Assembly: GCA_038891615.1 (NCBI GenBank)
Contig: JAWADY010000001.1
Location: 96,001 to 160,000 of the forward strand
Source: Candidatus Woesearchaeota archaeon
Lineage (GTDB): Archaea; Nanobdellota; Nanobdellia; Woesearchaeales; ARS49
Reading direction: 5' to 3'
Length of the DNA: 64,000 bases
How positions within the stretch are numbered: position 1 is the stretch's first letter; each line of letters starts with the position of its first letter. Below, one piece after another: positions 1 to 64,000 of this stretch. The position numbers and the translations under genes are program-made. The notes under the pieces are model-generated. The model had not been told where the DNA came from. It saw nothing but the letters and a program-made list of their open reading frames with translations, and did not search any database.

Positions 1-23
1 GCAGTTCAGCAATAGCCTCAAGG

Positions 24-3000
24 ATGAAGCTTGAGCGTGCAAGAAACTTTGTATGCGATAGAATAGGCTGTCCAGCTGTTCCCACATTGCAGGCATACAT
101 AAAGGAGCAACAGCGTGATGCTGGAGCGCTGAAGCCAGTTAGGGTTGGTGACATAACCTATTACAAGGGCTCTAGTTGTGCGTTTGGTGGAGAAAGAGGA
201 TGGCCACATGTTGGCAAAGGTGCAGGGATGGGCGATGGAGACTTAACAAGAGATTTTACTGGAATAAAAAGAATTTATTTGGATTATCTGAAGCACAAAA
301 ATGATAAGACACCAGAAGGCTTCTCAGAAAGCCCTGCCGCAGGACCAGGGGTTCTTGATAGTGAAGTAAACTGTGCTGGTCTTCACCCTGCTGATCCAAG
401 ATGTTGTGGCTTTGAATACATGCAGCAATGGGGCTCAGGATGTGGAATCCCAGATGGTGAAACTCTTTTCAACGAAATAAAAGAAAGCACATGCCTTGCT
501 GCGCAAAGTTCAAGCCTGACTGCACCGAAGGATCTTAAAAGAGATGCAAACATTGATTGTTCTCCAAACATCTTCAATGCAGCAGCAGGCTTCTGCGACC
601 CAGAATGGGGAACCCCTGTTACAGAGCCGATAGAGCTTACAGGCGTGCGCTATAACCTTGAAAACTCTCTTGCAACAAGCAGATTCAAAGACCCTGATGG
701 AAGGGCAGCTGTTTTTGTCGCAATAGCCCCAGGCGACTGGAGCGTAAGTGGTGTTCCATATATTCATCAAACCTATGAAACCACAGGCTATAGGGTGCTG
801 CGTGGTCAGGTTGCAGACAAGCTTAGCTTTGACCAAAGCAGGCTACCTGGTGATGAACAACCATCTTCAAAAAAGGATGTCAAAATCACCACAACTGGCT
901 GGGGCGGTTATGAAAGAAGGCTAAGGGACAGAACAGAAAAGCAATATCAGCTATTCGTAAATGCAGAAACGATATTTCAACCAGATGGGGTTGATGCAAC
1001 AGGCTGCTTTGACACAACAAAGCTACCAACAGAACAGCAACAGCTTGATTGTTTCGTTTCAACAATGTGCGCAGGCGGAGAGATAGCCAATCCAGACACA
1101 TGCAAGAGACAAGCTCCAGGAGTTTTTGCTCTTATAAAGCAAAAGGTTGCTCCTGCAGAAGACTCAAACATTGTTGTGCCTGGCGAAGGGCTTTTAAGGA
1201 GCATGCAGTGTGTTTGCATACCTGCGGTGCAGGGTCATCTAGAAAAATGGAAGCAGATTCTTACTTTTGCAAGGAATTGTCTTAACTCGATTTATCTTAC
1301 TGGAGATGGGAGTGCAGGAGCCTGTCAGGCTTTCGTGAGTCAATATCTTTGTGACGCTTTGTTTGAACTTCTCAGCTGTGCAACAAAGAAGTATGGATAT
1401 GCCGCTGGTGGTCGTGCACGCGGAGAAGGGATTGGTGACCTTATTGGTACAATTACCGCTGCAGGCAATGATGCGTATAGGTCAGCCCAGCAGCGATATG
1501 GTCAAACACCAACCTTCCAAACACTCTTTGTTGAAAGAAAGCTTGTGAACAGCATCTGCCTGTTTGCATTCACTGGAACGTGGGACCTTGACCTGACAGC
1601 AATGTATCAACAAGCCGTTCAAGAATTTCCAATAGACAGCACAGGAGCCATTTTCAGGGCAGAAAGAAGGTTTGTTGCATTCAATCCAGGAACAAGACCA
1701 GCCGGCCTGACAACATGGAATTACCACTTAGGATTGCTGCTAGCAGCAGGAACAGACCTTAACTATAAGCTGGAACTAAAGTGCTCAAACAGCCAGAACT
1801 GCGATACTGCCGCAGGCTTTAAGAATGGAAGATGTGATTGCTATGGACAGCCTGAAAAAAGGGTTTTTATTCCTGTCGGCACAGGCCATCTCAAACGTGG
1901 GGAGATTCTTGGCGCTGGTCCTGAAGGTGAGATTTTCCATGTCATCGAGGCAACAGACCCCGCTTCATCAGTCCGTTATGACACTGCAATATTGAGCTGG
2001 GAATGGATAGACCCAAGAACAAACGAGGTTCGCACAGGAAAGGTTGAAAAAAGAATAAGTCTTGTTGGAGGAGATGCCCCTGCATTTTGCGGCTTTGATA
2101 CTTTTGCACTGGCATACAGGTGCGAGTTTGGGCTTGGGCAATATGCTGGAGCAAGGCTTGACAAAGTTGAACCGGTTTATCCAAGCGAACCTCCAGAAGC
2201 TGAGAAGGCAAAACTGTTTGTTCTTGGAAAGGAACTTAAGTTTGATGTGCAAATAACCAAACAGACTCCTCCTGAGCTGAGACAGCCTGCTTCTTCATAC
2301 AACCGCGAGACAAAGTTCTTAGTTTATGAAGTGAAAAATTCACATGGAGCTGTAATAAGAGAAAACAAAGAACTGCCAGAGGTTATAAACGAAGATGGAA
2401 CCTTTACAAAAACAATTAAAACACGTGAGCTTACCGAGGAAGATTTTGTCAGAACACTTGTAGCCGGATTTGGCTTTGACCTTGTTTATTGGGAACCATC
2501 GCTGCAAACAACGGACAAATGGTTGAGTGGAGAGGCCGCAAACAGACTGGTGGCAGTGGTTGATAGGCAACCAGCAGCTGGAACATTTGTTGTTGTTGGA
2601 TATCCAGATAGTACATTTGAAGTTTATCTCACCACAGGAGGACCTGTGCCCGCTGAAAACAGATTGCCACCTACAGAACCTCAAGGAAAGGGGCTCAGTA
2701 TTGGCGAGAGATTGAAAGGTGGAAGTTGGGGTTATTATGCAAAGCAGGAGTTGGTTGCTGGAAACCCAGTACCTTCCAGATTGCTGGCAAAGGGGACAAT
2801 TGGTCGTGATAATGTAATAAGTTATTCTTCTGAAGGCCGTGAAGTGTTCAAGCTGACATTATCCCAGAGACCGCCAAGTTATTTTGAAATCGTCCTGAGA
2901 GCTGTTCAGGCTGCTGCAGCATGCAACCCAAACGAGCCTGTTACTTTCACTGCAACATTCGCATTGTACGATGCGCTAACAGACTTCATCACCAGAGGGC

Positions 3001-3620
3001 CTAACTTCAACCAAATCACAACAGACCCATCAACCGGTGAGCAGCAAAAGAAAACCATCACTTTCCAGGCGGTATGTAATTCTAAACCACCAAAGGAGCT
3101 TGTTCCACCTCTCTTTGAGAGATGTTCTGCTGATGCGAGCATTGAAAACATGGTGCCTTGTATTTGCAGTGAGCGGTCTGACGAAGAGCTAAAAAATGTA
3201 CTCAAAACAGGAACAGAAGATGAAAAGCGAATGCTATTCAATTGTGGTGTTGGAAATCCTGTAGATGGAACCAAAAGATATTGTGGTTATGACACGAGAG
3301 ATGGCAAAGTAGTAAGGGTGTGTCGTGAAAAGGCAGAAACAGAACCAAAAATAGTTCAAGTGCTTATTTTAAGCCAAAATGAAAATGGGGAGTTTGTTGT
3401 TCCTGCAAACCCAAATGAACTTGAGGCAGGGACGCCATATGTGCTTGATGTAAAAACAAACCTTCCTGGAACAACCATCGTTGCAGCTTTTGTCGGAGAG
3501 CCTGTCGGACCATCGGTTGGAAAGCCTTTCTCACATGCCGCTGGGATTATCGAACTAAAGATTAAAGCACAAAAAGATGGGCTTAGTGATGAAAAAGGCA
3601 TTCAACTGACTTTCAAATAA
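24..3620 (+). CDS. Very large Cys-rich hypothetical protein, probably surface/secreted; likely 5'-truncated by the window edge
   Basis: 1198-aa ORF whose frame is open back to the window start; many Cys pairs (CGCP-like, CVC, CDC, CIC); no recognisable catalytic motif. Confidence 0.6.
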   Translation: MKLERARNFVCDRIGCPAVPTLQAYIKEQQRDAGALKPVRVGDITYYKGSSCAFGGERGWPHVGKGAGMGDGDLTRDFTGIKRIYLDYLKHKNDKTPEGFSESPAAGPGVLDSEVNCAGLHPADPRCCGFEYMQQWGSGCGIPDGETLFNEIKESTCLAAQSSSLTAPKDLKRDANIDCSPNIFNAAAGFCDPEWGTPVTEPIELTGVRYNLENSLATSRFKDPDGRAAVFVAIAPGDWSVSGVPYIHQTYETTGYRVLRGQVADKLSFDQSRLPGDEQPSSKKDVKITTTGWGGYERRLRDRTEKQYQLFVNAETIFQPDGVDATGCFDTTKLPTEQQQLDCFVSTMCAGGEIANPDTCKRQAPGVFALIKQKVAPAEDSNIVVPGEGLLRSMQCVCIPAVQGHLEKWKQILTFARNCLNSIYLTGDGSAGACQAFVSQYLCDALFELLSCATKKYGYAAGGRARGEGIGDLIGTITAAGNDAYRSAQQRYGQTPTFQTLFVERKLVNSICLFAFTGTWDLDLTAMYQQAVQEFPIDSTGAIFRAERRFVAFNPGTRPAGLTTWNYHLGLLLAAGTDLNYKLELKCSNSQNCDTAAGFKNGRCDCYGQPEKRVFIPVGTGHLKRGEILGAGPEGEIFHVIEATDPASSVRYDTAILSWEWIDPRTNEVRTGKVEKRISLVGGDAPAFCGFDTFALAYRCEFGLGQYAGARLDKVEPVYPSEPPEAEKAKLFVLGKELKFDVQITKQTPPELRQPASSYNRETKFLVYEVKNSHGAVIRENKELPEVINEDGTFTKTIKTRELTEEDFVRTLVAGFGFDLVYWEPSLQTTDKWLSGEAANRLVAVVDRQPAAGTFVVVGYPDSTFEVYLTTGGPVPAENRLPPTEPQGKGLSIGERLKGGSWGYYAKQELVAGNPVPSRLLAKGTIGRDNVISYSSEGREVFKLTLSQRPPSYFEIVLRAVQAAAACNPNEPVTFTATFALYDALTDFITRGPNFNQITTDPSTGEQQKKTITFQAVCNSKPPKELVPPLFERCSADASIENMVPCICSERSDEELKNVLKTGTEDEKRMLFNCGVGNPVDGTKRYCGYDTRDGKVVRVCREKAETEPKIVQVLILSQNENGEFVVPANPNELEAGTPYVLDVKTNLPGTTIVAAFVGEPVGPSVGKPFSHAAGIIELKIKAQKDGLSDEKGIQLTFK

Positions 3621-3699
3621 GGAGAAAGTGAAATAATTTCATCTATTTTGTGCTTTTTTAATTTGTTTGATAAACAGTCAGAGTTTTAAGTGTGACAAG

Positions 3700-3717
3700 T
3701 GTGACAAAAAAGTCATA
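3700..3717. promoter_or_regulatory. Palindromic operator TGTGAC-N6-GTCATA upstream of the tandem Fis-HTH gene
   Basis: Dyad symmetry; 3 nt upstream of TATA box TTTATATA (3721-3728); identical 19-mer GTGTGACAAAAAAGTCATA at 51798-51816. Confidence 0.7.
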
Positions 3718-3750
3718 ACATTTATATACCCAACAAATCCCTTTCTGTTA

Positions 3751-4443
3751 ATGGCATTTAATGATAAAAAGCATGCAATGGATGAAAAAAGGCTTGAATA
3801 TGTCATTGATGAACGTCTAAGGCAGGCTATTGACAGCACCTTGCTCAAGTACGGCTTACCAATAGCTAACAGTCTCAATCAGGACATAACAAATAGGATT
3901 AGCAAAAGTTCTGTACTTCTTTTTGACCCCGACACAAGCATCCCATTCAAAAAGGCAAAGCGCCTGTTCAAGAAATACTATCTAGAAAAGTTGCTCAAAA
4001 TACACGGTGGAAATATTTCTAGCGCTGCGAAGGCTGCAGGGATTGATAGACGTTCGCTTCATAGGCTCATTTCTACACTAAATATTTCTGTTGAAAGAAA
4101 GGGTATTAACAGAGCAAACTATCAAACAAACACTGTAAGCAAGATTTTTGAAGATGTGCTAGAAGGCTATAAAAGGTCTGCCAGTCAGCCAGAATTCAGG
4201 CTAAATCATCAAGAAATCACCAAGCTTTACAGATTAAGCCCAACGCTTTCCAGAGAACTTGTCAAGCACATTCCTTCAGTTACGCTAAAGGAGGCTGAAG
4301 AGGTTTTTGAGCAGAAATTTCTAAAACAGGCCCTTGAAAGAAATAACAAAAACATTTCAAGAACAGCAAGGGCAATAGGCATAAGATTTGAATCTCTTCA
4401 CAGAAAACTAAAGGAGATTGGTCTTCGTAATAATGTTGTTTAA
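3751..4443 (+). CDS. Transcriptional regulator with two tandem Fis/NtrC-type (HTH_8) helix-turn-helix domains
   Basis: Two repeats: FKKYYLEKLLKIHGGNISSAAKAAGIDRRSLHRLI and FEQKFLKQALERNNKNISRTARAIGIRFESLHRKL; start moved to ATG 3751, 23 nt after the TATA box. Confidence 0.85.
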   Translation: MAFNDKKHAMDEKRLEYVIDERLRQAIDSTLLKYGLPIANSLNQDITNRISKSSVLLFDPDTSIPFKKAKRLFKKYYLEKLLKIHGGNISSAAKAAGIDRRSLHRLISTLNISVERKGINRANYQTNTVSKIFEDVLEGYKRSASQPEFRLNHQEITKLYRLSPTLSRELVKHIPSVTLKEAEEVFEQKFLKQALERNNKNISRTARAIGIRFESLHRKLKEIGLRNNVV

Positions 4444-4474
4444 AAAGTAAAAACCAAAAGCAAAAAGCTTTATT

Positions 4475-5722
4475 TTACTTAAAGGCACCCGGATCAAAGA
4501 CCGGCGGCCTATTTACATCTTTCACCGTAACTGTTATTTTCTTTGTAGCAGTGTTTGTGCCATCTGTTGCAGTAACCGTTACTTCGTGCACTCCCGCATC
4601 ATCATATGTTGTCTTGTAAGTTGTGCTGTTCATCCATCCACTTATCTTTGTGGTTATAGAATCTCCTTCAGGGTCTGTTACATTGAACTTCAGCTCGACT
4701 GTTTCTCCTTCATTGACTGTTATATCCGTAAGACCTGTTATTTGTGGAGGCTGGTTTCCTTTCTGAACAACAATGAAAAATGCTATTTTATCTGTTAACT
4801 CGCCATCGCTAGCTGTTATGTTAATCCGGTACTTGCCTTCGTCTCCAACCTTTGTTTGCCAGACGCCTCGCTCATCAAATGGAGGACTAAAAACAAAACT
4901 TATCTTGTCACCATCTGGGTCTTTTGCATTTGGCAAAAGGGTTATCCTGTCGCCCTCGTTTACAACGAAGTCCTGGATTGGAGCTATTACAGGTGGCCTA
5001 TTTACATTCTCAACAATAATCTTGACTGTCTTCGTTGTTGCTTCCTTTCCATCTGTTGCTGTTATAGTAACATTGTAGCTTCCGGCGTCATTGAATGTCG
5101 TCTCGTAGCTGTTTGTTTTCATCCAACCAGAATAGCTTACCGTCACATTGTCACCATCAGGGTCTATTATTTCAGGAGAAATAATCACTTTCTCTCCTTC
5201 TTTTACCCTTATGATGTCTTCGGCGAGTTGTATAACTGGAGCCCTGTTTGCATGTTTTACAATTATCTTAACAGTTTGCGTTACAACATTTACTCCATCG
5301 GAAACGCTTATGTTAACAAGATACTCGCCAGCATCTCCTTTCTTTGTTTGCCAGGTTCCATTTTCAGAAAGAGGTGCGCTGAATGAATATGTGAGATTGT
5401 TTCCCTCCGGGTCTGTTGCCTTTAGATTAGGGAAGCTTACAAGCTCTCCTTCTGTAACTATTTTTGTTGGATATTCCTCTTCACTCATTGTGGTTGTTTT
5501 TTCACCACTTTCAGTAACATTAAGCGCTGGCGTTTTTGTTTCTTCAACGCCTTTTGTTACATTCTCGGCACCTTCAGCCCCTGTAACAGCACCGCCACTT
5601 ACTTCGGTTATAGGCTGTTGTTCACATGGTTGTTGCGCAGCTTGTTTTAACTGGCAACCCGCAAACACAAGCACTGCGAGAAATGCAACAATTAGCAGAA
5701 TGAATCGTTGCATCTTTTTCAT
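4475..5722 (-). CDS. Secreted lipoprotein-like protein with four tandem Ig/cadherin-like repeats
   Basis: Signal peptide with lipobox-like FAGC; repeats of N(R/Q)xP..V.EGE...DP(D/E)GD...G.Y.V.ITA(S/T)DG. Confidence 0.85.
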   Translation of the reverse strand: MKKMQRFILLIVAFLAVLVFAGCQLKQAAQQPCEQQPITEVSGGAVTGAEGAENVTKGVEETKTPALNVTESGEKTTTMSEEEYPTKIVTEGELVSFPNLKATDPEGNNLTYSFSAPLSENGTWQTKKGDAGEYLVNISVSDGVNVVTQTVKIIVKHANRAPVIQLAEDIIRVKEGEKVIISPEIIDPDGDNVTVSYSGWMKTNSYETTFNDAGSYNVTITATDGKEATTKTVKIIVENVNRPPVIAPIQDFVVNEGDRITLLPNAKDPDGDKISFVFSPPFDERGVWQTKVGDEGKYRINITASDGELTDKIAFFIVVQKGNQPPQITGLTDITVNEGETVELKFNVTDPEGDSITTKISGWMNSTTYKTTYDDAGVHEVTVTATDGTNTATKKITVTVKDVNRPPVFDPGAFK

Positions 5723-5784
5723 GAGCTTCCCCTCCTCTTTTGCCGCTTTGAACAGCTAGGATAATCTCCCCAATTTCCTACCAA

Positions 5785-5802
5785 TGTAACAATAGTGTCA
5801 CT
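5785..5802. promoter_or_regulatory. Degenerate copy of the operator, TGTAAC-N6-GTCACT
   Basis: Same spacing as the 3700 site; about 20 nt downstream of the minus-strand TATA (5823-5830) of the Ig-repeat gene, over the predicted start site. Confidence 0.55.
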
Positions 5803-5900
5803 ATTCTGAAATAGGTAAGGCATATATAAATTTTGTTGTAGTGAAAAATATATTAGTAAAAACGGCAAATTGATGAAAAGTTGATTAGCAAAAATGTTCT

Positions 5901-6614
5901 TTAGGCTTTGCTGAATGCTTTTTGCCGAGCAGGCTTTAGGCGCTTAATCTTTAAAGCAGAAACCCTTCCAGATTCGAGATGAAGGTCGATATAGAAATCT
6001 CCGCTTATAGTTGACTCTTGTACAATCCTTTCTAAAAGCAACTCTCGCGCAAAAACAGAAGACTTTATGCTTTTATCGAGGACAAAATATATTGGAAGAT
6101 GATTTATGCCATGTTCGTTCAGGAAGCTTCCGTACTCTTTTGTCACGTCTCTAAATAGGAACAAAGTTAATGGTTCCTCATGCAATCGTTTGGTTGGAAT
6201 GTAAAGTGTCTCTTCTTTCGCTTCAAACATGAATGCTCCACTTTTTTGTGCCTCAATTGGATCCTTGCTGGAAATTTCAAGCAAATTATTTGTTTCCTCC
6301 GTTTTTAGAAAAAAATATCTTCCTTTGCTGGATATGTTCGTCGCAAATTTTGGTGACTTAAGAATTAGGTTGTTCTTTTTGTCGGCAACGACAATCCTGC
6401 CGTCAGCAAAATAATTAAAACTTTCTGCAACCCAGGTCCATGTAGAATTTGCCACGCTGCCAATGTCAGAGCTTATCCTAACCTCTGCTAAGTCACGACT
6501 GGTAATCAATTCAAGCCCATTTTGTTTCAAAGCCCTTATCCCTTTGTCAAAAGGGCCGGTGTACAAAAAAAAGTTCAATACCTTATCTTTTTTTACAATG
6601 CTTTCGTATTGCAC
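5901..6614 (-). CDS. Hypothetical protein
   Basis: 237-aa ORF filling the gap downstream of tRNA-Leu; no recognisable motif. Confidence 0.6.
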   Translation of the reverse strand: MQYESIVKKDKVLNFFLYTGPFDKGIRALKQNGLELITSRDLAEVRISSDIGSVANSTWTWVAESFNYFADGRIVVADKKNNLILKSPKFATNISSKGRYFFLKTEETNNLLEISSKDPIEAQKSGAFMFEAKEETLYIPTKRLHEEPLTLFLFRDVTKEYGSFLNEHGINHLPIYFVLDKSIKSSVFARELLLERIVQESTISGDFYIDLHLESGRVSALKIKRLKPARQKAFSKA

Positions 6615-6673
6615 AATATGCTTAATGATTTTCTTTTATTAAAACTTTGTGAATACTACTGTTTTGATCAAAC

Positions 6674-6757
6674 TGCGGCGGACAGGATTCGAACCTGCGT
6701 AGGCACTAAGCCAGCAGCTCCTGAAGCTGTCCCGTTTGGCCACTCCGGCACCGCCGC
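6674..6757 (-). tRNA. tRNA-Leu (CAG)
   Basis: Cloverleaf GCGGCGG.../...CCGCCGC-A, anticodon loop TT-CAG-GA, long variable arm, GGTTCGAATCC T-arm. Confidence 0.95.
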
Positions 6758-6795
6758 ACAGTCTTTTTTTCCACAACGAATGTTTAAATAATTTA

Positions 6796-7713
6796 TCATT
6801 TCTTTTTCCATCCGGTTCTGGCTCTCTCAAGCGCTTTCAGAACCCTTTTTTTGTCAAAACCATACCCTTCAACTAACAGTTCTAGAATAGCCGGTTCATT
6901 TATATCTTTCCACTTAATCTTGTAACGGTCTGTTATTGGCATTGTCTTTATGTGCTCAAAAACCTCTTGCCAAGAATATTCAAAGTTCCAACCAGCATCT
7001 CTGAAAAGCTTGTCAAAATCATTACCATACTGCTTCACAAGTTTAAGCCCTTTTTTTGGGCCTATGCCATGAATGCCTGGATTAAAATCTGTGCCTATAA
7101 GCATTGCAAGGGCAATGAGTTGTTTTTGGTCAATCCCAAGCTGCTGTAACAGTTCCTTGAGCTCTATAAGATAAGTGCCGGTAAGTACAAAACCTTTTTT
7201 TCTCGGTAGCCATCTGCGTTTTGCAAGACTAAAATTTACTATCATTCTTTTTGCCCCAAACAAAAGGCTATCAAAATCCTGGCTGGCGACCGCCCAGCAA
7301 TCTCCTCTTGTTGTCATAAATGCTGCCTGTGCTTCTGCTTCGCTTGGGGCCTGAAGCCATGGTACGCCTAAGCCTTCAAGCAGTTGCTTGCTGCTCAAAA
7401 GGACATGTTCGCTGACAGTTTCAGTTACTCTCGGTTGAAACTCTCCACGCACAATTCTTTCATGCTTACCTATTTCAAGCCATGGACCATCAAATACAAA
7501 AACAGGTTTTATTCCAATGCTCATCAACCTTGTTGTTCTGTAAAAAAGCCCAACAAGATGGCTAGTAAGCCTTCCTTTTCTGTCAGTGAGTCTTGGCATT
7601 GTTTTGAGAAACTGATAAAGTTCGATGAATGCATCTATTGCAATCGATTTTCCTTTTAGTTCTTTGAAGCTTATTGCCTTTCTTGGAACAATTGCAGAGA
7701 TATTAAAGCCCAC
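6796..7713 (-). CDS. fen: Flap endonuclease-1 family nuclease (shortened helical arch, no obvious PIP box)
   Basis: IAIDA..LYQFL, PVFVFDG, APSEAEAQAA, SQDFDSLLFGA, GTDFN.GI.GIGPKK motifs; GTG start after GAGGTGA RBS. Confidence 0.85.
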   Translation of the reverse strand: MGFNISAIVPRKAISFKELKGKSIAIDAFIELYQFLKTMPRLTDRKGRLTSHLVGLFYRTTRLMSIGIKPVFVFDGPWLEIGKHERIVRGEFQPRVTETVSEHVLLSSKQLLEGLGVPWLQAPSEAEAQAAFMTTRGDCWAVASQDFDSLLFGAKRMIVNFSLAKRRWLPRKKGFVLTGTYLIELKELLQQLGIDQKQLIALAMLIGTDFNPGIHGIGPKKGLKLVKQYGNDFDKLFRDAGWNFEYSWQEVFEHIKTMPITDRYKIKWKDINEPAILELLVEGYGFDKKRVLKALERARTGWKKK

Positions 7714-7738
7714 AAATTTCACCTCGCTTTATAAGTTA

Positions 7739-8431
7739 TCATGGAATCATCTTTCTCTTTCTCAATTTTTGAGGAGTGTACGCTCTTTTGTGCGGCTTTA
7801 TTCGTAACCATTTCTTTTTCATTGCAACTTCCCATTGGGGAAGGAGCTTCTCCAACTTCCACACCCACAGCAGTCTCCAATCCCGCCATAATCCCTTCAA
7901 AAAATTTTTTGGCAAGCCAAGTTTTTCTGTGAGTGTTACTATCTTTTTTTCCGCCTCAGCATTCTTGATGTGGGCAGCCCTTCTACGCGGCCGACACCAC
8001 TCCAAAATTGGTGCGACCTTCTTCATTGCAGAGATTATTTTTTGTGCAGCCCTTGCTGCGGTGATACCTTTGTGATAACGCTTCTCCCTCAAGCCGCCCC
8101 AAAAATTAAAATCATAATGCCAGTGCTCAAGAGCCATTTTATGAAAAAAATCAAGTTCACGATGGTCGTAGCTTGCAATGTAGAATTTCAATGTCCGCGC
8201 ATCTAGTAGGTACCTAAAAATCTTTGCAAGCAGGGCCTCGTCTTGCTCATGACCAGAACGAACAATTTTAGCCGTGAGAATCTCATAAGCTGTTCCAGTG
8301 GTTGAATCGTATACGTCAAATATAACCTCTTTATGACGTCTTGCCTCAACAACCACAGAATGCCCTTTGGCTTTTAACTCCGCTGCCAGCTTTTCTTTGG
8401 CTTTGTCATGAAGTTCCTTGTACCAACTCAT
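7739..8431 (-). CDS. Hypothetical basic protein, possibly PD-(D/E)XK restriction-endonuclease-like fold
   Basis: N-terminal H..AK helix then VVVE...FDVYD...AYEILT pattern; ATGA overlap with the upstream Thg1 gene. Confidence 0.5.
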   Translation of the reverse strand: MSWYKELHDKAKEKLAAELKAKGHSVVVEARRHKEVIFDVYDSTTGTAYEILTAKIVRSGHEQDEALLAKIFRYLLDARTLKFYIASYDHRELDFFHKMALEHWHYDFNFWGGLREKRYHKGITAARAAQKIISAMKKVAPILEWCRPRRRAAHIKNAEAEKKIVTLTEKLGLPKNFLKGLWRDWRLLWVWKLEKLLPQWEVAMKKKWLRIKPHKRAYTPQKLRKRKMIP

Positions 8432-9288
8432 CTTTCTTTAATCAGCTTTTCAATGAGCCTTTTACCTTCGCTGCTCATGAAGGTCTTCGGGGAAGTGTCT
8501 ACAACGATTTTATGCCTGACCACACGCACTCTTCTTTTTTTAATCGGATTGTAACCCACCTTTAAAAAGGGCTGTTTATAGAGGAGGATGCCCCATCTCT
8601 GCCATGCGGGTGTTTTGGAAAGGTCAATACCGTGCTTTTTGCAAAGCTTCTCAAGCTCTGCTGTTTTCATTCCAGATAGCTTTCTGGAAACCGATCGCGG
8701 TGAAAGACCAGCACGAAAGAGAACCTTCTGTGCCCATGCATTGTTATGATTTCTAAAACACTCTGCTTGGCGCCAGCGGAGATATTTGAGTATTAATCCT
8801 CTTTTACTTTTTTTGTTTCTACTAACTAGAGGAATGCATCTGCAGTCAAAAGCAACCACTTTCTTTTTCTTGAAAAGCCTGGCTAACTCATTTGTCAGTT
8901 TCGAGGAAGCAACTGCAGCAAAAATTGAATCAATCTTTTCAATCCGTCTAAAATTGACGGGTTTGAGAAACAAAAGGTTTATTTCGTCTGAGAAAATATA
9001 AGCCAAAGTGGGGTTAAACTTTTGAAATAACTCTTTTGTTGTTTCTATTAGCGCTTCGAGAAAACGCTTGTCAAAAGGTTTTGTAAATCTTAAACTTTTT
9101 GAAACAGAGTGAAATGCCCAACCGTCTAGCCTAACGAAAAAAGCTGTGCCAGGAAGTTCTATTCCAGAATAGACCTCATAATCAATGAGTGATAGCTTAC
9201 CACTGCTTGCTTCTGATTTTGGTTTTGGAAAGCCTAATGCCTTCCATGGCTTTTCGACACCTTTTACTCTAGAAGTTGACTGAGGCAT
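8428..9288 (-). CDS. tRNA(His) guanylyltransferase Thg1-like protein (3'-5' polymerase family)
   Basis: VRLDGWAFH, AYIFSDEINLLF, FDCR, YLRWRQ.EC.RN, PAWQRWG motifs; start codon uncertain. Confidence 0.9.
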   Translation of the reverse strand: MPQSTSRVKGVEKPWKALGFPKPKSEASSGKLSLIDYEVYSGIELPGTAFFVRLDGWAFHSVSKSLRFTKPFDKRFLEALIETTKELFQKFNPTLAYIFSDEINLLFLKPVNFRRIEKIDSIFAAVASSKLTNELARLFKKKKVVAFDCRCIPLVSRNKKSKRGLILKYLRWRQAECFRNHNNAWAQKVLFRAGLSPRSVSRKLSGMKTAELEKLCKKHGIDLSKTPAWQRWGILLYKQPFLKVGYNPIKKRRVRVVRHKIVVDTSPKTFMSSEGKRLIEKLIKER

Positions 9289-9694
9289 GCTTTCGTGGGG
9301 TTTCAGCGACTTGTTCATGTAAATAGGTTAATATTCCTGAGAGCTCCTTGAATTTTGATGTGAAAAGTATTTTTCTAAACCTGGTGTTTACCTTCACGCC
9401 TCTCTGCTGCAACTCTGATTTTATTCTTTCTGCTAATTTATTTGAGTTTTTGTTGACATCAAAAATAAGTATACATTCTTTGCCTGATTCTATTATTTTT
9501 GAAAGAAGTCCGAACTCTGGCTTAGTGTAGAAATAAACATTTTTTATCTGAAGAGAAGAAAGAATGTCAGCGTCACTTTTATGCTGCACGAGAACAATCC
9601 GATCCCGCGAGGCATTCGCAAGGTGTTGCAGCCACTCTGTGAATTTGTGAATCTCTTCTTCTCCTTTTGGCTGTGGCTTGCGTTTTCTTGCCAT
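9269..9694 (-). CDS. Small standalone Toprim-like protein, catalytic acidic residues degenerate
   Basis: IVLVQHKSD in place of I(I/V)VEGxxD, and ILIFDVN in place of DxD. Confidence 0.6.
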   Translation of the reverse strand: MARKRKPQPKGEEEIHKFTEWLQHLANASRDRIVLVQHKSDADILSSLQIKNVYFYTKPEFGLLSKIIESGKECILIFDVNKNSNKLAERIKSELQQRGVKVNTRFRKILFTSKFKELSGILTYLHEQVAETPRKHASVNF

Positions 9695-9807
9695 TTGCTC
9701 CCTCTTTTTTTCATCCGCTTAAGAGCATTTGCTTTTTAAGCTTTATGCGTTATACCAGCCTACGGGGCGCAATATTTAAAAAGCATAAATTTTAACTTTT
9801 TTTGAGA

Positions 9808-10482
9808 ATGGCTGAAGTAAAAACAGATGCTCAAGAGATAAAGAAAGGGCCAGTCGTAACTCTCAAGAGAAAGCGCTGGTATCAAATCATTGCTCCAAAG
9901 CTGTTCAATGAGCAGAAGCTTGGAGAGGCTTTTGTGGCAGAACCTGAAAAATTGATTGGAAGAAGTGTCGTAGTAAGTATGATGAGCCTAACAGGAGAGC
10001 CACAGAAACAGAACATAAACCTATATTTCAGGATAAAAGGGGTTGAAGGCGAAAAACTAGTTACAGAACTAGAAGGTTACAAAATAAGCACATCTGCATT
10101 AAGAAAAGTAGCGAGAAGGGGAAAAAACAAAATAGAAGAATCGCTGCTCGTGACAACAAAAGATGGCAAAAACATTCGTATAAAACCAATCCTTGTAACG
10201 AGCGGTAAAGCAAAAGGTGGCGCTATTGCAGCAATTCACAAATCTTTAAGAAGCCAAGTGGCTATTTTTGCTGCAAAGCTTTCATCCGAAGAACTCTTTT
10301 CACAAATTATTAGCAATAACTTTCAACGCACAATTGCTACTTCTATGAAGAAAATATATCCCATAAGTTTCTCGGAGATAAAATGGGCCCAGATTGTAAA
10401 AGTGCCTTTATTAAAAGCTGAAGAAAGCTCACAGCAACCTGTTGAATCGCAACAGCTTCCTGTGCAACCCAGCCAGCCTTAG
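9808..10482 (+). CDS. rps3ae: 30S ribosomal protein S3Ae (eS1)
   Basis: KRKRWYQIIAPKLF, PEKLIGR, RKVARRGKNKIE, TKDG..IRIKP. Confidence 0.92.
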   Translation: MAEVKTDAQEIKKGPVVTLKRKRWYQIIAPKLFNEQKLGEAFVAEPEKLIGRSVVVSMMSLTGEPQKQNINLYFRIKGVEGEKLVTELEGYKISTSALRKVARRGKNKIEESLLVTTKDGKNIRIKPILVTSGKAKGGAIAAIHKSLRSQVAIFAAKLSSEELFSQIISNNFQRTIATSMKKIYPISFSEIKWAQIVKVPLLKAEESSQQPVESQQLPVQPSQP

Positions 10483-10594
10483 AGTCCTGCTTCTTAATTG
10501 GTGATAATTAAATTTGATTCTGATAGCATGTTGCTTGCGTTATAATGAACTTTACTCCAAAAGTTTTAAAAAGCAATTTTTGTTAAATTTTACT

Positions 10595-11206
10595 ATGGAA
10601 CTGATAGCACATGGTGCAGAAGCAAAGCTATATCGCGATGGCGATAAGCTCGTAAAGGAAAGAATTCCAAAAGCCTACAGGCTGCCTGAACTAGATAAAA
10701 GACTGCGCGCCTTTAGGACGAGAAGAGAAGCAAAAATGTTTGAAAGGCTACAGGCACTGGGCTTTCCAGCTCCTGCGCTCAGAAGCTTTTCTGACACATC
10801 AATGCGAATAGAGATGGACTTTTTACATGGCACACCAGTCAAAGACGTACTTCAACAGAATCCAACTGAATTTGTACGAGAAATCGGAAGAAAAATCGGT
10901 CTGTTGCACAAAGCAGATATAATCCACTCAGACCTAACAACTTCAAATATGATTCTAAGCAATGGGGAGATAAAATTTATAGACTTTGGCTTAAGTTTTG
11001 TTTCTCAAAAAATAGAAGACAAAGCTGTTGATCTGCACCTTTTTGACAGGGCACTTTATTCTGCGCATGGCGATATTTATGAGCAGTGCATTCCTGCTTT
11101 GTTTGAAGGGTATCGCGAAAGCTATCCAGAAGCAGAAGCGGTTCTTGCGCGACTTAAAATTGTTCAACTAAGAGGCCGAAACAAGAAAAAACAGGCTATC
11201 GGATAA
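10595..11206 (+). CDS. bud32: KEOPS complex kinase Bud32
   Basis: GAEA, KERIPKAYR, RTRREAK, IIHSDLTTSNM, IDFGL, EDKAVDLHLF, RGR; start set at ATG about 22 nt after the TATA box. Confidence 0.95.
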   Translation: MELIAHGAEAKLYRDGDKLVKERIPKAYRLPELDKRLRAFRTRREAKMFERLQALGFPAPALRSFSDTSMRIEMDFLHGTPVKDVLQQNPTEFVREIGRKIGLLHKADIIHSDLTTSNMILSNGEIKFIDFGLSFVSQKIEDKAVDLHLFDRALYSAHGDIYEQCIPALFEGYRESYPEAEAVLARLKIVQLRGRNKKKQAIG

Positions 11207-11223
11207 TTTTGTTTTGCTCCTCA

Positions 11224-12105
11224 CTAAATTTTTTCAAGCTCCTCGGCAATTAAGCCACTCACATCGATTTTTCCAACTGGATTGGTTATTGTGTTTGTTG
11301 TGATGACTTCTGCGCCTGCCCGCTTTAGCTTTTCAAGTGCGCCTTCTGCCAGAATGCCATGCACAGCAATACACAAAATGCTCTTAGCACCAAGGCGTTT
11401 TACTTCTTTTATCGTTTCAATCATTGTTGTACCTGAACTGATTATGTCGTCAATAATTATAACAGGTTTGCCTTTGATTGGAATTGATTCTTTTATCTTT
11501 ATTTTTACCTTTCTAGCAGCATACCTCTTTTTTCGCAGTACAAAAGCATGCATTCTTAGTCTTTTTGCAATCATTGAGGCCCATTGGTAGCTTTCAACAT
11601 CGGGCCCTATTATTATTTCTTTCCTAAAACGTGTGCCAATAAAATCTGCAAGCAAGTTGTTTACGCTTAAAGTTTTTGTTGGAATTGTAAAAATTTCTCC
11701 AAGATTTCGCACTCTATGAAGATGTGGGTCGATGGTTATGAGGTGGTCAAGCGTGTTGCTCAAAAGCCAAGCCATTTGTCTTGCGCTAACACACTCACCC
11801 TTTTTGAATGATGTGTCTTGACGCATATACGCCAAATAAGGAATCACTCCAATTATCTTTTTTGCGCCTAGCTCTCGCGCAGTTTTTGCGGCAAAAACAA
11901 GCTCAAGCAAAGCTTCGCTTGGTCTTGGATGCATTGTTTGGACAAGAATAACTTTAGCGTCCTTTAGGGGCATGGTGAAGCGCAGATATATCTCGCCGTC
12001 AGGAAAATGGCTCACCTTAAGTGTCGAGAAAGGAACTTTTAGCTTGTTTGCAATGGCGCGAGCAAGAGCTGTGCTATTTGAAAGTCCTATGATCAGTTTA
12101 GACAT
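11224..12105 (-). CDS. prs: Ribose-phosphate pyrophosphokinase
   Basis: FPDGE, PYLAYMRQD, IDPHLH, GPD, IIDDIISSGTT, VHG. Confidence 0.95.
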   Translation of the reverse strand: MSKLIIGLSNSTALARAIANKLKVPFSTLKVSHFPDGEIYLRFTMPLKDAKVILVQTMHPRPSEALLELVFAAKTARELGAKKIIGVIPYLAYMRQDTSFKKGECVSARQMAWLLSNTLDHLITIDPHLHRVRNLGEIFTIPTKTLSVNNLLADFIGTRFRKEIIIGPDVESYQWASMIAKRLRMHAFVLRKKRYAARKVKIKIKESIPIKGKPVIIIDDIISSGTTMIETIKEVKRLGAKSILCIAVHGILAEGALEKLKRAGAEVITTNTITNPVGKIDVSGLIAEELEKI

Positions 12106-12168
12106 TTTTGCAATCACCTCTTTCTTCATTCATTAAACAGAGCTGTTTCTTTTAAAATGTTACTGCAA

Positions 12169-12270
12169 TGGGGCCGGGAGGATTTGAACCCCCGTTGGAC
12201 GCAAATTGGCTTGTGTCAAAATTTGTTCGTCCCCAAGCGCCAGTCATAGACCAAACTAGACCACGGCCCC
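12169..12270 (-). tRNA. tRNA-Pro (GGG) with a 27-nt intron at 37/38 (12204-12230)
   Basis: GGGGCCG/CGGCCCC-A acceptor; anticodon stem GGCGC/GCGTC; TT-GGG-G then insert; GGTTCAAATCC. Confidence 0.9.
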
Positions 12271-12356
12271 TTTGGTTCGATGCATCATTTTGCTTAAAAA
12301 GCTTTTCCATAAGTTTCATGCAAAGATTTTTATTTAATTCAAACTTTGAGAGCAGA

Positions 12357-12788
12357 ATGGGACTTGACGAATTGGTCAAGAAATTTGTGATAGATTTCAA
12401 AATGCCTCTCGAAGGAGGTTATCTCTTGATTATGCGTGAAGTTAGCCAAACAAAAAGCTGTATGTCTTACATTTTCGTTGCGTATAATGAGTTGCAAAAT
12501 AAAAAAGTGATTCACAGCGATGTTTATGCCCTTTTTGGCAAAAAAATGTATTTACACCAAACTGACGATGATGAAAAAATTTGTCAATTATCTTTTGTCA
12601 ACATTGAGGAGAAAAGGACAATCTTTCCGAAGCGTCACAAATTGATAATGCCTGTTGTTCATGTAATCTCGCATCCAATTCTTCACCTCTCATGGCAAAT
12701 ACAGAATGAAAGCGAATTGGAGTTTATTGAGCATCTCAGCAGTGAATATGCAGTGAAAGTAAGAATAAAATACCTTCATTTTGTATGA
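12357..12788 (+). CDS. Hypothetical protein
   Basis: 3' part of ORF 12168..12788; start moved downstream of the tRNA and of a TATA-like element. Confidence 0.55.
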   Translation: MGLDELVKKFVIDFKMPLEGGYLLIMREVSQTKSCMSYIFVAYNELQNKKVIHSDVYALFGKKMYLHQTDDDEKICQLSFVNIEEKRTIFPKRHKLIMPVVHVISHPILHLSWQIQNESELEFIEHLSSEYAVKVRIKYLHFV

Positions 12789-12866
12789 TACTAAACAAAT
12801 AGAACAAAAGACAATATAGTCTTTTCTAAAGAAACCTTAATAAAGCCTTCTGACCTGTCCAAAGGC

Positions 12867-14195
12867 ATGGCAGAAAAATTCAAACGTGTTCGTGGGACTA
12901 ACGATTTCTATCCTTTGGATAAAGCCAAGTTTAACTTTGTAGCTGAACGTTTAAAAGAAACTGTCAGAAGATATGGTTATCAGGAAGTGACAGTCCCATC
13001 TCTTGAGAGCTTCAGGCTTCTTGCTGCAAAATCTGGGGAAGAGATAAAACAACAGATGTTTACGCTAACGCCAAAAAGCGTGATAAAACAACCCGAAGAG
13101 GTGGAAAAAGAAGAACTTGCACTCATTCCAGAATTCACACCTGGAATGGCAAGAATGTTTGTTGCAAAGCAAAAAGAGCTTGTAAAGCCAGTTAAGTGGT
13201 TTACATTTGATAAGCTGTGGCGATACGAAGCTCCGCAGAAAGGTAGAGAAAGAGAATTTTATCAATTGAGTGTTGAATGTTACGGCTCTAGCTTTCCTGA
13301 AGCTGATGCAGAGGTTATAAACCTTTGTATAGATTCCCTAAAAAGTTTTGGACTCAGTTCAAAGGATTTTGTCGTGAAGGTCAACAACAGAAAGTTACTT
13401 TCAGGCATTTTATCTGACATTCTTCCAAAAGCAAAAGACCAGAAATCAGAGGTTATCAGATTGATTGACAAGTCGAGAAAGATTCCTGAAGAAACTTTTG
13501 ACAGGCTTCTCGCAGAGCAAGGGCTTGATGCAGTAAAGCGAGAGCGCATAAAAGCTCTTGTTTCTCTTCGTGGTGAGCCAAAAAAAGTTCTCGCGAAGCT
13601 AAAAATGACTTCTTTAAATGCTGAAGCAAAAGAGGGGTTTGTTGAGTTGAGCAAAATAATTTCATTAGTTCAAGATAAAAGTGTGGAGCTTGACCTTTCA
13701 GTTGCGCGCGGGCTTGCTTATTATACTGGCACTGTCTTTGAGGTTTATGATAAAGCCGAGACTTTAAGAGCAATAGCTGGAGGGGGGCGGTATGATGGTC
13801 TTGTAGAGCTTTTTGGGGGCGAGCCTACACCCGCTGTTGGATTTGGGATGGGTTATTCTACCCTTTCTCTATTACTAGATGCTAAAGGACTTTTACCAAG
13901 GAAAATAAGCGGAGTTGATTTTTATGTGGCTTCTGTCAATGAAAAAATGTCACAAAAGGCAAGAGAACTTACACAAAAATTAAGGCTGAAGTGGTCTGCT
14001 GAAACCGATCTTTTGCGGCGCAAGCTGTCAAAGCAGCTGGAATATGCTGCTTCGATTGGTGCAACCAAGGTTGTCATTGTTGGACCAGAAGAACTTAAAA
14101 AAGGCAAAGTGGTTGTTAGGGACATGGCTTCTGGAAAAGAAGAAGAGGTTTCTATTGATGAGTTACTTAAATACAATATAGTTAAATTAAATTAG
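12867..14195 (+). CDS. hisS: Histidine--tRNA ligase
   Basis: RGTNDF, PEFTP, WRYEAPQKGR.REFYQ, ARGLAYYTG, GGGRYD, AVGFGMG. Confidence 0.97.
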   Translation: MAEKFKRVRGTNDFYPLDKAKFNFVAERLKETVRRYGYQEVTVPSLESFRLLAAKSGEEIKQQMFTLTPKSVIKQPEEVEKEELALIPEFTPGMARMFVAKQKELVKPVKWFTFDKLWRYEAPQKGREREFYQLSVECYGSSFPEADAEVINLCIDSLKSFGLSSKDFVVKVNNRKLLSGILSDILPKAKDQKSEVIRLIDKSRKIPEETFDRLLAEQGLDAVKRERIKALVSLRGEPKKVLAKLKMTSLNAEAKEGFVELSKIISLVQDKSVELDLSVARGLAYYTGTVFEVYDKAETLRAIAGGGRYDGLVELFGGEPTPAVGFGMGYSTLSLLLDAKGLLPRKISGVDFYVASVNEKMSQKARELTQKLRLKWSAETDLLRRKLSKQLEYAASIGATKVVIVGPEELKKGKVVVRDMASGKEEEVSIDELLKYNIVKLN

Positions 14196-14265
14196 TCACC
14201 AAATAAAAATCAAAAAATAGAAGAATTAAAGAATCTAAAAAAACGAAACAAAATATAAAAAAAGG

Positions 14266-15333
14266 TTACAACGTCTCGATGCCGAGCTCGCTGTTAAAAT
14301 ACTTCGTTCTTTCGCTTGCTTCTTTTGGGTTAGGTTTGCCGAGCAGCCATGGGCTACTAACACCAGTAATTATTGTCATTACCATTATCTTTCCTTTCAT
14401 GTTTTCATTAACCCTTGCTCCCCATATGACATTAGCGTCTTCATCCATGGACTCAGTTACTAGCTCTCCAACCCTGTTTATTTCGTCTAGCGTAAGGTCT
14501 GGTCCGCCTTCAACATGTATGAGCGCACCAGTTGCGCCTTTGTAGCTTATCTCAAGCAGTGGATTCGAAAGTGCTCCCCTTACAGCTTCTTCAACCCTGT
14601 TTGTTGTGTCAGAGCTTCCAATTCCTATCGCAGCAACTCCGCCGCTTGACATTATCGCCTTTACATCAGCGTAGTCTAGGTTTACAAGTGATGGAATTGC
14701 TATCGTTTCAACTATGCCTTTTATCATTGTAGCCACAAGTTCATTTGCTACAGCAAACGCCTGTTGCACAGGCAGATTTCCAGCAATTTGCACAAGTCTG
14801 TTGTTATCAATAACTACAACAGTATCGCAGTTCTTTCTTAGCTGTTGTAAGCCAAATTCAGCCTTATCGACTCTAGCACGCTCGATCTTGAATGGCATTG
14901 TCACCGTCCCGATAACTATTGCCCCTGTCTCTTTGGCAACAGCAGCAACAACAGGCGCTGCGCCAGTTCCTGTTCCACCTCCTTCTCCCGCGCATACAAA
15001 AACCATATCAGAACCTTTCAACAGTTCCTTCAGCTGCATAATGCTTTCTTGTGCAGCTTCTGCTCCCTTTTGTGGGAATCCGCCACAACCAAGCCCTCTC
15101 GTGATGTCCCTTCCAAGCAGGATTTTTTTGTCAGCCTCGGTTATATCTAAGTGCTGTTTATCCGTGTTTGCAGCAATTATTTCAGCACCCCTTATCCCTT
15201 TCTTGAAAAGCCAGCTTACCATATTGTTGCCGGCTCCTCCAACTCCAACTACCTTTATGTTTGCCTGCCCAACCTGTAATTCTTCAAGGTTGGTTGGTTG
15301 TGTGTTCAGCGCGTTTTTGACAAGCAGATCCAT
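14266..15333 (-). CDS. ftsZ: Cell division protein FtsZ
   Basis: IKVVGVGGAGNN, NTD, GGGTGTG, NLDYADV, IWGAR; GGAGG RBS before ATG 15333. Confidence 0.97.
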   Translation of the reverse strand: MDLLVKNALNTQPTNLEELQVGQANIKVVGVGGAGNNMVSWLFKKGIRGAEIIAANTDKQHLDITEADKKILLGRDITRGLGCGGFPQKGAEAAQESIMQLKELLKGSDMVFVCAGEGGGTGTGAAPVVAAVAKETGAIVIGTVTMPFKIERARVDKAEFGLQQLRKNCDTVVVIDNNRLVQIAGNLPVQQAFAVANELVATMIKGIVETIAIPSLVNLDYADVKAIMSSGGVAAIGIGSSDTTNRVEEAVRGALSNPLLEISYKGATGALIHVEGGPDLTLDEINRVGELVTESMDEDANVIWGARVNENMKGKIMVMTIITGVSSPWLLGKPNPKEASERTKYFNSELGIETL

Positions 15334-15410
15334 TTTGTTTTCCTCCTTTGGTCCTTTTATTTTTAATCGATAAGAAGAATTTAAAGCAAAAGCTAATGAA
15401 TTAAAAATGA

Positions 15411-15467
15411 AAAACAGGCTCTCGTTAATGTTTGGTGGGGTAGAAAGAAAGAGGGAGAGCCTGTTTT
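15411..15467. repeat. 13-bp perfect inverted repeat with a 31-nt loop in the ftsZ upstream/leader region
   Basis: AAAACAGGCTCTC (15411-15423) / GAGAGCCTGTTTT (15455-15467). Confidence 0.75.
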
Positions 15468-15478
15468 CAGCGTGAGTC

Positions 15479-15503
15479 ATATTGCATCAATTGGATGCAA
15501 TAT
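15479..15503. promoter_or_regulatory. Palindrome ATATTGCATC-N5-GATGCAATAT, candidate operator between ftsZ and the divergent gene
   Basis: 10-bp perfect arms next to a minus-strand TATA-like element (about 15507-15520). Confidence 0.6.
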
Positions 15504-15672
15504 CCTTTTATTATAATTTTGTATACTGACATACAGAATTATTAACTTGTATATAAAGCTTTCGTTTTACTTTTTACTAGATTTTCATCATCGAAAATAC
15601 TGGTTAACAAAATGCCAAACTTTATATATTGGTTTCTATTCTTTTCGTCTACTCATCAGAGGGGGTGGCAGA

Positions 15673-16077
15673 ATGGTAGTTCTTTTCGACAGGTTCAATC
15701 TTCCGGATGACATTTTCGAAATAATATTTGCGACAACACAGCAAAAGATTGTTGCAAAAGAGCTTATTAAATACCTCATCGCGAATGGTGGCGAGGTTTC
15801 AAAAAGCCTCATGTCAATCTTTGCGACACAACTTCATGAAAATAAGTATGAGGCTATGCTCGATATTCCGCCATACAAAGGGAAAAAGGTTAGGTTAGGT
15901 TACAACAAAAGACAGTTTTACGATAGAATATTGACTCCAATGAAAGCAATGGGACTCATAGATTATGATTTGTACAAAAAGACATACAAGATTTCAACAA
16001 AATTTTCAAGCGATATGATGCGCATTGGGCTCATGTGGAAAAGGGAATTGAGGGCACTTGGTTATACCGGCGCATGA
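15673..16077 (+). CDS. Hypothetical protein, possible winged-helix DNA-binding protein, divergent from ftsZ
   Basis: GGGGGTG RBS; helix-helix-wing-like C-terminus (FYDRILTPMKAMGLIDYD..KTYKIS). Confidence 0.65.
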   Translation: MVVLFDRFNLPDDIFEIIFATTQQKIVAKELIKYLIANGGEVSKSLMSIFATQLHENKYEAMLDIPPYKGKKVRLGYNKRQFYDRILTPMKAMGLIDYDLYKKTYKISTKFSSDMMRIGLMWKRELRALGYTGA

Positions 16078-16095
16078 GCCTAAGCTTTCGCGCGA

Positions 16096-18039
<1,944 letters not shown>

Positions 18040-18189
18040 TCAAAACTGTTTTGATAAATTATTTATTGACGAGAAGAGTGTCGTCGAGCAGCTTTTTTCA
18101 CAAAGAAAATAACAAACCTGGATATATAAAGCTTGCGTTATTGTTTTCAGTTTATAAGGCTTAAAAACAAAAAATTTTGCCTTTTTAGG

Positions 18190-18903
18190 TTATAGCGTTT
18201 GCAAAGCAAGCCCTACAACGTAGCCAACCAAAGCAGCAGAGGTTCCTATGGCCGCCAGCTCAAGTCCTTGCTTTTTCCAGTCTCCAATAGTGAGCTTTGC
18301 TTTTGCAGCCCCAATAAAAAATAAAACAAGTACAGAGACAAAAATCGAGATAGTAACTGCTTGCTGAACACTAAAAAGAAAAAAAGGGATTATTGGCACA
18401 AAAGAACCTGCAAAGGAAGCAAAACCAACTCGAAATCCTGATGTCAGCGGATTCTTGTATTCTTCTGGGAAAAGCCTTAGCTCTTCTGCCATCATTGTGT
18501 CAAGCCATACCTTTTTGCTAGATGTTATTTTTGCAACAATCTCCTCGAGCAACCTTCCTCTAAAACCTTTTTTTCTATATATCTCACGAACTTCTTCTTT
18601 TTCGATTTCAGGAATTGTTTCAATTTCATGTTTTTCTTTTTCAAGTTTGCTTTTGTAGTACTCGTAGGCAGCTTTTGTGGAAGTGTAGGCAACGGCTCCC
18701 ATCGATATCGATTCAGCAAAGGTTGCTGCAAGCGCAGCAATAAGCACAATCTTTGTTGTGGCAGTTGCAGTAGCAACGCCGAGAACGATGCCTAGAACAT
18801 TTACAAGCCCATCCTGGCCACCAAGAATGAGCTCCCTAAGCTTCGGGGCAATGCTTTTCCTGTAAAATCCTTCTTCGGCGTCAAACGACTGCTGGCTTTT
18901 CAT
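18190..18903 (-). CDS. VIT1/CCC1 family iron/manganese transporter
   Basis: ILGGQDGLV, AESISMG, E..E..TIPE.E.EE, MMAEEL, five TM segments. Confidence 0.9.
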   Translation of the reverse strand: MKSQQSFDAEEGFYRKSIAPKLRELILGGQDGLVNVLGIVLGVATATATTKIVLIAALAATFAESISMGAVAYTSTKAAYEYYKSKLEKEKHEIETIPEIEKEEVREIYRKKGFRGRLLEEIVAKITSSKKVWLDTMMAEELRLFPEEYKNPLTSGFRVGFASFAGSFVPIIPFFLFSVQQAVTISIFVSVLVLFFIGAAKAKLTIGDWKKQGLELAAIGTSAALVGYVVGLALQTL

Positions 18904-21900
18904 CTTTTCTCTCGTTTTTGACCTTTTCTTCTAATTTTGGTGTCAAAAGTTTATAAATGATTGCCAAAGCTGCTACAATCACGACCACAACAAGCAGTCT
19001 GAACAATTTGTTGGTTATGCCAACTTCTTTTTCCTGAACAATAACCTTTTCAGCAATTATTTCCTTCTTCTCAACAGTGCACTCTCTTTCTTCCTCAGGT
19101 TTATGTTCTTTTGGAGGCAGGCAATTTGCATTTTCAGTCGCATTGCATGTTCTGGTTTGCTTTCCTTTACCATTTGCAGCAACACAAACACTCCATTCAC
19201 TGCAACTCCAGTTGTTGAAGCAAGGAGTGCAATTAATGTTTTCAGTCGGCTTGTTTTTTGTGGTGCCACATCTGTTTAGGTCTATACATTTACGGCTCGC
19301 TATGCCACTGCCAAGAGTTGCATTTGGTATACATTCACTCCATTCACTGCAACTCCAATTCTCCACACAAGTGGTAATGATACCCCCACCACCTCTACGA
19401 CTGCCTCTTCCCCCACCACCTGAAGGTGTTGGTGGCGAACTTTCTGTTGCTTCAGCTATCGAGAAACCTGAAAAGCTTGTGCGATTGATTTCAAAATAAT
19501 CACCAGTTGTGTTTTGGTTGGGATTTTCAACTAAGCTAAAACTTCCTAGGCAGGTTCTTGAGGCGAAAGCCCAATTCTCGCATACATAGAGTCTAAGGGC
19601 AGATTCTAGAGAAAAGGTAGTATTTGCGTAGCTCAGCTTGAGGGTTGCATTTGTGAAGTTTATTCCCCCAGAATCAACTCCATAGCTAACAATATACCCA
19701 CTTACAGGACTCGGCAAGCTGTCTAGGCCAACGCTTTTGTTTGTACTTTCAGAAAGATTTACGCCATTAAGCCTGAGAACAATTGAGCCATTTTGATTTG
19801 AAATCTGTAAGTCGTAGACCCCAAGCGGATGCTCAATGGTCATGTTATTGCTAAAGTTTTCACGTACTAATGCCTCTTCACTGCCTGGATAAAAAATTGT
19901 GATATTTGCTCGGAAGTCAGTGATATTTGGTGCAGTTACATTTAGTGTAAAGTTGAAAGGTTCTGCTGATATAAAAAAGTCGCTTGATGTTGCATTGTTT
20001 CCTGTTGTGTCGTTTGTAATAAAGGTTACATTGTGTCTTCCGATAATGACTGGAGTAAACTGTGTTGGTAACGAATGAGCAGTTATTGTAGAATTTGGCC
20101 AAGCAATTAGCGCTATCATCTTATCAATTTCAACATTATCCGTTGCTGTCATGTTTATGGTAACATTACGCCCAACAATTACTGACCTGGGCTTTGCATT
20201 GACACTTGTTATGTTTGGAGGTGTTTCATCAAGGCTTATGTTTATGAAATGTGTTTCAAAAGAAGTGGTATGATTTTCAGTTTCATGATACCTCGCAGTT
20301 ACATTAACAATGCCAGGAGTGCCATAGCTTTTGAGAATACTTTGAGGCGAGCTTCCATTTGCAATAAGCACACCATCACTGAAGACTTCAATGTTGCCAG
20401 AAGATGGAGTCAGAAGAATTGCAGTGATGTTGAGTTTTTGGCCTGTTAATGCGCTAACATTCCCGTCAATAGAATTTATTGTGAGATTGACTTCGCTCGA
20501 AGCCTTGCTAACTGTTAGTATGGCTTCAATCGTTGTTGCTGAAGTAAAGTTCGCATTTCCAGAAAAGCTACAGGTGTAATTATAGCTACCAGCAGCAAGC
20601 TGTGCAGTGTCAGGATTGCCCACATTTGTGCCATTTCTTGCAAGTTGAGGTGCAATCTGTTCAGCATTTCCTCTGCAACTTACATTTGTTGTTGTTCCGA
20701 AAATGACAGTAGTGTTTGGCAGTATTGTTATGTTAAGTGATGGTATCGACTTCAAAACAACAAATTCAAAGGTTTCAGTGGAATTCATAGCGCCGCTCGT
20801 ATCATTTGCATGCGAGCGCCAGCTATAGTTGCCAGCAGCAATTGGGCCATAGTTGTAAAAGTAAGTTCTATTTGTGTTGTTGCCAACAAAACCAGATGGT
20901 GAATAGTTTGCGAATGTTCCTGTAAAGTTGTGTTCAAAAAGCACTGCATCAAGGAACCAATCATCAAACCAACTTATGTTGAATTGATATGTTGCATTTT
21001 CAGAATAATTTGCTGGACTTGGTGGAAATGTTGCATTAACACCAGACCAGCTTGGTGGAGAATTTGTTGTTGTGGAGTAATTTGTCCAACCAGTTACACT
21101 GAATGTCAAATTGCCTTCAGAATAGCTAACTATACTGCATATTGTAAGGGGGCACGCCTGACCGTCCTTGAGTATCGCCGGAGTGCGCGTAAAATTCAAT
21201 CCAAACATTTTGATTGTTGCAGGTTTATTGAAAGCTGGGTATGTGTTTGTGTCAAGAAAAATCGAACCGTTGCTTATTATGAAAGCATCCGATGCTCCTG
21301 ACATGTTTGTTTGAGTTGAGAATGTTATTTTGCCAATGCCTGGCTTTTCTGCAGAACTCTCGCTTTCATTTACGAAGAGAACCTCATTTTTTGCAGCAAA
21401 AACGTCTATTCTTTTGAATGTTAAACCATTGTCAGAATCGGTGATTGGAATTCCAGTTCGTTTGAGAAGTCCTTCTATCTCTCTTGGGGTGAGGGATGTA
21501 TTAGAATAAAGTTTTTGGTAGTGGCGCAGCAGGGCTCCTGCACCAGAAACATGAGGAGTAGCCATTGATGTCCCGCTTTTAAGAGTATACCCCCCTCCCT
21601 TAGACGTTGAATTTATTGACACACCTGGCGCAAGCAAGTCTGTTATGTTGTTTGTGTTGCTAAAACTTGCTATCACATCAGCTTTTGTTGCGGCTGCCAC
21701 AGAGGTGACATTGCTTCCACAGGCTGGTGAAGCAATGCTTGTCGCGCTTCCATCATTCCCACTGGCTGCAACAACAAAAATGCCAGTGTTTGCTGCGCTG
21801 TTGGCAGCTGAAGCAACAGGGTCGGAGTCGCAATAGTTTGAGAAAAGTGTTTGTGATGCAAGCGACATGCTTATGACAGTTATATTGTAAATTGATGCAT

Positions 21901-22636
21901 TTGCTTTGCACCAATCAATCCCTGCAATAACATCAGAGCCTAAGCCAGAGCCTCCTGAATCAAGAACCTTTATTGCAACAATTTTTGCTCCTGGTGCAAC
22001 ACCTTTAATCGCCCCATTTGCAGCAACAATCCCAGCAACATGGGTTCCATGCCCATTATCATCCATTGGGTCATTGTCATTGTTTACAAAATCATATCCA
22101 GCAACAACCTTACATTCAGAACCAAAACATCCTCCAAGGTCTGTATGATTGTAATCAACTCCTGTATCTATTATGCAAATTGCTTGTCCAGCGCCAGTTA
22201 CATTTGTACCGTTAATTACAATTCCCCAAACATCATCCGCATTTATAAGAGGCACACTGTCTTGGAGAGCTATTCTGAAAGGTCTGTCGATATGTATTGA
22301 TCTAATTTTCGGATTTTGTTTTAGCTTTTCAAGTCCCTGCCTTGTTAGCTTACCCGAAAAACCAGGAAAAGAGGAATACTTATGCTTCAGCTTAAGGTCT
22401 AAGCCGCTAATCCCAAAAGTAGCATTTTCAAATTCATTAAACGCTTCTGTGCTAGCAATTGGCTCTTTTAACACCACAATAACATCTATCTCTTCAGCAC
22501 TCTGTAGTTCTGATAAAACCTCAGATTCTATGAACAGCTTTTCCTTTTTATCAATTCCTTCATGCCTACCAAATGCAGACAGCGTGGGCAAAAGGAAAAG
22601 AATAATTGTTGTAACAATGAGTAATCTCTTACTCAA
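18881..22636 (-). CDS. Membrane-anchored S8 (subtilisin-like) serine protease with long extracellular stalk
   Basis: Signal peptide, I9-like prodomain, catalytic IIDTG / HGTHVAG / GTSMATP, Asn/Thr-rich Ig-like stalk, two WSCSEWS.C repeats, C-terminal TM. Confidence 0.93.
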   Translation of the reverse strand: MSKRLLIVTTIILFLLPTLSAFGRHEGIDKKEKLFIESEVLSELQSAEEIDVIVVLKEPIASTEAFNEFENATFGISGLDLKLKHKYSSFPGFSGKLTRQGLEKLKQNPKIRSIHIDRPFRIALQDSVPLINADDVWGIVINGTNVTGAGQAICIIDTGVDYNHTDLGGCFGSECKVVAGYDFVNNDNDPMDDNGHGTHVAGIVAANGAIKGVAPGAKIVAIKVLDSGGSGLGSDVIAGIDWCKANASIYNITVISMSLASQTLFSNYCDSDPVASAANSAANTGIFVVAASGNDGSATSIASPACGSNVTSVAAATKADVIASFSNTNNITDLLAPGVSINSTSKGGGYTLKSGTSMATPHVSGAGALLRHYQKLYSNTSLTPREIEGLLKRTGIPITDSDNGLTFKRIDVFAAKNEVLFVNESESSAEKPGIGKITFSTQTNMSGASDAFIISNGSIFLDTNTYPAFNKPATIKMFGLNFTRTPAILKDGQACPLTICSIVSYSEGNLTFSVTGWTNYSTTTNSPPSWSGVNATFPPSPANYSENATYQFNISWFDDWFLDAVLFEHNFTGTFANYSPSGFVGNNTNRTYFYNYGPIAAGNYSWRSHANDTSGAMNSTETFEFVVLKSIPSLNITILPNTTVIFGTTTNVSCRGNAEQIAPQLARNGTNVGNPDTAQLAAGSYNYTCSFSGNANFTSATTIEAILTVSKASSEVNLTINSIDGNVSALTGQKLNITAILLTPSSGNIEVFSDGVLIANGSSPQSILKSYGTPGIVNVTARYHETENHTTSFETHFINISLDETPPNITSVNAKPRSVIVGRNVTINMTATDNVEIDKMIALIAWPNSTITAHSLPTQFTPVIIGRHNVTFITNDTTGNNATSSDFFISAEPFNFTLNVTAPNITDFRANITIFYPGSEEALVRENFSNNMTIEHPLGVYDLQISNQNGSIVLRLNGVNLSESTNKSVGLDSLPSPVSGYIVSYGVDSGGINFTNATLKLSYANTTFSLESALRLYVCENWAFASRTCLGSFSLVENPNQNTTGDYFEINRTSFSGFSIAEATESSPPTPSGGGGRGSRRGGGGIITTCVENWSCSEWSECIPNATLGSGIASRKCIDLNRCGTTKNKPTENINCTPCFNNWSCSEWSVCVAANGKGKQTRTCNATENANCLPPKEHKPEEERECTVEKKEIIAEKVIVQEKEVGITNKLFRLLVVVVIVAALAIIYKLLTPKLEEKVKNERKDEKPAVV

Positions 22637-22728
22637 AACAATCGCCCCCTTTTAATTTGGCAAACACTTTCTTTCGGTATTTAAAACTTTTTATGTGTCA
22701 GTTCTCTTTTTAAGTCTCAGCAAGTAGC

Positions 22729-23607
22729 TCATTTCAACTTACTAAGCGCAGATTTAAGCGCAACAATAGCAACTTTGCGCTGCTGCAAATCTGGCTCTTT
22801 CGTTGTTATTTTCTGTATCCACATGCCTGGTGCTGCAAAGGCTTTCATCAATGGCATATCAATTCTTTGCGCGCTTATTTTAAGGAGTTCGTAAGAAAGA
22901 CCTGCAATGACTGGTAGAAGAATAATTCTTGTTGCAATGTTCAGAAAGGCTGCTTGAGCTTTTATAACAGAAAAAACAACTATGCTTAAGAGGAGAACGA
23001 GCGCAACAAAACTTGTTCCGCAGCGAGGATGCTCTTTTGAAAATTTTTTGATTATTTTTGCATTAATGGCAGTAGTCTTGTATCCTGCTTCATAGCAGGC
23101 TATTGCTTTGTGTTCCGCACCATGGTATTGAAACACCCGTTTGATGTTTGGAAAAAATCCTAAAGCAAAGACATATCCTACAAAAATTGCTGCTCTGAAG
23201 AGCCCATCCACAAGATTGAAAACAATTCCTCTTGTGGCGATGAACGCTTTTGAAAGATAAAAAGGCACAACGACAAAAAGTCCTATGGTAAACGCAAGTG
23301 AGGTGAGCAAGGTTATTACAAGGCTTGTTGTTCCTATTTTTTCAGATTTATCAAGCTGTTGGTCAGCGCTCCAATTAAGCGCCTTCAGTCCGATGAAGAG
23401 TGTCTCAATAAGCACGGCAAAACCTCGCAAAAGCGGAAACTTGAAAATTCCTTTTTGAATCCAAGGCACATGTTTCCAACACTTCACAACGATTTTCTTG
23501 TTCGGCTTGTGCGCAGCAACAGCAATTATGTTACCAGCCCTTATAAGAACCCCTTCTATCAATGCTTGGCCACCAATCTGAATTTGTTTATTAGCTCTTT
23601 TCTTCAT
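22729..23607 (-). CDS. DUF1385 family membrane protein
   Basis: IGGQALIEGV, FQYHGAEHK, HPRCGTSF, Q.ITTKEP. Confidence 0.9.
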   Translation of the reverse strand: MKKRANKQIQIGGQALIEGVLIRAGNIIAVAAHKPNKKIVVKCWKHVPWIQKGIFKFPLLRGFAVLIETLFIGLKALNWSADQQLDKSEKIGTTSLVITLLTSLAFTIGLFVVVPFYLSKAFIATRGIVFNLVDGLFRAAIFVGYVFALGFFPNIKRVFQYHGAEHKAIACYEAGYKTTAINAKIIKKFSKEHPRCGTSFVALVLLLSIVVFSVIKAQAAFLNIATRIILLPVIAGLSYELLKISAQRIDMPLMKAFAAPGMWIQKITTKEPDLQQRKVAIVALKSALSKLK

Positions 23608-23609
23608 GG

Positions 23610-24263
23610 TTATACCTCAATGCTTTCTCCTTCTGCCATGACAATCACTTTTGTTTCAAGCCTTGCTTCCACGAGCTCTTTGAAGCGTTCAGCATCATCG
23701 ATTGTCCCTTCAAGCTTGCCCCAGTGCGATGGAATTGCGATTGATGGTTTAATTAGTTCTGTGGCTCTTGCCGCTTCGATTGCAGACATTGTATAAGTTC
23801 CACCAATGGGAAATATTGCAAGATCTATCTTTCCTAGGGCTTGCATTTCAGGAATGACCTCAGTGTCTGATGCGTAATAAATCCTTTTGTTTTCAAGTTC
23901 TAACACAAAACCAACTACAAATCCAGCTAGCCGGTGTGATGGCCTTCTCGGTGTGTATGCTGGAATAGCTTTCACAACAACCCAACCAAGTGATATTTCC
24001 TGCCCAGCAACAAGCTGCATACAGCCGTCTATTTCAGCAGCCGCTTCACGAGTGCCATAAATGGTTGTGTTGTCCAATCTTATCTTGTTAATTGTTTCAA
24101 TGCTTGCATGGTCTGGATGCCAATGAGAGATAAGGACAAGTTCAGCAGGTTCTAATCGCGACCAAAGTCCTGCATGCGGTTCAACGTAAGGGTCTATGTA
24201 AATCCTTTTTCCATCCTTTGTCTTGATTTTGAAAGTGGCATGACCAAGCCAGGTTAGCATCAT
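23610..24263 (-). CDS. MBL-fold metallo-hydrolase (UPF0173-like)
   Basis: WLGHATF, IDPY, SHWHPDH, PIGGTYTM, AIPSHWG. Confidence 0.9.
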   Translation of the reverse strand: MMLTWLGHATFKIKTKDGKRIYIDPYVEPHAGLWSRLEPAELVLISHWHPDHASIETINKIRLDNTTIYGTREAAAEIDGCMQLVAGQEISLGWVVVKAIPAYTPRRPSHRLAGFVVGFVLELENKRIYYASDTEVIPEMQALGKIDLAIFPIGGTYTMSAIEAARATELIKPSIAIPSHWGKLEGTIDDAERFKELVEARLETKVIVMAEGESIEV

Positions 24264-24368
24264 TTTGGCATAAATGTTGTGCGGCGTTTATAAATTGAGC
24301 GGTAGTCCCACAAATGCATTTAGTGTAGACAAAGATTTATAAAAAGGGTTTCCACATTTTTAATTCTC

Positions 24369-25730
24369 ATGGTCCTAGAAAAACTCGGGAACTCACTCAA
24401 AGAAACACTAAAAAAGATTGCAGGAGCACTTTTTGTAGATGAAAGACTAGTCGATGAACTTGTAAAGGACATTCAGCGTGCTTTACTTGCAGGTGATGTT
24501 AATGTCAAACTTGTTTTTGAACTTACTCAAAGAATTAGACAAAAGGCATTAAAGGAATCTCTTCCAAAAGGTCTCACAAAAAAGGAACAACTGATAAACA
24601 TAGTTTATGAAGAACTCGTAGCCCTTCTTGGTGGCGAAAAAGCAGAGCTTTCAATCAAGCCAGCCGGTCAAACAAGAATTATGATGATAGGGCTCTTTGG
24701 TTCAGGGAAGACAACAAGCATTGGCAAACTTGCAAAATGGCTTTCTAAAAGAGGTCATCGCGTCGCAACAGTTGGTCTTGATGTTCATAGGCCCGCGGCA
24801 CCAGAACAACTCGAGCAGGTCTCGAGACAAGCAGGTGTGGCTTGTTTTGTTGACAAAAAAGAAAAAGATCCCTTGAAAATATGGGAGCTTTATGAAAAAA
24901 AGCTAATGGATTATGACGTTGTAATCATAGATACCGCAGGCAGGGATGCACTTAGCACAGAACTCATTGAGGAACTTAAACAGGTTGCAAAACGTATTCT
25001 GCCTGATGAGACATTACTAGTCATTTCTGCAGACATAGGGCAAGCAGCACTTGCACAGGCACAGGCATTCAAGGAAGCTTGTGGTGTTACTGGTGTGCTG
25101 CTGACAAAAATGGATGGAACTGCAAAAGGTGGGGGTGCCCTTGCCGCATGTTCGGTGACAGGTGCCCCTATAAAGTTCATAGGCGTTGGCGAGAAGCTCG
25201 ATGACCTTGAGTCATTCAATCCAAAGGGTTTTGTTGGAAGGCTGCTTGGAATGGGCGACATAGAAGCTTTGCTTGAAAAAGCAAAAGAAGCCGTGACAGA
25301 AAAGGAAGCAATTGAAATGGAAGCAAAGTTTCTAAAGGGTGAATTCACTCTTATGGACCTTTACAATCAAATGCAAATGATGTCAAGAATGGGGCCGCTT
25401 GCCAAGATAACTGAACTAATCCCAGGATTTGGTGGCTTGCAGCTTCCAACAGAGGTACTTTCTATTCAGGAAGAAAAACTCAAAAAGTGGCGTCATGCAA
25501 TGGATTCTATGACAAAAGAGGAGCTTGAAAATCCAGAAATTATAGATGTTAAGAGGATTGCACGCATAAGCAAGGGCTCTGGTGTTTCCCCAACTGAAAT
25601 TCGTGACCTCATTAAGCAGTTCAAAAAAGCACAGAAAATTATGAAGGTAATGAAAGGTGCAAAAAGCCCAGAAGAGGTCGTAAAGAAACTTTCAAAGAAA
25701 GGGCCTATGGTAAAGTTTAAGGGCAAATGA
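24369..25730 (+). CDS. srp54: Signal recognition particle protein SRP54
   Basis: GLFGSGKTT, DVHRPAA, DTAGR, TKMDGTAKGGGAL, M domain RIARISKGSG. Confidence 0.97.
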   Translation: MVLEKLGNSLKETLKKIAGALFVDERLVDELVKDIQRALLAGDVNVKLVFELTQRIRQKALKESLPKGLTKKEQLINIVYEELVALLGGEKAELSIKPAGQTRIMMIGLFGSGKTTSIGKLAKWLSKRGHRVATVGLDVHRPAAPEQLEQVSRQAGVACFVDKKEKDPLKIWELYEKKLMDYDVVIIDTAGRDALSTELIEELKQVAKRILPDETLLVISADIGQAALAQAQAFKEACGVTGVLLTKMDGTAKGGGALAACSVTGAPIKFIGVGEKLDDLESFNPKGFVGRLLGMGDIEALLEKAKEAVTEKEAIEMEAKFLKGEFTLMDLYNQMQMMSRMGPLAKITELIPGFGGLQLPTEVLSIQEEKLKKWRHAMDSMTKEELENPEIIDVKRIARISKGSGVSPTEIRDLIKQFKKAQKIMKVMKGAKSPEEVVKKLSKKGPMVKFKGK

Positions 25731-25739
25731 CTGCTCGCG

Positions 25740-26240
25740 CTAAAACCGTTTTGTGTAAAAGTGACAATATGGCTTTTTTCCACTTCTTTTATAATAATTC
25801 TGGTGATAATCCTCTGCTGGCCAGAAGGTTTTTGCCTTTCTCAATCGAGTAGCAATTCTGTAGCCTTTGCTTTTTAGAATTGCTATAAGTTTTTTGGAAA
25901 CTTGTTTTTGTTTTTCATTCACATAAAAAATCGCTGATTGGTATTGCTCACCAATGTCAGGTCCCTGGCGATTTACTTGAGTCGGGTCGTGGATTTCAAA
26001 AAAGAATTTGGCAAGCCCTTCAAAATTAGTTTTAGACCTGTCATAGCTTACTTCAACAGTTTCCAGATGGCCTGTCTTGCCAGAACAAACATCTTCATAT
26101 GTTGGATTATCCTTGTGGCCTCCCATATATCCAACTCTTGTTGAAATAACTCCTTTATAGCTTTTTAAAAGGTACTCAAGACCCCAAAAACAGCCTCCGG
26201 CAAAATATGCGATTTCTGTTTTTGTACTTTCTTTTTGCAT
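25740..26240 (-). CDS. msrA: Peptide-methionine (S)-S-oxide reductase
   Basis: FAGGCFWG, GYMGG, TGHLE, HDPTQ, AEDYHQ.Y. Confidence 0.95.
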   Translation of the reverse strand: MQKESTKTEIAYFAGGCFWGLEYLLKSYKGVISTRVGYMGGHKDNPTYEDVCSGKTGHLETVEVSYDRSKTNFEGLAKFFFEIHDPTQVNRQGPDIGEQYQSAIFYVNEKQKQVSKKLIAILKSKGYRIATRLRKAKTFWPAEDYHQNYYKRSGKKPYCHFYTKRF

Positions 26241-26243
26241 TTT

Positions 26244-26981
26244 TTAATGAATTGCCAAGGTTAAATTAGCTGTGTGCGCCGACCCAACCACACTTTTATC
26301 AGAAAGCATAAACTTTTTGAAAACGATGTGACCTGATAGCTCATCTTCCATACACTTTTCCATTTCCAGAATGTCAATTTTTTTTGCAAACAATGGCGAA
26401 TCAAGACAAAAGGTATCAGCATAACCTCCTTCAAAACCTATGTGAAAACCATATTTGTGTGCATCTCTTAAAAGCGCTGCAAAGTTTTCTTTTGTGACGA
26501 TACTCCCAAGCCATTTGCCAAGACCCTCGCTGGCCACCTGCGTTATCATAAAAACATAGCCTTTATCTAACATTTCTTTCATTAGTTCACCATGTTCACG
26601 GCCTTCATGAGCTGCAAACACAGAAATACCAAGTGGCTGGAGAGCTTTTTGAATACTTCTTAATTGTGTTAGTTGTAAGCCTGTTCCGCCAAGGACTAAC
26701 GCTTCAATTTTTTCTTTTTTTTGCATGCTTTCAACAATTTCTCGCACAAGTTTTGCTTCAGCTGTCGGATCCGCAACATCGCAGGTTGTCAAGATATGCC
26801 TTAACCCCATCAGCTTTGCCTGCAATGGTGTATGTTCGACTGTTGCATAATGGAAAAGATAGCAATCTTTTCTTGTAGGCTTGACAGAAAGAAGATAAGC
26901 TATTTTCCACCCTTTCTCAAGGCACGACTCAATGGCATAGCTACTGTCTTTTCCACCCGAAAACAGAATAGCAACTTTCAT
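26244..26981 (-). CDS. Diphthine--ammonia ligase (Dph6-like PP-loop ATPase)
   Basis: ILFSGGKDS, YLFH, GWLG-like, FEGG..DTF.LDSPLF. Confidence 0.88.
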   Translation of the reverse strand: MKVAILFSGGKDSSYAIESCLEKGWKIAYLLSVKPTRKDCYLFHYATVEHTPLQAKLMGLRHILTTCDVADPTAEAKLVREIVESMQKKEKIEALVLGGTGLQLTQLRSIQKALQPLGISVFAAHEGREHGELMKEMLDKGYVFMITQVASEGLGKWLGSIVTKENFAALLRDAHKYGFHIGFEGGYADTFCLDSPLFAKKIDILEMEKCMEDELSGHIVFKKFMLSDKSVVGSAHTANLTLAIH

Positions 26982-27053
26982 GGAAAAATGGTCAAAGGGC
27001 TTATTTATAAATTTATCTCCAGCAGCGCACACAACTTCACCTTGCAACCCACC

Positions 27054-27452
27054 CTAACCCTTTGAAGGATCGATTATGAATCCGCGCTTTAGTATGTTCT
27101 GTCCGATAAGAATTCCATACTTCATGTGACTTCTCTTTGCAACAGTAAAATCAGCAACAATAATCCTGTGGCCAATCTTTACCTTTGCAACAACGACATC
27201 TCTTTTGGCAATGCCATGTGTTGTCCTGACTACGGCAGTCCTTACTACTGGTCCAAGGCCAAGCTCTCTAGCGAGCATTGCATCTATTGAACTTTTTGTT
27301 GCTCCAGTGTCAATCTTTGCTGTGACAGTTTTGTTTTTCCACAGACCAAATACAACAACCCGCTCTGTCAAACCTAATCTTGTTTTTCTCGAAAATCTTT
27401 TTGCAAGAAGTTTGAGTAGTGCGACTGGTAGACGCCTTATATTGCGAAGCAT
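27054..27452 (-). CDS. RimK-associated retropepsin-like protease
   Basis: AKIDTGATKSSID, RSHMKY.ILIG.N.L..FIIDPS. Confidence 0.85.
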   Translation of the reverse strand: MLRNIRRLPVALLKLLAKRFSRKTRLGLTERVVVFGLWKNKTVTAKIDTGATKSSIDAMLARELGLGPVVRTAVVRTTHGIAKRDVVVAKVKIGHRIIVADFTVAKRSHMKYGILIGQNILKRGFIIDPSKG

Positions 27453-27453
27453 T

Positions 27454-28950
27454 TTAAGTCATTGCTTTCGTGTCTTTTTCAATCCTTTTCATAAATGGGA
27501 AGAAGATTACATCACGAATGCTTGGCTGGTTTGTAAGCAGCATGACAAGCCTGTCAATTCCTATTCCAACACCACCTGTCGGTGGCATTCCATATTCTAG
27601 GGCACGTATGAAGTCTTCATCCATTGGATGTGCTTCTTTAAAGCCAGCACGAAGCTGTTTTGCCTGGGCTTCAAGAAGCGCTCTTTGAAGTAGTGGGTCA
27701 TTAAGTTCTGAATATGCATTTGCAATCTCCATTCCTGCAATGAAAAGTTCAAAGCGTTCAACAAATTCATCTGGATTAATGCGTGAAGGTTTGCAAAGCG
27801 GTGTCGTTTCTTTTGGATGCTCAATAATGAAAACCGGCTGGATCAGCTTTCCTGTAACCTCTTTCTCAAAAAGCGCTTGTATAACCTTTCCGCGTGTTAT
27901 ATCACCAGAGATTTCAAGATTGAAAGTTCTCCTTAGGTCAAAAAGCTCTTCATCAGGAAGCCTTGTGACATCTATATCTGCATGTTTTCTTATAGCATCG
28001 ACCATTGAAAGCTTTTGCCATGAGCCTTTTAGGTCTATCATGTTGCCCCTGTATTCAATTTTTGTGGTTCCGTAAAGCTTTTTTGCAGCATTTGATATTA
28101 GTCCTTCGGTTAATCCCATTATGTCATTGAAATCGGCATAAGCCTGGTAGATTTCTACTTGTGTAAACTCAGGATTATGGGTTCTATCGATGTCTTCGTT
28201 TCTGAAGTCCCGGGCAAATTCATAAACGCGGTCAATTCCACCTACGATGAGCCTCTTGAGATAAAGTTCATTGCTTATTCTTAGATAAACGTCCATTTTA
28301 AGAGCATTAAGAAATGTTTTGAATGGTCTAGCATTTGCACCGCCATAGATCGGCTGAAGGCAAGGAGTGTCAACCTCCAGAAAACCTTTTGAGTTCAGAA
28401 AATCCCGGATAGAATCGATTATCTTCGTCCTTTTTACAAACACCTCCCGAACCTCAGGATTCATTATCAAGTCAAGATACCTTTGCCTATACCTTGCCTC
28501 AATATCTTTCAGCCCGTGCCATTTTTCAGGAAGGGGACGAATGGCTTTTGCAAGCAAGTCAAATGCAGAAACAAGTACGGTGACCTCGCCTGATTTTGTT
28601 TTAAATACTGTACCTTTTGCGCCAATCCAGTCTCCAATGTCAAGAAGTTTTAGAACTTGATACTTTTCCGCACCAAGTTTGTCTTCTTTAAAGTAAAGCT
28701 GTATCCTTCCAGAGCCGTCGTCAATGTGACCAAAAGTCGCCTTCCCCATTCTGCGCATTGACATAAACCTTCCTGCGACACAGACCTTGTCCTCAGTCAC
28801 TTCATCTGGCTTTAGTTTTGAATACTTCTCCAAAAGTATTTTGGCTTTATGTGTTGGCTCGTACTTGTATGGGTAAGGTTCGATTCCAAGCTTTCTGATT
28901 TCATCAAGCTTTCTCAACCTCTCTTTTATTAGTTCCTCTTCGTTTGGCAT
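27454..28950 (-). CDS. lysS: Lysine--tRNA ligase, class II
   Basis: RMGKATF, PLPEKWHGL, RYRQRYLDL, FRNEDID.THNPEFT, ERFELF, NAYSELND, GMPPTGG.GIGIDRL. Confidence 0.97.
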   Translation of the reverse strand: MPNEEELIKERLRKLDEIRKLGIEPYPYKYEPTHKAKILLEKYSKLKPDEVTEDKVCVAGRFMSMRRMGKATFGHIDDGSGRIQLYFKEDKLGAEKYQVLKLLDIGDWIGAKGTVFKTKSGEVTVLVSAFDLLAKAIRPLPEKWHGLKDIEARYRQRYLDLIMNPEVREVFVKRTKIIDSIRDFLNSKGFLEVDTPCLQPIYGGANARPFKTFLNALKMDVYLRISNELYLKRLIVGGIDRVYEFARDFRNEDIDRTHNPEFTQVEIYQAYADFNDIMGLTEGLISNAAKKLYGTTKIEYRGNMIDLKGSWQKLSMVDAIRKHADIDVTRLPDEELFDLRRTFNLEISGDITRGKVIQALFEKEVTGKLIQPVFIIEHPKETTPLCKPSRINPDEFVERFELFIAGMEIANAYSELNDPLLQRALLEAQAKQLRAGFKEAHPMDEDFIRALEYGMPPTGGVGIGIDRLVMLLTNQPSIRDVIFFPFMKRIEKDTKAMT

Positions 28951-29076
28951 TCTTCAATCAAGCCTCACCTTCTTTATAAAGTTTTTTGCAAATAATTCGT
29001 TTACTAAAATTCAGAAAAATTTAAAAAGGACTACTCTTTCTCATTCAAAATTCATATTTAAGGGGGTGAAAAAGCA

Positions 29077-29211
29077 ATGGGATGGGAAGGTTGGCTCGCA
29101 GCCTTAGGAGGCGTGCTTGCTATACTTGGCCAACTGATAACACAGTCTTGGCTTATCTGGGTTGGTGGTATTGCAGCAGTCATATTTGGGATTTGGGCTG
29201 CAGCTAAATAA
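29077..29211 (+). CDS. Small 44-aa two-helix membrane protein (not in the ORF track)
   Basis: GGGGGTGA RBS; MGWEGWLAALGGVLAILGQLITQSWLIWVGGIAAVIFGIWAAAK*; upstream TATA-like AAATTTAAAA and a downstream T-run. Confidence 0.75.
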   Translation: MGWEGWLAALGGVLAILGQLITQSWLIWVGGIAAVIFGIWAAAK

Positions 29212-29367
29212 TCTTTAATCTTATAATTTAATTTTATTTTTTTTTATTTTAGAGCAAAAATTTGGCTATTTTTCCCTTTAAACAAAAAATTTATAAAGCC
29301 TGAACACAGTTGTGACTGTTTGATAGTTATGGGGCGGGGGGTGCCTGTGTGGCTTTTGAATTGAAAG

Positions 29368-32151
29368 ATGGCATCAAATTTAGAAGAATGCATAGAAAAC
29401 AAAGAAACAGCACCCGAAATCAGTGCTGAAAAAGGGCAAAAAGGTCTCCAAAATAAGATATTGGAAGAACTCTCTTTTCTGGAAAAACAAGACAAAGAAG
29501 CTTATGAAAAAATAACAAAGGAAGCAGATGAGCTATTTGCATTAAGCAAGGAAAAACAACTCCCATATACTAAGGACGATTGCCTAAAAGAGGCTTTTGA
29601 GCTCTACACTGAGCGAAGAGATAAGCCAGTTCTGATTTATTGTTCTGAAAATGCATGTCAAAAAACTAAAAACCTCGAAGAGCTTCTCAAAAAGCAGTTT
29701 GAGAAACAACAAATAAAGATTAAGAGTGTCAACGGATTGGAAGAGCTAAACGCGCTACATGGACGGCTAAAACTAAAAAGTGAATACAATTATAGTGGTA
29801 TAATTGCTCTGCTTGCGGATGAAGAAAAGACACTCATAAATCTGCAGATATACGATATAGAGACTTGTAACAAGCAAGACTTTATTTTTATATACAGCCC
29901 AAATATTCCCGATTCTGGCGAATTATCGAATGAGCAAAGAATAATTGAGTGTGGAAGAACTGAAAATCTTGATGGACGTATAAAAGATATCTATTTGCAA
30001 TGCCTTCAGGAGCTTGTTGGTTTTAAGCAAAAAGAACCTCAAGAAATTAAAACAACTTCTGAAGAAGGGCAATCAACTCTTGGATTTGATATTTTGCCTA
30101 AAATAAAAATCGCGCTCTTTTTGAACAAGCAAAATGAAGAGGAGATAACAAAAAAATATAGTGATGCTTTTGTCTTGCAAAAACCAGCAGCATCAAGCGA
30201 TTTGGATTGCAACTTAATTATTTGCGATAATCTCAGTCTCATAGAGTCAGACTTACAGAAAATCTATCGCGTTCCAATAATTTATTTCTCAAAAAGTTTG
30301 ACACCGGATGAAAAAAATGAAGCAAATGTAACTTCTCAAGCCGAAAGCAAAAAAGAATTGAAAGAATTAAATGTCTATTCTAAAGCTTCAACGGAAGAAG
30401 AACTAAACCAGATTGTCGCCGAAGCAGCAAAAGCTGTGCATGATGTTATGCATCTTGAAGAATGGTTGCCTGAAATAGCTAAAGAAATTAATTTAGACAA
30501 GATTATTGCCGCCAAAAAGGCGGGCGAAGCAGCATCAAACTTTGAAATTTATAAAAAACTTTTCACAAACCGTATCAAGGATGCAATGCTTTTCTCTTTT
30601 CTTGAAGCACAGGATGGAAGACCCAGGGCCAACATACTGGTTGATTACATGACTGACATGCTAAATAGAGGTAAAACAAAAGAGGCATGGCAGATTGGTT
30701 TGGAGTTACAAAAATATATCGGGCAAATGAGACCTGCGGGCGAAACCGACACTGGAAGAGAAGGTGGCGCATTCTTGTTTGGTCCTGTAGGGATTTTGCG
30801 TATTGATGGAAAATCACATTCTGTTAAAATTTTTTACGATAAGAAAGATAGAAAGCATTACGAAATTGCAGAACAAAGAAAAAAAGATTCAGCTTATATA
30901 ACTAAAAGCGAATCCTTTCTCAAAAGAAAGTTTAACATTGCTAAAGTTTATGAAACATTACATTATCCAGCTAGTAAAGATTTAGATAAGCTTCCTACAG
31001 ACATTCGCAACTTTTTTGACACAATAAAAGAATATGCTTGTGAAAACGAAGTTGGATATAGTTTAGCAATTCAGGGACAAGTATTTGGCCCAACCCTCTC
31101 GAACGTGCTTTTGAAAATCAATGAAAACTATGAGGCACGCAGGGAGCTTCAAAACGACCTCCGAATGATAAAGAATGCAATGCTGGAAGTATATTTTGAA
31201 CGCCTTGTGTGTTGGAACAACAACATCCCAAGAACAAAATGGGAAAAGCCAAAAGCAGAAGATGTAAAGAATTCCTATCAAAACAAATTGTTTGAAATTC
31301 TTGCGCTTTACTCAAAATATGCTGGAGTAGAATTAACAGAAAATCAAAAAAGCCTGTGGAAAGAATCTGTCAAAGCCTTGTTTGAAGCTGCGAAATGGCC
31401 TGAAAAAAGCATTGTTCGCAAAATGGATGCAAGCACAAAAAATGTGATTTTCAATTATGAAAAAGAGAACATTACATTTGACGAATTATTAAAAGTTTGC
31501 CTGAGTGAAGGCAAATCAAAAGAAAAAGTGAAAGACGTCATTAGAAAACATTTGTATCATGTTGACCTAACTCATAAACACTCTCATTTCCTTGAAGATT
31601 TTTATCATCTTGTAGATTCCTATGAGTTTTCACTCGGAATGAGCAAAATAAATAAATTGTATAAAAATTATATAAAAGCAATTGGGCTAAAAGATGTTGG
31701 TCAAGATACCTATACGCGTTATCTTATGGGGGCATATAATTCACTAAAAAGGGTCTATTTGTTACCGCATTATTTTCAAAAGGTTTTCCAGGAGTATGAG
31801 AACGGATTCATAAGCCAAACTAAGTTTTACGCACGAAAAAGTAAATTAGAGAAAGAAGTACCTTATCGTGTCGAACGTGTTAAAAAATATTTTGACTTGT
31901 TTAAAGAATCCCTGTTTAAGGTGAACAAAAACGGCTGGAAAGAGGATGTAGCTCAACTCGTTCAAGAAGTTGTAATACCGTACAAGAATAAAGCAATCAC
32001 GCTTGAAGAGGTAAGCGAAAAACTTCTCAATTGCATAACAACAAAACCAGTTGTTGCTTCATACGCTTCAGCAATTGCAATCCAATATTTAACACAAAAA
32101 ATCAATGAAGTGTTTAAAGGCTTTAAAACCAACGGAAAACCTTCTGCCTAG
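29368..32151 (+). CDS. Large hypothetical protein with a probable C-terminal protein-kinase-like (APH/choline kinase-type) domain
   Basis: EGGAFLFG, SVKIF, RKMDASTKNVIF (DxxxxN), YHVDL, LEDF in kinase-like order. Confidence 0.55.
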   Translation: MASNLEECIENKETAPEISAEKGQKGLQNKILEELSFLEKQDKEAYEKITKEADELFALSKEKQLPYTKDDCLKEAFELYTERRDKPVLIYCSENACQKTKNLEELLKKQFEKQQIKIKSVNGLEELNALHGRLKLKSEYNYSGIIALLADEEKTLINLQIYDIETCNKQDFIFIYSPNIPDSGELSNEQRIIECGRTENLDGRIKDIYLQCLQELVGFKQKEPQEIKTTSEEGQSTLGFDILPKIKIALFLNKQNEEEITKKYSDAFVLQKPAASSDLDCNLIICDNLSLIESDLQKIYRVPIIYFSKSLTPDEKNEANVTSQAESKKELKELNVYSKASTEEELNQIVAEAAKAVHDVMHLEEWLPEIAKEINLDKIIAAKKAGEAASNFEIYKKLFTNRIKDAMLFSFLEAQDGRPRANILVDYMTDMLNRGKTKEAWQIGLELQKYIGQMRPAGETDTGREGGAFLFGPVGILRIDGKSHSVKIFYDKKDRKHYEIAEQRKKDSAYITKSESFLKRKFNIAKVYETLHYPASKDLDKLPTDIRNFFDTIKEYACENEVGYSLAIQGQVFGPTLSNVLLKINENYEARRELQNDLRMIKNAMLEVYFERLVCWNNNIPRTKWEKPKAEDVKNSYQNKLFEILALYSKYAGVELTENQKSLWKESVKALFEAAKWPEKSIVRKMDASTKNVIFNYEKENITFDELLKVCLSEGKSKEKVKDVIRKHLYHVDLTHKHSHFLEDFYHLVDSYEFSLGMSKINKLYKNYIKAIGLKDVGQDTYTRYLMGAYNSLKRVYLLPHYFQKVFQEYENGFISQTKFYARKSKLEKEVPYRVERVKKYFDLFKESLFKVNKNGWKEDVAQLVQEVVIPYKNKAITLEEVSEKLLNCITTKPVVASYASAIAIQYLTQKINEVFKGFKTNGKPSA

Positions 32152-32178
32152 TCTCCTTACAAGATTTGTTCAACTAAT

Positions 32179-33111
32179 TCAGGATTGATATTGACTTGAA
32201 GGTATTTTTAAGATTAATATTGGACCGAGCGCATCAAATATTTGATGTGCTAGCATGTGAAGATGATGAATAATGACTATTTCTGTCTTTTTTTTCTTTT
32301 TTTTCAACAGTTCCAATCCATTCTTAATTACTTTCTCTTTTTTCAACAAACTTTCTTCGACCAACTTTGGATCGAAGTTATAAAAGAGATTATAATGCCC
32401 TCTCAAAGAAGAATTTATTTCTTTGAAGTATTCAAGCACTTCAAGACTTGGTTCATAGTCTTTCATTTTTTCAAGATCTTTATACAAATATTTATATCCA
32501 TCAGCTATATTTTCTAGAAGGTCAATGAGATTATAAATTGGTCCAATCAATGGATAATTTATTGGATATCCCTTATTCAAAATTCGCCTGCAAGCAACTG
32601 AAAACCTGTTATTTGCTTCTTCAAGAGCTATCAACTCACTGAAGTTTCTAAAGGCTTTATCTCTTAATGACTTGTAGCCTTCATCAGCCATGGAAAGAAG
32701 AAGAGTGAATATTCTTCTAAGCATTTGTTCGAACCCTTCAATGTGGCCAGAAACATTTTTTATTACGTATTGATGTGCTGACTGTTCAACTATTTCATAT
32801 CCTATCATCGCCTTGCTGATTAAAGCTGCGATGTCTTCGCTAACACCAGGAGAATCAACGATTATTTTTATTTCGTCCACACCTTTCTTGTAAAGCGCAT
32901 AAATGATTGATGTAATTTTTTTTCCATAATCAGAAACTTTTATTTCAACCCTTTCTACTTTTGGCAAAGCTGAAGCAAAAATTCTTATTGTGTTACTATC
33001 TATAAGCAAGTCAAGCTCATCGCCTTTTTTGATATTGTTTTTTTCACACCATTCTTTCGGAAGGGAAACTAGTTTACTTGAATTAGCAATTTGTATTACC
33101 TTTCTTTTCAT
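32179..33111 (-). CDS. AbrB-domain/PhoU-family phosphate uptake regulator
   Basis: MKRKVIQIANSSKLVSLPKEW...IKKGDEL AbrB domain; ALY..G.DEI; GYEIVEQ; LENIAD. Confidence 0.85.
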   Translation of the reverse strand: MKRKVIQIANSSKLVSLPKEWCEKNNIKKGDELDLLIDSNTIRIFASALPKVERVEIKVSDYGKKITSIIYALYKKGVDEIKIIVDSPGVSEDIAALISKAMIGYEIVEQSAHQYVIKNVSGHIEGFEQMLRRIFTLLLSMADEGYKSLRDKAFRNFSELIALEEANNRFSVACRRILNKGYPINYPLIGPIYNLIDLLENIADGYKYLYKDLEKMKDYEPSLEVLEYFKEINSSLRGHYNLFYNFDPKLVEESLLKKEKVIKNGLELLKKKKKKTEIVIIHHLHMLAHQIFDALGPILILKIPSSQYQS

Positions 33112-33303
33112 TTATCCCACCTACAGCAATTGAGATTTCTCCTTCGCAATAGGAATTAAAGTGATATATAAAATTTTCTTTTTTTATATAATTTTTTTAC
33201 TTTTATATAAAATTTATAATTTATAATCCAAAAATATAAATATACCATCAATATACATTAGTTCGAAAAAATTCCGAACGCCTGCAAAGCAGGAGGTGGG
33301 GAA

Positions 33304-33492
33304 ATGGAATATTGGGAAAGTGAAGAAGAACATACAGATTTTGGAGAGCTTGATGACACCTCTTTCGCATTTGAAGAATTAAATGAAGAAGACGAAGAAG
33401 AGCTTTGGGAAGATGAAGACGAGTTGTCAATAGCCGAGCAAGGCTTTTTGAAAGGTGAAAGGCTTGCAAGAAAGCGTGACAAAGATTATTAA
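33304..33492 (+). CDS. Small very acidic protein (62 aa)
   Basis: GGAGGTG RBS; D/E-rich; DEDELSIAEQGFLKG. Confidence 0.7.
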   Translation: MEYWESEEEHTDFGELDDTSFAFEELNEEDEEELWEDEDELSIAEQGFLKGERLARKRDKDY

Positions 33493-33662
33493 TTTGTCAA
33501 CTTAAAGATTATCAAATGCATTGCATAAGGCACATAAGCTATGAAGAGTTTGCAGAAGATGCAAACAAAAAAAATGAACCAGTCTGAAAAAGGCTGAAAA
33601 CTACCGACTGGCTTGATACGTTAAAAACTGTTGGGATTTCAAAGTCTTCACTCACTTGATCG

Positions 33663-33698
33663 ACGAACCCACCGGTCCGGTGACCGGTGGGTGCTCGT
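33663..33698. repeat. GC-rich hairpin (REP / IS200-IS605-end-like or terminator)
   Basis: ACCCACCGGTC-CGGT-GACCGGTGGGT, 11-bp perfect stem extended by ACGA/TCGT. Confidence 0.7.
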
Positions 33699-33720
33699 TC
33701 TTTGCCATTTGAATCTAATC

Positions 33721-34452
33721 TTATAGAAGGTCTTTTGTTCTTCCAAAATAGAGTATTTCAAAATTTTTTTCATCAAAAACAAAAATCTCAAATTCTCCTG
33801 CCATCTTCTGAAGAAAAGGACTCAACATCTTGCCATACAATATGTCATTTCCTATTGTTGCGGTTGTAAACGATGGCAAAACAATCATCGTTCTTCCATT
33901 CCACCTTCCTTTAAGAAAGCATTTGTACTTTTCCACCTTAGGACCTTCGCGGAAGCTAACAGCCGGATGTTCATTGCCTATGATGATGGTTTTTATTTTT
34001 TTACTAAAAGTTTTTGGCAAGCTGTGACCATGTGTTATTAGCACATCCTCATACGAATAAGCATCAACAACTTTCAAGCCTTTTTTCTTTGCAATTGGGT
34101 CGAGAAACACATCATGGTTTCCTTTTACAAGCACAACTTCCTGGCATCTTTCAAGCAAGAAGTCAACAAGGTTTAAAATCTCCCGCCATTCTTGACTTAG
34201 TATTTCTCCAAATTCTTGCTTCATGTCGCCGTTTATAACAACTGTTCTTACCTGAAAACCCCTGCTGGCAAGGTTCTCAAAAATTGCTTTTATCATTTTA
34301 ACGGTATTTTTGTAATGAAATCTTGGCAACAAGATACCGACTTTCTCAGCCGCCTCTTCAATTCCAAGATGAAGGTCGCTAATTACCAAAGCTTTGTACT
34401 TTTGAAGATAAAGTCCTAGCCCTATTGTTTCAATCCCTTCACATATCTTCAT
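33721..34452 (-). CDS. Metallophosphoesterase (Lhr-associated MPE)
   Basis: ISDLHLG, INGD, KGNHD, THGH, GNEHP, LPSF; ATGA overlap with lhr. Confidence 0.9.
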   Translation of the reverse strand: MKICEGIETIGLGLYLQKYKALVISDLHLGIEEAAEKVGILLPRFHYKNTVKMIKAIFENLASRGFQVRTVVINGDMKQEFGEILSQEWREILNLVDFLLERCQEVVLVKGNHDVFLDPIAKKKGLKVVDAYSYEDVLITHGHSLPKTFSKKIKTIIIGNEHPAVSFREGPKVEKYKCFLKGRWNGRTMIVLPSFTTATIGNDILYGKMLSPFLQKMAGEFEIFVFDEKNFEILYFGRTKDLL

Positions 34453-37100
34453 CTTTCAGCCTCATTCTTCTTCAGCGAATTCTCTTCAGCAACCTCTGGC
34501 GCGCTTATTAGACAAATTTTTGCAAGAACAAACTGATGCATCCTTCGTAAAAACTCATATTTATCTTCAATTTTCAATACATCAAGATGCCCTTGCAATG
34601 AAATATTAAATGCGAATGGACTTGGAATCGTCGTACTGACCTCTACTATCTTAATTTTGCCATCTTCAATCCATTGCAACACATTTTTTGTGTTTTCAAT
34701 ATCCATCAGATCCTCAAGGACCTCTCGTCTTGCTTCTTTTACTATTGGAAAGTTTGGGTCTATTCCCATAAGGACATTTAGCAAAATCTGAGAAGAAATT
34801 TGCTGCATTCCAACCCGTTTTTTATGCCCCATATAGTTCCTTAAAATCATTAATGACCTGGATGCGCAATGCCTGAACCTCCTCTTGAAAGCTTCAGAAT
34901 GCGCTATAGCTGCACTAAGAATGCTTTCAAGCTTTTCAGATTTTATCAGCTTCAAGATTGTCATAATCGATATCCTCTTATCACCGCTTATAAAAAATCC
35001 ATTGTCATTTATTCCAATTTCTACATCTCTATGATGACTTCTATAGATAGCATAAGCAAGAGCTCGGCTTAAGCAATCATTAACGCGTCTGCCAAAAAGC
35101 GTGTGGAAGATTATCTTGTTGTTCTTGCGTTCATCATCGCTGTAATACTCTATAAGAATTTGTTTATCTGTTGGAATTTTTTTAATATAATCAAATTGCT
35201 CCTTAAAATAGGAATATATTGCGTTTGCGGCATTGTCATCAACATAAAGATATTCATGAATAAATTTTGTTATTTCTTCTTTTGTTTTTTTCATTTCTAT
35301 CTTTTCTGCAAGCAAGCGCCTAAACTTGCCAATCTCGAGTGCAAGGTCAAAACTCAGAGGAAGCATTTCGCTAACCCAGCTAGGAACTGTTGGGGGTCTA
35401 TTTGCTGAAGCTGAAACCTGCACAGTCATCCCTCGCGAATACTTAAACATGTAAGTCTCTCCTCCTAGCACAAATGTGTCGCCTGGCCTCAGGCGTTCGA
35501 CAAATCCTTCATCAAGATGGCCTATTACTTGATCACCCAATTTTACTGTTACAAATGTTTCATCTGGAATTGTGCCTATGTTCATCATATAGATTGGTCT
35601 TCCCATTTTTCCTTTGCTACCAATCTTCCCTTCGTGGCGCCAGATTTTTGCGTATATGTGTCTGTCACAAAGCTCTGCAAAATTTCCAGCAAGATAGTCC
35701 AGGATAGAATTAAAATCTCCCCAACTTAAGTCCTTATAGCAATAGCTTTTTCTTATTGTTTCAAACACTTCTCGTTCATCCCAAACATTTTCAAGGACCA
35801 TTCCAACAATGTGTTGGCACAATACATCAAGGCAGTTTTTTGGAATATGAATTTTGTCAATCTTTTTTTCAAGAGCGGACTTAAGCAGGACAGAACATTC
35901 AACCAAGTCGTCTCTGTCCATCACTATTATCCGACCTTTCACAGTATCGCATAGCCTATGTCCTGAACGTCCAACTCTTTGCAAAAATCTAGCAACCGAT
36001 TTTGGTGAACCTAAACATATCACAAGGTCTATATAACCGATATCAATTCCAAGTTCGAGTGAAGTCGAACAGACAACGACCTTAAGTTGGCCAGCTCTAA
36101 GCTTTTGTTCTATGTGATCACGTATGCCTTTTGCCAAAGAACTATGATGTGCGCCAATATTTCCAATATATTTTGACGGAAATTTTTCTTTGAGATGGTC
36201 AACGACGCGTTCTGTTGCGCTTCTCGTATTTGTGAAAATGAGGGTTGTTTTGTGTGCCTGAATAAGCTCATCAATCAGTCTGTACATTGCTTCGTGCATC
36301 ACCTTATGTGGTGTATCTATAAGGTTTGGAACAGGACAAAGAACCTTCAAATCAATGCTTTTAGGGAATTGAACATCAACTATTTTGCATCCCCTTTCGG
36401 CTCCTACAAGAAAGCGCGCAACTTCTTCAAGCGGCGAAACTGTAGCCGAAAGGCCTATCCTACAAATGGCTGGAGAATATCTGCTCAATCGTTCTAATGA
36501 AAGAGAAAGATGAACCCCTCGTTTGTTTTCTGCCAAAGCATGGATTTCATCAACAATGATCCATTCAACTTCTTTAAGGTGTTCAATGAAACGTTTTGAT
36601 GATAAAACAATCGCAAGCGATTCCGGAGTTGTGATGAGGATGTGAGGTACTTTCTGCAGCATTTTTTGTTTTTCAGTTGCACTTGTGTCTCCTGTTCTTA
36701 CAGCAACACGTATCCCAAGAGGCTTGCCAGCGATTCTCTCAATCTCTTTCAAAGGCGCCAACAGGTTTACTGCAATATCCTTATTCAATGCTTTCAACGG
36801 ACTAACATATATGCAATAAACTTTGTCCTTAAGAATGCCTTTTAGACTCGAATCAACAAGCTCATTGAGAATTGAAAGAAAAGCTGTCAAAGTTTTTGTC
36901 CCTCCTGTTGGAGCCGAAATAAGTATGTTTTCTCGCTTTTGTATTGGTAATACCCCAAAGAGTTGTGGTTGTGAAAAATAGCTGAACCTACTAAAAAACC
37001 ATTTCTCAACCACAGGGTGAAGGATTGATCTTATCTCCATTTCGCTCTGTGGCTTTTCAATAACTTCTATTTTTGCGTCGTTCATTCTGTTTTGGTCCAT
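34449..37100 (-). CDS. lhr: ATP-dependent Lhr-core helicase
   Basis: APTGGTKT, YVSPLKAL, RTGDT, TTPESL, DEIH, LSAT, HHSSL, SLELGIDIG, QRVGRSGH. Confidence 0.93.
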   Translation of the reverse strand: MDQNRMNDAKIEVIEKPQSEMEIRSILHPVVEKWFFSRFSYFSQPQLFGVLPIQKRENILISAPTGGTKTLTAFLSILNELVDSSLKGILKDKVYCIYVSPLKALNKDIAVNLLAPLKEIERIAGKPLGIRVAVRTGDTSATEKQKMLQKVPHILITTPESLAIVLSSKRFIEHLKEVEWIIVDEIHALAENKRGVHLSLSLERLSRYSPAICRIGLSATVSPLEEVARFLVGAERGCKIVDVQFPKSIDLKVLCPVPNLIDTPHKVMHEAMYRLIDELIQAHKTTLIFTNTRSATERVVDHLKEKFPSKYIGNIGAHHSSLAKGIRDHIEQKLRAGQLKVVVCSTSLELGIDIGYIDLVICLGSPKSVARFLQRVGRSGHRLCDTVKGRIIVMDRDDLVECSVLLKSALEKKIDKIHIPKNCLDVLCQHIVGMVLENVWDEREVFETIRKSYCYKDLSWGDFNSILDYLAGNFAELCDRHIYAKIWRHEGKIGSKGKMGRPIYMMNIGTIPDETFVTVKLGDQVIGHLDEGFVERLRPGDTFVLGGETYMFKYSRGMTVQVSASANRPPTVPSWVSEMLPLSFDLALEIGKFRRLLAEKIEMKKTKEEITKFIHEYLYVDDNAANAIYSYFKEQFDYIKKIPTDKQILIEYYSDDERKNNKIIFHTLFGRRVNDCLSRALAYAIYRSHHRDVEIGINDNGFFISGDKRISIMTILKLIKSEKLESILSAAIAHSEAFKRRFRHCASRSLMILRNYMGHKKRVGMQQISSQILLNVLMGIDPNFPIVKEARREVLEDLMDIENTKNVLQWIEDGKIKIVEVSTTIPSPFAFNISLQGHLDVLKIEDKYEFLRRMHQFVLAKICLISAPEVAEENSLKKNEAER

Positions 37101-37246
37101 TTTGTTTGTTCAATTTTATTTCAATATTTAAAATAAATTATGGGAAAATACCATCATGCCTTATGTAAATTGCCTTTTTAAAGTTGATGACTTAGCTTTG
37201 CTTTCTGACACCCTCCTTGAAGTAGTGTCATAAGCCTTACTGAAAT

Positions 37247-37828
37247 TCAACTAGCTCGCAGCAAAAGCCCGCCTAGCACTAAGAAACCAACTGAAAAGGC
37301 AAGGAGTCCAAAATAGACCTTTTTGTTCCACACAAAAACCTTCTGGCCATCCAACATCCAAAAGGGCAGGAGATTAAAAAGGGCTAACCATGAGTTTATG
37401 TGAAAGCCATAAATGCTAATGCGACTTAAATGTGTTCCTGGTAAAAGCAATGTTAAAAAGAAAAAAACAAGTGCAATGGCAAGGCTTGCGAAAGGCCCTG
37501 CTGCAGCAATTTTACCTTTGTACCTTTGGCTTCCTGGTCCATGTATGAAAACGCCGCCAGGGGCTACAAAAACAAAACCAAAAAGGCTGAGCAAAATTGC
37601 AAGAAGTAACATCGAGTCAAAAGACCTGAACTCTGCCAAACAGCCATGTTTTTGTGCAACCCACTTATGACTAAGTTCATGCGCTAAGAAACCTATTCCC
37701 ACAGTTACAGCTGATATTAAAATTGTAAGCAAAAAGTCTGAACCAAATGATACGCCGTGAGATGCAATTGCAAAAGCAATAGATACTGCTAACCACGCTT
37801 TGAGTATATCCTTTGTTTCTGTACGCAT
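37247..37828 (-). CDS. Site-2 protease (M50 family) membrane metalloprotease
   Basis: HELSHK, IAAAGP, NSWLALFNLLPF..LDG. Confidence 0.9.
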   Translation of the reverse strand: MRTETKDILKAWLAVSIAFAIASHGVSFGSDFLLTILISAVTVGIGFLAHELSHKWVAQKHGCLAEFRSFDSMLLLAILLSLFGFVFVAPGGVFIHGPGSQRYKGKIAAAGPFASLAIALVFFFLTLLLPGTHLSRISIYGFHINSWLALFNLLPFWMLDGQKVFVWNKKVYFGLLAFSVGFLVLGGLLLRAS

Positions 37829-37959
37829 TTTATGCAGTCCTAAAGCATTGCCACTGTTTATAAGTCTTTCTCGGAAATGCCATGAAAAAGTGGTCGCAAT
37901 GTTTTAAATATCAAAAAACTTTTTATATGATTTCAATAAGCTTCACAAACTTACTTAAA

Positions 37960-38232
37960 ATGAGCTATTGGAAAAAATGGGCTGAAAGCTACGCCAAGAA
38001 GAATCAAAGAGAGGTTTGGTTGCCAGAGGATTACAACAAGCTTTGTTGTGAATTTGCAAAACAGTTTAACTCAAAATCAAACTTGAAAGAGCTTGAAGAA
38101 ATTATAGGCCCCGGCGCCTCTCGCATGGATATGCAGGCATGGCCTTCTCAATATTGGATAAACTATTGGAGGTGCTTTCAGAGAATTTTTGAAAATGTGC
38201 TCATTCTTGTCAAATACAAAATTGGCAGTTAA
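37960..38232 (+). CDS. Hypothetical protein
   Basis: About 90-aa ORF after a TATA-like element, co-oriented with the MGMT gene. Confidence 0.5.
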   Translation: MSYWKKWAESYAKKNQREVWLPEDYNKLCCEFAKQFNSKSNLKELEEIIGPGASRMDMQAWPSQYWINYWRCFQRIFENVLILVKYKIGS

Positions 38233-38250
38233 ACTTAGAAAGGAAGAAAA

Positions 38251-38586
38251 ATGCCAAAAATAAAAGAGGAAACAAACTTTCAAAAAAAGGTTTATAGCCT
38301 CTGTAGGCTTGTGCCAAAGGGAAGGGTTACAACCTATAAAGAAATCGGAAGAGCACTTGGCGGTAAGGGCCAGGTCTATCGGGCAGTAGGCGTTGCTCTT
38401 AGTAAGAGCTCTCATTCACCAAGAGTGCCATGTCATAGAGTTGTGAATAGCAATGGAAGTGTTGGCGGATTTGCCCATGGGGTATCCAAAAAAATTTCTC
38501 TCCTACAAAAAGAAGGTGTATATGTAAGAAATGGTAGAGTAGTTGATTTTGATAAGATTCTATTCAAGTTCAAAAGGTTTAAATAG
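38251..38586 (+). CDS. ogt: Methylated-DNA--protein-cysteine methyltransferase (MGMT, single domain)
   Basis: VPKGRVTTYKEI, RAVG, VPCHRVV, GGF, K..LL..EG. Confidence 0.9.
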   Translation: MPKIKEETNFQKKVYSLCRLVPKGRVTTYKEIGRALGGKGQVYRAVGVALSKSSHSPRVPCHRVVNSNGSVGGFAHGVSKKISLLQKEGVYVRNGRVVDFDKILFKFKRFK

Positions 38587-38633
38587 GGCTCTGTGCTGAA
38601 GATTTTCAAAACAAAAGAGTGATGGTGATGCTT

Positions 38634-38990
38634 ATGGTTGAGCAAGGCGGAATAAACATAAACATTGTTGATGGTGGAGCGTTTTTTGCTCACGAGGTGT
38701 CAGCAAACTTCACTCCAACACAGCTTACGCTTGATTTTAAGTGCATTACGCCAAGGATCGACCCAAGGGGAAAGGGAAAGCCTTCATTTCAGATGATTCA
38801 TAATGTCATAATGATGGAACCTTGGCACGCAAAAGAGTTTGTAAACATGCTTAAAGCAGTCATAGAGCGCTATGAAGAAGAGTATGGCGCAATAAAAAAG
38901 CCGGCTGCACTTGAAAAGGCAGAAAAGAAACAAAAGGCTATGAAGAAAGAAGTTAACCGAGGAGAAGGGACACCTGCTTATTTAGGTTAA
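38634..38990 (+). CDS. DUF3467-like conserved protein
   Basis: FFAHEVSANFTPTQ..LDF, HNVIMMEPWHAK.F...L...I..YE..YG.I. Confidence 0.75.
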   Translation: MVEQGGININIVDGGAFFAHEVSANFTPTQLTLDFKCITPRIDPRGKGKPSFQMIHNVIMMEPWHAKEFVNMLKAVIERYEEEYGAIKKPAALEKAEKKQKAMKKEVNRGEGTPAYLG

Positions 38991-39108
38991 AAGCATTCAA
39001 CTCTTTCGTATGTACTTCTTTTTAATCCAATACAGCATCGATACGGATTCCTGAGTCTCCAAAGTATTTTGCGATAGCTTTTTATAGCCGTCTAATTCAA
39101 GTTTCCTC

Positions 39109-39312
39109 ATGACAAATGCTCTAGAAAGCTGGATAAAAGAGCTTGAAAAAAGGGTTGCAGAAATAGGACCCAAAGAAATAGAAAAAATCCAGGTTTTTGT
39201 GAGAAGATGCCCAAGGTGCAAGCAACTTTCTTTGGAATTTGACCCAAACACAGGGATAATAAGATGCTCTCGTTGTGGGTTTGAGTACAAACTTGTTATG
39301 GGAAAGCAGTAG
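39109..39312 (+). CDS. Small zinc-ribbon protein
   Basis: CPRC...CSRCG. Confidence 0.75.
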   Translation: MTNALESWIKELEKRVAEIGPKEIEKIQVFVRRCPRCKQLSLEFDPNTGIIRCSRCGFEYKLVMGKQ

Positions 39313-39317
39313 GAAAA

Positions 39318-40007
39318 ATGAGTGAACAAAGAAAAGTAGATAGGAAGGAGGGACGTAAAATGAAATTGCCATCAGCACAGAGAGTTGGTGTTTTTGTTGA
39401 TGTGCAAAACCTCTACTACAGCGCAAGGTTCATCTACAATGCAAAGGTAAATTTCAAAACAATATTAGAGGATGCAGTCCAAGGAAGAAACCTAATTCGT
39501 GCAATCGCATATGTCATACGAGCAGAAGAAGAAGTAAAAAAAGAAGCATTTTTTGAAGCTTTGCACAAGATTGGTTTTGAGGTCAAGGCAAAGGACCTGC
39601 AGGTATTTTATGGGGGTGCAAAAAAAGGAGACTGGGATATTGGGATTGCGATGGATGCAATCGAGCTTGCACCAAAGCTTGATACTGTCGTACTAATATC
39701 AGGAGATGGTGATTTTGTCCCTCTTGTTGAACACCTCAAGAGGGCGTTAGGCTGCCGTGTCGAAGTAATGTGTTTTGGAAAAAGCGGCTCTTCCAAATTG
39801 ATTGAAGCCGCGGACAGTTTCATTGACCTTGATAGTAATCCACGAAGATATTTGATTAAAAAGATTAGTGCACGAGAAGCTGAAAGGACATCTGGAGAAG
39901 AAAAATTTGCGAGCCAGCGCTTGGTTCCAGAAACTCATCTAATGTCTGGCAAAGGTGCTGAAATAGAGAAGGTCAGACGAAAAGGAGGACTTGAAGAATT
40001 GGATTAA
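39318..40007 (+). CDS. NYN domain (LabA/DUF88) protein
   Basis: VFVDVQN, KGDWDIGIAMD, ISGDGDF, L..AADSF. Confidence 0.92.
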   Translation: MSEQRKVDRKEGRKMKLPSAQRVGVFVDVQNLYYSARFIYNAKVNFKTILEDAVQGRNLIRAIAYVIRAEEEVKKEAFFEALHKIGFEVKAKDLQVFYGGAKKGDWDIGIAMDAIELAPKLDTVVLISGDGDFVPLVEHLKRALGCRVEVMCFGKSGSSKLIEAADSFIDLDSNPRRYLIKKISAREAERTSGEEKFASQRLVPETHLMSGKGAEIEKVRRKGGLEELD

Positions 40008-40044
40008 AAACATCTGTGCTTGAAAGATAGATAAGGTGCTTAAA

Positions 40045-40377
40045 ATGGTTGCTGAAATAAACAAAGAAACATATTCGCAAGAGGTTCTGAAAAGCAGACT
40101 TCCTGTCATTGTTGATTTCTTTGCAGACTGGTGCGGCCCTTGTCACATGCTAAAACCTATTTTTGAAAAGCTTGAAAATGACCCAGAATTTAAAGGCAAG
40201 CTTAAATTTGCAAAAATTGATATAGAAAAGAACAAAGACATTGCAGAGAAAAACCTCATTCTCGGAATACCCTGTTTAGTCCTTTTTAGTGATGGAAAAG
40301 AGGTTGGTAGAATTGTTGGAGCATATCCAGAACATGAAGTGAAGGAAAAAATAAAGGAAATTCTAAAAAGAATATAA
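40045..40377 (+). CDS. trxA: Thioredoxin
   Basis: VDFFADWCGPC, GIP, F.DGKEV. Confidence 0.95.
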   Translation: MVAEINKETYSQEVLKSRLPVIVDFFADWCGPCHMLKPIFEKLENDPEFKGKLKFAKIDIEKNKDIAEKNLILGIPCLVLFSDGKEVGRIVGAYPEHEVKEKIKEILKRI

Positions 40378-40394
40378 CTAACCTTTAGTATTCT

Positions 40395-41165
40395 TCACAC
40401 ATGAATGAGGATGCCAAGCAGCCAAATGACTGCAATTCCAGAAAGAAACAGCAGAAAATTTATTCCAGCCTTTTTAACAGATTCTGCATGATGCATCTCA
40501 GGCACAAGGTCTGCTAATGCGATATAGATGAACCCTCCTGCTGAAAAAGGAAGAAGCAACATGCTTATGTTGGCAACCTTTTCTACAAAGAAAAAAGCTG
40601 CAAATGCGCCTATAAACGCAGCCAGGGCTGAAACAAAGTTCCAAAAAAGAGCTTTTAGCCTACTGAAGCCAGAATAAACAAGTATCCCAAAGTCGCCTAT
40701 CTCTTGAGGAATTTCATGAAGCATGACTGCAAGCGTAGTTATTACGCCGAGCGGATAGGCTACAAGAAAGGTTGTTGCAATGATTGCACCGTCTAGAAAA
40801 TTATGTATGCCATCTCCCAAAATGTTTAAATATGGTAATGCAGTTGTTCTTTCTCTGTGTTTGCCTGCTGTTTTGTGACTTAAATGAAAATGATGGTACC
40901 AATAGAAAAATGTTTCAACCCCAAAAAAGGTTATCGTGCCTATAAGTGTTAGAACAAAAACAGTTTCTGCAGAAAGTTGCTCAACTGTTTCAGGTAGCAT
41001 CTCAAGAAAAGCAGTGCCAATAAGAGCCCCTGCCGCAAAGGAAATTAAAAAAAATATTAATCTGTCTAACATCTTTTTGGTTAATATCAAAGTTAGTGCT
41101 CCAATTAATGATATAATGCTTACGATTCCAACAGCAATTGCGATTTGTGCAATAACAGGAATCAC
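40395..41165 (-). CDS. ZIP family metal transporter
   Basis: His-rich loop, GDGIHNFLDG, HEIPQEIGD, FIYIA..DL.PE. Confidence 0.93.
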   Translation of the reverse strand: MIPVIAQIAIAVGIVSIISLIGALTLILTKKMLDRLIFFLISFAAGALIGTAFLEMLPETVEQLSAETVFVLTLIGTITFFGVETFFYWYHHFHLSHKTAGKHRERTTALPYLNILGDGIHNFLDGAIIATTFLVAYPLGVITTLAVMLHEIPQEIGDFGILVYSGFSRLKALFWNFVSALAAFIGAFAAFFFVEKVANISMLLLPFSAGGFIYIALADLVPEMHHAESVKKAGINFLLFLSGIAVIWLLGILIHV

Positions 41166-41278
41166 TTTTCTACCTCTTTTGCATTTTTCATGCTTTCAGC
41201 CAAAAGTTTCTATAAAAAACTTTCGTTGCTTGATGATGAAAACAAAAAATTAAAAACCTTATGCACTTCTAAAAATGC

Positions 41279-41950
41279 ATGCTAAAAACCCCTTTGCTCA
41301 TTGTTAATTTTAAGGCATATCCTTCAGCTATTGGAAGACAAGCAGTTCAGCTTGCAAGTGTTTGCGAGAAAATAGCGAGAAAGTTTGGAATAGAAATTGC
41401 TGTTGCAACTCAATCAGCTGATATATGTGCCGTTTCTGATAAGGTAACAATTCCTGTGCTTGCACAACATGTTGACCCATTTAGCTCAGGTCCACATACA
41501 GGATCTATCATTCCACTGGCGGTCAAAGCCGCTGGAGCAACCGGGACTTTCTTGAATCATTCAGAAAAAAGGATGGCTTTTAAAGAGTTAACAATTGCTA
41601 ACATGTTTGCAAAAAAGGCAGGACTTCAAACAATAATTTTTGCAGCATCACCGGCTAAAGCAGTAAAGGCGGCAAGTCTAAAACCAAGACCTGATTTTAT
41701 TGCGATAGAGCCCCCTGAACTTATTGGCGGCAAGAGAGCGGTTTCGCAAGCAAAGCCAGAGGTTATTACTGCGACAACTCAAAGAATAACTAACATCCCA
41801 ATAATATGTGGTGCAGGGATAAAAACAGCCGAAGATGTTCGAAAAGCGATAAAGCTTGGTGCCGTTGGAGTGGCTGTTGCTTCTGGTGTTGTACTTTCAA
41901 AAAGCCCTGAAGGAGCGCTTAGGGAGCTTGCGCTTGGGCTACTTGGCTAA
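41279..41950 (+). CDS. tpiA: Triosephosphate isomerase (archaeal type)
   Basis: NFKAY, AQHVD, HTG, NHSE, EPPELIG, GAGI. Confidence 0.95.
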   Translation: MLKTPLLIVNFKAYPSAIGRQAVQLASVCEKIARKFGIEIAVATQSADICAVSDKVTIPVLAQHVDPFSSGPHTGSIIPLAVKAAGATGTFLNHSEKRMAFKELTIANMFAKKAGLQTIIFAASPAKAVKAASLKPRPDFIAIEPPELIGGKRAVSQAKPEVITATTQRITNIPIICGAGIKTAEDVRKAIKLGAVGVAVASGVVLSKSPEGALRELALGLLG

Positions 41951-41958
41951 AACTAAAG

Positions 41959-42597
41959 CTATACTACTTCTACAACCAGTCTTCTTGGTCTTTTGTCAGG
42001 ATAAAGTAAACCACGGTTGTTGTCTTTCCAGCAATTCGTTTCGTCGACATTCTGAATTGTGCTTCCATTAAAAACGCAAATGTTGAATGTGTAAATTCCA
42101 GGCCTCGTCGAGGCTGTATTGGAAAGCTTTGGTTCAATGCTGACAAACAATGGGATTGTTTTAAACTCATTAGGCTTTATTTTTTGTGCACTTTTGTCAT
42201 ATCGAAGCCAATTTTTATTGATGTATGCCTGCTCTGCAATGGTTATTTCAGTAGTTCCATCTGGCGTAAACGCTCTGTCAAATCCAACCATAACATAAAA
42301 GTTTTGCTCATCTAGGAGAATGTTTTGTACGCCAATTCCAAAAACAGCAGAATCTTTTATACCTAACTTTTTTTGCGCAGGCAATACTGCAACTATTTCT
42401 CCTGCTGAGATAAGGCTTTCAAGCTCTTGTTCTGTTTTTTCATCAAGCACGGTCTGTGTTTCTTTTGCTTTAAAAAATATGTTTCTAAGCACAACCATTG
42501 AGCTTCCAAAAATGACTATTGAAATGATAAGAAGAACAATAAAAGTCATGGAAACTTCTATGCCCTTTTTTTGTTTGGGCAGGTGCACAACAATCAC
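41959..42597 (-). CDS. Class III signal peptide (pilin-like) protein
   Basis: KKG|IEVSMTFIVLLIISIVIF hydrophobic N-terminal helix. Confidence 0.75.
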   Translation of the reverse strand: MIVVHLPKQKKGIEVSMTFIVLLIISIVIFGSSMVVLRNIFFKAKETQTVLDEKTEQELESLISAGEIVAVLPAQKKLGIKDSAVFGIGVQNILLDEQNFYVMVGFDRAFTPDGTTEITIAEQAYINKNWLRYDKSAQKIKPNEFKTIPLFVSIEPKLSNTASTRPGIYTFNICVFNGSTIQNVDETNCWKDNNRGLLYPDKRPRRLVVEVV

Positions 42598-42601
42598 CGA
42601 G

Positions 42602-42829
42602 CTATCTCACGTGCTCAAACTCCCTTTTCAGAAACCAAACAAAAAGGAGCAATAGCACAATACCTGCAACAAAATAATAAAATCCATCTGCAAGGCTTCT
42701 TGAAACAGTCAAATAAAAGCCGTAGAGAAGTACAACAATCCCAGCAAGCAACCATTTGTCAAGAACAAGCTTCATTATTTCAAACTCTTCACTTGCTGTT
42801 AGCATTCGTTTTGACGCCGGTTTTGGCAT
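42602..42829 (-). CDS. Small membrane protein (2 TM)
   Basis: GGTGA RBS; two hydrophobic segments; lies between two pilin-like genes. Confidence 0.7.
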   Translation of the reverse strand: MPKPASKRMLTASEEFEIMKLVLDKWLLAGIVVLLYGFYLTVSRSLADGFYYFVAGIVLLLLFVWFLKREFEHVR

Positions 42830-42838
42830 TTTATCACC

Positions 42839-43378
42839 TTATGCAACTGTTATGAATGAACTTTTGCTGGCGTATACAGGGTCATCATGTAAGGTCTGGC
42901 AACTCGCATTAGTGTAAGACATCACTTCAATAACAAATGCAAAGGTTCCAGCCCTTCTTGGAGTTGTCATAAAAACTGGAATTATAGTTGTGCCAGCAGG
43001 TGGAAGCCTTAGACAATCCCCAGTGACTCTAACATTGAATTCCTCTGTTCCTGGGTCGCTCAAATTTGTATCAAATCTTGTTGCTATTTTATAGTTTAAT
43101 TCTCTTCCTAACATATTTTGGATTCCAATAGCAATTGTTTTGCCTTCGCCTCTCACAAGCTGCATTGATGTCGGAAAAGATATCCTTTCTCCACTTGCCC
43201 TTAACTGTTGTGTTATCTGCTCACGAACTTGTGCAGTAATTTCTTCTTGCAAACCAGTAATTCCCCTAAACTGACCACGGATGAAAACAAGCGCAAGTCC
43301 TAGAACAGTGATTGCAATTACCACAATGACAATTACGTTTATAGAAAGCTCAAGCGCAGCCTTTTTACCCTCTACCAT
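42839..43378 (-). CDS. Class III signal peptide (pilin-like) protein
   Basis: KKAA|LELSINVIVIVVIAITVLGLAL; GAGGTG RBS before ATG 43378. Confidence 0.8.
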   Translation of the reverse strand: MVEGKKAALELSINVIVIVVIAITVLGLALVFIRGQFRGITGLQEEITAQVREQITQQLRASGERISFPTSMQLVRGEGKTIAIGIQNMLGRELNYKIATRFDTNLSDPGTEEFNVRVTGDCLRLPPAGTTIIPVFMTTPRRAGTFAFVIEVMSYTNASCQTLHDDPVYASKSSFITVA

Positions 43379-43455
43379 CGCACACCTCTTTTTATGCAGT
43401 TTTTCCAAATAAAAGTTTGAATATCTTTATAAAGCTTTCTACACCTTTGTTTTGA

Positions 43456-44052
43456 ATGCTAAATAAAAAAGAGAGAATGCTCTTTAGTGAAGAGCTTGGC
43501 ATAAAGCTCACCAAAAAACCATCAGAAAAAGAGCTTTTTAAATGGTTTCTCGCAGCCATTCTTTTTGGGAAGCCAATACAATTTGGAGTCGCAAAAAGAA
43601 CATTTCAGCTGTTTATTTTAAGAAAGCTGACATCTCCAAAGGCAATTCTTGTTACAGGATGGGATAGACTGGTTGAGCTTCTTGACCTTGGAGGATATGT
43701 CCGTTACGATTTCAGCACTGCAACAAAACTTCTCGAGGTCATGCAAAAATTGCAAAAAGATTATGCCGGAAGTCTTTGGAAGCTTCACGAGTCTGCAGCA
43801 GATTCTGCCGACCTTGAAAAAAGATTGATGGATTTTAAAGGAATTGGCCCTGTAACCACTAACATTTTCCTTCGAGAGCTCAGAGCTGTTTGGCCAAAGG
43901 CAGACCCTGAGCCTCTACCAGCTGTGAAAGAAATGGCAAGAAAGCTAAAAATAAAGCTGCCAAAAAACAGAAAAGCAGACACTTTCATCAGGATTGAAGC
44001 ATCTCTAATAAGGAAATGGCTTGCCTCAAAACATAAAAAAAGGCAGGTCTAA
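43456..44052 (+). CDS. HhH-GPD superfamily-like DNA-binding/glycosylase-like protein
   Basis: LFKWFLAAILFG.PI, GGYVRYD, FKGIGPVT.NIFLRELR.VW. Confidence 0.75.
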   Translation: MLNKKERMLFSEELGIKLTKKPSEKELFKWFLAAILFGKPIQFGVAKRTFQLFILRKLTSPKAILVTGWDRLVELLDLGGYVRYDFSTATKLLEVMQKLQKDYAGSLWKLHESAADSADLEKRLMDFKGIGPVTTNIFLRELRAVWPKADPEPLPAVKEMARKLKIKLPKNRKADTFIRIEASLIRKWLASKHKKRQV

Positions 44053-44178
44053 GAAGGAATCATAAACAACAATATCATAATTGCCACTACAGCTAAACAT
44101 CCTTTTTTAGCCAAAGAGTTTTAGTCTTAAAACAAGAAAAGCACAAAATCTAAAAAGTCTTTTACGCTGTTTTTTGAT

Positions 44179-45579
44179 ATGAAAAAACCAACAAAAACCC
44201 TTTCAGGAGTAACGCCGGTTGCAGTAATGACAGAACCTCGTGCTTGCGACCATGGAACCTGCGTTTATTGCCCAAGCCTTGGAGTTTCACAAAGCTACAC
44301 TCCCCGCTCGCCTGCGGTAATGAGAGCGTTGCGTGTGGGATATGACCCCTTTGGTCAAGTAAGGACAAGACTTGAACATTACAAGGCAATGGGTCATTCG
44401 AGGGACAAGATTGAACTGATAGTAATGGGTGGAACTTTTTTGCAATATCCTCTTGACTACCAATACTCCTTTATCAAGCGATGTTATGATGCATTGAATG
44501 GAAAAGAAGCGAGAAATCTTGCTGTTGCAAAGAAAATAAACGAAAGAGCAAAGCACCGTTGTGTTGCCCTTTGCATTGAAACAAGACCAGACAATTGTAC
44601 CGAGAACGATATCAAAAGAATGCTCGATTTTGGCACAACAAGGGTTGAGTTAGGAATCCAAATGCCAGATGACCAGCTTTACGCCATAACCAAACGAGGG
44701 CATTCTGTTAGGGATGTTGTCGAGGCAACAGCGAGGCTCAAGGATTGTGGTTTCAAAGTCGGTTATCACATCATGCCAGGACTTCCAGGAAGCACTCCTG
44801 AAAAAGATCTTGCAATGTTCAAACAGATTTTTGATGACGAAAACTTTAGACCCGATCAAGTAAAGATATATCCAACACAGGTTGTCAAAGGAGCTGAGCT
44901 TGCAGAATGGTATGCTCAAGGCATCTACGAGCCTTACTCAGACCATGTTATTGAGGAACTTTTAGAGAAAATGATTCTTATGGTGCCTGAATATTGCAGG
45001 GTGATGAGAATAATGCGGGAGATTCCTCCGATGTATCTTGTTGCAGGCACAAAATGGGTTAATTTTAGAGCAAAGATTGAGGAAAAGCTCAGAAAAAAGC
45101 ATAGGGCAGATGTCAAGGAAATAAGGTTAAGAGAGATTGGACTTGCTATGCGTGATGGGGTGAAAATAGATCAAAAAATTGAAATAAAAGTACTGCCATA
45201 TGCAGCAAGCAAAGGAAAAGAATATTTTATAAGTGTTGTCAACAACCAGAACATACTATTCGGATTGTGCAGGCTTAGGATTCCCCACAAGACTTTTCTT
45301 CCTGAGCTTCATGATGCTGCTCTTGTACGAGAGTTACATGTTTATGGGCAGACGGTTGGGCTTAAAGATGTGATAGATAAGGTTTGCGCTGACACGACAA
45401 TGTTGAGAGTGTGGCAGCACAAGGGCCTTGGAAAAAGGCTCATGGAAGAAGCTGAAAGAATTGCAAAAGAAGAAGGGATGAGAAGGATTGCGGTTATTAG
45501 TGGAGTTGGTGTTCGCGAGTATTACAGAAAACTTGGCTATAGGCTTAATGGAAGTTATATGTGTAAAACCTTAGGATGA
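44179..45579 (+). CDS. elp3: Elp3 tRNA U34 acetyltransferase (radical SAM + GNAT)
   Basis: CDHGTCVYCP, SYT, MGGTF, IETRPD, KIYPT, RELHVYG, QHKGLG, ISGVGVREYY. Confidence 0.95.
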   Translation: MKKPTKTLSGVTPVAVMTEPRACDHGTCVYCPSLGVSQSYTPRSPAVMRALRVGYDPFGQVRTRLEHYKAMGHSRDKIELIVMGGTFLQYPLDYQYSFIKRCYDALNGKEARNLAVAKKINERAKHRCVALCIETRPDNCTENDIKRMLDFGTTRVELGIQMPDDQLYAITKRGHSVRDVVEATARLKDCGFKVGYHIMPGLPGSTPEKDLAMFKQIFDDENFRPDQVKIYPTQVVKGAELAEWYAQGIYEPYSDHVIEELLEKMILMVPEYCRVMRIMREIPPMYLVAGTKWVNFRAKIEEKLRKKHRADVKEIRLREIGLAMRDGVKIDQKIEIKVLPYAASKGKEYFISVVNNQNILFGLCRLRIPHKTFLPELHDAALVRELHVYGQTVGLKDVIDKVCADTTMLRVWQHKGLGKRLMEEAERIAKEEGMRRIAVISGVGVREYYRKLGYRLNGSYMCKTLG

Positions 45580-45631
45580 TAAGTTTTGAGAAAAAGAGCG
45601 TTCTTTTACAACGAGCTTTAATGAGTTTTAT

Positions 45632-46222
45632 TTATTTCTTTGTATACTTTAGGCGTTCGTCACCACAGAGATTTATATAAACAGATTTCCACCAGTCCGA
45701 AGCGTGTATGTTTGGGTCATAAACTAATTTACTTATTATTTTGCGTTGATTACCACTGAGTATCCGATTTTTCGGCACATTCTTCTTTTTTGCCAGCTCG
45801 TCATAAATGCCAAGCAAGTGGTCGTAGAGCTGTCCATCTGCATTAATTTTGCCTATTTTAGCAATTTTATTTGTTTTAAGATAAGGAACAAGGTGCTCGA
45901 GAACAACGCCAAATCCTAAAAAGTCATCATAGGCATCAAGCTTTTCTTTTAAAGGCTCTTTTGCAAAATAATCTAGCAAATTTGAATTATTCTCAAGATT
46001 TAACTTTTTCAGTTCTCCTTTAAGCCTTTCTCGGCTTATTGGTATATCTGGGAGAGGGTTGCTCGTATAGTTGTTTTCGCTAACTTTTTTTTCAGAAACA
46101 GCTTCCCAAACAACATCTCTCCTTATTTCCTTCTTTCCTTCGTGTAGGACTAGATACACATTATAGCGATTAAAACTCGTTGGCTCATAGTCAATAAAGG
46201 CTTCAATTCCGTCAGCTTCCAT
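45632..46222 (-). CDS. Hypothetical protein
   Basis: AAGGAG RBS and TATA-like element upstream of ATG 46222. Confidence 0.6.
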   Translation of the reverse strand: MEADGIEAFIDYEPTSFNRYNVYLVLHEGKKEIRRDVVWEAVSEKKVSENNYTSNPLPDIPISRERLKGELKKLNLENNSNLLDYFAKEPLKEKLDAYDDFLGFGVVLEHLVPYLKTNKIAKIGKINADGQLYDHLLGIYDELAKKKNVPKNRILSGNQRKIISKLVYDPNIHASDWWKSVYINLCGDERLKYTKK

Positions 46223-46275
46223 AGTTTCGCTCCTTAAAAAGAGACAAGAATACAAATGGATATATAAATGTTTTG

Positions 46276-47724
46276 TCACTTCACAGTTATTATTTCCTCA
46301 TGTAAACGTATCCTGTTCTTACCTGTTCTTTTTGCTGCCAAAAGAGCACCATCTGAAGCCTTAATGGTAAGATTCAGTGCTTCAATCAGCTTCTCTTCAG
46401 AAACGGCTAATCCTGTTCCTTTGAATGTTGCAACACCACCGCTGACAGTCACAGCAGCCCTATCATATATGCCAAGTTTTGGTAAAATCTCTTTCGTCTT
46501 TTCCTCTAAAGAAGCCTTAATCCTTTCTGCAATGACATAAGCATCACTTTGATTTGCAAAAACCGCTAAAACAAATTCCTCGCCTCCGAATCTACAAAGG
46601 AGGTCCTCCCGCCTTTTAAGTGATGCAATGGAATTTGATACTATTTTCAAGACAGCATCTCCAATATCGTGACCATATTTATCATTTATTTGTTTGAAAT
46701 CGTCTATGTCAAAAAAGATTATAGAAAGCTGTGCACCAAGCTGTTGAGCAGCCATGAATCGCTTTTTTAAGTCTCTATCAAAATATCTTCTATTGAACAG
46801 CCTCGTCAATGGGTCTGTGATGGACTCCCATGCTCTCTCAAAAAATGTTGTTTTCAACTTGTATAAAGACATTGTTCCATATCTTGAAAGCGTGGCTTTA
46901 CACGCATCATCCAGAAGACCAGAATATGCATGCAATCGAGAGAGGTACTCCAAAACCTCTTCAGGTGTTGTCAGAGTTCTCAAATCTTTTTTGATATCAG
47001 CCAGAGTTATCTTCTTGTATTTTGAGACAAGCCTCTTAAGTTTTGTTACAACTGATATTTTCTCCTTCAAAAACTTATTGAGAGGCTCAACTATTCTAGA
47101 TTTTTCTTCATAAACAAGTTGGTAGAGGTTGCTTGCAGCTGCTGCTAGCTTTGTTTTCAGCCATTCCAGCTCTTCCTTGCCTGCCCTTTCCAACGACTGG
47201 AGTACATCAAGTTCAATGTCTAAATTTGCTTGCTCGCGTGTGATAAGCTCAGCTAAAGAGTTGACGATTCTTGCCAACTCCTCTTCGATGCTCCACTCCG
47301 TCCGTTTTAGCTCTAATGAAAGAGCCACTTGCTGAGATAAAGCGGATAGCTTTTCTTTTAGTGCATCCCCAGGCTTACCTTCGGCATAAGCCTTTTGTAT
47401 CAGCGCAAGTTCTTGCGTGAAAATAGAATCTTCAACAGGCCTTAGAGCAAGCTCTTTTTTCCGAATCTCCTCTTCCTCTTTTTTGTATTTCAAAATCTCT
47501 TCAAATGCAACCTTTAGGTCTTTTTCGATTTTATCAATGAGTGGTTTTAAAGAGACATCTTTTCCAGCAATTTTGTCGCTTATCGCATCTATAAGCCGTA
47601 TGACATCCTTTCTATGGTCCCGCAATGAAGAAATTCTTTTTTCAAAACTGGCTATGACCTCCTGCTCATGCACACCAAGCTGCAGGAGCAGGTCTAATAT
47701 TTTTTGAATATCGTTGTTTGACAT
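46276..47724 (-). CDS. Diguanylate cyclase (GGDEF domain) with N-terminal coiled-coil region
   Basis: TDPLT.LFNRR, FDIDDFKQIND.YGHDIGD, RREDLLCRFGGEEF, VTVSGGVA, AK..GKNR. Confidence 0.93.
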   Translation of the reverse strand: MSNNDIQKILDLLLQLGVHEQEVIASFEKRISSLRDHRKDVIRLIDAISDKIAGKDVSLKPLIDKIEKDLKVAFEEILKYKKEEEEIRKKELALRPVEDSIFTQELALIQKAYAEGKPGDALKEKLSALSQQVALSLELKRTEWSIEEELARIVNSLAELITREQANLDIELDVLQSLERAGKEELEWLKTKLAAAASNLYQLVYEEKSRIVEPLNKFLKEKISVVTKLKRLVSKYKKITLADIKKDLRTLTTPEEVLEYLSRLHAYSGLLDDACKATLSRYGTMSLYKLKTTFFERAWESITDPLTRLFNRRYFDRDLKKRFMAAQQLGAQLSIIFFDIDDFKQINDKYGHDIGDAVLKIVSNSIASLKRREDLLCRFGGEEFVLAVFANQSDAYVIAERIKASLEEKTKEILPKLGIYDRAAVTVSGGVATFKGTGLAVSEEKLIEALNLTIKASDGALLAAKRTGKNRIRLHEEIITVK

Positions 47725-47727
47725 GCC

Positions 47728-48846
47728 TTAAAGAATAAACATCTTTTCAACAATCTTTTTTGCCTTTTCGCGTTTTCTTTGATGACTTTTAAGGAATCTT
47801 TCAAGCTTTGTAATAAGGATCTGCTTTAGCTCACTAGTGAGCAGGCTACCACTTTTGTAATCATCATAAATCTTTTGCAGCTTTGCATCATCAGGTTCGA
47901 ATAATGCCCGTAAGTATTGGAATGCAACATCGATATCAGGATTGCCGCCTTTTTTTCTATGTTCTGCAATTGTTGGCTGACCTCCTGAAAAAGCATATTT
48001 TCTTATTTTTAACGCCACCTCTTCAAGGCTGTCTGTCAACGCTATGAATGATGTTGGATCCGATGAAGACATCTTCCCACCCTTTAAGCCTGGAATGAAA
48101 ATATGATAGATTGAACTGGGTTGAAAAAACTTCAGCCCTTTTATTCTTTGACAAATGTCTCTAGTTAATCTTATGTGAGGATCTTGGTCAATCCCGACAG
48201 GAACAACGACAGGCATCGATCCCTCGAATTCAGGAAGTTGTGGATGCAATATGTCGGAAGCTTGCAAAAGTGCAGAAATCATTTTTCCAGGAGTAATCTC
48301 ACCATAAACCGATTTGAACTCATTAAAAGTGACATATCTTGCTACTAAATTCTGCAATCTATAATATGCATTTGATTTGGTTGCATTGTTTGAACGGCCG
48401 CTTTGAAAGTAAATGTCACAGTTCTTGCGCTTAAGCCCAAGAGCAAAATAGTTTGTTATGTAATCATCCAAAGCTATTCTCCTGCTTTCTTCAAGGCTTT
48501 GCGCTCTTGCTGTGTATGCCTCGATGTCTGCAACTGCAATGTAAAGTCTTGCACCGAGCCTTTGCCAAAAAATCATTTGTTGTGCAACAAGCATGTGACC
48601 AAGATGAAACTTTCCGGTTGGCATTAGCCCTGTCATCATGACAAAAGGCTTTTTTGCTTTTATGGAATCAAGAATTTGTTGCAAATCCCTATGAGCAAAA
48701 ATTATTCTACGCCTAAAAAGATGGCTTTCTTCAAACTCTTTCGGAAGCCTCTCAATCAAGGAAAGCCCAAACTCCTTCACGAGCCTTGAATAATCTATTT
48801 TTCCAGAAACCTCCCAAGGGGTTATAAATGTTTCATCACGCTGCAT
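47728..48846 (-). CDS. trpS: Tryptophan--tRNA ligase
   Basis: TPWEV, HRD, HLGH, DQDPH, KMSSS, AFSGG. Confidence 0.95.
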   Translation of the reverse strand: MQRDETFITPWEVSGKIDYSRLVKEFGLSLIERLPKEFEESHLFRRRIIFAHRDLQQILDSIKAKKPFVMMTGLMPTGKFHLGHMLVAQQMIFWQRLGARLYIAVADIEAYTARAQSLEESRRIALDDYITNYFALGLKRKNCDIYFQSGRSNNATKSNAYYRLQNLVARYVTFNEFKSVYGEITPGKMISALLQASDILHPQLPEFEGSMPVVVPVGIDQDPHIRLTRDICQRIKGLKFFQPSSIYHIFIPGLKGGKMSSSDPTSFIALTDSLEEVALKIRKYAFSGGQPTIAEHRKKGGNPDIDVAFQYLRALFEPDDAKLQKIYDDYKSGSLLTSELKQILITKLERFLKSHQRKREKAKKIVEKMFIL

Positions 48847-48895
48847 AAGTAGTTGGCTACTAAAGGCTTATTTAAAGCTAGCGCTCATGAAGGCT

Positions 48896-50746
48896 TTACA
48901 AAGCAATCTCCACATCTCTACCGAATATTTTTTTAAGGCTTTCAAACAGAGCCTCTCTTACAAAAACGCGCTGTGGAATTGCAATCCTTACTAATGCTTT
49001 TTCGAGCTCTTCAGGACTTGCATCTTCAAGTTCACCAAGACTACCATCTGGGTTTATTTTTGCTTTAGAAATCTTCTTTGGTTCTGCATCGATATCGTGA
49101 GTTATGAAAGCTGTTTCGCCCAAAAGCAAAACTTCGCCAAATTTTTCTCCGCGTTTTACTTTTATTTTCGCCCTCTCAAGCTCATAAACCCGTTTGCGTT
49201 GCATCCACTCAACAATCGCTCTTATGAATTCGCTTGCCTCACGTCTAACCTTTTCAACTTCAACCTTCGTAAGCTTGCCCGAATCGTAATCCTGCCGTGC
49301 TTTCATAATTGAATGTAAGAGCCTTGCCAATTTCGGAGAAAGTTTTCCTGTTGCAACAAGTTTTTCTTCAAATAAATCAACAAGTTCTGCTTCAGGAATG
49401 TTCTCGCGGCCTTCAAGCCTCAGCGCATCCCGCAGAACAGCCAGAATGCTATCATAAATGTTCAACACAGATTCTCTATCTTTCAACTCTTGTATTTTTG
49501 CAAAAAGCTCTTTAATCTTTTTCAGATAGTCTTCAGCGCCTGTCAGCAGCTGGTCTACTTCAACGCCTGAGATTTGTTTTTTCTCTGCATGCTCAAGCTC
49601 CTTCCTTGTAGCAATAACTTTTTCAAGTAAATTGACATCCTTATTCTCAAGCATCCCTTCTTTTTTAACAAAAATCTCTCGCATTAGTTCAGGTGTTTCC
49701 TTTGGGGTTGGTGGTGGCAAACCATAAAGCATTAAGGCAGCTTGACTTGGAGTTAGGACTGCCCAAAAAATGTCTTCCATCCCTATATCACGGAGTTTGA
49801 ATCTTGCGCGCTCTAACATCTGCTCTCCACCAGACATGAACATATCAATAGCTTCTACACTAGGTTTTATTCGTCCCATCCTGAGAAGCTGCTTCCATGG
49901 CATGAAGATTCCTCTGTCATAAAATGGCACGCCGTCCCTCAAAAATGTAAAAATGACAGGATTTGCTTCTCTGATGTTGTCCCAAAACTCTGTGAGAATG
50001 TATACCTGGATGTTCAGCTTATTTCTAATGCCGGTTATCTCTCCGGCTTCAATTCCCATTCCTATGATTATCGCCCTTAGCTTATCCTTGAGTTCTGCCC
50101 TCGTCATCCTCTTCACATCCGTATCGTCAATGACGACAAAAACATCTATATCTGATTCCTTTGTTGCACGGCCTTGAACAAGGCTTCCTGCAAGCACATA
50201 AGCAACAATGTATTTCTCAAACTTTTTCAGGACCATATTCTTATGAATCTCTGCAATTTTTATTGCTGAGAGCATTCCTCTGTCAAATATTGGTGCTGAA
50301 AGTGCTATCATTTCAAGAAAATCATACTTTCCATCATAGCAAGCTTGCCAAACTTCTGAAAGCAAAAGGGCTTGAGGAGCAAGGTTTGGGTCAATTTCCT
50401 TTGCGGAGGCTTCAAGTATTGAAACTAATTTTCCTTTCAATTCATCTTTTGTCATCTTTGTAGGTTCTGTATCATCGACAAGCACGAGTATGTTTATTTT
50501 CTTCTCTTTGTCAGGTTTTTCTATGTCTTCTTTGCTTGGAGGAAGAAGCGCAATTCCGACGATATATTTTTCAAATTTTTCAAGTATCAACTTTTGGAAA
50601 CGCTCTAATTTTGCTTTTATTTCAGCAAGTTTTTCCTGAAGTTCCTTTGGTAGCTTTTCAATACCTTCGACAGCTTGGCCAGCAGTGCCACCCATTTTTT
50701 TTGTTTCATCCTCCTTCTTTACAGTTTCTTTTGCTTTTTTTGCCAT
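48896..50746 (-). CDS. Duplicated nucleotidyltransferase (MNT-like) domain protein with HEPN-like helical domains
   Basis: Internal duplication FEKYIVG..LVDDT..MTKDELK / FEKYIVA..GSLVQG.ATKESDIDVFVVIDDT..MTRAELK; only the second copy keeps GS..DxD. Confidence 0.8.
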   Translation of the reverse strand: MAKKAKETVKKEDETKKMGGTAGQAVEGIEKLPKELQEKLAEIKAKLERFQKLILEKFEKYIVGIALLPPSKEDIEKPDKEKKINILVLVDDTEPTKMTKDELKGKLVSILEASAKEIDPNLAPQALLLSEVWQACYDGKYDFLEMIALSAPIFDRGMLSAIKIAEIHKNMVLKKFEKYIVAYVLAGSLVQGRATKESDIDVFVVIDDTDVKRMTRAELKDKLRAIIIGMGIEAGEITGIRNKLNIQVYILTEFWDNIREANPVIFTFLRDGVPFYDRGIFMPWKQLLRMGRIKPSVEAIDMFMSGGEQMLERARFKLRDIGMEDIFWAVLTPSQAALMLYGLPPPTPKETPELMREIFVKKEGMLENKDVNLLEKVIATRKELEHAEKKQISGVEVDQLLTGAEDYLKKIKELFAKIQELKDRESVLNIYDSILAVLRDALRLEGRENIPEAELVDLFEEKLVATGKLSPKLARLLHSIMKARQDYDSGKLTKVEVEKVRREASEFIRAIVEWMQRKRVYELERAKIKVKRGEKFGEVLLLGETAFITHDIDAEPKKISKAKINPDGSLGELEDASPEELEKALVRIAIPQRVFVREALFESLKKIFGRDVEIAL

Positions 50747-50756
50747 TCAAATCACC

Positions 50757-51527
50757 TTACTGTTGCAAGAGCACGATTTGTTCAAGAGGTCTTGGCACGC
50801 TTATGGAACCTGAAGCGAATTGATAGAAAAGGGCAAGAGGACTCACTCCTTTTGAGAGCTGTTCTGAAACAAAGTTGAAAGCAACATCATGAATACCGTT
50901 TTGCGCTGGCCTTGATAAAAAAGGAGCTATTGACTTTGAAAGTCCAGCCACGTCATTTTCATAGATAGTTTTCATCCACCCAAAGCTAAATGCGTATGCT
51001 TTTGCTTCCTCGTCAATAGGATTCTGCAAGCTTTTTGTCAATACATGACCAATCTCATGACCCACTGTCAGCATAACCTTATCTAAATGACCTTTTTTTA
51101 CGAACACTCTGCTTATTCCGCGCTCTTCATTTAATGAAAACCCTTCTACAATGCCAGCAGCGTTGTTCATACGCGAGAACTCCTCTGGCTCACAAAGTTC
51201 TATTGCAATATTTCCTGGGAATTCCTTCTTCATCATAAGCTTGAATGTCTTCCTAATGTATTCAAAAATCTCAGAGAGCTCACTGACAAAGGGCGAGGTT
51301 GGTCTGTTTTTTAGAAGGAAATTCTCGGCAACAAAAAAATGACTAAGGCTTTTATGCGAAAGAGAAAAGTTGTAATCAGACAGATGACTTTCATGCTCAT
51401 AACCACGAATGTCTGGAAATTGAATATGATAATTTTGATTGGATCGAGGAATATAGCCAAAAACAGGTTGGAAAAAATAAGTCCTTACAACCGGAAATGT
51501 AGAGTAATAAATACTTCCCATTTTCAT
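50757..51527 (-). CDS. Hypothetical protein with a zincin HEXXH motif
   Basis: TVGHEIGHV ... EEAKAYAF. Confidence 0.65.
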   Translation of the reverse strand: MKMGSIYYSTFPVVRTYFFQPVFGYIPRSNQNYHIQFPDIRGYEHESHLSDYNFSLSHKSLSHFFVAENFLLKNRPTSPFVSELSEIFEYIRKTFKLMMKKEFPGNIAIELCEPEEFSRMNNAAGIVEGFSLNEERGISRVFVKKGHLDKVMLTVGHEIGHVLTKSLQNPIDEEAKAYAFSFGWMKTIYENDVAGLSKSIAPFLSRPAQNGIHDVAFNFVSEQLSKGVSPLALFYQFASGSISVPRPLEQIVLLQQ

Positions 51528-51538
51528 TCAAAAACTTT

Positions 51539-51745
51539 TTATTTCAGCTTTTCTTCTAGAGGTTTTTTGGCTTTTTTTGCTTCCTCGACAATGTCCACTC
51601 CTAAATCCTTCAGCGCTTTGATGTGCATTTGCATTAGTTGCTCTACTATTGCCACAAGCCTTACAAGTTCCTCACGCTCTTTTGCGAGTGTCGTAAGCGA
51701 GCCCTTATGAAAGCCTATTTGTTCTTCTTTTGAAACTTCTGCCAT
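51539..51745 (-). CDS. Small coiled-coil hypothetical protein
   Basis: GGGGTGA RBS; 68 aa; first gene of an apparent 3-gene operon. Confidence 0.75.
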   Translation of the reverse strand: MAEVSKEEQIGFHKGSLTTLAKEREELVRLVAIVEQLMQMHIKALKDLGVDIVEEAKKAKKPLEEKLK

Positions 51746-51798
51746 TTTTCACCCCCAATAATAGGAAATATTACATCAAGCACACTATTTAAAGATGG

Positions 51799-51816
51799 TG
51801 TGACAAAAAAGTCATA
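51799..51816. promoter_or_regulatory. Operator TGTGAC-N6-GTCATA, identical to the 3700 site
   Basis: Exact 19-nt match to 3699-3717; 5 nt upstream of the minus-strand TATA TTTAAATA (51786-51793). Confidence 0.7.
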
Positions 51817-51921
51817 GTAGCTGGTTTTGTTGAAAAACAAAAACCACATATTTTGAAAATGTGGTGTTAATTGTTGATGATTTCTTCAAGAACAAAAAGA
51901 ATATTTTTTGCCAAAACAAAA

Positions 51922-52026
51922 CGCCACCGCCCGGATTTGAACCGGGAATCCCTTGCGGGACTGGTTTGCTTTAAGCCAAATAGGCTTGTTCAAGACCAGC
52001 GCACTACCAGGTTATGCGACGGTGGC
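51922..52026 (-). tRNA. tRNA-Ser (TGA) with a 22-nt intron at 37/38 (51967-51988)
   Basis: GCCACCG/CGGTGGC-G acceptor; CTGGT-CT-TGA-A[intron]A-ACCAG; variable arm TCCCGCAAGGGA; GGTTCAAATCC. Confidence 0.93.
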
Positions 52027-52090
52027 GTGAAAGCAAATACAACAATAAAAAGAAATGAATGGGATTTATAAATTTTGGTCTTCTACATAC

Positions 52091-52888
52091 TTATTCTATT
52101 TTGAAGACCATTGACTTTGGTGTTTGAGTGGAAAAAATTAGGCTAAACTTGTTTATAGGTTTACCAGTGAAAAGCCTTTTGACAACAGCTTTTTCTGACA
52201 CACCATCCAAAAGTTTTATTGTGTCTTCGGTAACAAAAAGATATGCTGTTGTTGCACAGTCCGCATAGCTAGAAGGTTCAAGGTTGCGAGAAATCTTTTG
52301 CTCACATGCAAGCATTTTAAAAATCTCAGTTGAGAGTTTATCGTCTTCAGTGGTCAGTGCCTTTTCAAGCCAAAAAAATATTTCTGCGTCTTTTTCATTT
52401 TCAAGGTTAAATGCGCGGGCGCCTTTTGGAAGCGCACAGGGCAAGGCATTTGTCGCTTTTAATCTGCGCACACCATAGTAGGCTACCACGAATACTGCTA
52501 CGAGAATTATAAGAGCAAAAACAACTGCTATTGCTTTTTTGCCTCCACTTCGAACAGGGCTTGTGCCAGCAGAATTGTTTTTTGCATTGTTAAAGCCTTT
52601 ATGTTTTTTGTTCGGGTTGCGGGCATTTTTTGAGTTTGAAACGGGTTTTGATACTTTTGGTTGACGCTTTGCTATGATTGCATTTGCCGCTCTAGAAACA
52701 TATTTTGCCTGGGAAACGCGCTTAGTCTGTTCATTAAAACCTGTTTCGCTTTTCACTCTTTCAGTGTTGTTTATTTCCTTTTCAAGCTCGTCAAACTCGC
52801 GATTCAACTCGAAAGAAGTCTGAGCCTTTTCAGCCTTTTCCTTTTCAAGTTCTTCAGCAACATCCAGTGAAGTTGACCAATGCGACAT
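52091..52888 (-). CDS. Single-TM hypothetical protein
   Basis: Charged/disordered N-terminus, TM AIAVVFALIILVAVFVVAYY, C-terminal globular domain. Confidence 0.7.
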   Translation of the reverse strand: MSHWSTSLDVAEELEKEKAEKAQTSFELNREFDELEKEINNTERVKSETGFNEQTKRVSQAKYVSRAANAIIAKRQPKVSKPVSNSKNARNPNKKHKGFNNAKNNSAGTSPVRSGGKKAIAVVFALIILVAVFVVAYYGVRRLKATNALPCALPKGARAFNLENEKDAEIFFWLEKALTTEDDKLSTEIFKMLACEQKISRNLEPSSYADCATTAYLFVTEDTIKLLDGVSEKAVVKRLFTGKPINKFSLIFSTQTPKSMVFKIE

Positions 52889-52945
52889 TTGCACACTCCT
52901 GTTTGTGACACGATTCTAAAGTGGTGGTTTAAAAGCTTTGTTGTT

Positions 52946-53434
52946 TTAAAATAGACTAATTTCTTTTATCCTCGCTGCATAAAATTCCTTTTTTGTGAGG
53001 ACAGAGCCAACGCGCCAAAGAATAAAACCAATTACAAAAAAACTAATGGCAAGGACTGTTACGCTTGGCACTGTTCGCTCGAGATAAGCTGCGATTGCAG
53101 GACCAACGGCTGGAAAATAATCGACAAGAGGCATAAGAATCACTTCCTTGCCAAAAAGTATGAAAAGAATGGCGAGAATTCCAGGGACAAAAGTCATCAA
53201 GCCAAGCCTCTTTACTGTCTGCCCAAAAGAGCCTTCCACCATGAGCATTATTAAGATTGCAATACCAACAAGTGCAATTGATGCAGTGAAAGCCCTTGGC
53301 GCAAAATGTGTTTGAATGACAACAAGAGGGATTAAAGCCGTAAGACCAGTAACATAAGCAAGTCTTGCAAGATAACGCGCAATAGCCCTAAAAATCACAG
53401 TTACAAGCCCCTTTTTTTGTTGCATTATTAACAT
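52946..53434 (-). CDS. Hypothetical membrane protein (about 4 TM)
   Basis: Four hydrophobic segments. Confidence 0.7.
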   Translation of the reverse strand: MLIMQQKKGLVTVIFRAIARYLARLAYVTGLTALIPLVVIQTHFAPRAFTASIALVGIAILIMLMVEGSFGQTVKRLGLMTFVPGILAILFILFGKEVILMPLVDYFPAVGPAIAAYLERTVPSVTVLAISFFVIGFILWRVGSVLTKKEFYAARIKEISLF

Positions 53435-53530
53435 GAAATGCCATCTTTTAAAAATATTTTTGTTTAAAAACTTAGTGAATTTTCAACAGAAATTACTGCC
53501 TCTTATTACATAGAAAAAATAAGGAATCTG

Positions 53531-54229
53531 TCAAAGCATCCCAGGAGCCAAAGGTGCTTTTTTCTTTATCTCACCGACATATCTGCAATACTCACAGCTC
53601 TCAGATTGTTTTGGAATGCCGCCTTCAAGAATTTGATATGCCCTTTTTATTAGTGCCACAGCATCATCAGCTTTTATTTCAACCTTGCGAAGGTCTGAGT
53701 GGAATGCTATGCTGGTTTTTTCATTGCTGCTCAGAATTCCTTCGGGGTGCAAGAAAAGTAGATATGCATAATCATGTGTTTTATGTCCATTGTTTCTTAG
53801 GAGGAAATTGTAAATCGAAAGCTGAGGTAGGTAATAATCTATAGTGTTTTCTTTTGCAGCCGAACCGCGCGTTTTGAAATCTAGCACAACAAGTTTGTCA
53901 TCAACTATAAGAAGATCATCAATTGCCCCCTTAATGACACTCCCCTTATCATCCTTCCAATTTAGACCTTTTAAATTGTTTCTCCAAACACTAAGAAGTG
54001 AATATTCTTTGAAAAGATTTGCCTTACCTTTGAGCTGAGCGAGCATTGGCGGAAGCTCATTTTTGCTCCTAAAAGAATCAAAGTGTTCTTTAATTATCCT
54101 GTCTATGCCAGACGGAAGAGTGGGAAAAGCGCCACGTGGCCTCACAATACCTTTTTTAAAATGAAGCCAAAAGCACCTTGGGCATTCATCTAAGATGTTA
54201 AGGGTTGATGCAGTGAAATTATACCCCAT
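53531..54229 (-). CDS. Standalone PD-(D/E)XK nuclease (Cas4/AddB-like)
   Basis: ECPRCFW, GAIDDLL, VLDFKT, QL.IY, C-terminal CEYC.Y. Confidence 0.85.
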   Translation of the reverse strand: MGYNFTASTLNILDECPRCFWLHFKKGIVRPRGAFPTLPSGIDRIIKEHFDSFRSKNELPPMLAQLKGKANLFKEYSLLSVWRNNLKGLNWKDDKGSVIKGAIDDLLIVDDKLVVLDFKTRGSAAKENTIDYYLPQLSIYNFLLRNNGHKTHDYAYLLFLHPEGILSSNEKTSIAFHSDLRKVEIKADDAVALIKRAYQILEGGIPKQSESCEYCRYVGEIKKKAPLAPGML

Positions 54230-54407
54230 AGTAGTCAATTTATGTTGATGGGTTTATAAGGTTTGCTAATACTTTATAATAAATTGGTTAGCAAATGCCA
54301 AAGCAAAAATAGCTTCTGCCATTCAGCTTTGATTGTTAGTCTTCATTATTTTACAGTCGTCACATAAACAGAAAAATTTAAATAAAAGATGCGTATGACC
54401 ATTTTCT

Positions 54408-55409
54408 ATGCCGATAGAACTTAAACAATTAAAAGGGGAAGAATTTATAAAAAAGATATTATCCGGAGAAAAGGATTTCAGTGGAATAAAACTAGAAGTT
54501 GGGTTTGATCTTTCTGGCCATGAAGCTTTTGGACAACTATGCGCATATCTGAAAAAAGAAGACCTCCAAAAAAACCCCATCATATTAAGTGCATCTGAAT
54601 TGCAAGGAATTATAGCAAAAGGAATATATCTTCCATATGTGAAGGCAGACGTAGTTAATCTAAGAAAAGCAAATCTCGAAGAAGCTTATCTGAAGAATGC
54701 AGAAATGAAACTAGCAAACCTTGAAAAAGCAAACCTTAAAGGAGCAGACCTTGAAAAAGCAGACCTTTACAAAGCAAGATTTTACAGAGCATATCTTGAG
54801 AAAACAAACCTCAGCGGAGCAATTCTTTCTCGTGCAAACTTCAAACAAGCATATCTTGCAAAAGCAGACCTAAAAAGCACAAACCTTTATGGAGCAACTC
54901 TCTCAGAAGCAAACCTCTATGAAGCAAACATTGAAGAGGCAAACCTTTACAACACGGATCTTAGCAAAGCAAATCTTGAGAGGGCATGCTTACGGTCAGC
55001 AGACCTGAGCGAAGCAGATCTGTCTTCAGCAGAACTTTTTGAAGCGAACATTGAAAAAGCAAATTTAAGTGCGACAAAGTGCATGTTTTCAAATTTCAGA
55101 AGGGCAAACCTTAAAGAAGCAAATCTTTCCAGGGCAAACTTTGAGTGCGCAAACCTTTCCGAAGCATATCTGGAAAAAGCAAACCTTTCTAAAGCAGATT
55201 TCGAAGAAGCTGACCTTTGGAAAGCAAAGCTTAAGGAAGCAGACGTTTCAAGAACAACCTTTTATAAAACAAACCTTGAAGATGTCAAGGATATAGAATC
55301 TGCATTAAATTTAGAACGCGCACTTTTTGAAGCAGTCACAATTTCAGAAAAAGAAAGGAAAATTTTTGAAAAAATATTTGCAGAAAAAAAATTTTTCGTT
55401 GTTGAATAA
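54408..55409 (+). CDS. Pentapeptide repeat protein
   Basis: About 40 tandem A(N/D/Y)Lxx repeats. Confidence 0.95.
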   Translation: MPIELKQLKGEEFIKKILSGEKDFSGIKLEVGFDLSGHEAFGQLCAYLKKEDLQKNPIILSASELQGIIAKGIYLPYVKADVVNLRKANLEEAYLKNAEMKLANLEKANLKGADLEKADLYKARFYRAYLEKTNLSGAILSRANFKQAYLAKADLKSTNLYGATLSEANLYEANIEEANLYNTDLSKANLERACLRSADLSEADLSSAELFEANIEKANLSATKCMFSNFRRANLKEANLSRANFECANLSEAYLEKANLSKADFEEADLWKAKLKEADVSRTTFYKTNLEDVKDIESALNLERALFEAVTISEKERKIFEKIFAEKKFFVVE

Positions 55410-55603
55410 GATTTTTGATTTTCTATTTTAATCCAAAAAGAATTTGTTTCAAGACAAATTCTGATATAACTTAGCTATCAAATGTTTTTATAAAGGTTTG
55501 GAAGACATTCCTATACCTAATAGTAAGAACTATGTTAAGTATTTGAATCTTTCAGTTAGTATATAGCAATATTTATATGCTAAATTTAATATAACTGACT
55601 AGT

Positions 55604-55750
55604 ATGGGAAAAATTAAAATAGAAGGTTATGTTGCGAACTATGCGAGCATGAATTGTGGTTCCTTTAAGGTTACAAAACCAAAGAGCTAAAAGTGTGTCC
55701 TAAATGCAAAAGCCTTTATTGGAATAGGCCAAGAAAAAAAGGTGAAATAA
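55604..55750 (+). pseudogene. Frameshifted remnant of a small zinc-ribbon gene upstream of mod
   Basis: MGKIKIEGY, CELCEHE and KVCPKCKSLYWNRPRKK are read in different frames, with stops. Confidence 0.6.
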
Positions 55751-55751
55751 G

Positions 55752-57773
55752 ATGCAACTTGATGATGAACTAAAACAAGACCTCATAAAAATGATAGAAG
55801 AAGGCAAAGAGATTCCTGAATCTTTCAAAAATCTTCTATTTCCGCCTAAAGAAGAGCCAAAAGAGATGGAGTTGAAATATGGCATTAAGGAAAGAGAGGA
55901 AGACATTTTGGCTGACACAATGGCAATGCCATTTCAGCCTGTAAAGCAGTTTGGCAATGTGAAGGAAGGCGAATGGCACAACATGCTTATTTTTGGCGAC
56001 AACTTGCAGGCATTAAAGTATCTGAAAAAACTTCAGGACGAAGGAAAACTAGAAAAGATAAAACTTGTTTTCATTGACCCTCCATTTGGCACAGGAGACA
56101 TTTACGATGCAAAAGGCGAACCTGCTTATTCTGCAAAACTACAAGGAGCAGAATTCATTGAGTTTTTAAGAAAAAGATTAATTTTCTTAAGAGAATTGCT
56201 TGCAGATGACGGAAGCATTTATGTTAGGATGGATTATCATTTCGGACATTATGTTAAAGTCATAATGGATGAGATTTTTGGGAAGGAGAATTTTAGGAAT
56301 GAGATAGTTGTTAGAAGATCTACACAAATGGGAACTACAGCAGATAGATTTCCAACAGCTTTGGATTCTATTTTTTGGTACTCTGTAGACTCGAATAATT
56401 TTATTTTTAATCAAATAAAACGAAAAAGAATTTGTAGGTATTGCGGACAGGAAAGAAAATCTCAATGGATTTTAATGCATTCGCCGGGAATAAGACACCC
56501 TCCTGAAAGAATATTTTTTGGCAGAAAGTTATTACCACCGAAAGGAAGGCACTGGACTTTTATACAAGAAAAAATTGATGCTTTAATTAAGAAAGGCGAA
56601 CTGAGAATAAACAAAAAGATAAAATATATTGATCTAGAAGGAAAAGAAATAATTGGAATGCCAGAATACCTCCAATCACCAGAAGAGACAGTTGATTCAA
56701 ATTGGTCAGATATTTCAGGATACAGCAAAACGTGGAACTACCCTACTGAAAATTCCGAGGAACTCTTAGAGAGAGTAATCTCAGCATCCTCAAATCCTGG
56801 CGACCTTGTTCTCGATTGCTTTGCAGGCAGCGGCACAACTGGAGCGGTAGCTGAAAAGCTTGGCAGAAGATGGATTATGGTTGATTGTTCCAAGCTGGCA
56901 ATTTATACAATGATAAAGAGATTGCATAATTTGAGAAAAGAAATTGGCAACAAAGGCGAGCCTCTAAAGCCAAAGCCGTTTGTTCTTTATAATGCTGGCT
57001 TGTATGAAGATCATGACTTTATTTTAAAGATGGGTGAAGAGAATTTCAAGAGGTTTGCTCTTGATTTGTTCCAAGCAGAGCCGAAAGATTTTGATATTAA
57101 TGGCTTGAAAATGGATGGAGTTTTGTTTAATTGTCCTGTGAAGGTTTTCTCTCAAAAAGGCTATTTGACAGAGGAGTATATTGACCAATTACATGAAACA
57201 GTTGGAGAATACATCAAGGCAAGAATGTTTATTATTGCACCAGCAAGCAGAGTTTATTTCTTGCAGGATTACATAGAAAAGGATGGAATAAGATATTATG
57301 TTCTAAGAATTCCTTACTCTGTTATTGATGAATTGCATAAAAGAGCTTTCACAAGACCTTTACAGCCGACTTCTGCTAAAGATATTAATCAAAATATAGA
57401 ACAAGTGGGATTTGATTTTATACATCCGCCGAATGTCAAGGCAGAATATTTCAGAAGAAAGCCAAAAGATAAACTGATTGAAGAAGAGCTTGTTATTGAA
57501 ATAAAAGAGTTTGAAGCTGTGCAGAGAGCAAAAGAACCTATTGAATTCAAAGATTCTAAAGAAGCTTTGAGTATGGTTCTAATTGACAAAGATTACAATG
57601 GCAAATACTTCAATATGACTGACTACTTTTTTGCAGATGATATCAAAAAAGAAGGCTACAAAGTAAGAATCCCTGCAAAAGAAGTTGGTGAGAAGGTTTG
57701 CATCATTTACTTGGATATTTTTGGGAATGAGAGGGTTGAGGTTAAGGAGATAAAGGAGTTTAAGAGAGGATGA
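55752..57773 (+). CDS. mod: Type III restriction-modification methyltransferase (Mod)
   Basis: GDNL, IDPPF (motif IV), YPTE....LLER, DCFAGSGTT (motif I), C-terminal YLDIFGNE. Confidence 0.9.
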   Translation: MQLDDELKQDLIKMIEEGKEIPESFKNLLFPPKEEPKEMELKYGIKEREEDILADTMAMPFQPVKQFGNVKEGEWHNMLIFGDNLQALKYLKKLQDEGKLEKIKLVFIDPPFGTGDIYDAKGEPAYSAKLQGAEFIEFLRKRLIFLRELLADDGSIYVRMDYHFGHYVKVIMDEIFGKENFRNEIVVRRSTQMGTTADRFPTALDSIFWYSVDSNNFIFNQIKRKRICRYCGQERKSQWILMHSPGIRHPPERIFFGRKLLPPKGRHWTFIQEKIDALIKKGELRINKKIKYIDLEGKEIIGMPEYLQSPEETVDSNWSDISGYSKTWNYPTENSEELLERVISASSNPGDLVLDCFAGSGTTGAVAEKLGRRWIMVDCSKLAIYTMIKRLHNLRKEIGNKGEPLKPKPFVLYNAGLYEDHDFILKMGEENFKRFALDLFQAEPKDFDINGLKMDGVLFNCPVKVFSQKGYLTEEYIDQLHETVGEYIKARMFIIAPASRVYFLQDYIEKDGIRYYVLRIPYSVIDELHKRAFTRPLQPTSAKDINQNIEQVGFDFIHPPNVKAEYFRRKPKDKLIEEELVIEIKEFEAVQRAKEPIEFKDSKEALSMVLIDKDYNGKYFNMTDYFFADDIKKEGYKVRIPAKEVGEKVCIIYLDIFGNERVEVKEIKEFKRG

Positions 57774-57774
57774 A

Positions 57775-58584
57775 ATGTTTCAAAATTTCCCATTCAATAT
57801 CAAAACACTTAGTTTTTTGATAGCAATAATCGCTGGTATTTTACTCTATTTTGGTAAGGTTATTAGTGATACTAAAGTTGAAAAATACAATAAATTAGAT
57901 TTTTATATTGAAGGTTTATTCTTTTCATCAATTTATTTGTTCTTGCCATTTGTAATTGGATACTACCTTTTTTCTATTAACTGGTTTAAATTCCAAATGT
58001 GGGTTTACGTCTTTATTCAAATTTTAATTCTCGGCTGCTTATCCTGGAATTTTAGAGCACATAATCTCTTAAGAAAGTTTGGTTTAATCAAGGAATTTAA
58101 GAATAGATTTAATAGGAAGATAGAAGAACTTCGGGCTCAAAAAACAGCCATCACCAAATTCATTTCAAAAGAAAGAGAAAGTTGGTTTAAAAAGAAATTT
58201 GGCTTTGATTTTATACAACTGAACATTCTTACATTTTATGATATTCCGATTAAAATTTTTGGTAACAAGAATGTTTTATTTTTATTTTCACTAGCTACAT
58301 TTTTATCAATATTCTACACAATTTCAAATAATTTTATATTAGCAGCATTCTCATTTGTAATTGGTTTTTTTATACTAACAATGATTGCAGTTGCTTATGG
58401 ATTCGGAGATGCTCATTACCCACCATCTAAAATAACTTTGTTGGATGGTAAAGTAATAGAGGGTGATATTATCAAATTCTCTGACGACTTTGTTTTCGTG
58501 TTAAATGAAAATGAAAAAATCTTCGTGAACAAAGACCAAATAAAAACAATAAAGCTGAGCTTATGGAAGGTGAAAAGAAAATGA
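57775..58584 (+). CDS. Polytopic membrane protein (about 5 TM) with C-terminal Sm/Hfq-like domain, inserted in the R-M operon
   Basis: 1-nt gap after mod, ATGA overlap with res; markedly AT-rich; tail ITLLDGKVIEGDIIKFSDDFVFV..KIFVNKDQIKTI. Confidence 0.7.
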   Translation: MFQNFPFNIKTLSFLIAIIAGILLYFGKVISDTKVEKYNKLDFYIEGLFFSSIYLFLPFVIGYYLFSINWFKFQMWVYVFIQILILGCLSWNFRAHNLLRKFGLIKEFKNRFNRKIEELRAQKTAITKFISKERESWFKKKFGFDFIQLNILTFYDIPIKIFGNKNVLFLFSLATFLSIFYTISNNFILAAFSFVIGFFILTMIAVAYGFGDAHYPPSKITLLDGKVIEGDIIKFSDDFVFVLNENEKIFVNKDQIKTIKLSLWKVKRK

Positions 58585-61100
58585 CACCCATCAGAGTCAA
58601 TGAGCTAGTCTTGCAGGTTACAAAGAACATTGATCCAGAGAAGTTGGACTTGGATAAGTATGAAGATTTTCTTGAGGAGCTTTGCGGGCATAGGGAATTC
58701 CAGAAAGAGGCAATAAGAACCGCTGTTAGGTTTCTCTTGAGTGGTGAATATAAAAATACAGAGGATTTGGCGAGAGAAAATTTTGAGAAAAATCCAGCGC
58801 TAAAGGAATATTATAGAAGCTTTGATAATTTTAGAAACAAGCTGGAATTTCCTGACAAGCTTGCTTGCACGATTGACTTGGCAACAGCAACAGGAAAAAG
58901 TTGGGTGATGTACGGAATTGCACAGATTCTCTTATGCGAAGGGGCTGTGGATCAGGTACTGATTTTATGCCCATCAAGAACTGTTAAGAGAGAACTCTTG
59001 AAGAAATTTGAAAAATTTGTGATTGATAAAAATCTTAGAGCGGCATTGCAGGACGAATCAATTCCTATAAAGGTAACTCCTAGCATAACAGATGCTTCAA
59101 GAACAATAAAGAAATGGGATATTTGCATAGATAATGTTCACAAAACTTACCATCACGTTACTTCTTCTGTTTCTGATAGCTTAAAAGGAAAGGGAGAAAG
59201 AACTCTTGTTCTGAATGATGAATCTCATCATATAATGAGTCCAGAAGCAGAATCTTACAAAGCAGACATAGAAGCAATGAAAGAATGGAAGAAATTCTTA
59301 CTAGATGAAAAATACAATTTCAAGTTCATTGTCGGTTTTACAGGAACACCTTACATAGGGAATGAATATGCACGAGATGTTGTTTATAGATATAGTATTA
59401 TGCAAGCAATGGAAGGGGATTTAGCAGGTAATTTTGTTATTAAAAAAGTAGAATATCTGAAGGAATCCAATGCTAAAACTTGGTCACAGAAATTAGAAGA
59501 GATTTACGCGAACCACCAGAGAAACAAGAAGATATGGGACAAGGCGGATAAGCACATTACAATTTTTGTAACTCAAACTATCAATAAAGCTGAGAAATTA
59601 GCAAATGAGATCAAGAATTTTCTTATTGATAAGGAAAAAATAACACTTGATAAAGCAGAGAAGAAAGTTTTGGTTGTAACATCAAGCCCAAAGCACGAAG
59701 CAAACAGGGAAATACTGAAGGAGGTTGATGATGCAAAAAATCCTGTTGAGTGGATTGTTTCTGTAAGTATGCTTAGTGAGGGCTGGGATGTAGACAATGT
59801 TTTCCAAATTGTTCCACATGAAGAAAGAGCTTTTAATTCAAAGTTGTTAATTGCGCAGGTTTTGGGTAGAGGATTAAGAGTTCCTAAGACTTATCTTTCT
59901 GAACAGCCAACCGTCATAGTTTACAACCATTACAAATGGGGAGAAGCAATAAGGGAACTAGTGGAAGAAGTAATGGATTATGAAAAAAGAGTAAGAAGTT
60001 ACATCGTAGACAAGGAAAAGGATTACAATTTTGAATTGCACAACATGAAATATGAAAAGATAGAGGTTCAAAAGAAATTACATCCTCAAAAAGGAAAATA
60101 CAAAATACCCAAGATTCCTGAGCTGAGCACGCAATCAGGTATCAAAAAATTAAGAACAACTTATTTCCAAATAAAAGAACAAAAAGAAAAGGAAGTAGTT
60201 ACGCAAATTCCAGTAAAATTGTACAGCATAGAAAGAACAGTTAACGACATTATCAATAAATTAGAAGAATTCTACGAAGAACGCGGAATGAAGTGTCCTT
60301 ATAAAATAGATAAACTAAAACTCAAAGCAGAAATAGAACATTCTTTAAAGAGAGCAGATCCTGAAAAGACTGGAATGCTTACTGAAGAGAACAAAAACAG
60401 AATAGAAAGAGCCTTTGATGTTTTGAAGAGGGAAGCAACCGGAACGACTGTAATAAAAAGAGTTTCCCAGGCACCTTACATAATAAAAACAAGAGATATC
60501 CCCACGGCAAGCGCAAAAGTTTCAGAGTTTCTAAAGAACAAAGCAATGGTTTATGAGGAAACTTCAATAAAACTATCTAAAAAGGAAGATAGAGAACTTA
60601 TAGAAGAGGCTAGCAACGAAGCTCCTCGCAAGAATGTGATTATTATAGAAAACAAATACTTGTTTAGATGCCCTTTGAATGTTGTAATTCTTTCTCATAA
60701 CAATGAAAGGGAGTTTGCAAGGTATTTAGCAATGCCAGAATATGCACAAAAAATAGATGCTTGGATTAAGTCTGTTGACAGAGGATTTTATGATGTTCCG
60801 TATACATATCGTAAAGGTTCTCATCAAGTTTGGGCAAAATTCAACCCAGACTTTTTTATCAAGATAGGAAAGGACATTTTAGTTGTAGAGATAAAATCTG
60901 ACGAAGATATCACCGAACAAAATAAAGCCAAATTGAAATATGCCAGAATTCACTTTGAAGAGTTGAATAAAAAGCAGAAGAAAGTCAAATATTATTTTAA
61001 GTTCCTTTCTCCACAGGATTTTCCACAGTTTTTTGAAGCCATAAAATCTGGAAATTATGCGAAATATACTAGTAATCTTGAAGCTGAATTAAGGGGTTGA
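58581..61100 (+). CDS. res: Type III restriction enzyme Res subunit (SF2 helicase + endonuclease)
   Basis: LATATGKS, LNDESHH, FTGTP, MLSEGWD, QVLGRGLR, C-terminal FNPDF...VEIKS. Confidence 0.9.
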   Translation: MTPIRVNELVLQVTKNIDPEKLDLDKYEDFLEELCGHREFQKEAIRTAVRFLLSGEYKNTEDLARENFEKNPALKEYYRSFDNFRNKLEFPDKLACTIDLATATGKSWVMYGIAQILLCEGAVDQVLILCPSRTVKRELLKKFEKFVIDKNLRAALQDESIPIKVTPSITDASRTIKKWDICIDNVHKTYHHVTSSVSDSLKGKGERTLVLNDESHHIMSPEAESYKADIEAMKEWKKFLLDEKYNFKFIVGFTGTPYIGNEYARDVVYRYSIMQAMEGDLAGNFVIKKVEYLKESNAKTWSQKLEEIYANHQRNKKIWDKADKHITIFVTQTINKAEKLANEIKNFLIDKEKITLDKAEKKVLVVTSSPKHEANREILKEVDDAKNPVEWIVSVSMLSEGWDVDNVFQIVPHEERAFNSKLLIAQVLGRGLRVPKTYLSEQPTVIVYNHYKWGEAIRELVEEVMDYEKRVRSYIVDKEKDYNFELHNMKYEKIEVQKKLHPQKGKYKIPKIPELSTQSGIKKLRTTYFQIKEQKEKEVVTQIPVKLYSIERTVNDIINKLEEFYEERGMKCPYKIDKLKLKAEIEHSLKRADPEKTGMLTEENKNRIERAFDVLKREATGTTVIKRVSQAPYIIKTRDIPTASAKVSEFLKNKAMVYEETSIKLSKKEDRELIEEASNEAPRKNVIIIENKYLFRCPLNVVILSHNNEREFARYLAMPEYAQKIDAWIKSVDRGFYDVPYTYRKGSHQVWAKFNPDFFIKIGKDILVVEIKSDEDITEQNKAKLKYARIHFEELNKKQKKVKYYFKFLSPQDFPQFFEAIKSGNYAKYTSNLEAELRG

Positions 61101-61233
61101 CAAGGGATAACTTAACCATACAACATAAGAAAATTGCCCTATCGCACCAATTCGGCTTAAGAATCATCACTCGTTATTGTGACAGAGAGGACATTCGTAA
61201 CTTTTATAAATCACACAAATCTCCATTTTTCAC

Positions 61234-61758
61234 ATGGCGAGACTTCGCAAGTTTGTGGCATACAGGCATCTTGAAACACCTTACACAAGGTTTAGCAAGT
61301 ATAAGAATAAAAACTATGTTAGGGCAAGGCCTGTCTGCAAGGTTGTACGTTTTTATGCAGGAGAGGTAGAAAAGCCTTTTGAGTACGAGTTGCAACTTGT
61401 TTCAAAGGACGACCTTCAAATAAGAGATAATGCCATTGAGTCAGCAAGGCAATGTTCAACAAGGGTCCTTGAAAAGGCTCTTGGGAAAACAGGCTATTTT
61501 CTCCAATGTAGGATATATCCTCATCATGTTCTTAGGGAAAACCCTCTTGCAACAGGGGCGGGTGCAGATAGAATGTCGACTGGAATGGCAAGGCCTTTTG
61601 GAAAATCAATTGGGATTGCTGCACAAATAAAAAAGGGTAAAATTCTCTTCATTGCACGCGTGAATAAGCAACATCTTGGACTAGCAAGAACAGCTCTTAA
61701 GCGTGCTGCTGGAAAGCTTCCCTGTTCCACTTCGATTCTTACCCTTAAATTGAAGTGA
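61234..61758 (+). CDS. rpl10e: 50S ribosomal protein L16/L10e (uL16)
   Basis: QIRDNAIESAR, YPHHVLREN, GAGADRMSTGM..PFGK, A..KLP. Confidence 0.95.
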   Translation: MARLRKFVAYRHLETPYTRFSKYKNKNYVRARPVCKVVRFYAGEVEKPFEYELQLVSKDDLQIRDNAIESARQCSTRVLEKALGKTGYFLQCRIYPHHVLRENPLATGAGADRMSTGMARPFGKSIGIAAQIKKGKILFIARVNKQHLGLARTALKRAAGKLPCSTSILTLKLK

Positions 61759-61798
61759 TGTGCTCTTTTGGAAAGCCTGACAAACTTAGGCGGTTTTT

Positions 61799-62815
61799 AT
61801 GAACAACGGACTTGAGGAAGAGTTAGAAAAGTTCAAAAATATAACCAAAACCATTTTTGCACATTATGCGAGATGGAACGGATATTCCTATACAGACTAT
61901 CTGAAGTTTCAGGAAGGGTTTACGGAAATTGTGAAGGCGCATGTAAGAAAAGAAAGACGCCTTGAGAACAAACTGCGCCCCTACCTAAAAAAATATTCGC
62001 AAGATTACATAGAAGATTTTAGGCAATGGGCCCTCTCTAGTGAAGAGTGCTTATTTAACGATGTAGCGAAGTCTGACAAAATTTTTGTTGGAGACTTTCA
62101 CACGGTAAAACAACCAAAAGAAATGCTACTCCAGATTGCGCAGGCGATTTTGAACAAAGGCAGGCCAGTAACAATCTGTCTTGAAATGGTACTTTCAAGA
62201 CAACAACAGCTTCTTGAAAGTTATTTGGCAGGCCGAGTGTCAGAGCGCGAATTTTTGAACAAGATTAATTATTATAAGGATTGGGGATTCTGTTGGCCTT
62301 ATTATAGGCAAATTTTCGAGTTCGCATCAAAACACAAAGAGATGGTAAAATTGGTTGGAATAGACTCTAACAGAAATGCTTTCAATTGTTATCTTAGGGA
62401 TGACCATGCTGCCAAAATCATTTACTCAGAAATCAAAAACAGCCCAGAAAGGGCTGTGATTGTATTCGCGGGAGATCTCCACATAGCCAGCAAACACTTG
62501 CCATACAAAACAAAAAAGCTGATTGGGCAGGATGCAAAAAGCTTGATTATATACCAAAACAAAAGTTCAATCTATTGGAGTCTTGGTAGGGAAGGAAAGT
62601 TGAAGGAGGAAGGGCTAATAAAAGGCGTTGTCAAGATTGGGGATAAAGGTTATTGCGTTTTAAACATTCACCCAGCGATAAAATGGTTTTCATATCTTGT
62701 TTGGGAAAAACAAAGGAAAATAAAATCAAAGACAGCAATTGAGAACATATACAAGAAATGCGCACAAATTGTCGAAGAGCTGTGCAAATGCAAAAAAGAC
62801 AAAAGTCTTAAATAA
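61799..62815 (+). CDS. ChaN/EreA-like superfamily protein
   Basis: IFVGDFH, CLEMV..QQ..L..YL.G..SE.EFL, WGF.W.YY..IF, RD, GDLH. Confidence 0.7.
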   Translation: MNNGLEEELEKFKNITKTIFAHYARWNGYSYTDYLKFQEGFTEIVKAHVRKERRLENKLRPYLKKYSQDYIEDFRQWALSSEECLFNDVAKSDKIFVGDFHTVKQPKEMLLQIAQAILNKGRPVTICLEMVLSRQQQLLESYLAGRVSEREFLNKINYYKDWGFCWPYYRQIFEFASKHKEMVKLVGIDSNRNAFNCYLRDDHAAKIIYSEIKNSPERAVIVFAGDLHIASKHLPYKTKKLIGQDAKSLIIYQNKSSIYWSLGREGKLKEEGLIKGVVKIGDKGYCVLNIHPAIKWFSYLVWEKQRKIKSKTAIENIYKKCAQIVEELCKCKKDKSLK

Positions 62816-62835
62816 GACATCTACTTATGGCCTTT

Positions 62836-62933
62836 TGCCGCGCAGGGCATCCTGGGGAGGTGATGCATAGTTGCAATGACTGTGTATTCCTCTTGGAGAT
62901 CGATGATTTCCAACCAGGCCTAGAGCAGCGGCA
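62836..62933 (+). ncRNA. Candidate structured small RNA (three-way junction), family unknown
   Basis: Nested stems TGCCGC/GCGGCA, CCTGG/CCAGG, GAGG..ATGCATAGTT/GACTGTGTAT..CCTC, TTGGAGATC/GATTTCCAA with G-U pairs on the + strand; AAAAGTCTTAAATA promoter-like element at 62801-62814. Confidence 0.6.
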
Positions 62934-62945
62934 CGTTATAATAAG

Positions 62946-63440
62946 TCAATCAAGTGTGGTAGTAAATTTTTCGCCTTCGAGGTGAAAAAGCCTTTTTACA
63001 AATTTTTTTTCTAAAACGGAATTGAGAACTCTACCGATGAAAAGCATGTGATCTCCTAGTTGAATCTCCTGTGCAAGTTGACATTCTAACCATCCTGCTG
63101 CTTCCTTCACAAGTGGTGCATCGATTTTCTCAGCCTGACCTTTTGTCAAACCAGCATCGCGCCACTTGTCAGTATGATGAAGATGAATGCTTCTTGCGCA
63201 TTTTATTGTAGCAGCCGCTAACTCAAAAGGAATAAAATTGACAACAAAACATCCTGCCTGGCGAAGTATCTCAATCTCTGCTTTGGCGCTTACTGCGATA
63301 AGATACATGGGAGGGTTCTGCGAGGCAGGGCAATGCCAAGTTACTGGAAAGAGTTCGTCATGCTCGAGTTCCTTTCCATGAATCACAGGTCTTCCTCTAC
63401 AACTGACAAGAATTATCTGCAAAGGATTATATATCAGCAT
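62946..63440 (-). CDS. Flavin reductase-like (split-barrel) protein
   Basis: W..PAS.NPP, FVVN, APLVKEA.GWLEC, GDH.LFIG.V. Confidence 0.85.
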   Translation of the reverse strand: MLIYNPLQIILVSCRGRPVIHGKELEHDELFPVTWHCPASQNPPMYLIAVSAKAEIEILRQAGCFVVNFIPFELAAATIKCARSIHLHHTDKWRDAGLTKGQAEKIDAPLVKEAAGWLECQLAQEIQLGDHMLFIGRVLNSVLEKKFVKRLFHLEGEKFTTTLD

Positions 63441-63978
63441 TCCATTTAATACCTCTTTTTAGTTGCTTTTTGCAAACAAAAATAAAATCTTTTTCTTGGT
63501 TTAACTCTTTTTCAATGAGAAACATCTTTCTTATTAGTTCTGTAAGGCGCGAGGCGTTCTTTGCTTTTTTCAATACTGTTATTGCTACCTTGCCTGTCGG
63601 CTTGCAAATTCTTCCCATTTCTTTTAGGGCGGTTGATGGCTCGTCAAAGTTGTGCAGTGCTGTAACACAGATTACAAAATCAAAAGAATTATCAGGAAAA
63701 GGAATTTGTTCAGCACGCGCTATTTTTACCTCAAAAGGGGCTTGTGCGGCAAGCTCTTTACAAGGCTCTATACCGATAAGCCTACACCGATTGGGGGCAA
63801 ACACCCTTGCCGAAAGTCCGATACCACAACCTACATCAAGAATAACATTCCCTTCTCGAGGCTTAAGCTCATCGGCTATTATTGAAAGTTTTTTTAGCTG
63901 TTCTTCACCATAGAGCTCTTCATAACCCGAAGCAATAGCGGCATAAAACTTGACCATGCCTGATTTTTGCGAGACCAT
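63427..63978 (-). CDS. Class I SAM-dependent methyltransferase
   Basis: ILDVGCGIG, AEQIPFPDNSFDFV, ALKEM.RI.K. Confidence 0.9.
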   Translation of the reverse strand: MVSQKSGMVKFYAAIASGYEELYGEEQLKKLSIIADELKPREGNVILDVGCGIGLSARVFAPNRCRLIGIEPCKELAAQAPFEVKIARAEQIPFPDNSFDFVICVTALHNFDEPSTALKEMGRICKPTGKVAITVLKKAKNASRLTELIRKMFLIEKELNQEKDFIFVCKKQLKRGIKWNADI

Positions 63979-64000
63979 TTTGATGCAGTTCAGAAACGCT

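Follow-up and report, generated by a model that had tools for sequence, protein, structure and literature searches.

What does a 19-nucleotide sequence do that occurs twice, letter for letter, beside two archaeal promoters 48 kb apart? The window (the whole 64,000-nucleotide stretch of a Candidatus Woesearchaeota genome analyzed here) carries GTGTGACAAAAAAGTCATA exactly at positions 3699-3717 and 51798-51816, as found by a letter-by-letter search, and contains no third copy even when up to three mismatches are allowed. Shuffled sequences are expected to contain 0.03 copies, and two or more copies appeared in none of 100 shuffles. The 661,270-bp genome holds only two copies in total, both in the window. 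The original prediction was that the two copies, together with a degenerate third site, form the operators of a regulator with tandem Fis-type HTH units. Both copies do lie beside TATA boxes as had been described, with spacings of 3 and 5 nucleotides.

The first copy, which we call operator O1 of the regulator gene (3699-3717, plus strand), includes an 18-bp box at 3700-3717 of the form TGTGAC-AAAAAA-GTCATA, whose GAC half is the one farther from the TATA box. Three nucleotides separate the end of this box from the TATA box TTTATATA (3721-3728, plus strand), which is located 22 nucleotides before the ATG. This TATA-to-ATG spacing recurs in orthologues, and the regulator mRNA is probably leaderless. 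An extra copy of GTGTGACAA can be read from the sequence at 3690-3698 (plus strand). The additional TGTGAC half-site noticed earlier at 3691-3696 is real, and it forms part of a 9-bp tandem repeat that duplicates the left arm of the box (GTGTGACAA twice, 3690-3707). This extra half-site was seen in none of the 19 orthologous regulator promoters compared.

The second copy is O1 of what we term the cc68-zincin-NTase operon (51798-51816, minus strand). Its 18-bp box, which reads TATGAC-TTTTTT-GTCACA on the minus strand from 51816 to 51799, has its TCAT half on the far side from the TATA box and ends 5 nucleotides before it. The TATA box, TTTAAATA (51793 to 51786, minus strand), is upstream of a 68-amino-acid ORF that runs from 51745 to 51539. 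A second box, over the start site, is missing at both promoters in this genome.

The regulator gene (3751-4443, plus strand) codes for a protein of 230 amino acids with two HTH units of the Fis/NtrC type, as assigned by Pfam and a structure model. The protein matches PF02954 (HTH_8) in two separate stretches at 55.8 bits (cut-off 22, E 3.6e-15), and nearly all of the 120 relatives listed, out of 658 found, carry PF02954. Orthologues were found in 22 of the 24 genera of the family. The predicted structure (pLDDT 86.5, pTM 0.77) places both units in one chain, joined by helical hairpins. The N-terminal unit moderately resembles the DNA-binding domain of NtrC4 (4fth; Z 6.8, rmsd 2.4 over 67 residues; VIA). 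The C-terminal unit moderately resembles Fis (6m10; Z 7.4, rmsd 1.5 over 50 residues; VIA) and also matches the NtrC4 domain (Foldseek probability 1.0, TM 0.81-0.85). A profile search matches the regulator to the NtrC4 domain at E 1e-9, and the DNA-binding domain of TyrR (1g2h) is among its structural neighbors at Z 5.3. No full-length structural match was found with Foldseek or VIA, and the Pfam search gave HTH families only, with no AAA+ or receiver domain.

The two recognition helices, at approximately residues 100-109 (DRRS-x-HR) and 213-223 (R-F/Y-E-T-L-H-R-K), are unlike each other and nearly invariant, which fits the invariant core bases of the box. NCBIfam matches to NtrX, NorR and GlrR involve only the last 50-75 residues of those families and are far below the cut-offs. 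Public records name this protein family either 'hypothetical protein' or 'DNA-binding NtrC family response regulator', and the second of these names is misleading.

Comparison of orthologous loci identifies the 18-bp box as a real cis-element. Across genera, the box is found again at the promoter of the regulator gene itself, and in orthologues it sits 3 nucleotides before the TATA box. Its core, GAC-N7-TCAT, occurs 74 times in the upstream regions of 52 of the 76 orthologous regulator genes (7.73 per kb), versus at most 0.42 per kb for control spacers of 3-6 and 8-11 in the same regions and 0.21 per kb for the core itself in the remainder of these loci. The strict core is missing from 24 of the 76 promoters. 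The boxes fall mainly into two groups, one immediately ahead of the TATA box (-51 to -54) and one across the start (-15 to -21); some start codons in the compared loci were picked automatically. In 35 of the 76 regulator promoters there is also a second box, placed on the start site or ATG, and many cc68 promoters of relatives carry a second start-region box as well.

The family consensus derived from these comparisons is T-R-N-G-A-C-(A/T)6-R-T-C-A-T-R. The invariant bases are GAC in the left arm and TCAT in the right arm (G-N10-C), position 13 is always a purine, and conservation within the family is lowest at the outer TGT/ACA positions. The asymmetric box keeps one orientation within each promoter class, wherein 66 of the 74 boxes at regulator promoters face one way and O1 at cc68 promoters has the opposite orientation in nearly all cases. 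A simple steric model does not account for this difference in orientation between the two promoter classes.

A weight matrix trained on the regulator promoters recovers 55 of the 76, a count that is circular because of this training; the scan of the present genome is independent of the training loci. That scan places the two exact copies at 28.9 of 29.05 bits each, followed by a next-best site at 17.6, and 20 genomes simulated with a Markov-1 model gave top scores of 14.0-22.2. At least 8 bits are reached at 72 genomic positions. When the genome was scanned with the pattern that had been put forward originally, TGTRAC-N6-GTCAYW, four matches were obtained, two of which are the exact copies.

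The box probably marks a conserved two-promoter regulon composed of the double-HTH gene and the cc68-zincin-NTase operon. It is located before the operon's TATA box in 18 of the 20 regulator-bearing genomes of the family, where it keeps its orientation and place, and it is absent upstream of cc68 in all 11 related genomes from families without a detected regulator. The box goes with the regulator gene. Among 40 other genomes of the family there are 29 matches with at most one mismatch, of which the cc68-operon promoter accounts for 16, the regulator promoter for 10 and other loci for 3; the box pattern has 76 matches in all, versus 18 for a backwards control. Outside the main family, the box is found where the regulator occurs (genomes G031, G036 and G040). 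In G036, which belongs to another family, it is upstream of cc68 too, and in G031 a boxed cc68 paralogue lies directly 3' of a boxed regulator gene. With up to three mismatches allowed, no box was found upstream of cc68 in G006 and G024, where the regulator is nevertheless present, or upstream of the main cc68 gene in G031, G035 and G040.

We propose, at a probability of roughly 70%, that the 18-bp box is the operator of the double Fis-type HTH protein, and that the two promoters constitute a regulon under putative repression at the core promoter. It is very likely, judging from these sequence comparisons, that the protein binds the box. We lean toward a single polypeptide acting on each box as a single-chain pseudo-dimer, wherein the two non-identical HTH units would each occupy one of the non-identical arms (TRNGAC and YATGAY) across the A/T-only spacer. 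The box at the regulator's own promoter, which in orthologues is kept next to the BRE/TATA or the start (52 of 76 with the core), would bring about autoregulation, and the box at the operon promoter would place the operon under the same control. Because it lies 3-5 bp upstream of the TATA box, O1 should overlap the BRE. This location, together with the second box over the start in most relatives, makes it most likely that the bound protein would block TFB and RNA polymerase, which would result in negative autoregulation and repression of the operon. In the present genome, where the start-site box has been lost at both promoters, occlusion would depend on the BRE-proximal box alone.

Repression is the likely effect. 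The same regulon could be activated if the protein recruits or stabilizes TBP/TFB from just upstream of the TATA box, as the activators Ptr2 and TFB-RF1 do in other archaea, and we regard this as unlikely. O1 consistently precedes the TATA box without ever covering it, only O1 is kept at both promoters in this genome, and a highly conserved operon probably needs expression, all of which would suit an activator. However, the gap of 3-5 bp puts the proximal arm of the box where the BRE should be, and the second box over the start or ATG in relatives occupies the classic position of a repressor site.

The pattern of co-occurrence leaves some room for a different reader of the box. Most regulator-bearing genomes belong to one family, and therefore any family-specific factor would match the pattern. 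Moreover, genome G015 (98% complete) has the box at cc68, and the regulator was not found there by protein or profile search; its congener G053 has both. We nonetheless give little credence to the idea that the box is bound by another factor, or is a special core-promoter element, and that the double-HTH gene is simply one of its targets. In 52 of 76 species the box occupies the promoter of the regulator gene itself, it follows the regulator outside the main family and is missing from all 11 regulator-less genomes, and its two-armed, 18-bp form suits a protein with two HTHs. In addition, a general promoter element does not fit the presence of just two sites in this genome.

The original prediction added a third promoter, that of the Ig-repeat lipoprotein gene, through the degenerate site TGTAAC-AATAGT-GTCACT at 5785-5802 (plus strand). 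Its proposals of autoregulation and of control over the NTase operon are supported by conserved boxes, but co-control of the lipoprotein gene is not, and a three-promoter regulon is highly improbable. The string is indeed present, and its distance of 18-39 nucleotides from the upstream TATA box of the Ig gene is what a start-site operator would have. Furthermore, the Ig gene adjoins the regulator gene in 28 of 101 loci (which are redundant and not independent), and an exact box precedes an unrelated lipoprotein gene in G053:C23. However, the site scores 4.9 and 1.8 bits, no more than chance, while 72 genomic positions score 8 or above, one of its arms lacks the invariant GAC, and its spacer is not restricted to A/T. 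Its symmetry is due to a different, overlapping perfect palindrome (AATAGTG-T-CACTATT, 5791-5805). None of six distinct orthologous Ig promoters has a site of at least 8 bits, although one of these offered only 54 nucleotides. We therefore rejected 5785-5802 as an operator.

The chance that the 19-mers are an accidental repeat, or the att-like ends of a 48-kb element inserted beside a tRNA gene, is practically negligible: the copies are direct repeats and one lies about 105 nucleotides from an intron-containing tRNA gene, but the shuffles speak against accident, the box recurs at both orthologous promoters in genomes that have these on separate contigs, the interval holds ordinary conserved genes such as one for a class I tRNA synthetase, and GC content reveals no clear island between the copies.

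Archaeal regulators usually act through bacterial-type operators placed on TBP/TFB promoters. Phr of Pyrococcus, MDR1 and LrpA are autoregulated archaeal repressors that act at or next to the BRE/TATA or the start site. As proposed for the protein described here, they combine a bacterial-type HTH with a palindromic operator at their own promoter and at a few targets, in a position that would block recruitment of TFB/TBP or polymerase. They differ in being winged-helix, Lrp or DtxR-type homodimers. A single chain with two unlike HTHs on an asymmetric, oriented site is reminiscent of MarA, SoxS and Rob of the AraC family, which are monomers with two HTH motifs that recognize an asymmetric box in fixed orientation. 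We draw this as an analogy of working and claim no homology; the latter proteins are bacterial activators that contact RNA polymerase, and their HTH family is unrelated to that of the regulator. Searches of the literature turned up no work on archaeal regulators of the Fis or tandem-HTH type.

The closest domains are those of Fis and NtrC proteins (NtrC4, PDB 3e7l/4fth; NtrC1, 4l5e; Fis 6m10, 1etk), which share the HTH_8 family with the regulator but have one HTH per chain and form homodimers, whereas the regulator has two in its single chain. A bacterial enhancer-binding protein of the NtrC/TyrR type was rejected because the central AAA+ domain for interaction with sigma-54 is lacking and Pfam finds only HTH units; an archaeon is not expected to use sigma-54. 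Fis sites, as outlined in PMC3711457, resemble the box in having two arms and an A/T-rich center, where narrowing of the minor groove over the A/T tract makes room for closely spaced HTHs. Fis is a homodimer of about 98 amino acids, and in the same outline its sites are many degenerate 15-bp G-N13-C elements. The identity of the regulator with the Fis nucleoid protein is ruled out by its length of 230 amino acids, its two HTHs, its two outstanding sites and the spacing of 10 bp, rather than 13, between the invariant G and C of the box.

The comparison with the TyrR box (TGTAAA-N6-TTTACA) that had been drawn for this site holds superficially, including the 18-bp length, the 6+6+6 layout and the initial TGT. 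As outlined in PMC4374768, however, TyrR needs an invariant G-N14-C pair, whereas the box described here has G at position 2 in only 36 of 54 cases and T at position 17 in all 54, and its invariant bases lie further in. On that description the box is not a TyrR box. TyrR is a large ligand-binding AAA+ protein, unlike the 230-amino-acid regulator. Its boxes can repress or activate according to their position (PMC4374768, in outline).

The operon extends from 51745 to 48896 on the minus strand and is present also in 11 genomes where the regulator was not found. The first gene, cc68 (51539-51745, minus strand), is an ORF with orthologues in 37 of 41 genomes (59-83% identity across the order) and codes for a helical protein of 68 amino acids. 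The nearest Atlas clusters are unnamed hypothetical proteins from Nanobdellota and Woesearchaeota archaea. The second gene (50757-51527, minus strand) codes for a zincin-fold protein of 256 amino acids, as assigned by motif and structure model. It carries HEIGH and a downstream Glu, wherein H157, E158, H161, E173 and E174 are invariant, and the model (pLDDT 78.9) has a disordered N terminus (residues 1-62). Its best structural matches are gluzincin peptidases, with oligoendopeptidase F at the top (Z 10.7 over 193 residues; VIA), followed by DPP III, LTA4H and M32 peptidases. No Pfam family matched, and the protein has the HExxH, third ligand and fold that define a zincin metallopeptidase.

The last gene of the putative regulated unit (48896-50746, minus strand) codes for a protein of 616 amino acids with a nucleotidyltransferase domain (Pfam Polbeta/NTP_transf_2, residues 174-226). 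Its three nearest Atlas clusters are unnamed Woesearchaeota hypothetical proteins with NTP_transf_2. The gene that follows has a TATA box of its own at 48869-48876.

A more elaborate possibility, which we consider quite doubtful, is a closed stress switch in which boxes flanking the TATA box let the repressor clamp the core promoter, and a product of the operon then removes or modifies the repressor. In such a switch, the zincin might cleave the repressor, the nucleotidyltransferase might nucleotidylate it, or cc68 might serve as an anti-repressor. The regulator gene adjoins a cc68 paralogue in one family and the three operon proteins have no known function, which is compatible with this scheme. 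The genomes that have the operon and no detected regulator speak against it, and the lack of an ImmA/IrrE-type peptidase among the structural neighbors of the zincin also counts against it. If true, the switch would represent an archaeal equivalent of ImmA/ImmR or IrrE/DdrO that is assembled from unrelated components and conserved throughout a large lineage of DPANN archaea.

Our literature search found no described transcription factor-operator pair for the Woesearchaeota, a large and uncultured lineage of DPANN archaea whose genomes span 0.7-1.8 Mb and encode few regulators. The proposed two-promoter regulon would supply a defined candidate pair, consisting of an easily expressed protein of 230 amino acids and an 18-bp box whose invariant bases are known. 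It also draws attention to an unnamed cc68/zincin/nucleotidyltransferase module with order-wide conservation, which evidently has to be switched in these cells. An HTH type considered bacterial, that of Fis/NtrC, would be extended to an archaeal single-chain form with two HTHs, predicted to read an asymmetric site. These findings suggest that comparative genomics may be able to read a large part of the small regulatory network in such archaea.

Comparative evidence gives good support to a model in which a protein with two helix-turn-helix (HTH) units, the regulator, would control both its own promoter and that of a three-gene operon through a shared 18-bp putative operator, the box. Two exact copies of the 19-mer GTGTGACAAAAAAGTCATA are located at 3699-3717 (site 1) and 51798-51816 (site 2), as the original prediction stated. 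No third copy occurs at up to three mismatches in the window, which is C1:96001-160000 of the host genome, and these two are also the only copies in that genome, a small DPANN-type archaeal genome of 661,270 bp in five contigs (97.9% complete). Shuffling leads to an expectation of 0.03 matches, and two copies appeared in 0 of 100 shuffles.

Each copy adjoins a TATA box, which also agrees with the prediction. At site 1, 3 nt separate the end of the box from TTTATATA (3721-3728), which precedes by 22 nt the start codon ATG of the gene for the 230-aa regulator (3751-4443). The extra TGTGAC half-site reported at 3691 is present and is part of a 9-bp tandem duplication. At site 2, which reads TATGAC-TTTTTT-GTCACA on the minus strand, 5 nt separate the end of the box from TTTAAATA (51793 to 51786). 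Three closely packed minus-strand genes follow, coding for cc68, a 68-aa ORF (51745 to 51539), a 256-aa HEIGH protein (51527 to 50757), and a 616-aa nucleotidyltransferase-domain protein (50746 to 48896). The next gene codes for a class I Trp/Tyr-type tRNA synthetase and has its own TTTAAATA, 22 nt 5' of the ATG. Thus, the regulated unit is taken to be the first three genes. A look-up of RNA runs for 45600-52900 listed none.

Several other features surround these promoters. The gene directly 5' of the regulator gene codes for a 1198-aa Cys-rich protein (24-3620, plus strand) that matches no Pfam family at E values up to 0.01. A minus-strand tRNA gene (51922-52026) with an intron and a long variable arm immediately precedes the box of the operon; its anticodon is apparently UGA (Ser) and its insert is 24 nt. 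This gene scores 44.7 bits (E 2e-8) in a local scan and was missed by ARAGORN and by the whole-window Rfam scan. Starting 3 nt past the stop codon of the tRNA synthetase gene is a minus-strand gene (46276-47724) coding for a GGDEF diguanylate-cyclase domain protein of a DPANN archaeon (Pfam E 2.1e-35). The possibility that the two direct repeats are att sites or mobile-element ends was rejected, because the box recurs at the same orthologous promoters and there is no clear GC island.

Conservation at the regulator's own promoter was assessed in 76 of 80 named loci with usable upstream regions (three loci ran too near the end of their contig, and the fourth lacked a start codon), by searching the 126 nt before each start with the spacer sequence left free. 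In total, 52 of the 76 regions contain the core GAC-N7-TCAT, with 74 occurrences among them, or 7.73 per kb, versus 0.21 per kb in the remainder of the same loci and at most 0.42 per kb for alternative spacings of 3 to 11 in the same regions. This retention among orthologues is the footprint to be expected of the proposed autoregulation. The consensus derived from 54 distinct boxes is T-R-N-G-A-C-(A/T)6-R-T-C-A-T-R. Each of the six spacer positions has A or T in 47 to 54 boxes, a purine always occupies position 13, and positions 2 and 3 are variable.

The box has the same direction relative to the regulator gene in 66 of the 74 occurrences. Its starts fall in an upstream cluster at -51 to -54, where the box ends 3 nt 5' of the TATA box, and in a downstream cluster at -15 to -21, where it covers the start and often includes the ATG. 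A weight matrix places a box of 12 bits or more in 55 of the 76 regions (42 at the upstream position, 35 at the downstream position, and 23 at both), counts that are descriptive only, as these regions were also the training set of the matrix. The host genome, which is the smallest searched (661 kb, with the other genomes at 0.7-1.8 Mb after rounding), keeps the upstream box alone at both promoters.

The box is also found before the operon in relatives. A family scan of 41 genomes, allowing two mismatches, yielded 76 matches versus 18 for a backwards control. Outside the host genome, 29 matches have at most one mismatch, with 10 at the regulator promoter, 16 at the operon front, and 3 elsewhere. 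The usual order before the operon is the box, 4-5 nt, TATA, approximately 25 nt, a second box, the Shine-Dalgarno sequence, and ATG, which places the two boxes about 54 bp apart. Several genera have one or two small genes of poor conservation between the operon promoter and cc68. Additional boxes are lineage-specific, including an exact box about 55 nt 5' of a 367-aa lipoprotein gene (L023, G053:C23) and a box pair near a contig end (L055, G008:C43). In two other loci (L057 and L058, from G014 and G052), 3-4 boxes are clustered between divergently oriented genes, and one of these genes codes for a protein of 258-271 aa.

Of 41 genomes from the order, 37 have the cc68 gene. Among family genomes that carry the regulator and offer 500 nt or more of upstream sequence (G019, with only 17 nt, was dropped), 18 of 20 have a box with at most two mismatches within 600 nt of cc68; the other two, G006 and G024, have none at up to three mismatches. 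On the original prediction, relatives without the regulator would be expected to lack the box, and indeed none of 11 genomes from families in which the regulator was not found has one within the searched region of up to 1400 nt upstream of cc68 (545 nt in G032), where all such co-occurrence counts come from related genomes and are not independent trials. Four genomes from other families have a regulator match, and the cc68 box is found in G036 and is absent from G031, G035, and G040. The G031 regulator gene is followed directly by a cc68 paralogue, and the two have a box each, that of the regulator gene being 3' of its TATA, and in G040 the regulator gene carries a start-site box. One genome, G015, has the cc68 box though the regulator was not found by protein or profile search; its congener G053 has both. 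The tallies include three genomes flagged as unpublished (G009, G024, and G050), on which alone no conclusion rests. Their removal changes 18 of 20 to 17 of 18 and lowers the number of strong matches from 29 (10, 16, and 3) to 25 (8, 14, and 3).

In a matrix scan of the host genome, both exact boxes score 28.9 of a possible 29.05 bits and the next best site scores 17.6, where the best scores in 20 first-order Markov copies of the genome range from 14.0 to 22.2. Beyond the two exact boxes, six sites fall at 15-17.6 bits versus about two expected. Two of these six, at C3:82274 and C1:231165 outside the window (17.2 and 16.8 bits), adjoin TATA-like boxes of other genes, and are kept as leads only because each is without one invariant arm.

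The original prediction included a third promoter, that of a neighboring Ig-repeat lipoprotein gene, based on TGTAAC-AATAGT-GTCACT at 5785-5802. This string is present, but its operator scores on the two strands are 4.9 and 1.8 bits, and 72 genomic positions reach 8 or more. One arm is without GAC, a G lies within the spacer, and none of six distinct orthologous Ig-lipoprotein promoters (one of which offered 54 nt only) has a site of at least 8 bits. The symmetry at this location comes from a different, perfect 15-bp palindrome, AATAGTG-T-CACTATT (5791-5805). On these grounds the Ig gene is rejected as a target, and the proposed regulon is reduced from three promoters to those of the regulator and the operon.

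The palindrome is located 18-32 nt past the TATA of the Ig-repeat gene and may be the site of another factor. The sequence GAATAGTAACA is kept in two orthologous Ig leaders (L087 and L133), and the Ig promoters have in common ACTACAA..TTTAAATA. Of 101 loci, which are redundant and overlap one another, 28 have the Ig/PKD-repeat lipoprotein gene (4475-5722, minus strand, in the window) next to the regulator gene. The pair is convergent in most cases and co-directional in some.

The regulator has two Fis-type HTH_8 domains (Pfam E 3.6e-15) and no other Pfam domain, and no obvious ligand domain. Its matches to NCBIfam entries such as NtrX and NorR are confined to their C-terminal DNA-binding ends. 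The AlphaFold model, made with 20 orthologues in the alignment, is all-helical and confident (pLDDT 86.5, pTM 0.77). No solved structure matches the full-length protein in Foldseek or VIA searches, and each HTH unit taken singly has Fis/NtrC-type structural neighbors: the NtrC4 domain (Foldseek probability 1.0, TM 0.81-0.85; Z 6.8 with the first unit), Fis (Z 7.4, rmsd 1.5 over 50 residues), and the TyrR domain (Z 5.3). Thus, the regulator belongs to the HTH_8 family and is not a Fis protein, a TyrR/NtrC-type enhancer-binding protein, or a response regulator.

At least 658 proteins belong to the family, almost all of them 210-225 aa long, and they carry names such as 'hypothetical protein', 'helix-turn-helix domain-containing protein', or, from one pipeline, 'DNA-binding NtrC family response regulator'. 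The 80 loci with regulator relatives are mostly from Candidatus Woesearchaeota or Nanoarchaeia archaea, with a minority under other labels. Of 24 other genera in the family, 22 have the gene, as do five of the 16 sister families sampled, although the match in one of these five is only partial. The two recognition helices are unlike each other (D-R-R-S-x-H-R versus R-F/Y-E-T-L-H-R-K) and both are almost invariant. When set against the variable outer positions of the box, they show a single trend, in the R-F/Y-E motif of the second unit. Most cases of Tyr rather than Phe at residue 213 coincide with A at box position 3 (TGAGAC; loci L071-L150), which may reflect a specificity contact or a mere clade effect. 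This trend is not counted as evidence, and the HTH1 pattern missed many sequences.

Among the operon proteins, the 256-aa product is assigned as a zincin by its motif and its modeled fold, whose structural matches are oligoendopeptidase F (Z 10.7) followed by other gluzincins. Pfam gave nothing at E values up to 10, the zincin alignment had no matches at E values up to 1 in a profile search of the PDB, and Foldseek gave only weak ACE/ACE2-type zincin matches (E 0.03 or more). No ImmA/IrrE-like peptidase is among the 50 VIA matches listed, which leaves that idea standing. Residues 1-62 are disordered in the model, and orthologues open with 50-120 residues in which Ser, Gly, and Tyr are abundant. 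Pfam recognizes a single clear nucleotidyltransferase domain in the 616-aa protein, whose closest Atlas clusters are Woesearchaeota families without a name. For the operon proteins overall, NCBIfam gives only sub-threshold nucleotidyltransferase-domain matches, and Atlas matches are unnamed archaeal clusters, mostly from Woesearchaeota or Nanobdellota. Pfam matches to cc68 at E values up to 10 are at chance level, and neither Pfam nor Atlas offers a named relative.

The original prediction also likened the box to the TyrR box. However, that element is TGTAAA-N6-TTTACA with a required G-N14-C (PMC4374768), and stable Fis sites have in common a degenerate 15-bp G/C-N13-C/G motif (PMC3711457). 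The invariant G and C of the woesearchaeal box are 10 bp apart, which departs from both and argues against TyrR geometry. The A/T-only spacer is similar to the A/T center of Fis sites, where a central A/T tract permits the minor-groove narrowing required by closely spaced HTHs (PMC3711457). The open full-text literature, which was the scope of the search as opposed to subscription-only papers, yielded nothing on the regulator or the box, including in the accessible part of PMC7446807.

The box has two unlike arms with a constant spacing and, within each promoter class, a constant orientation that is opposite between the regulator and operon promoters. Unlike arms, together with two unlike HTH units in one chain, suggest as the simplest reading that one regulator chain would bind one box, with one HTH on each arm. 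This arrangement would resemble that of MarA-type monomers, whereas the regulator's fold belongs with those of Fis and NtrC. The promoter-proximal arm would occupy the position of the BRE, and the second box carried by most relatives would cover the transcription start. Because of this placement, repression with negative autoregulation is favored over activation, at odds of roughly two in three. As judged from sequence comparison, the system is of a known general type, in which an HTH regulator, here putatively autoregulated, has an operator resembling a palindrome at promoters of the archaeal kind.
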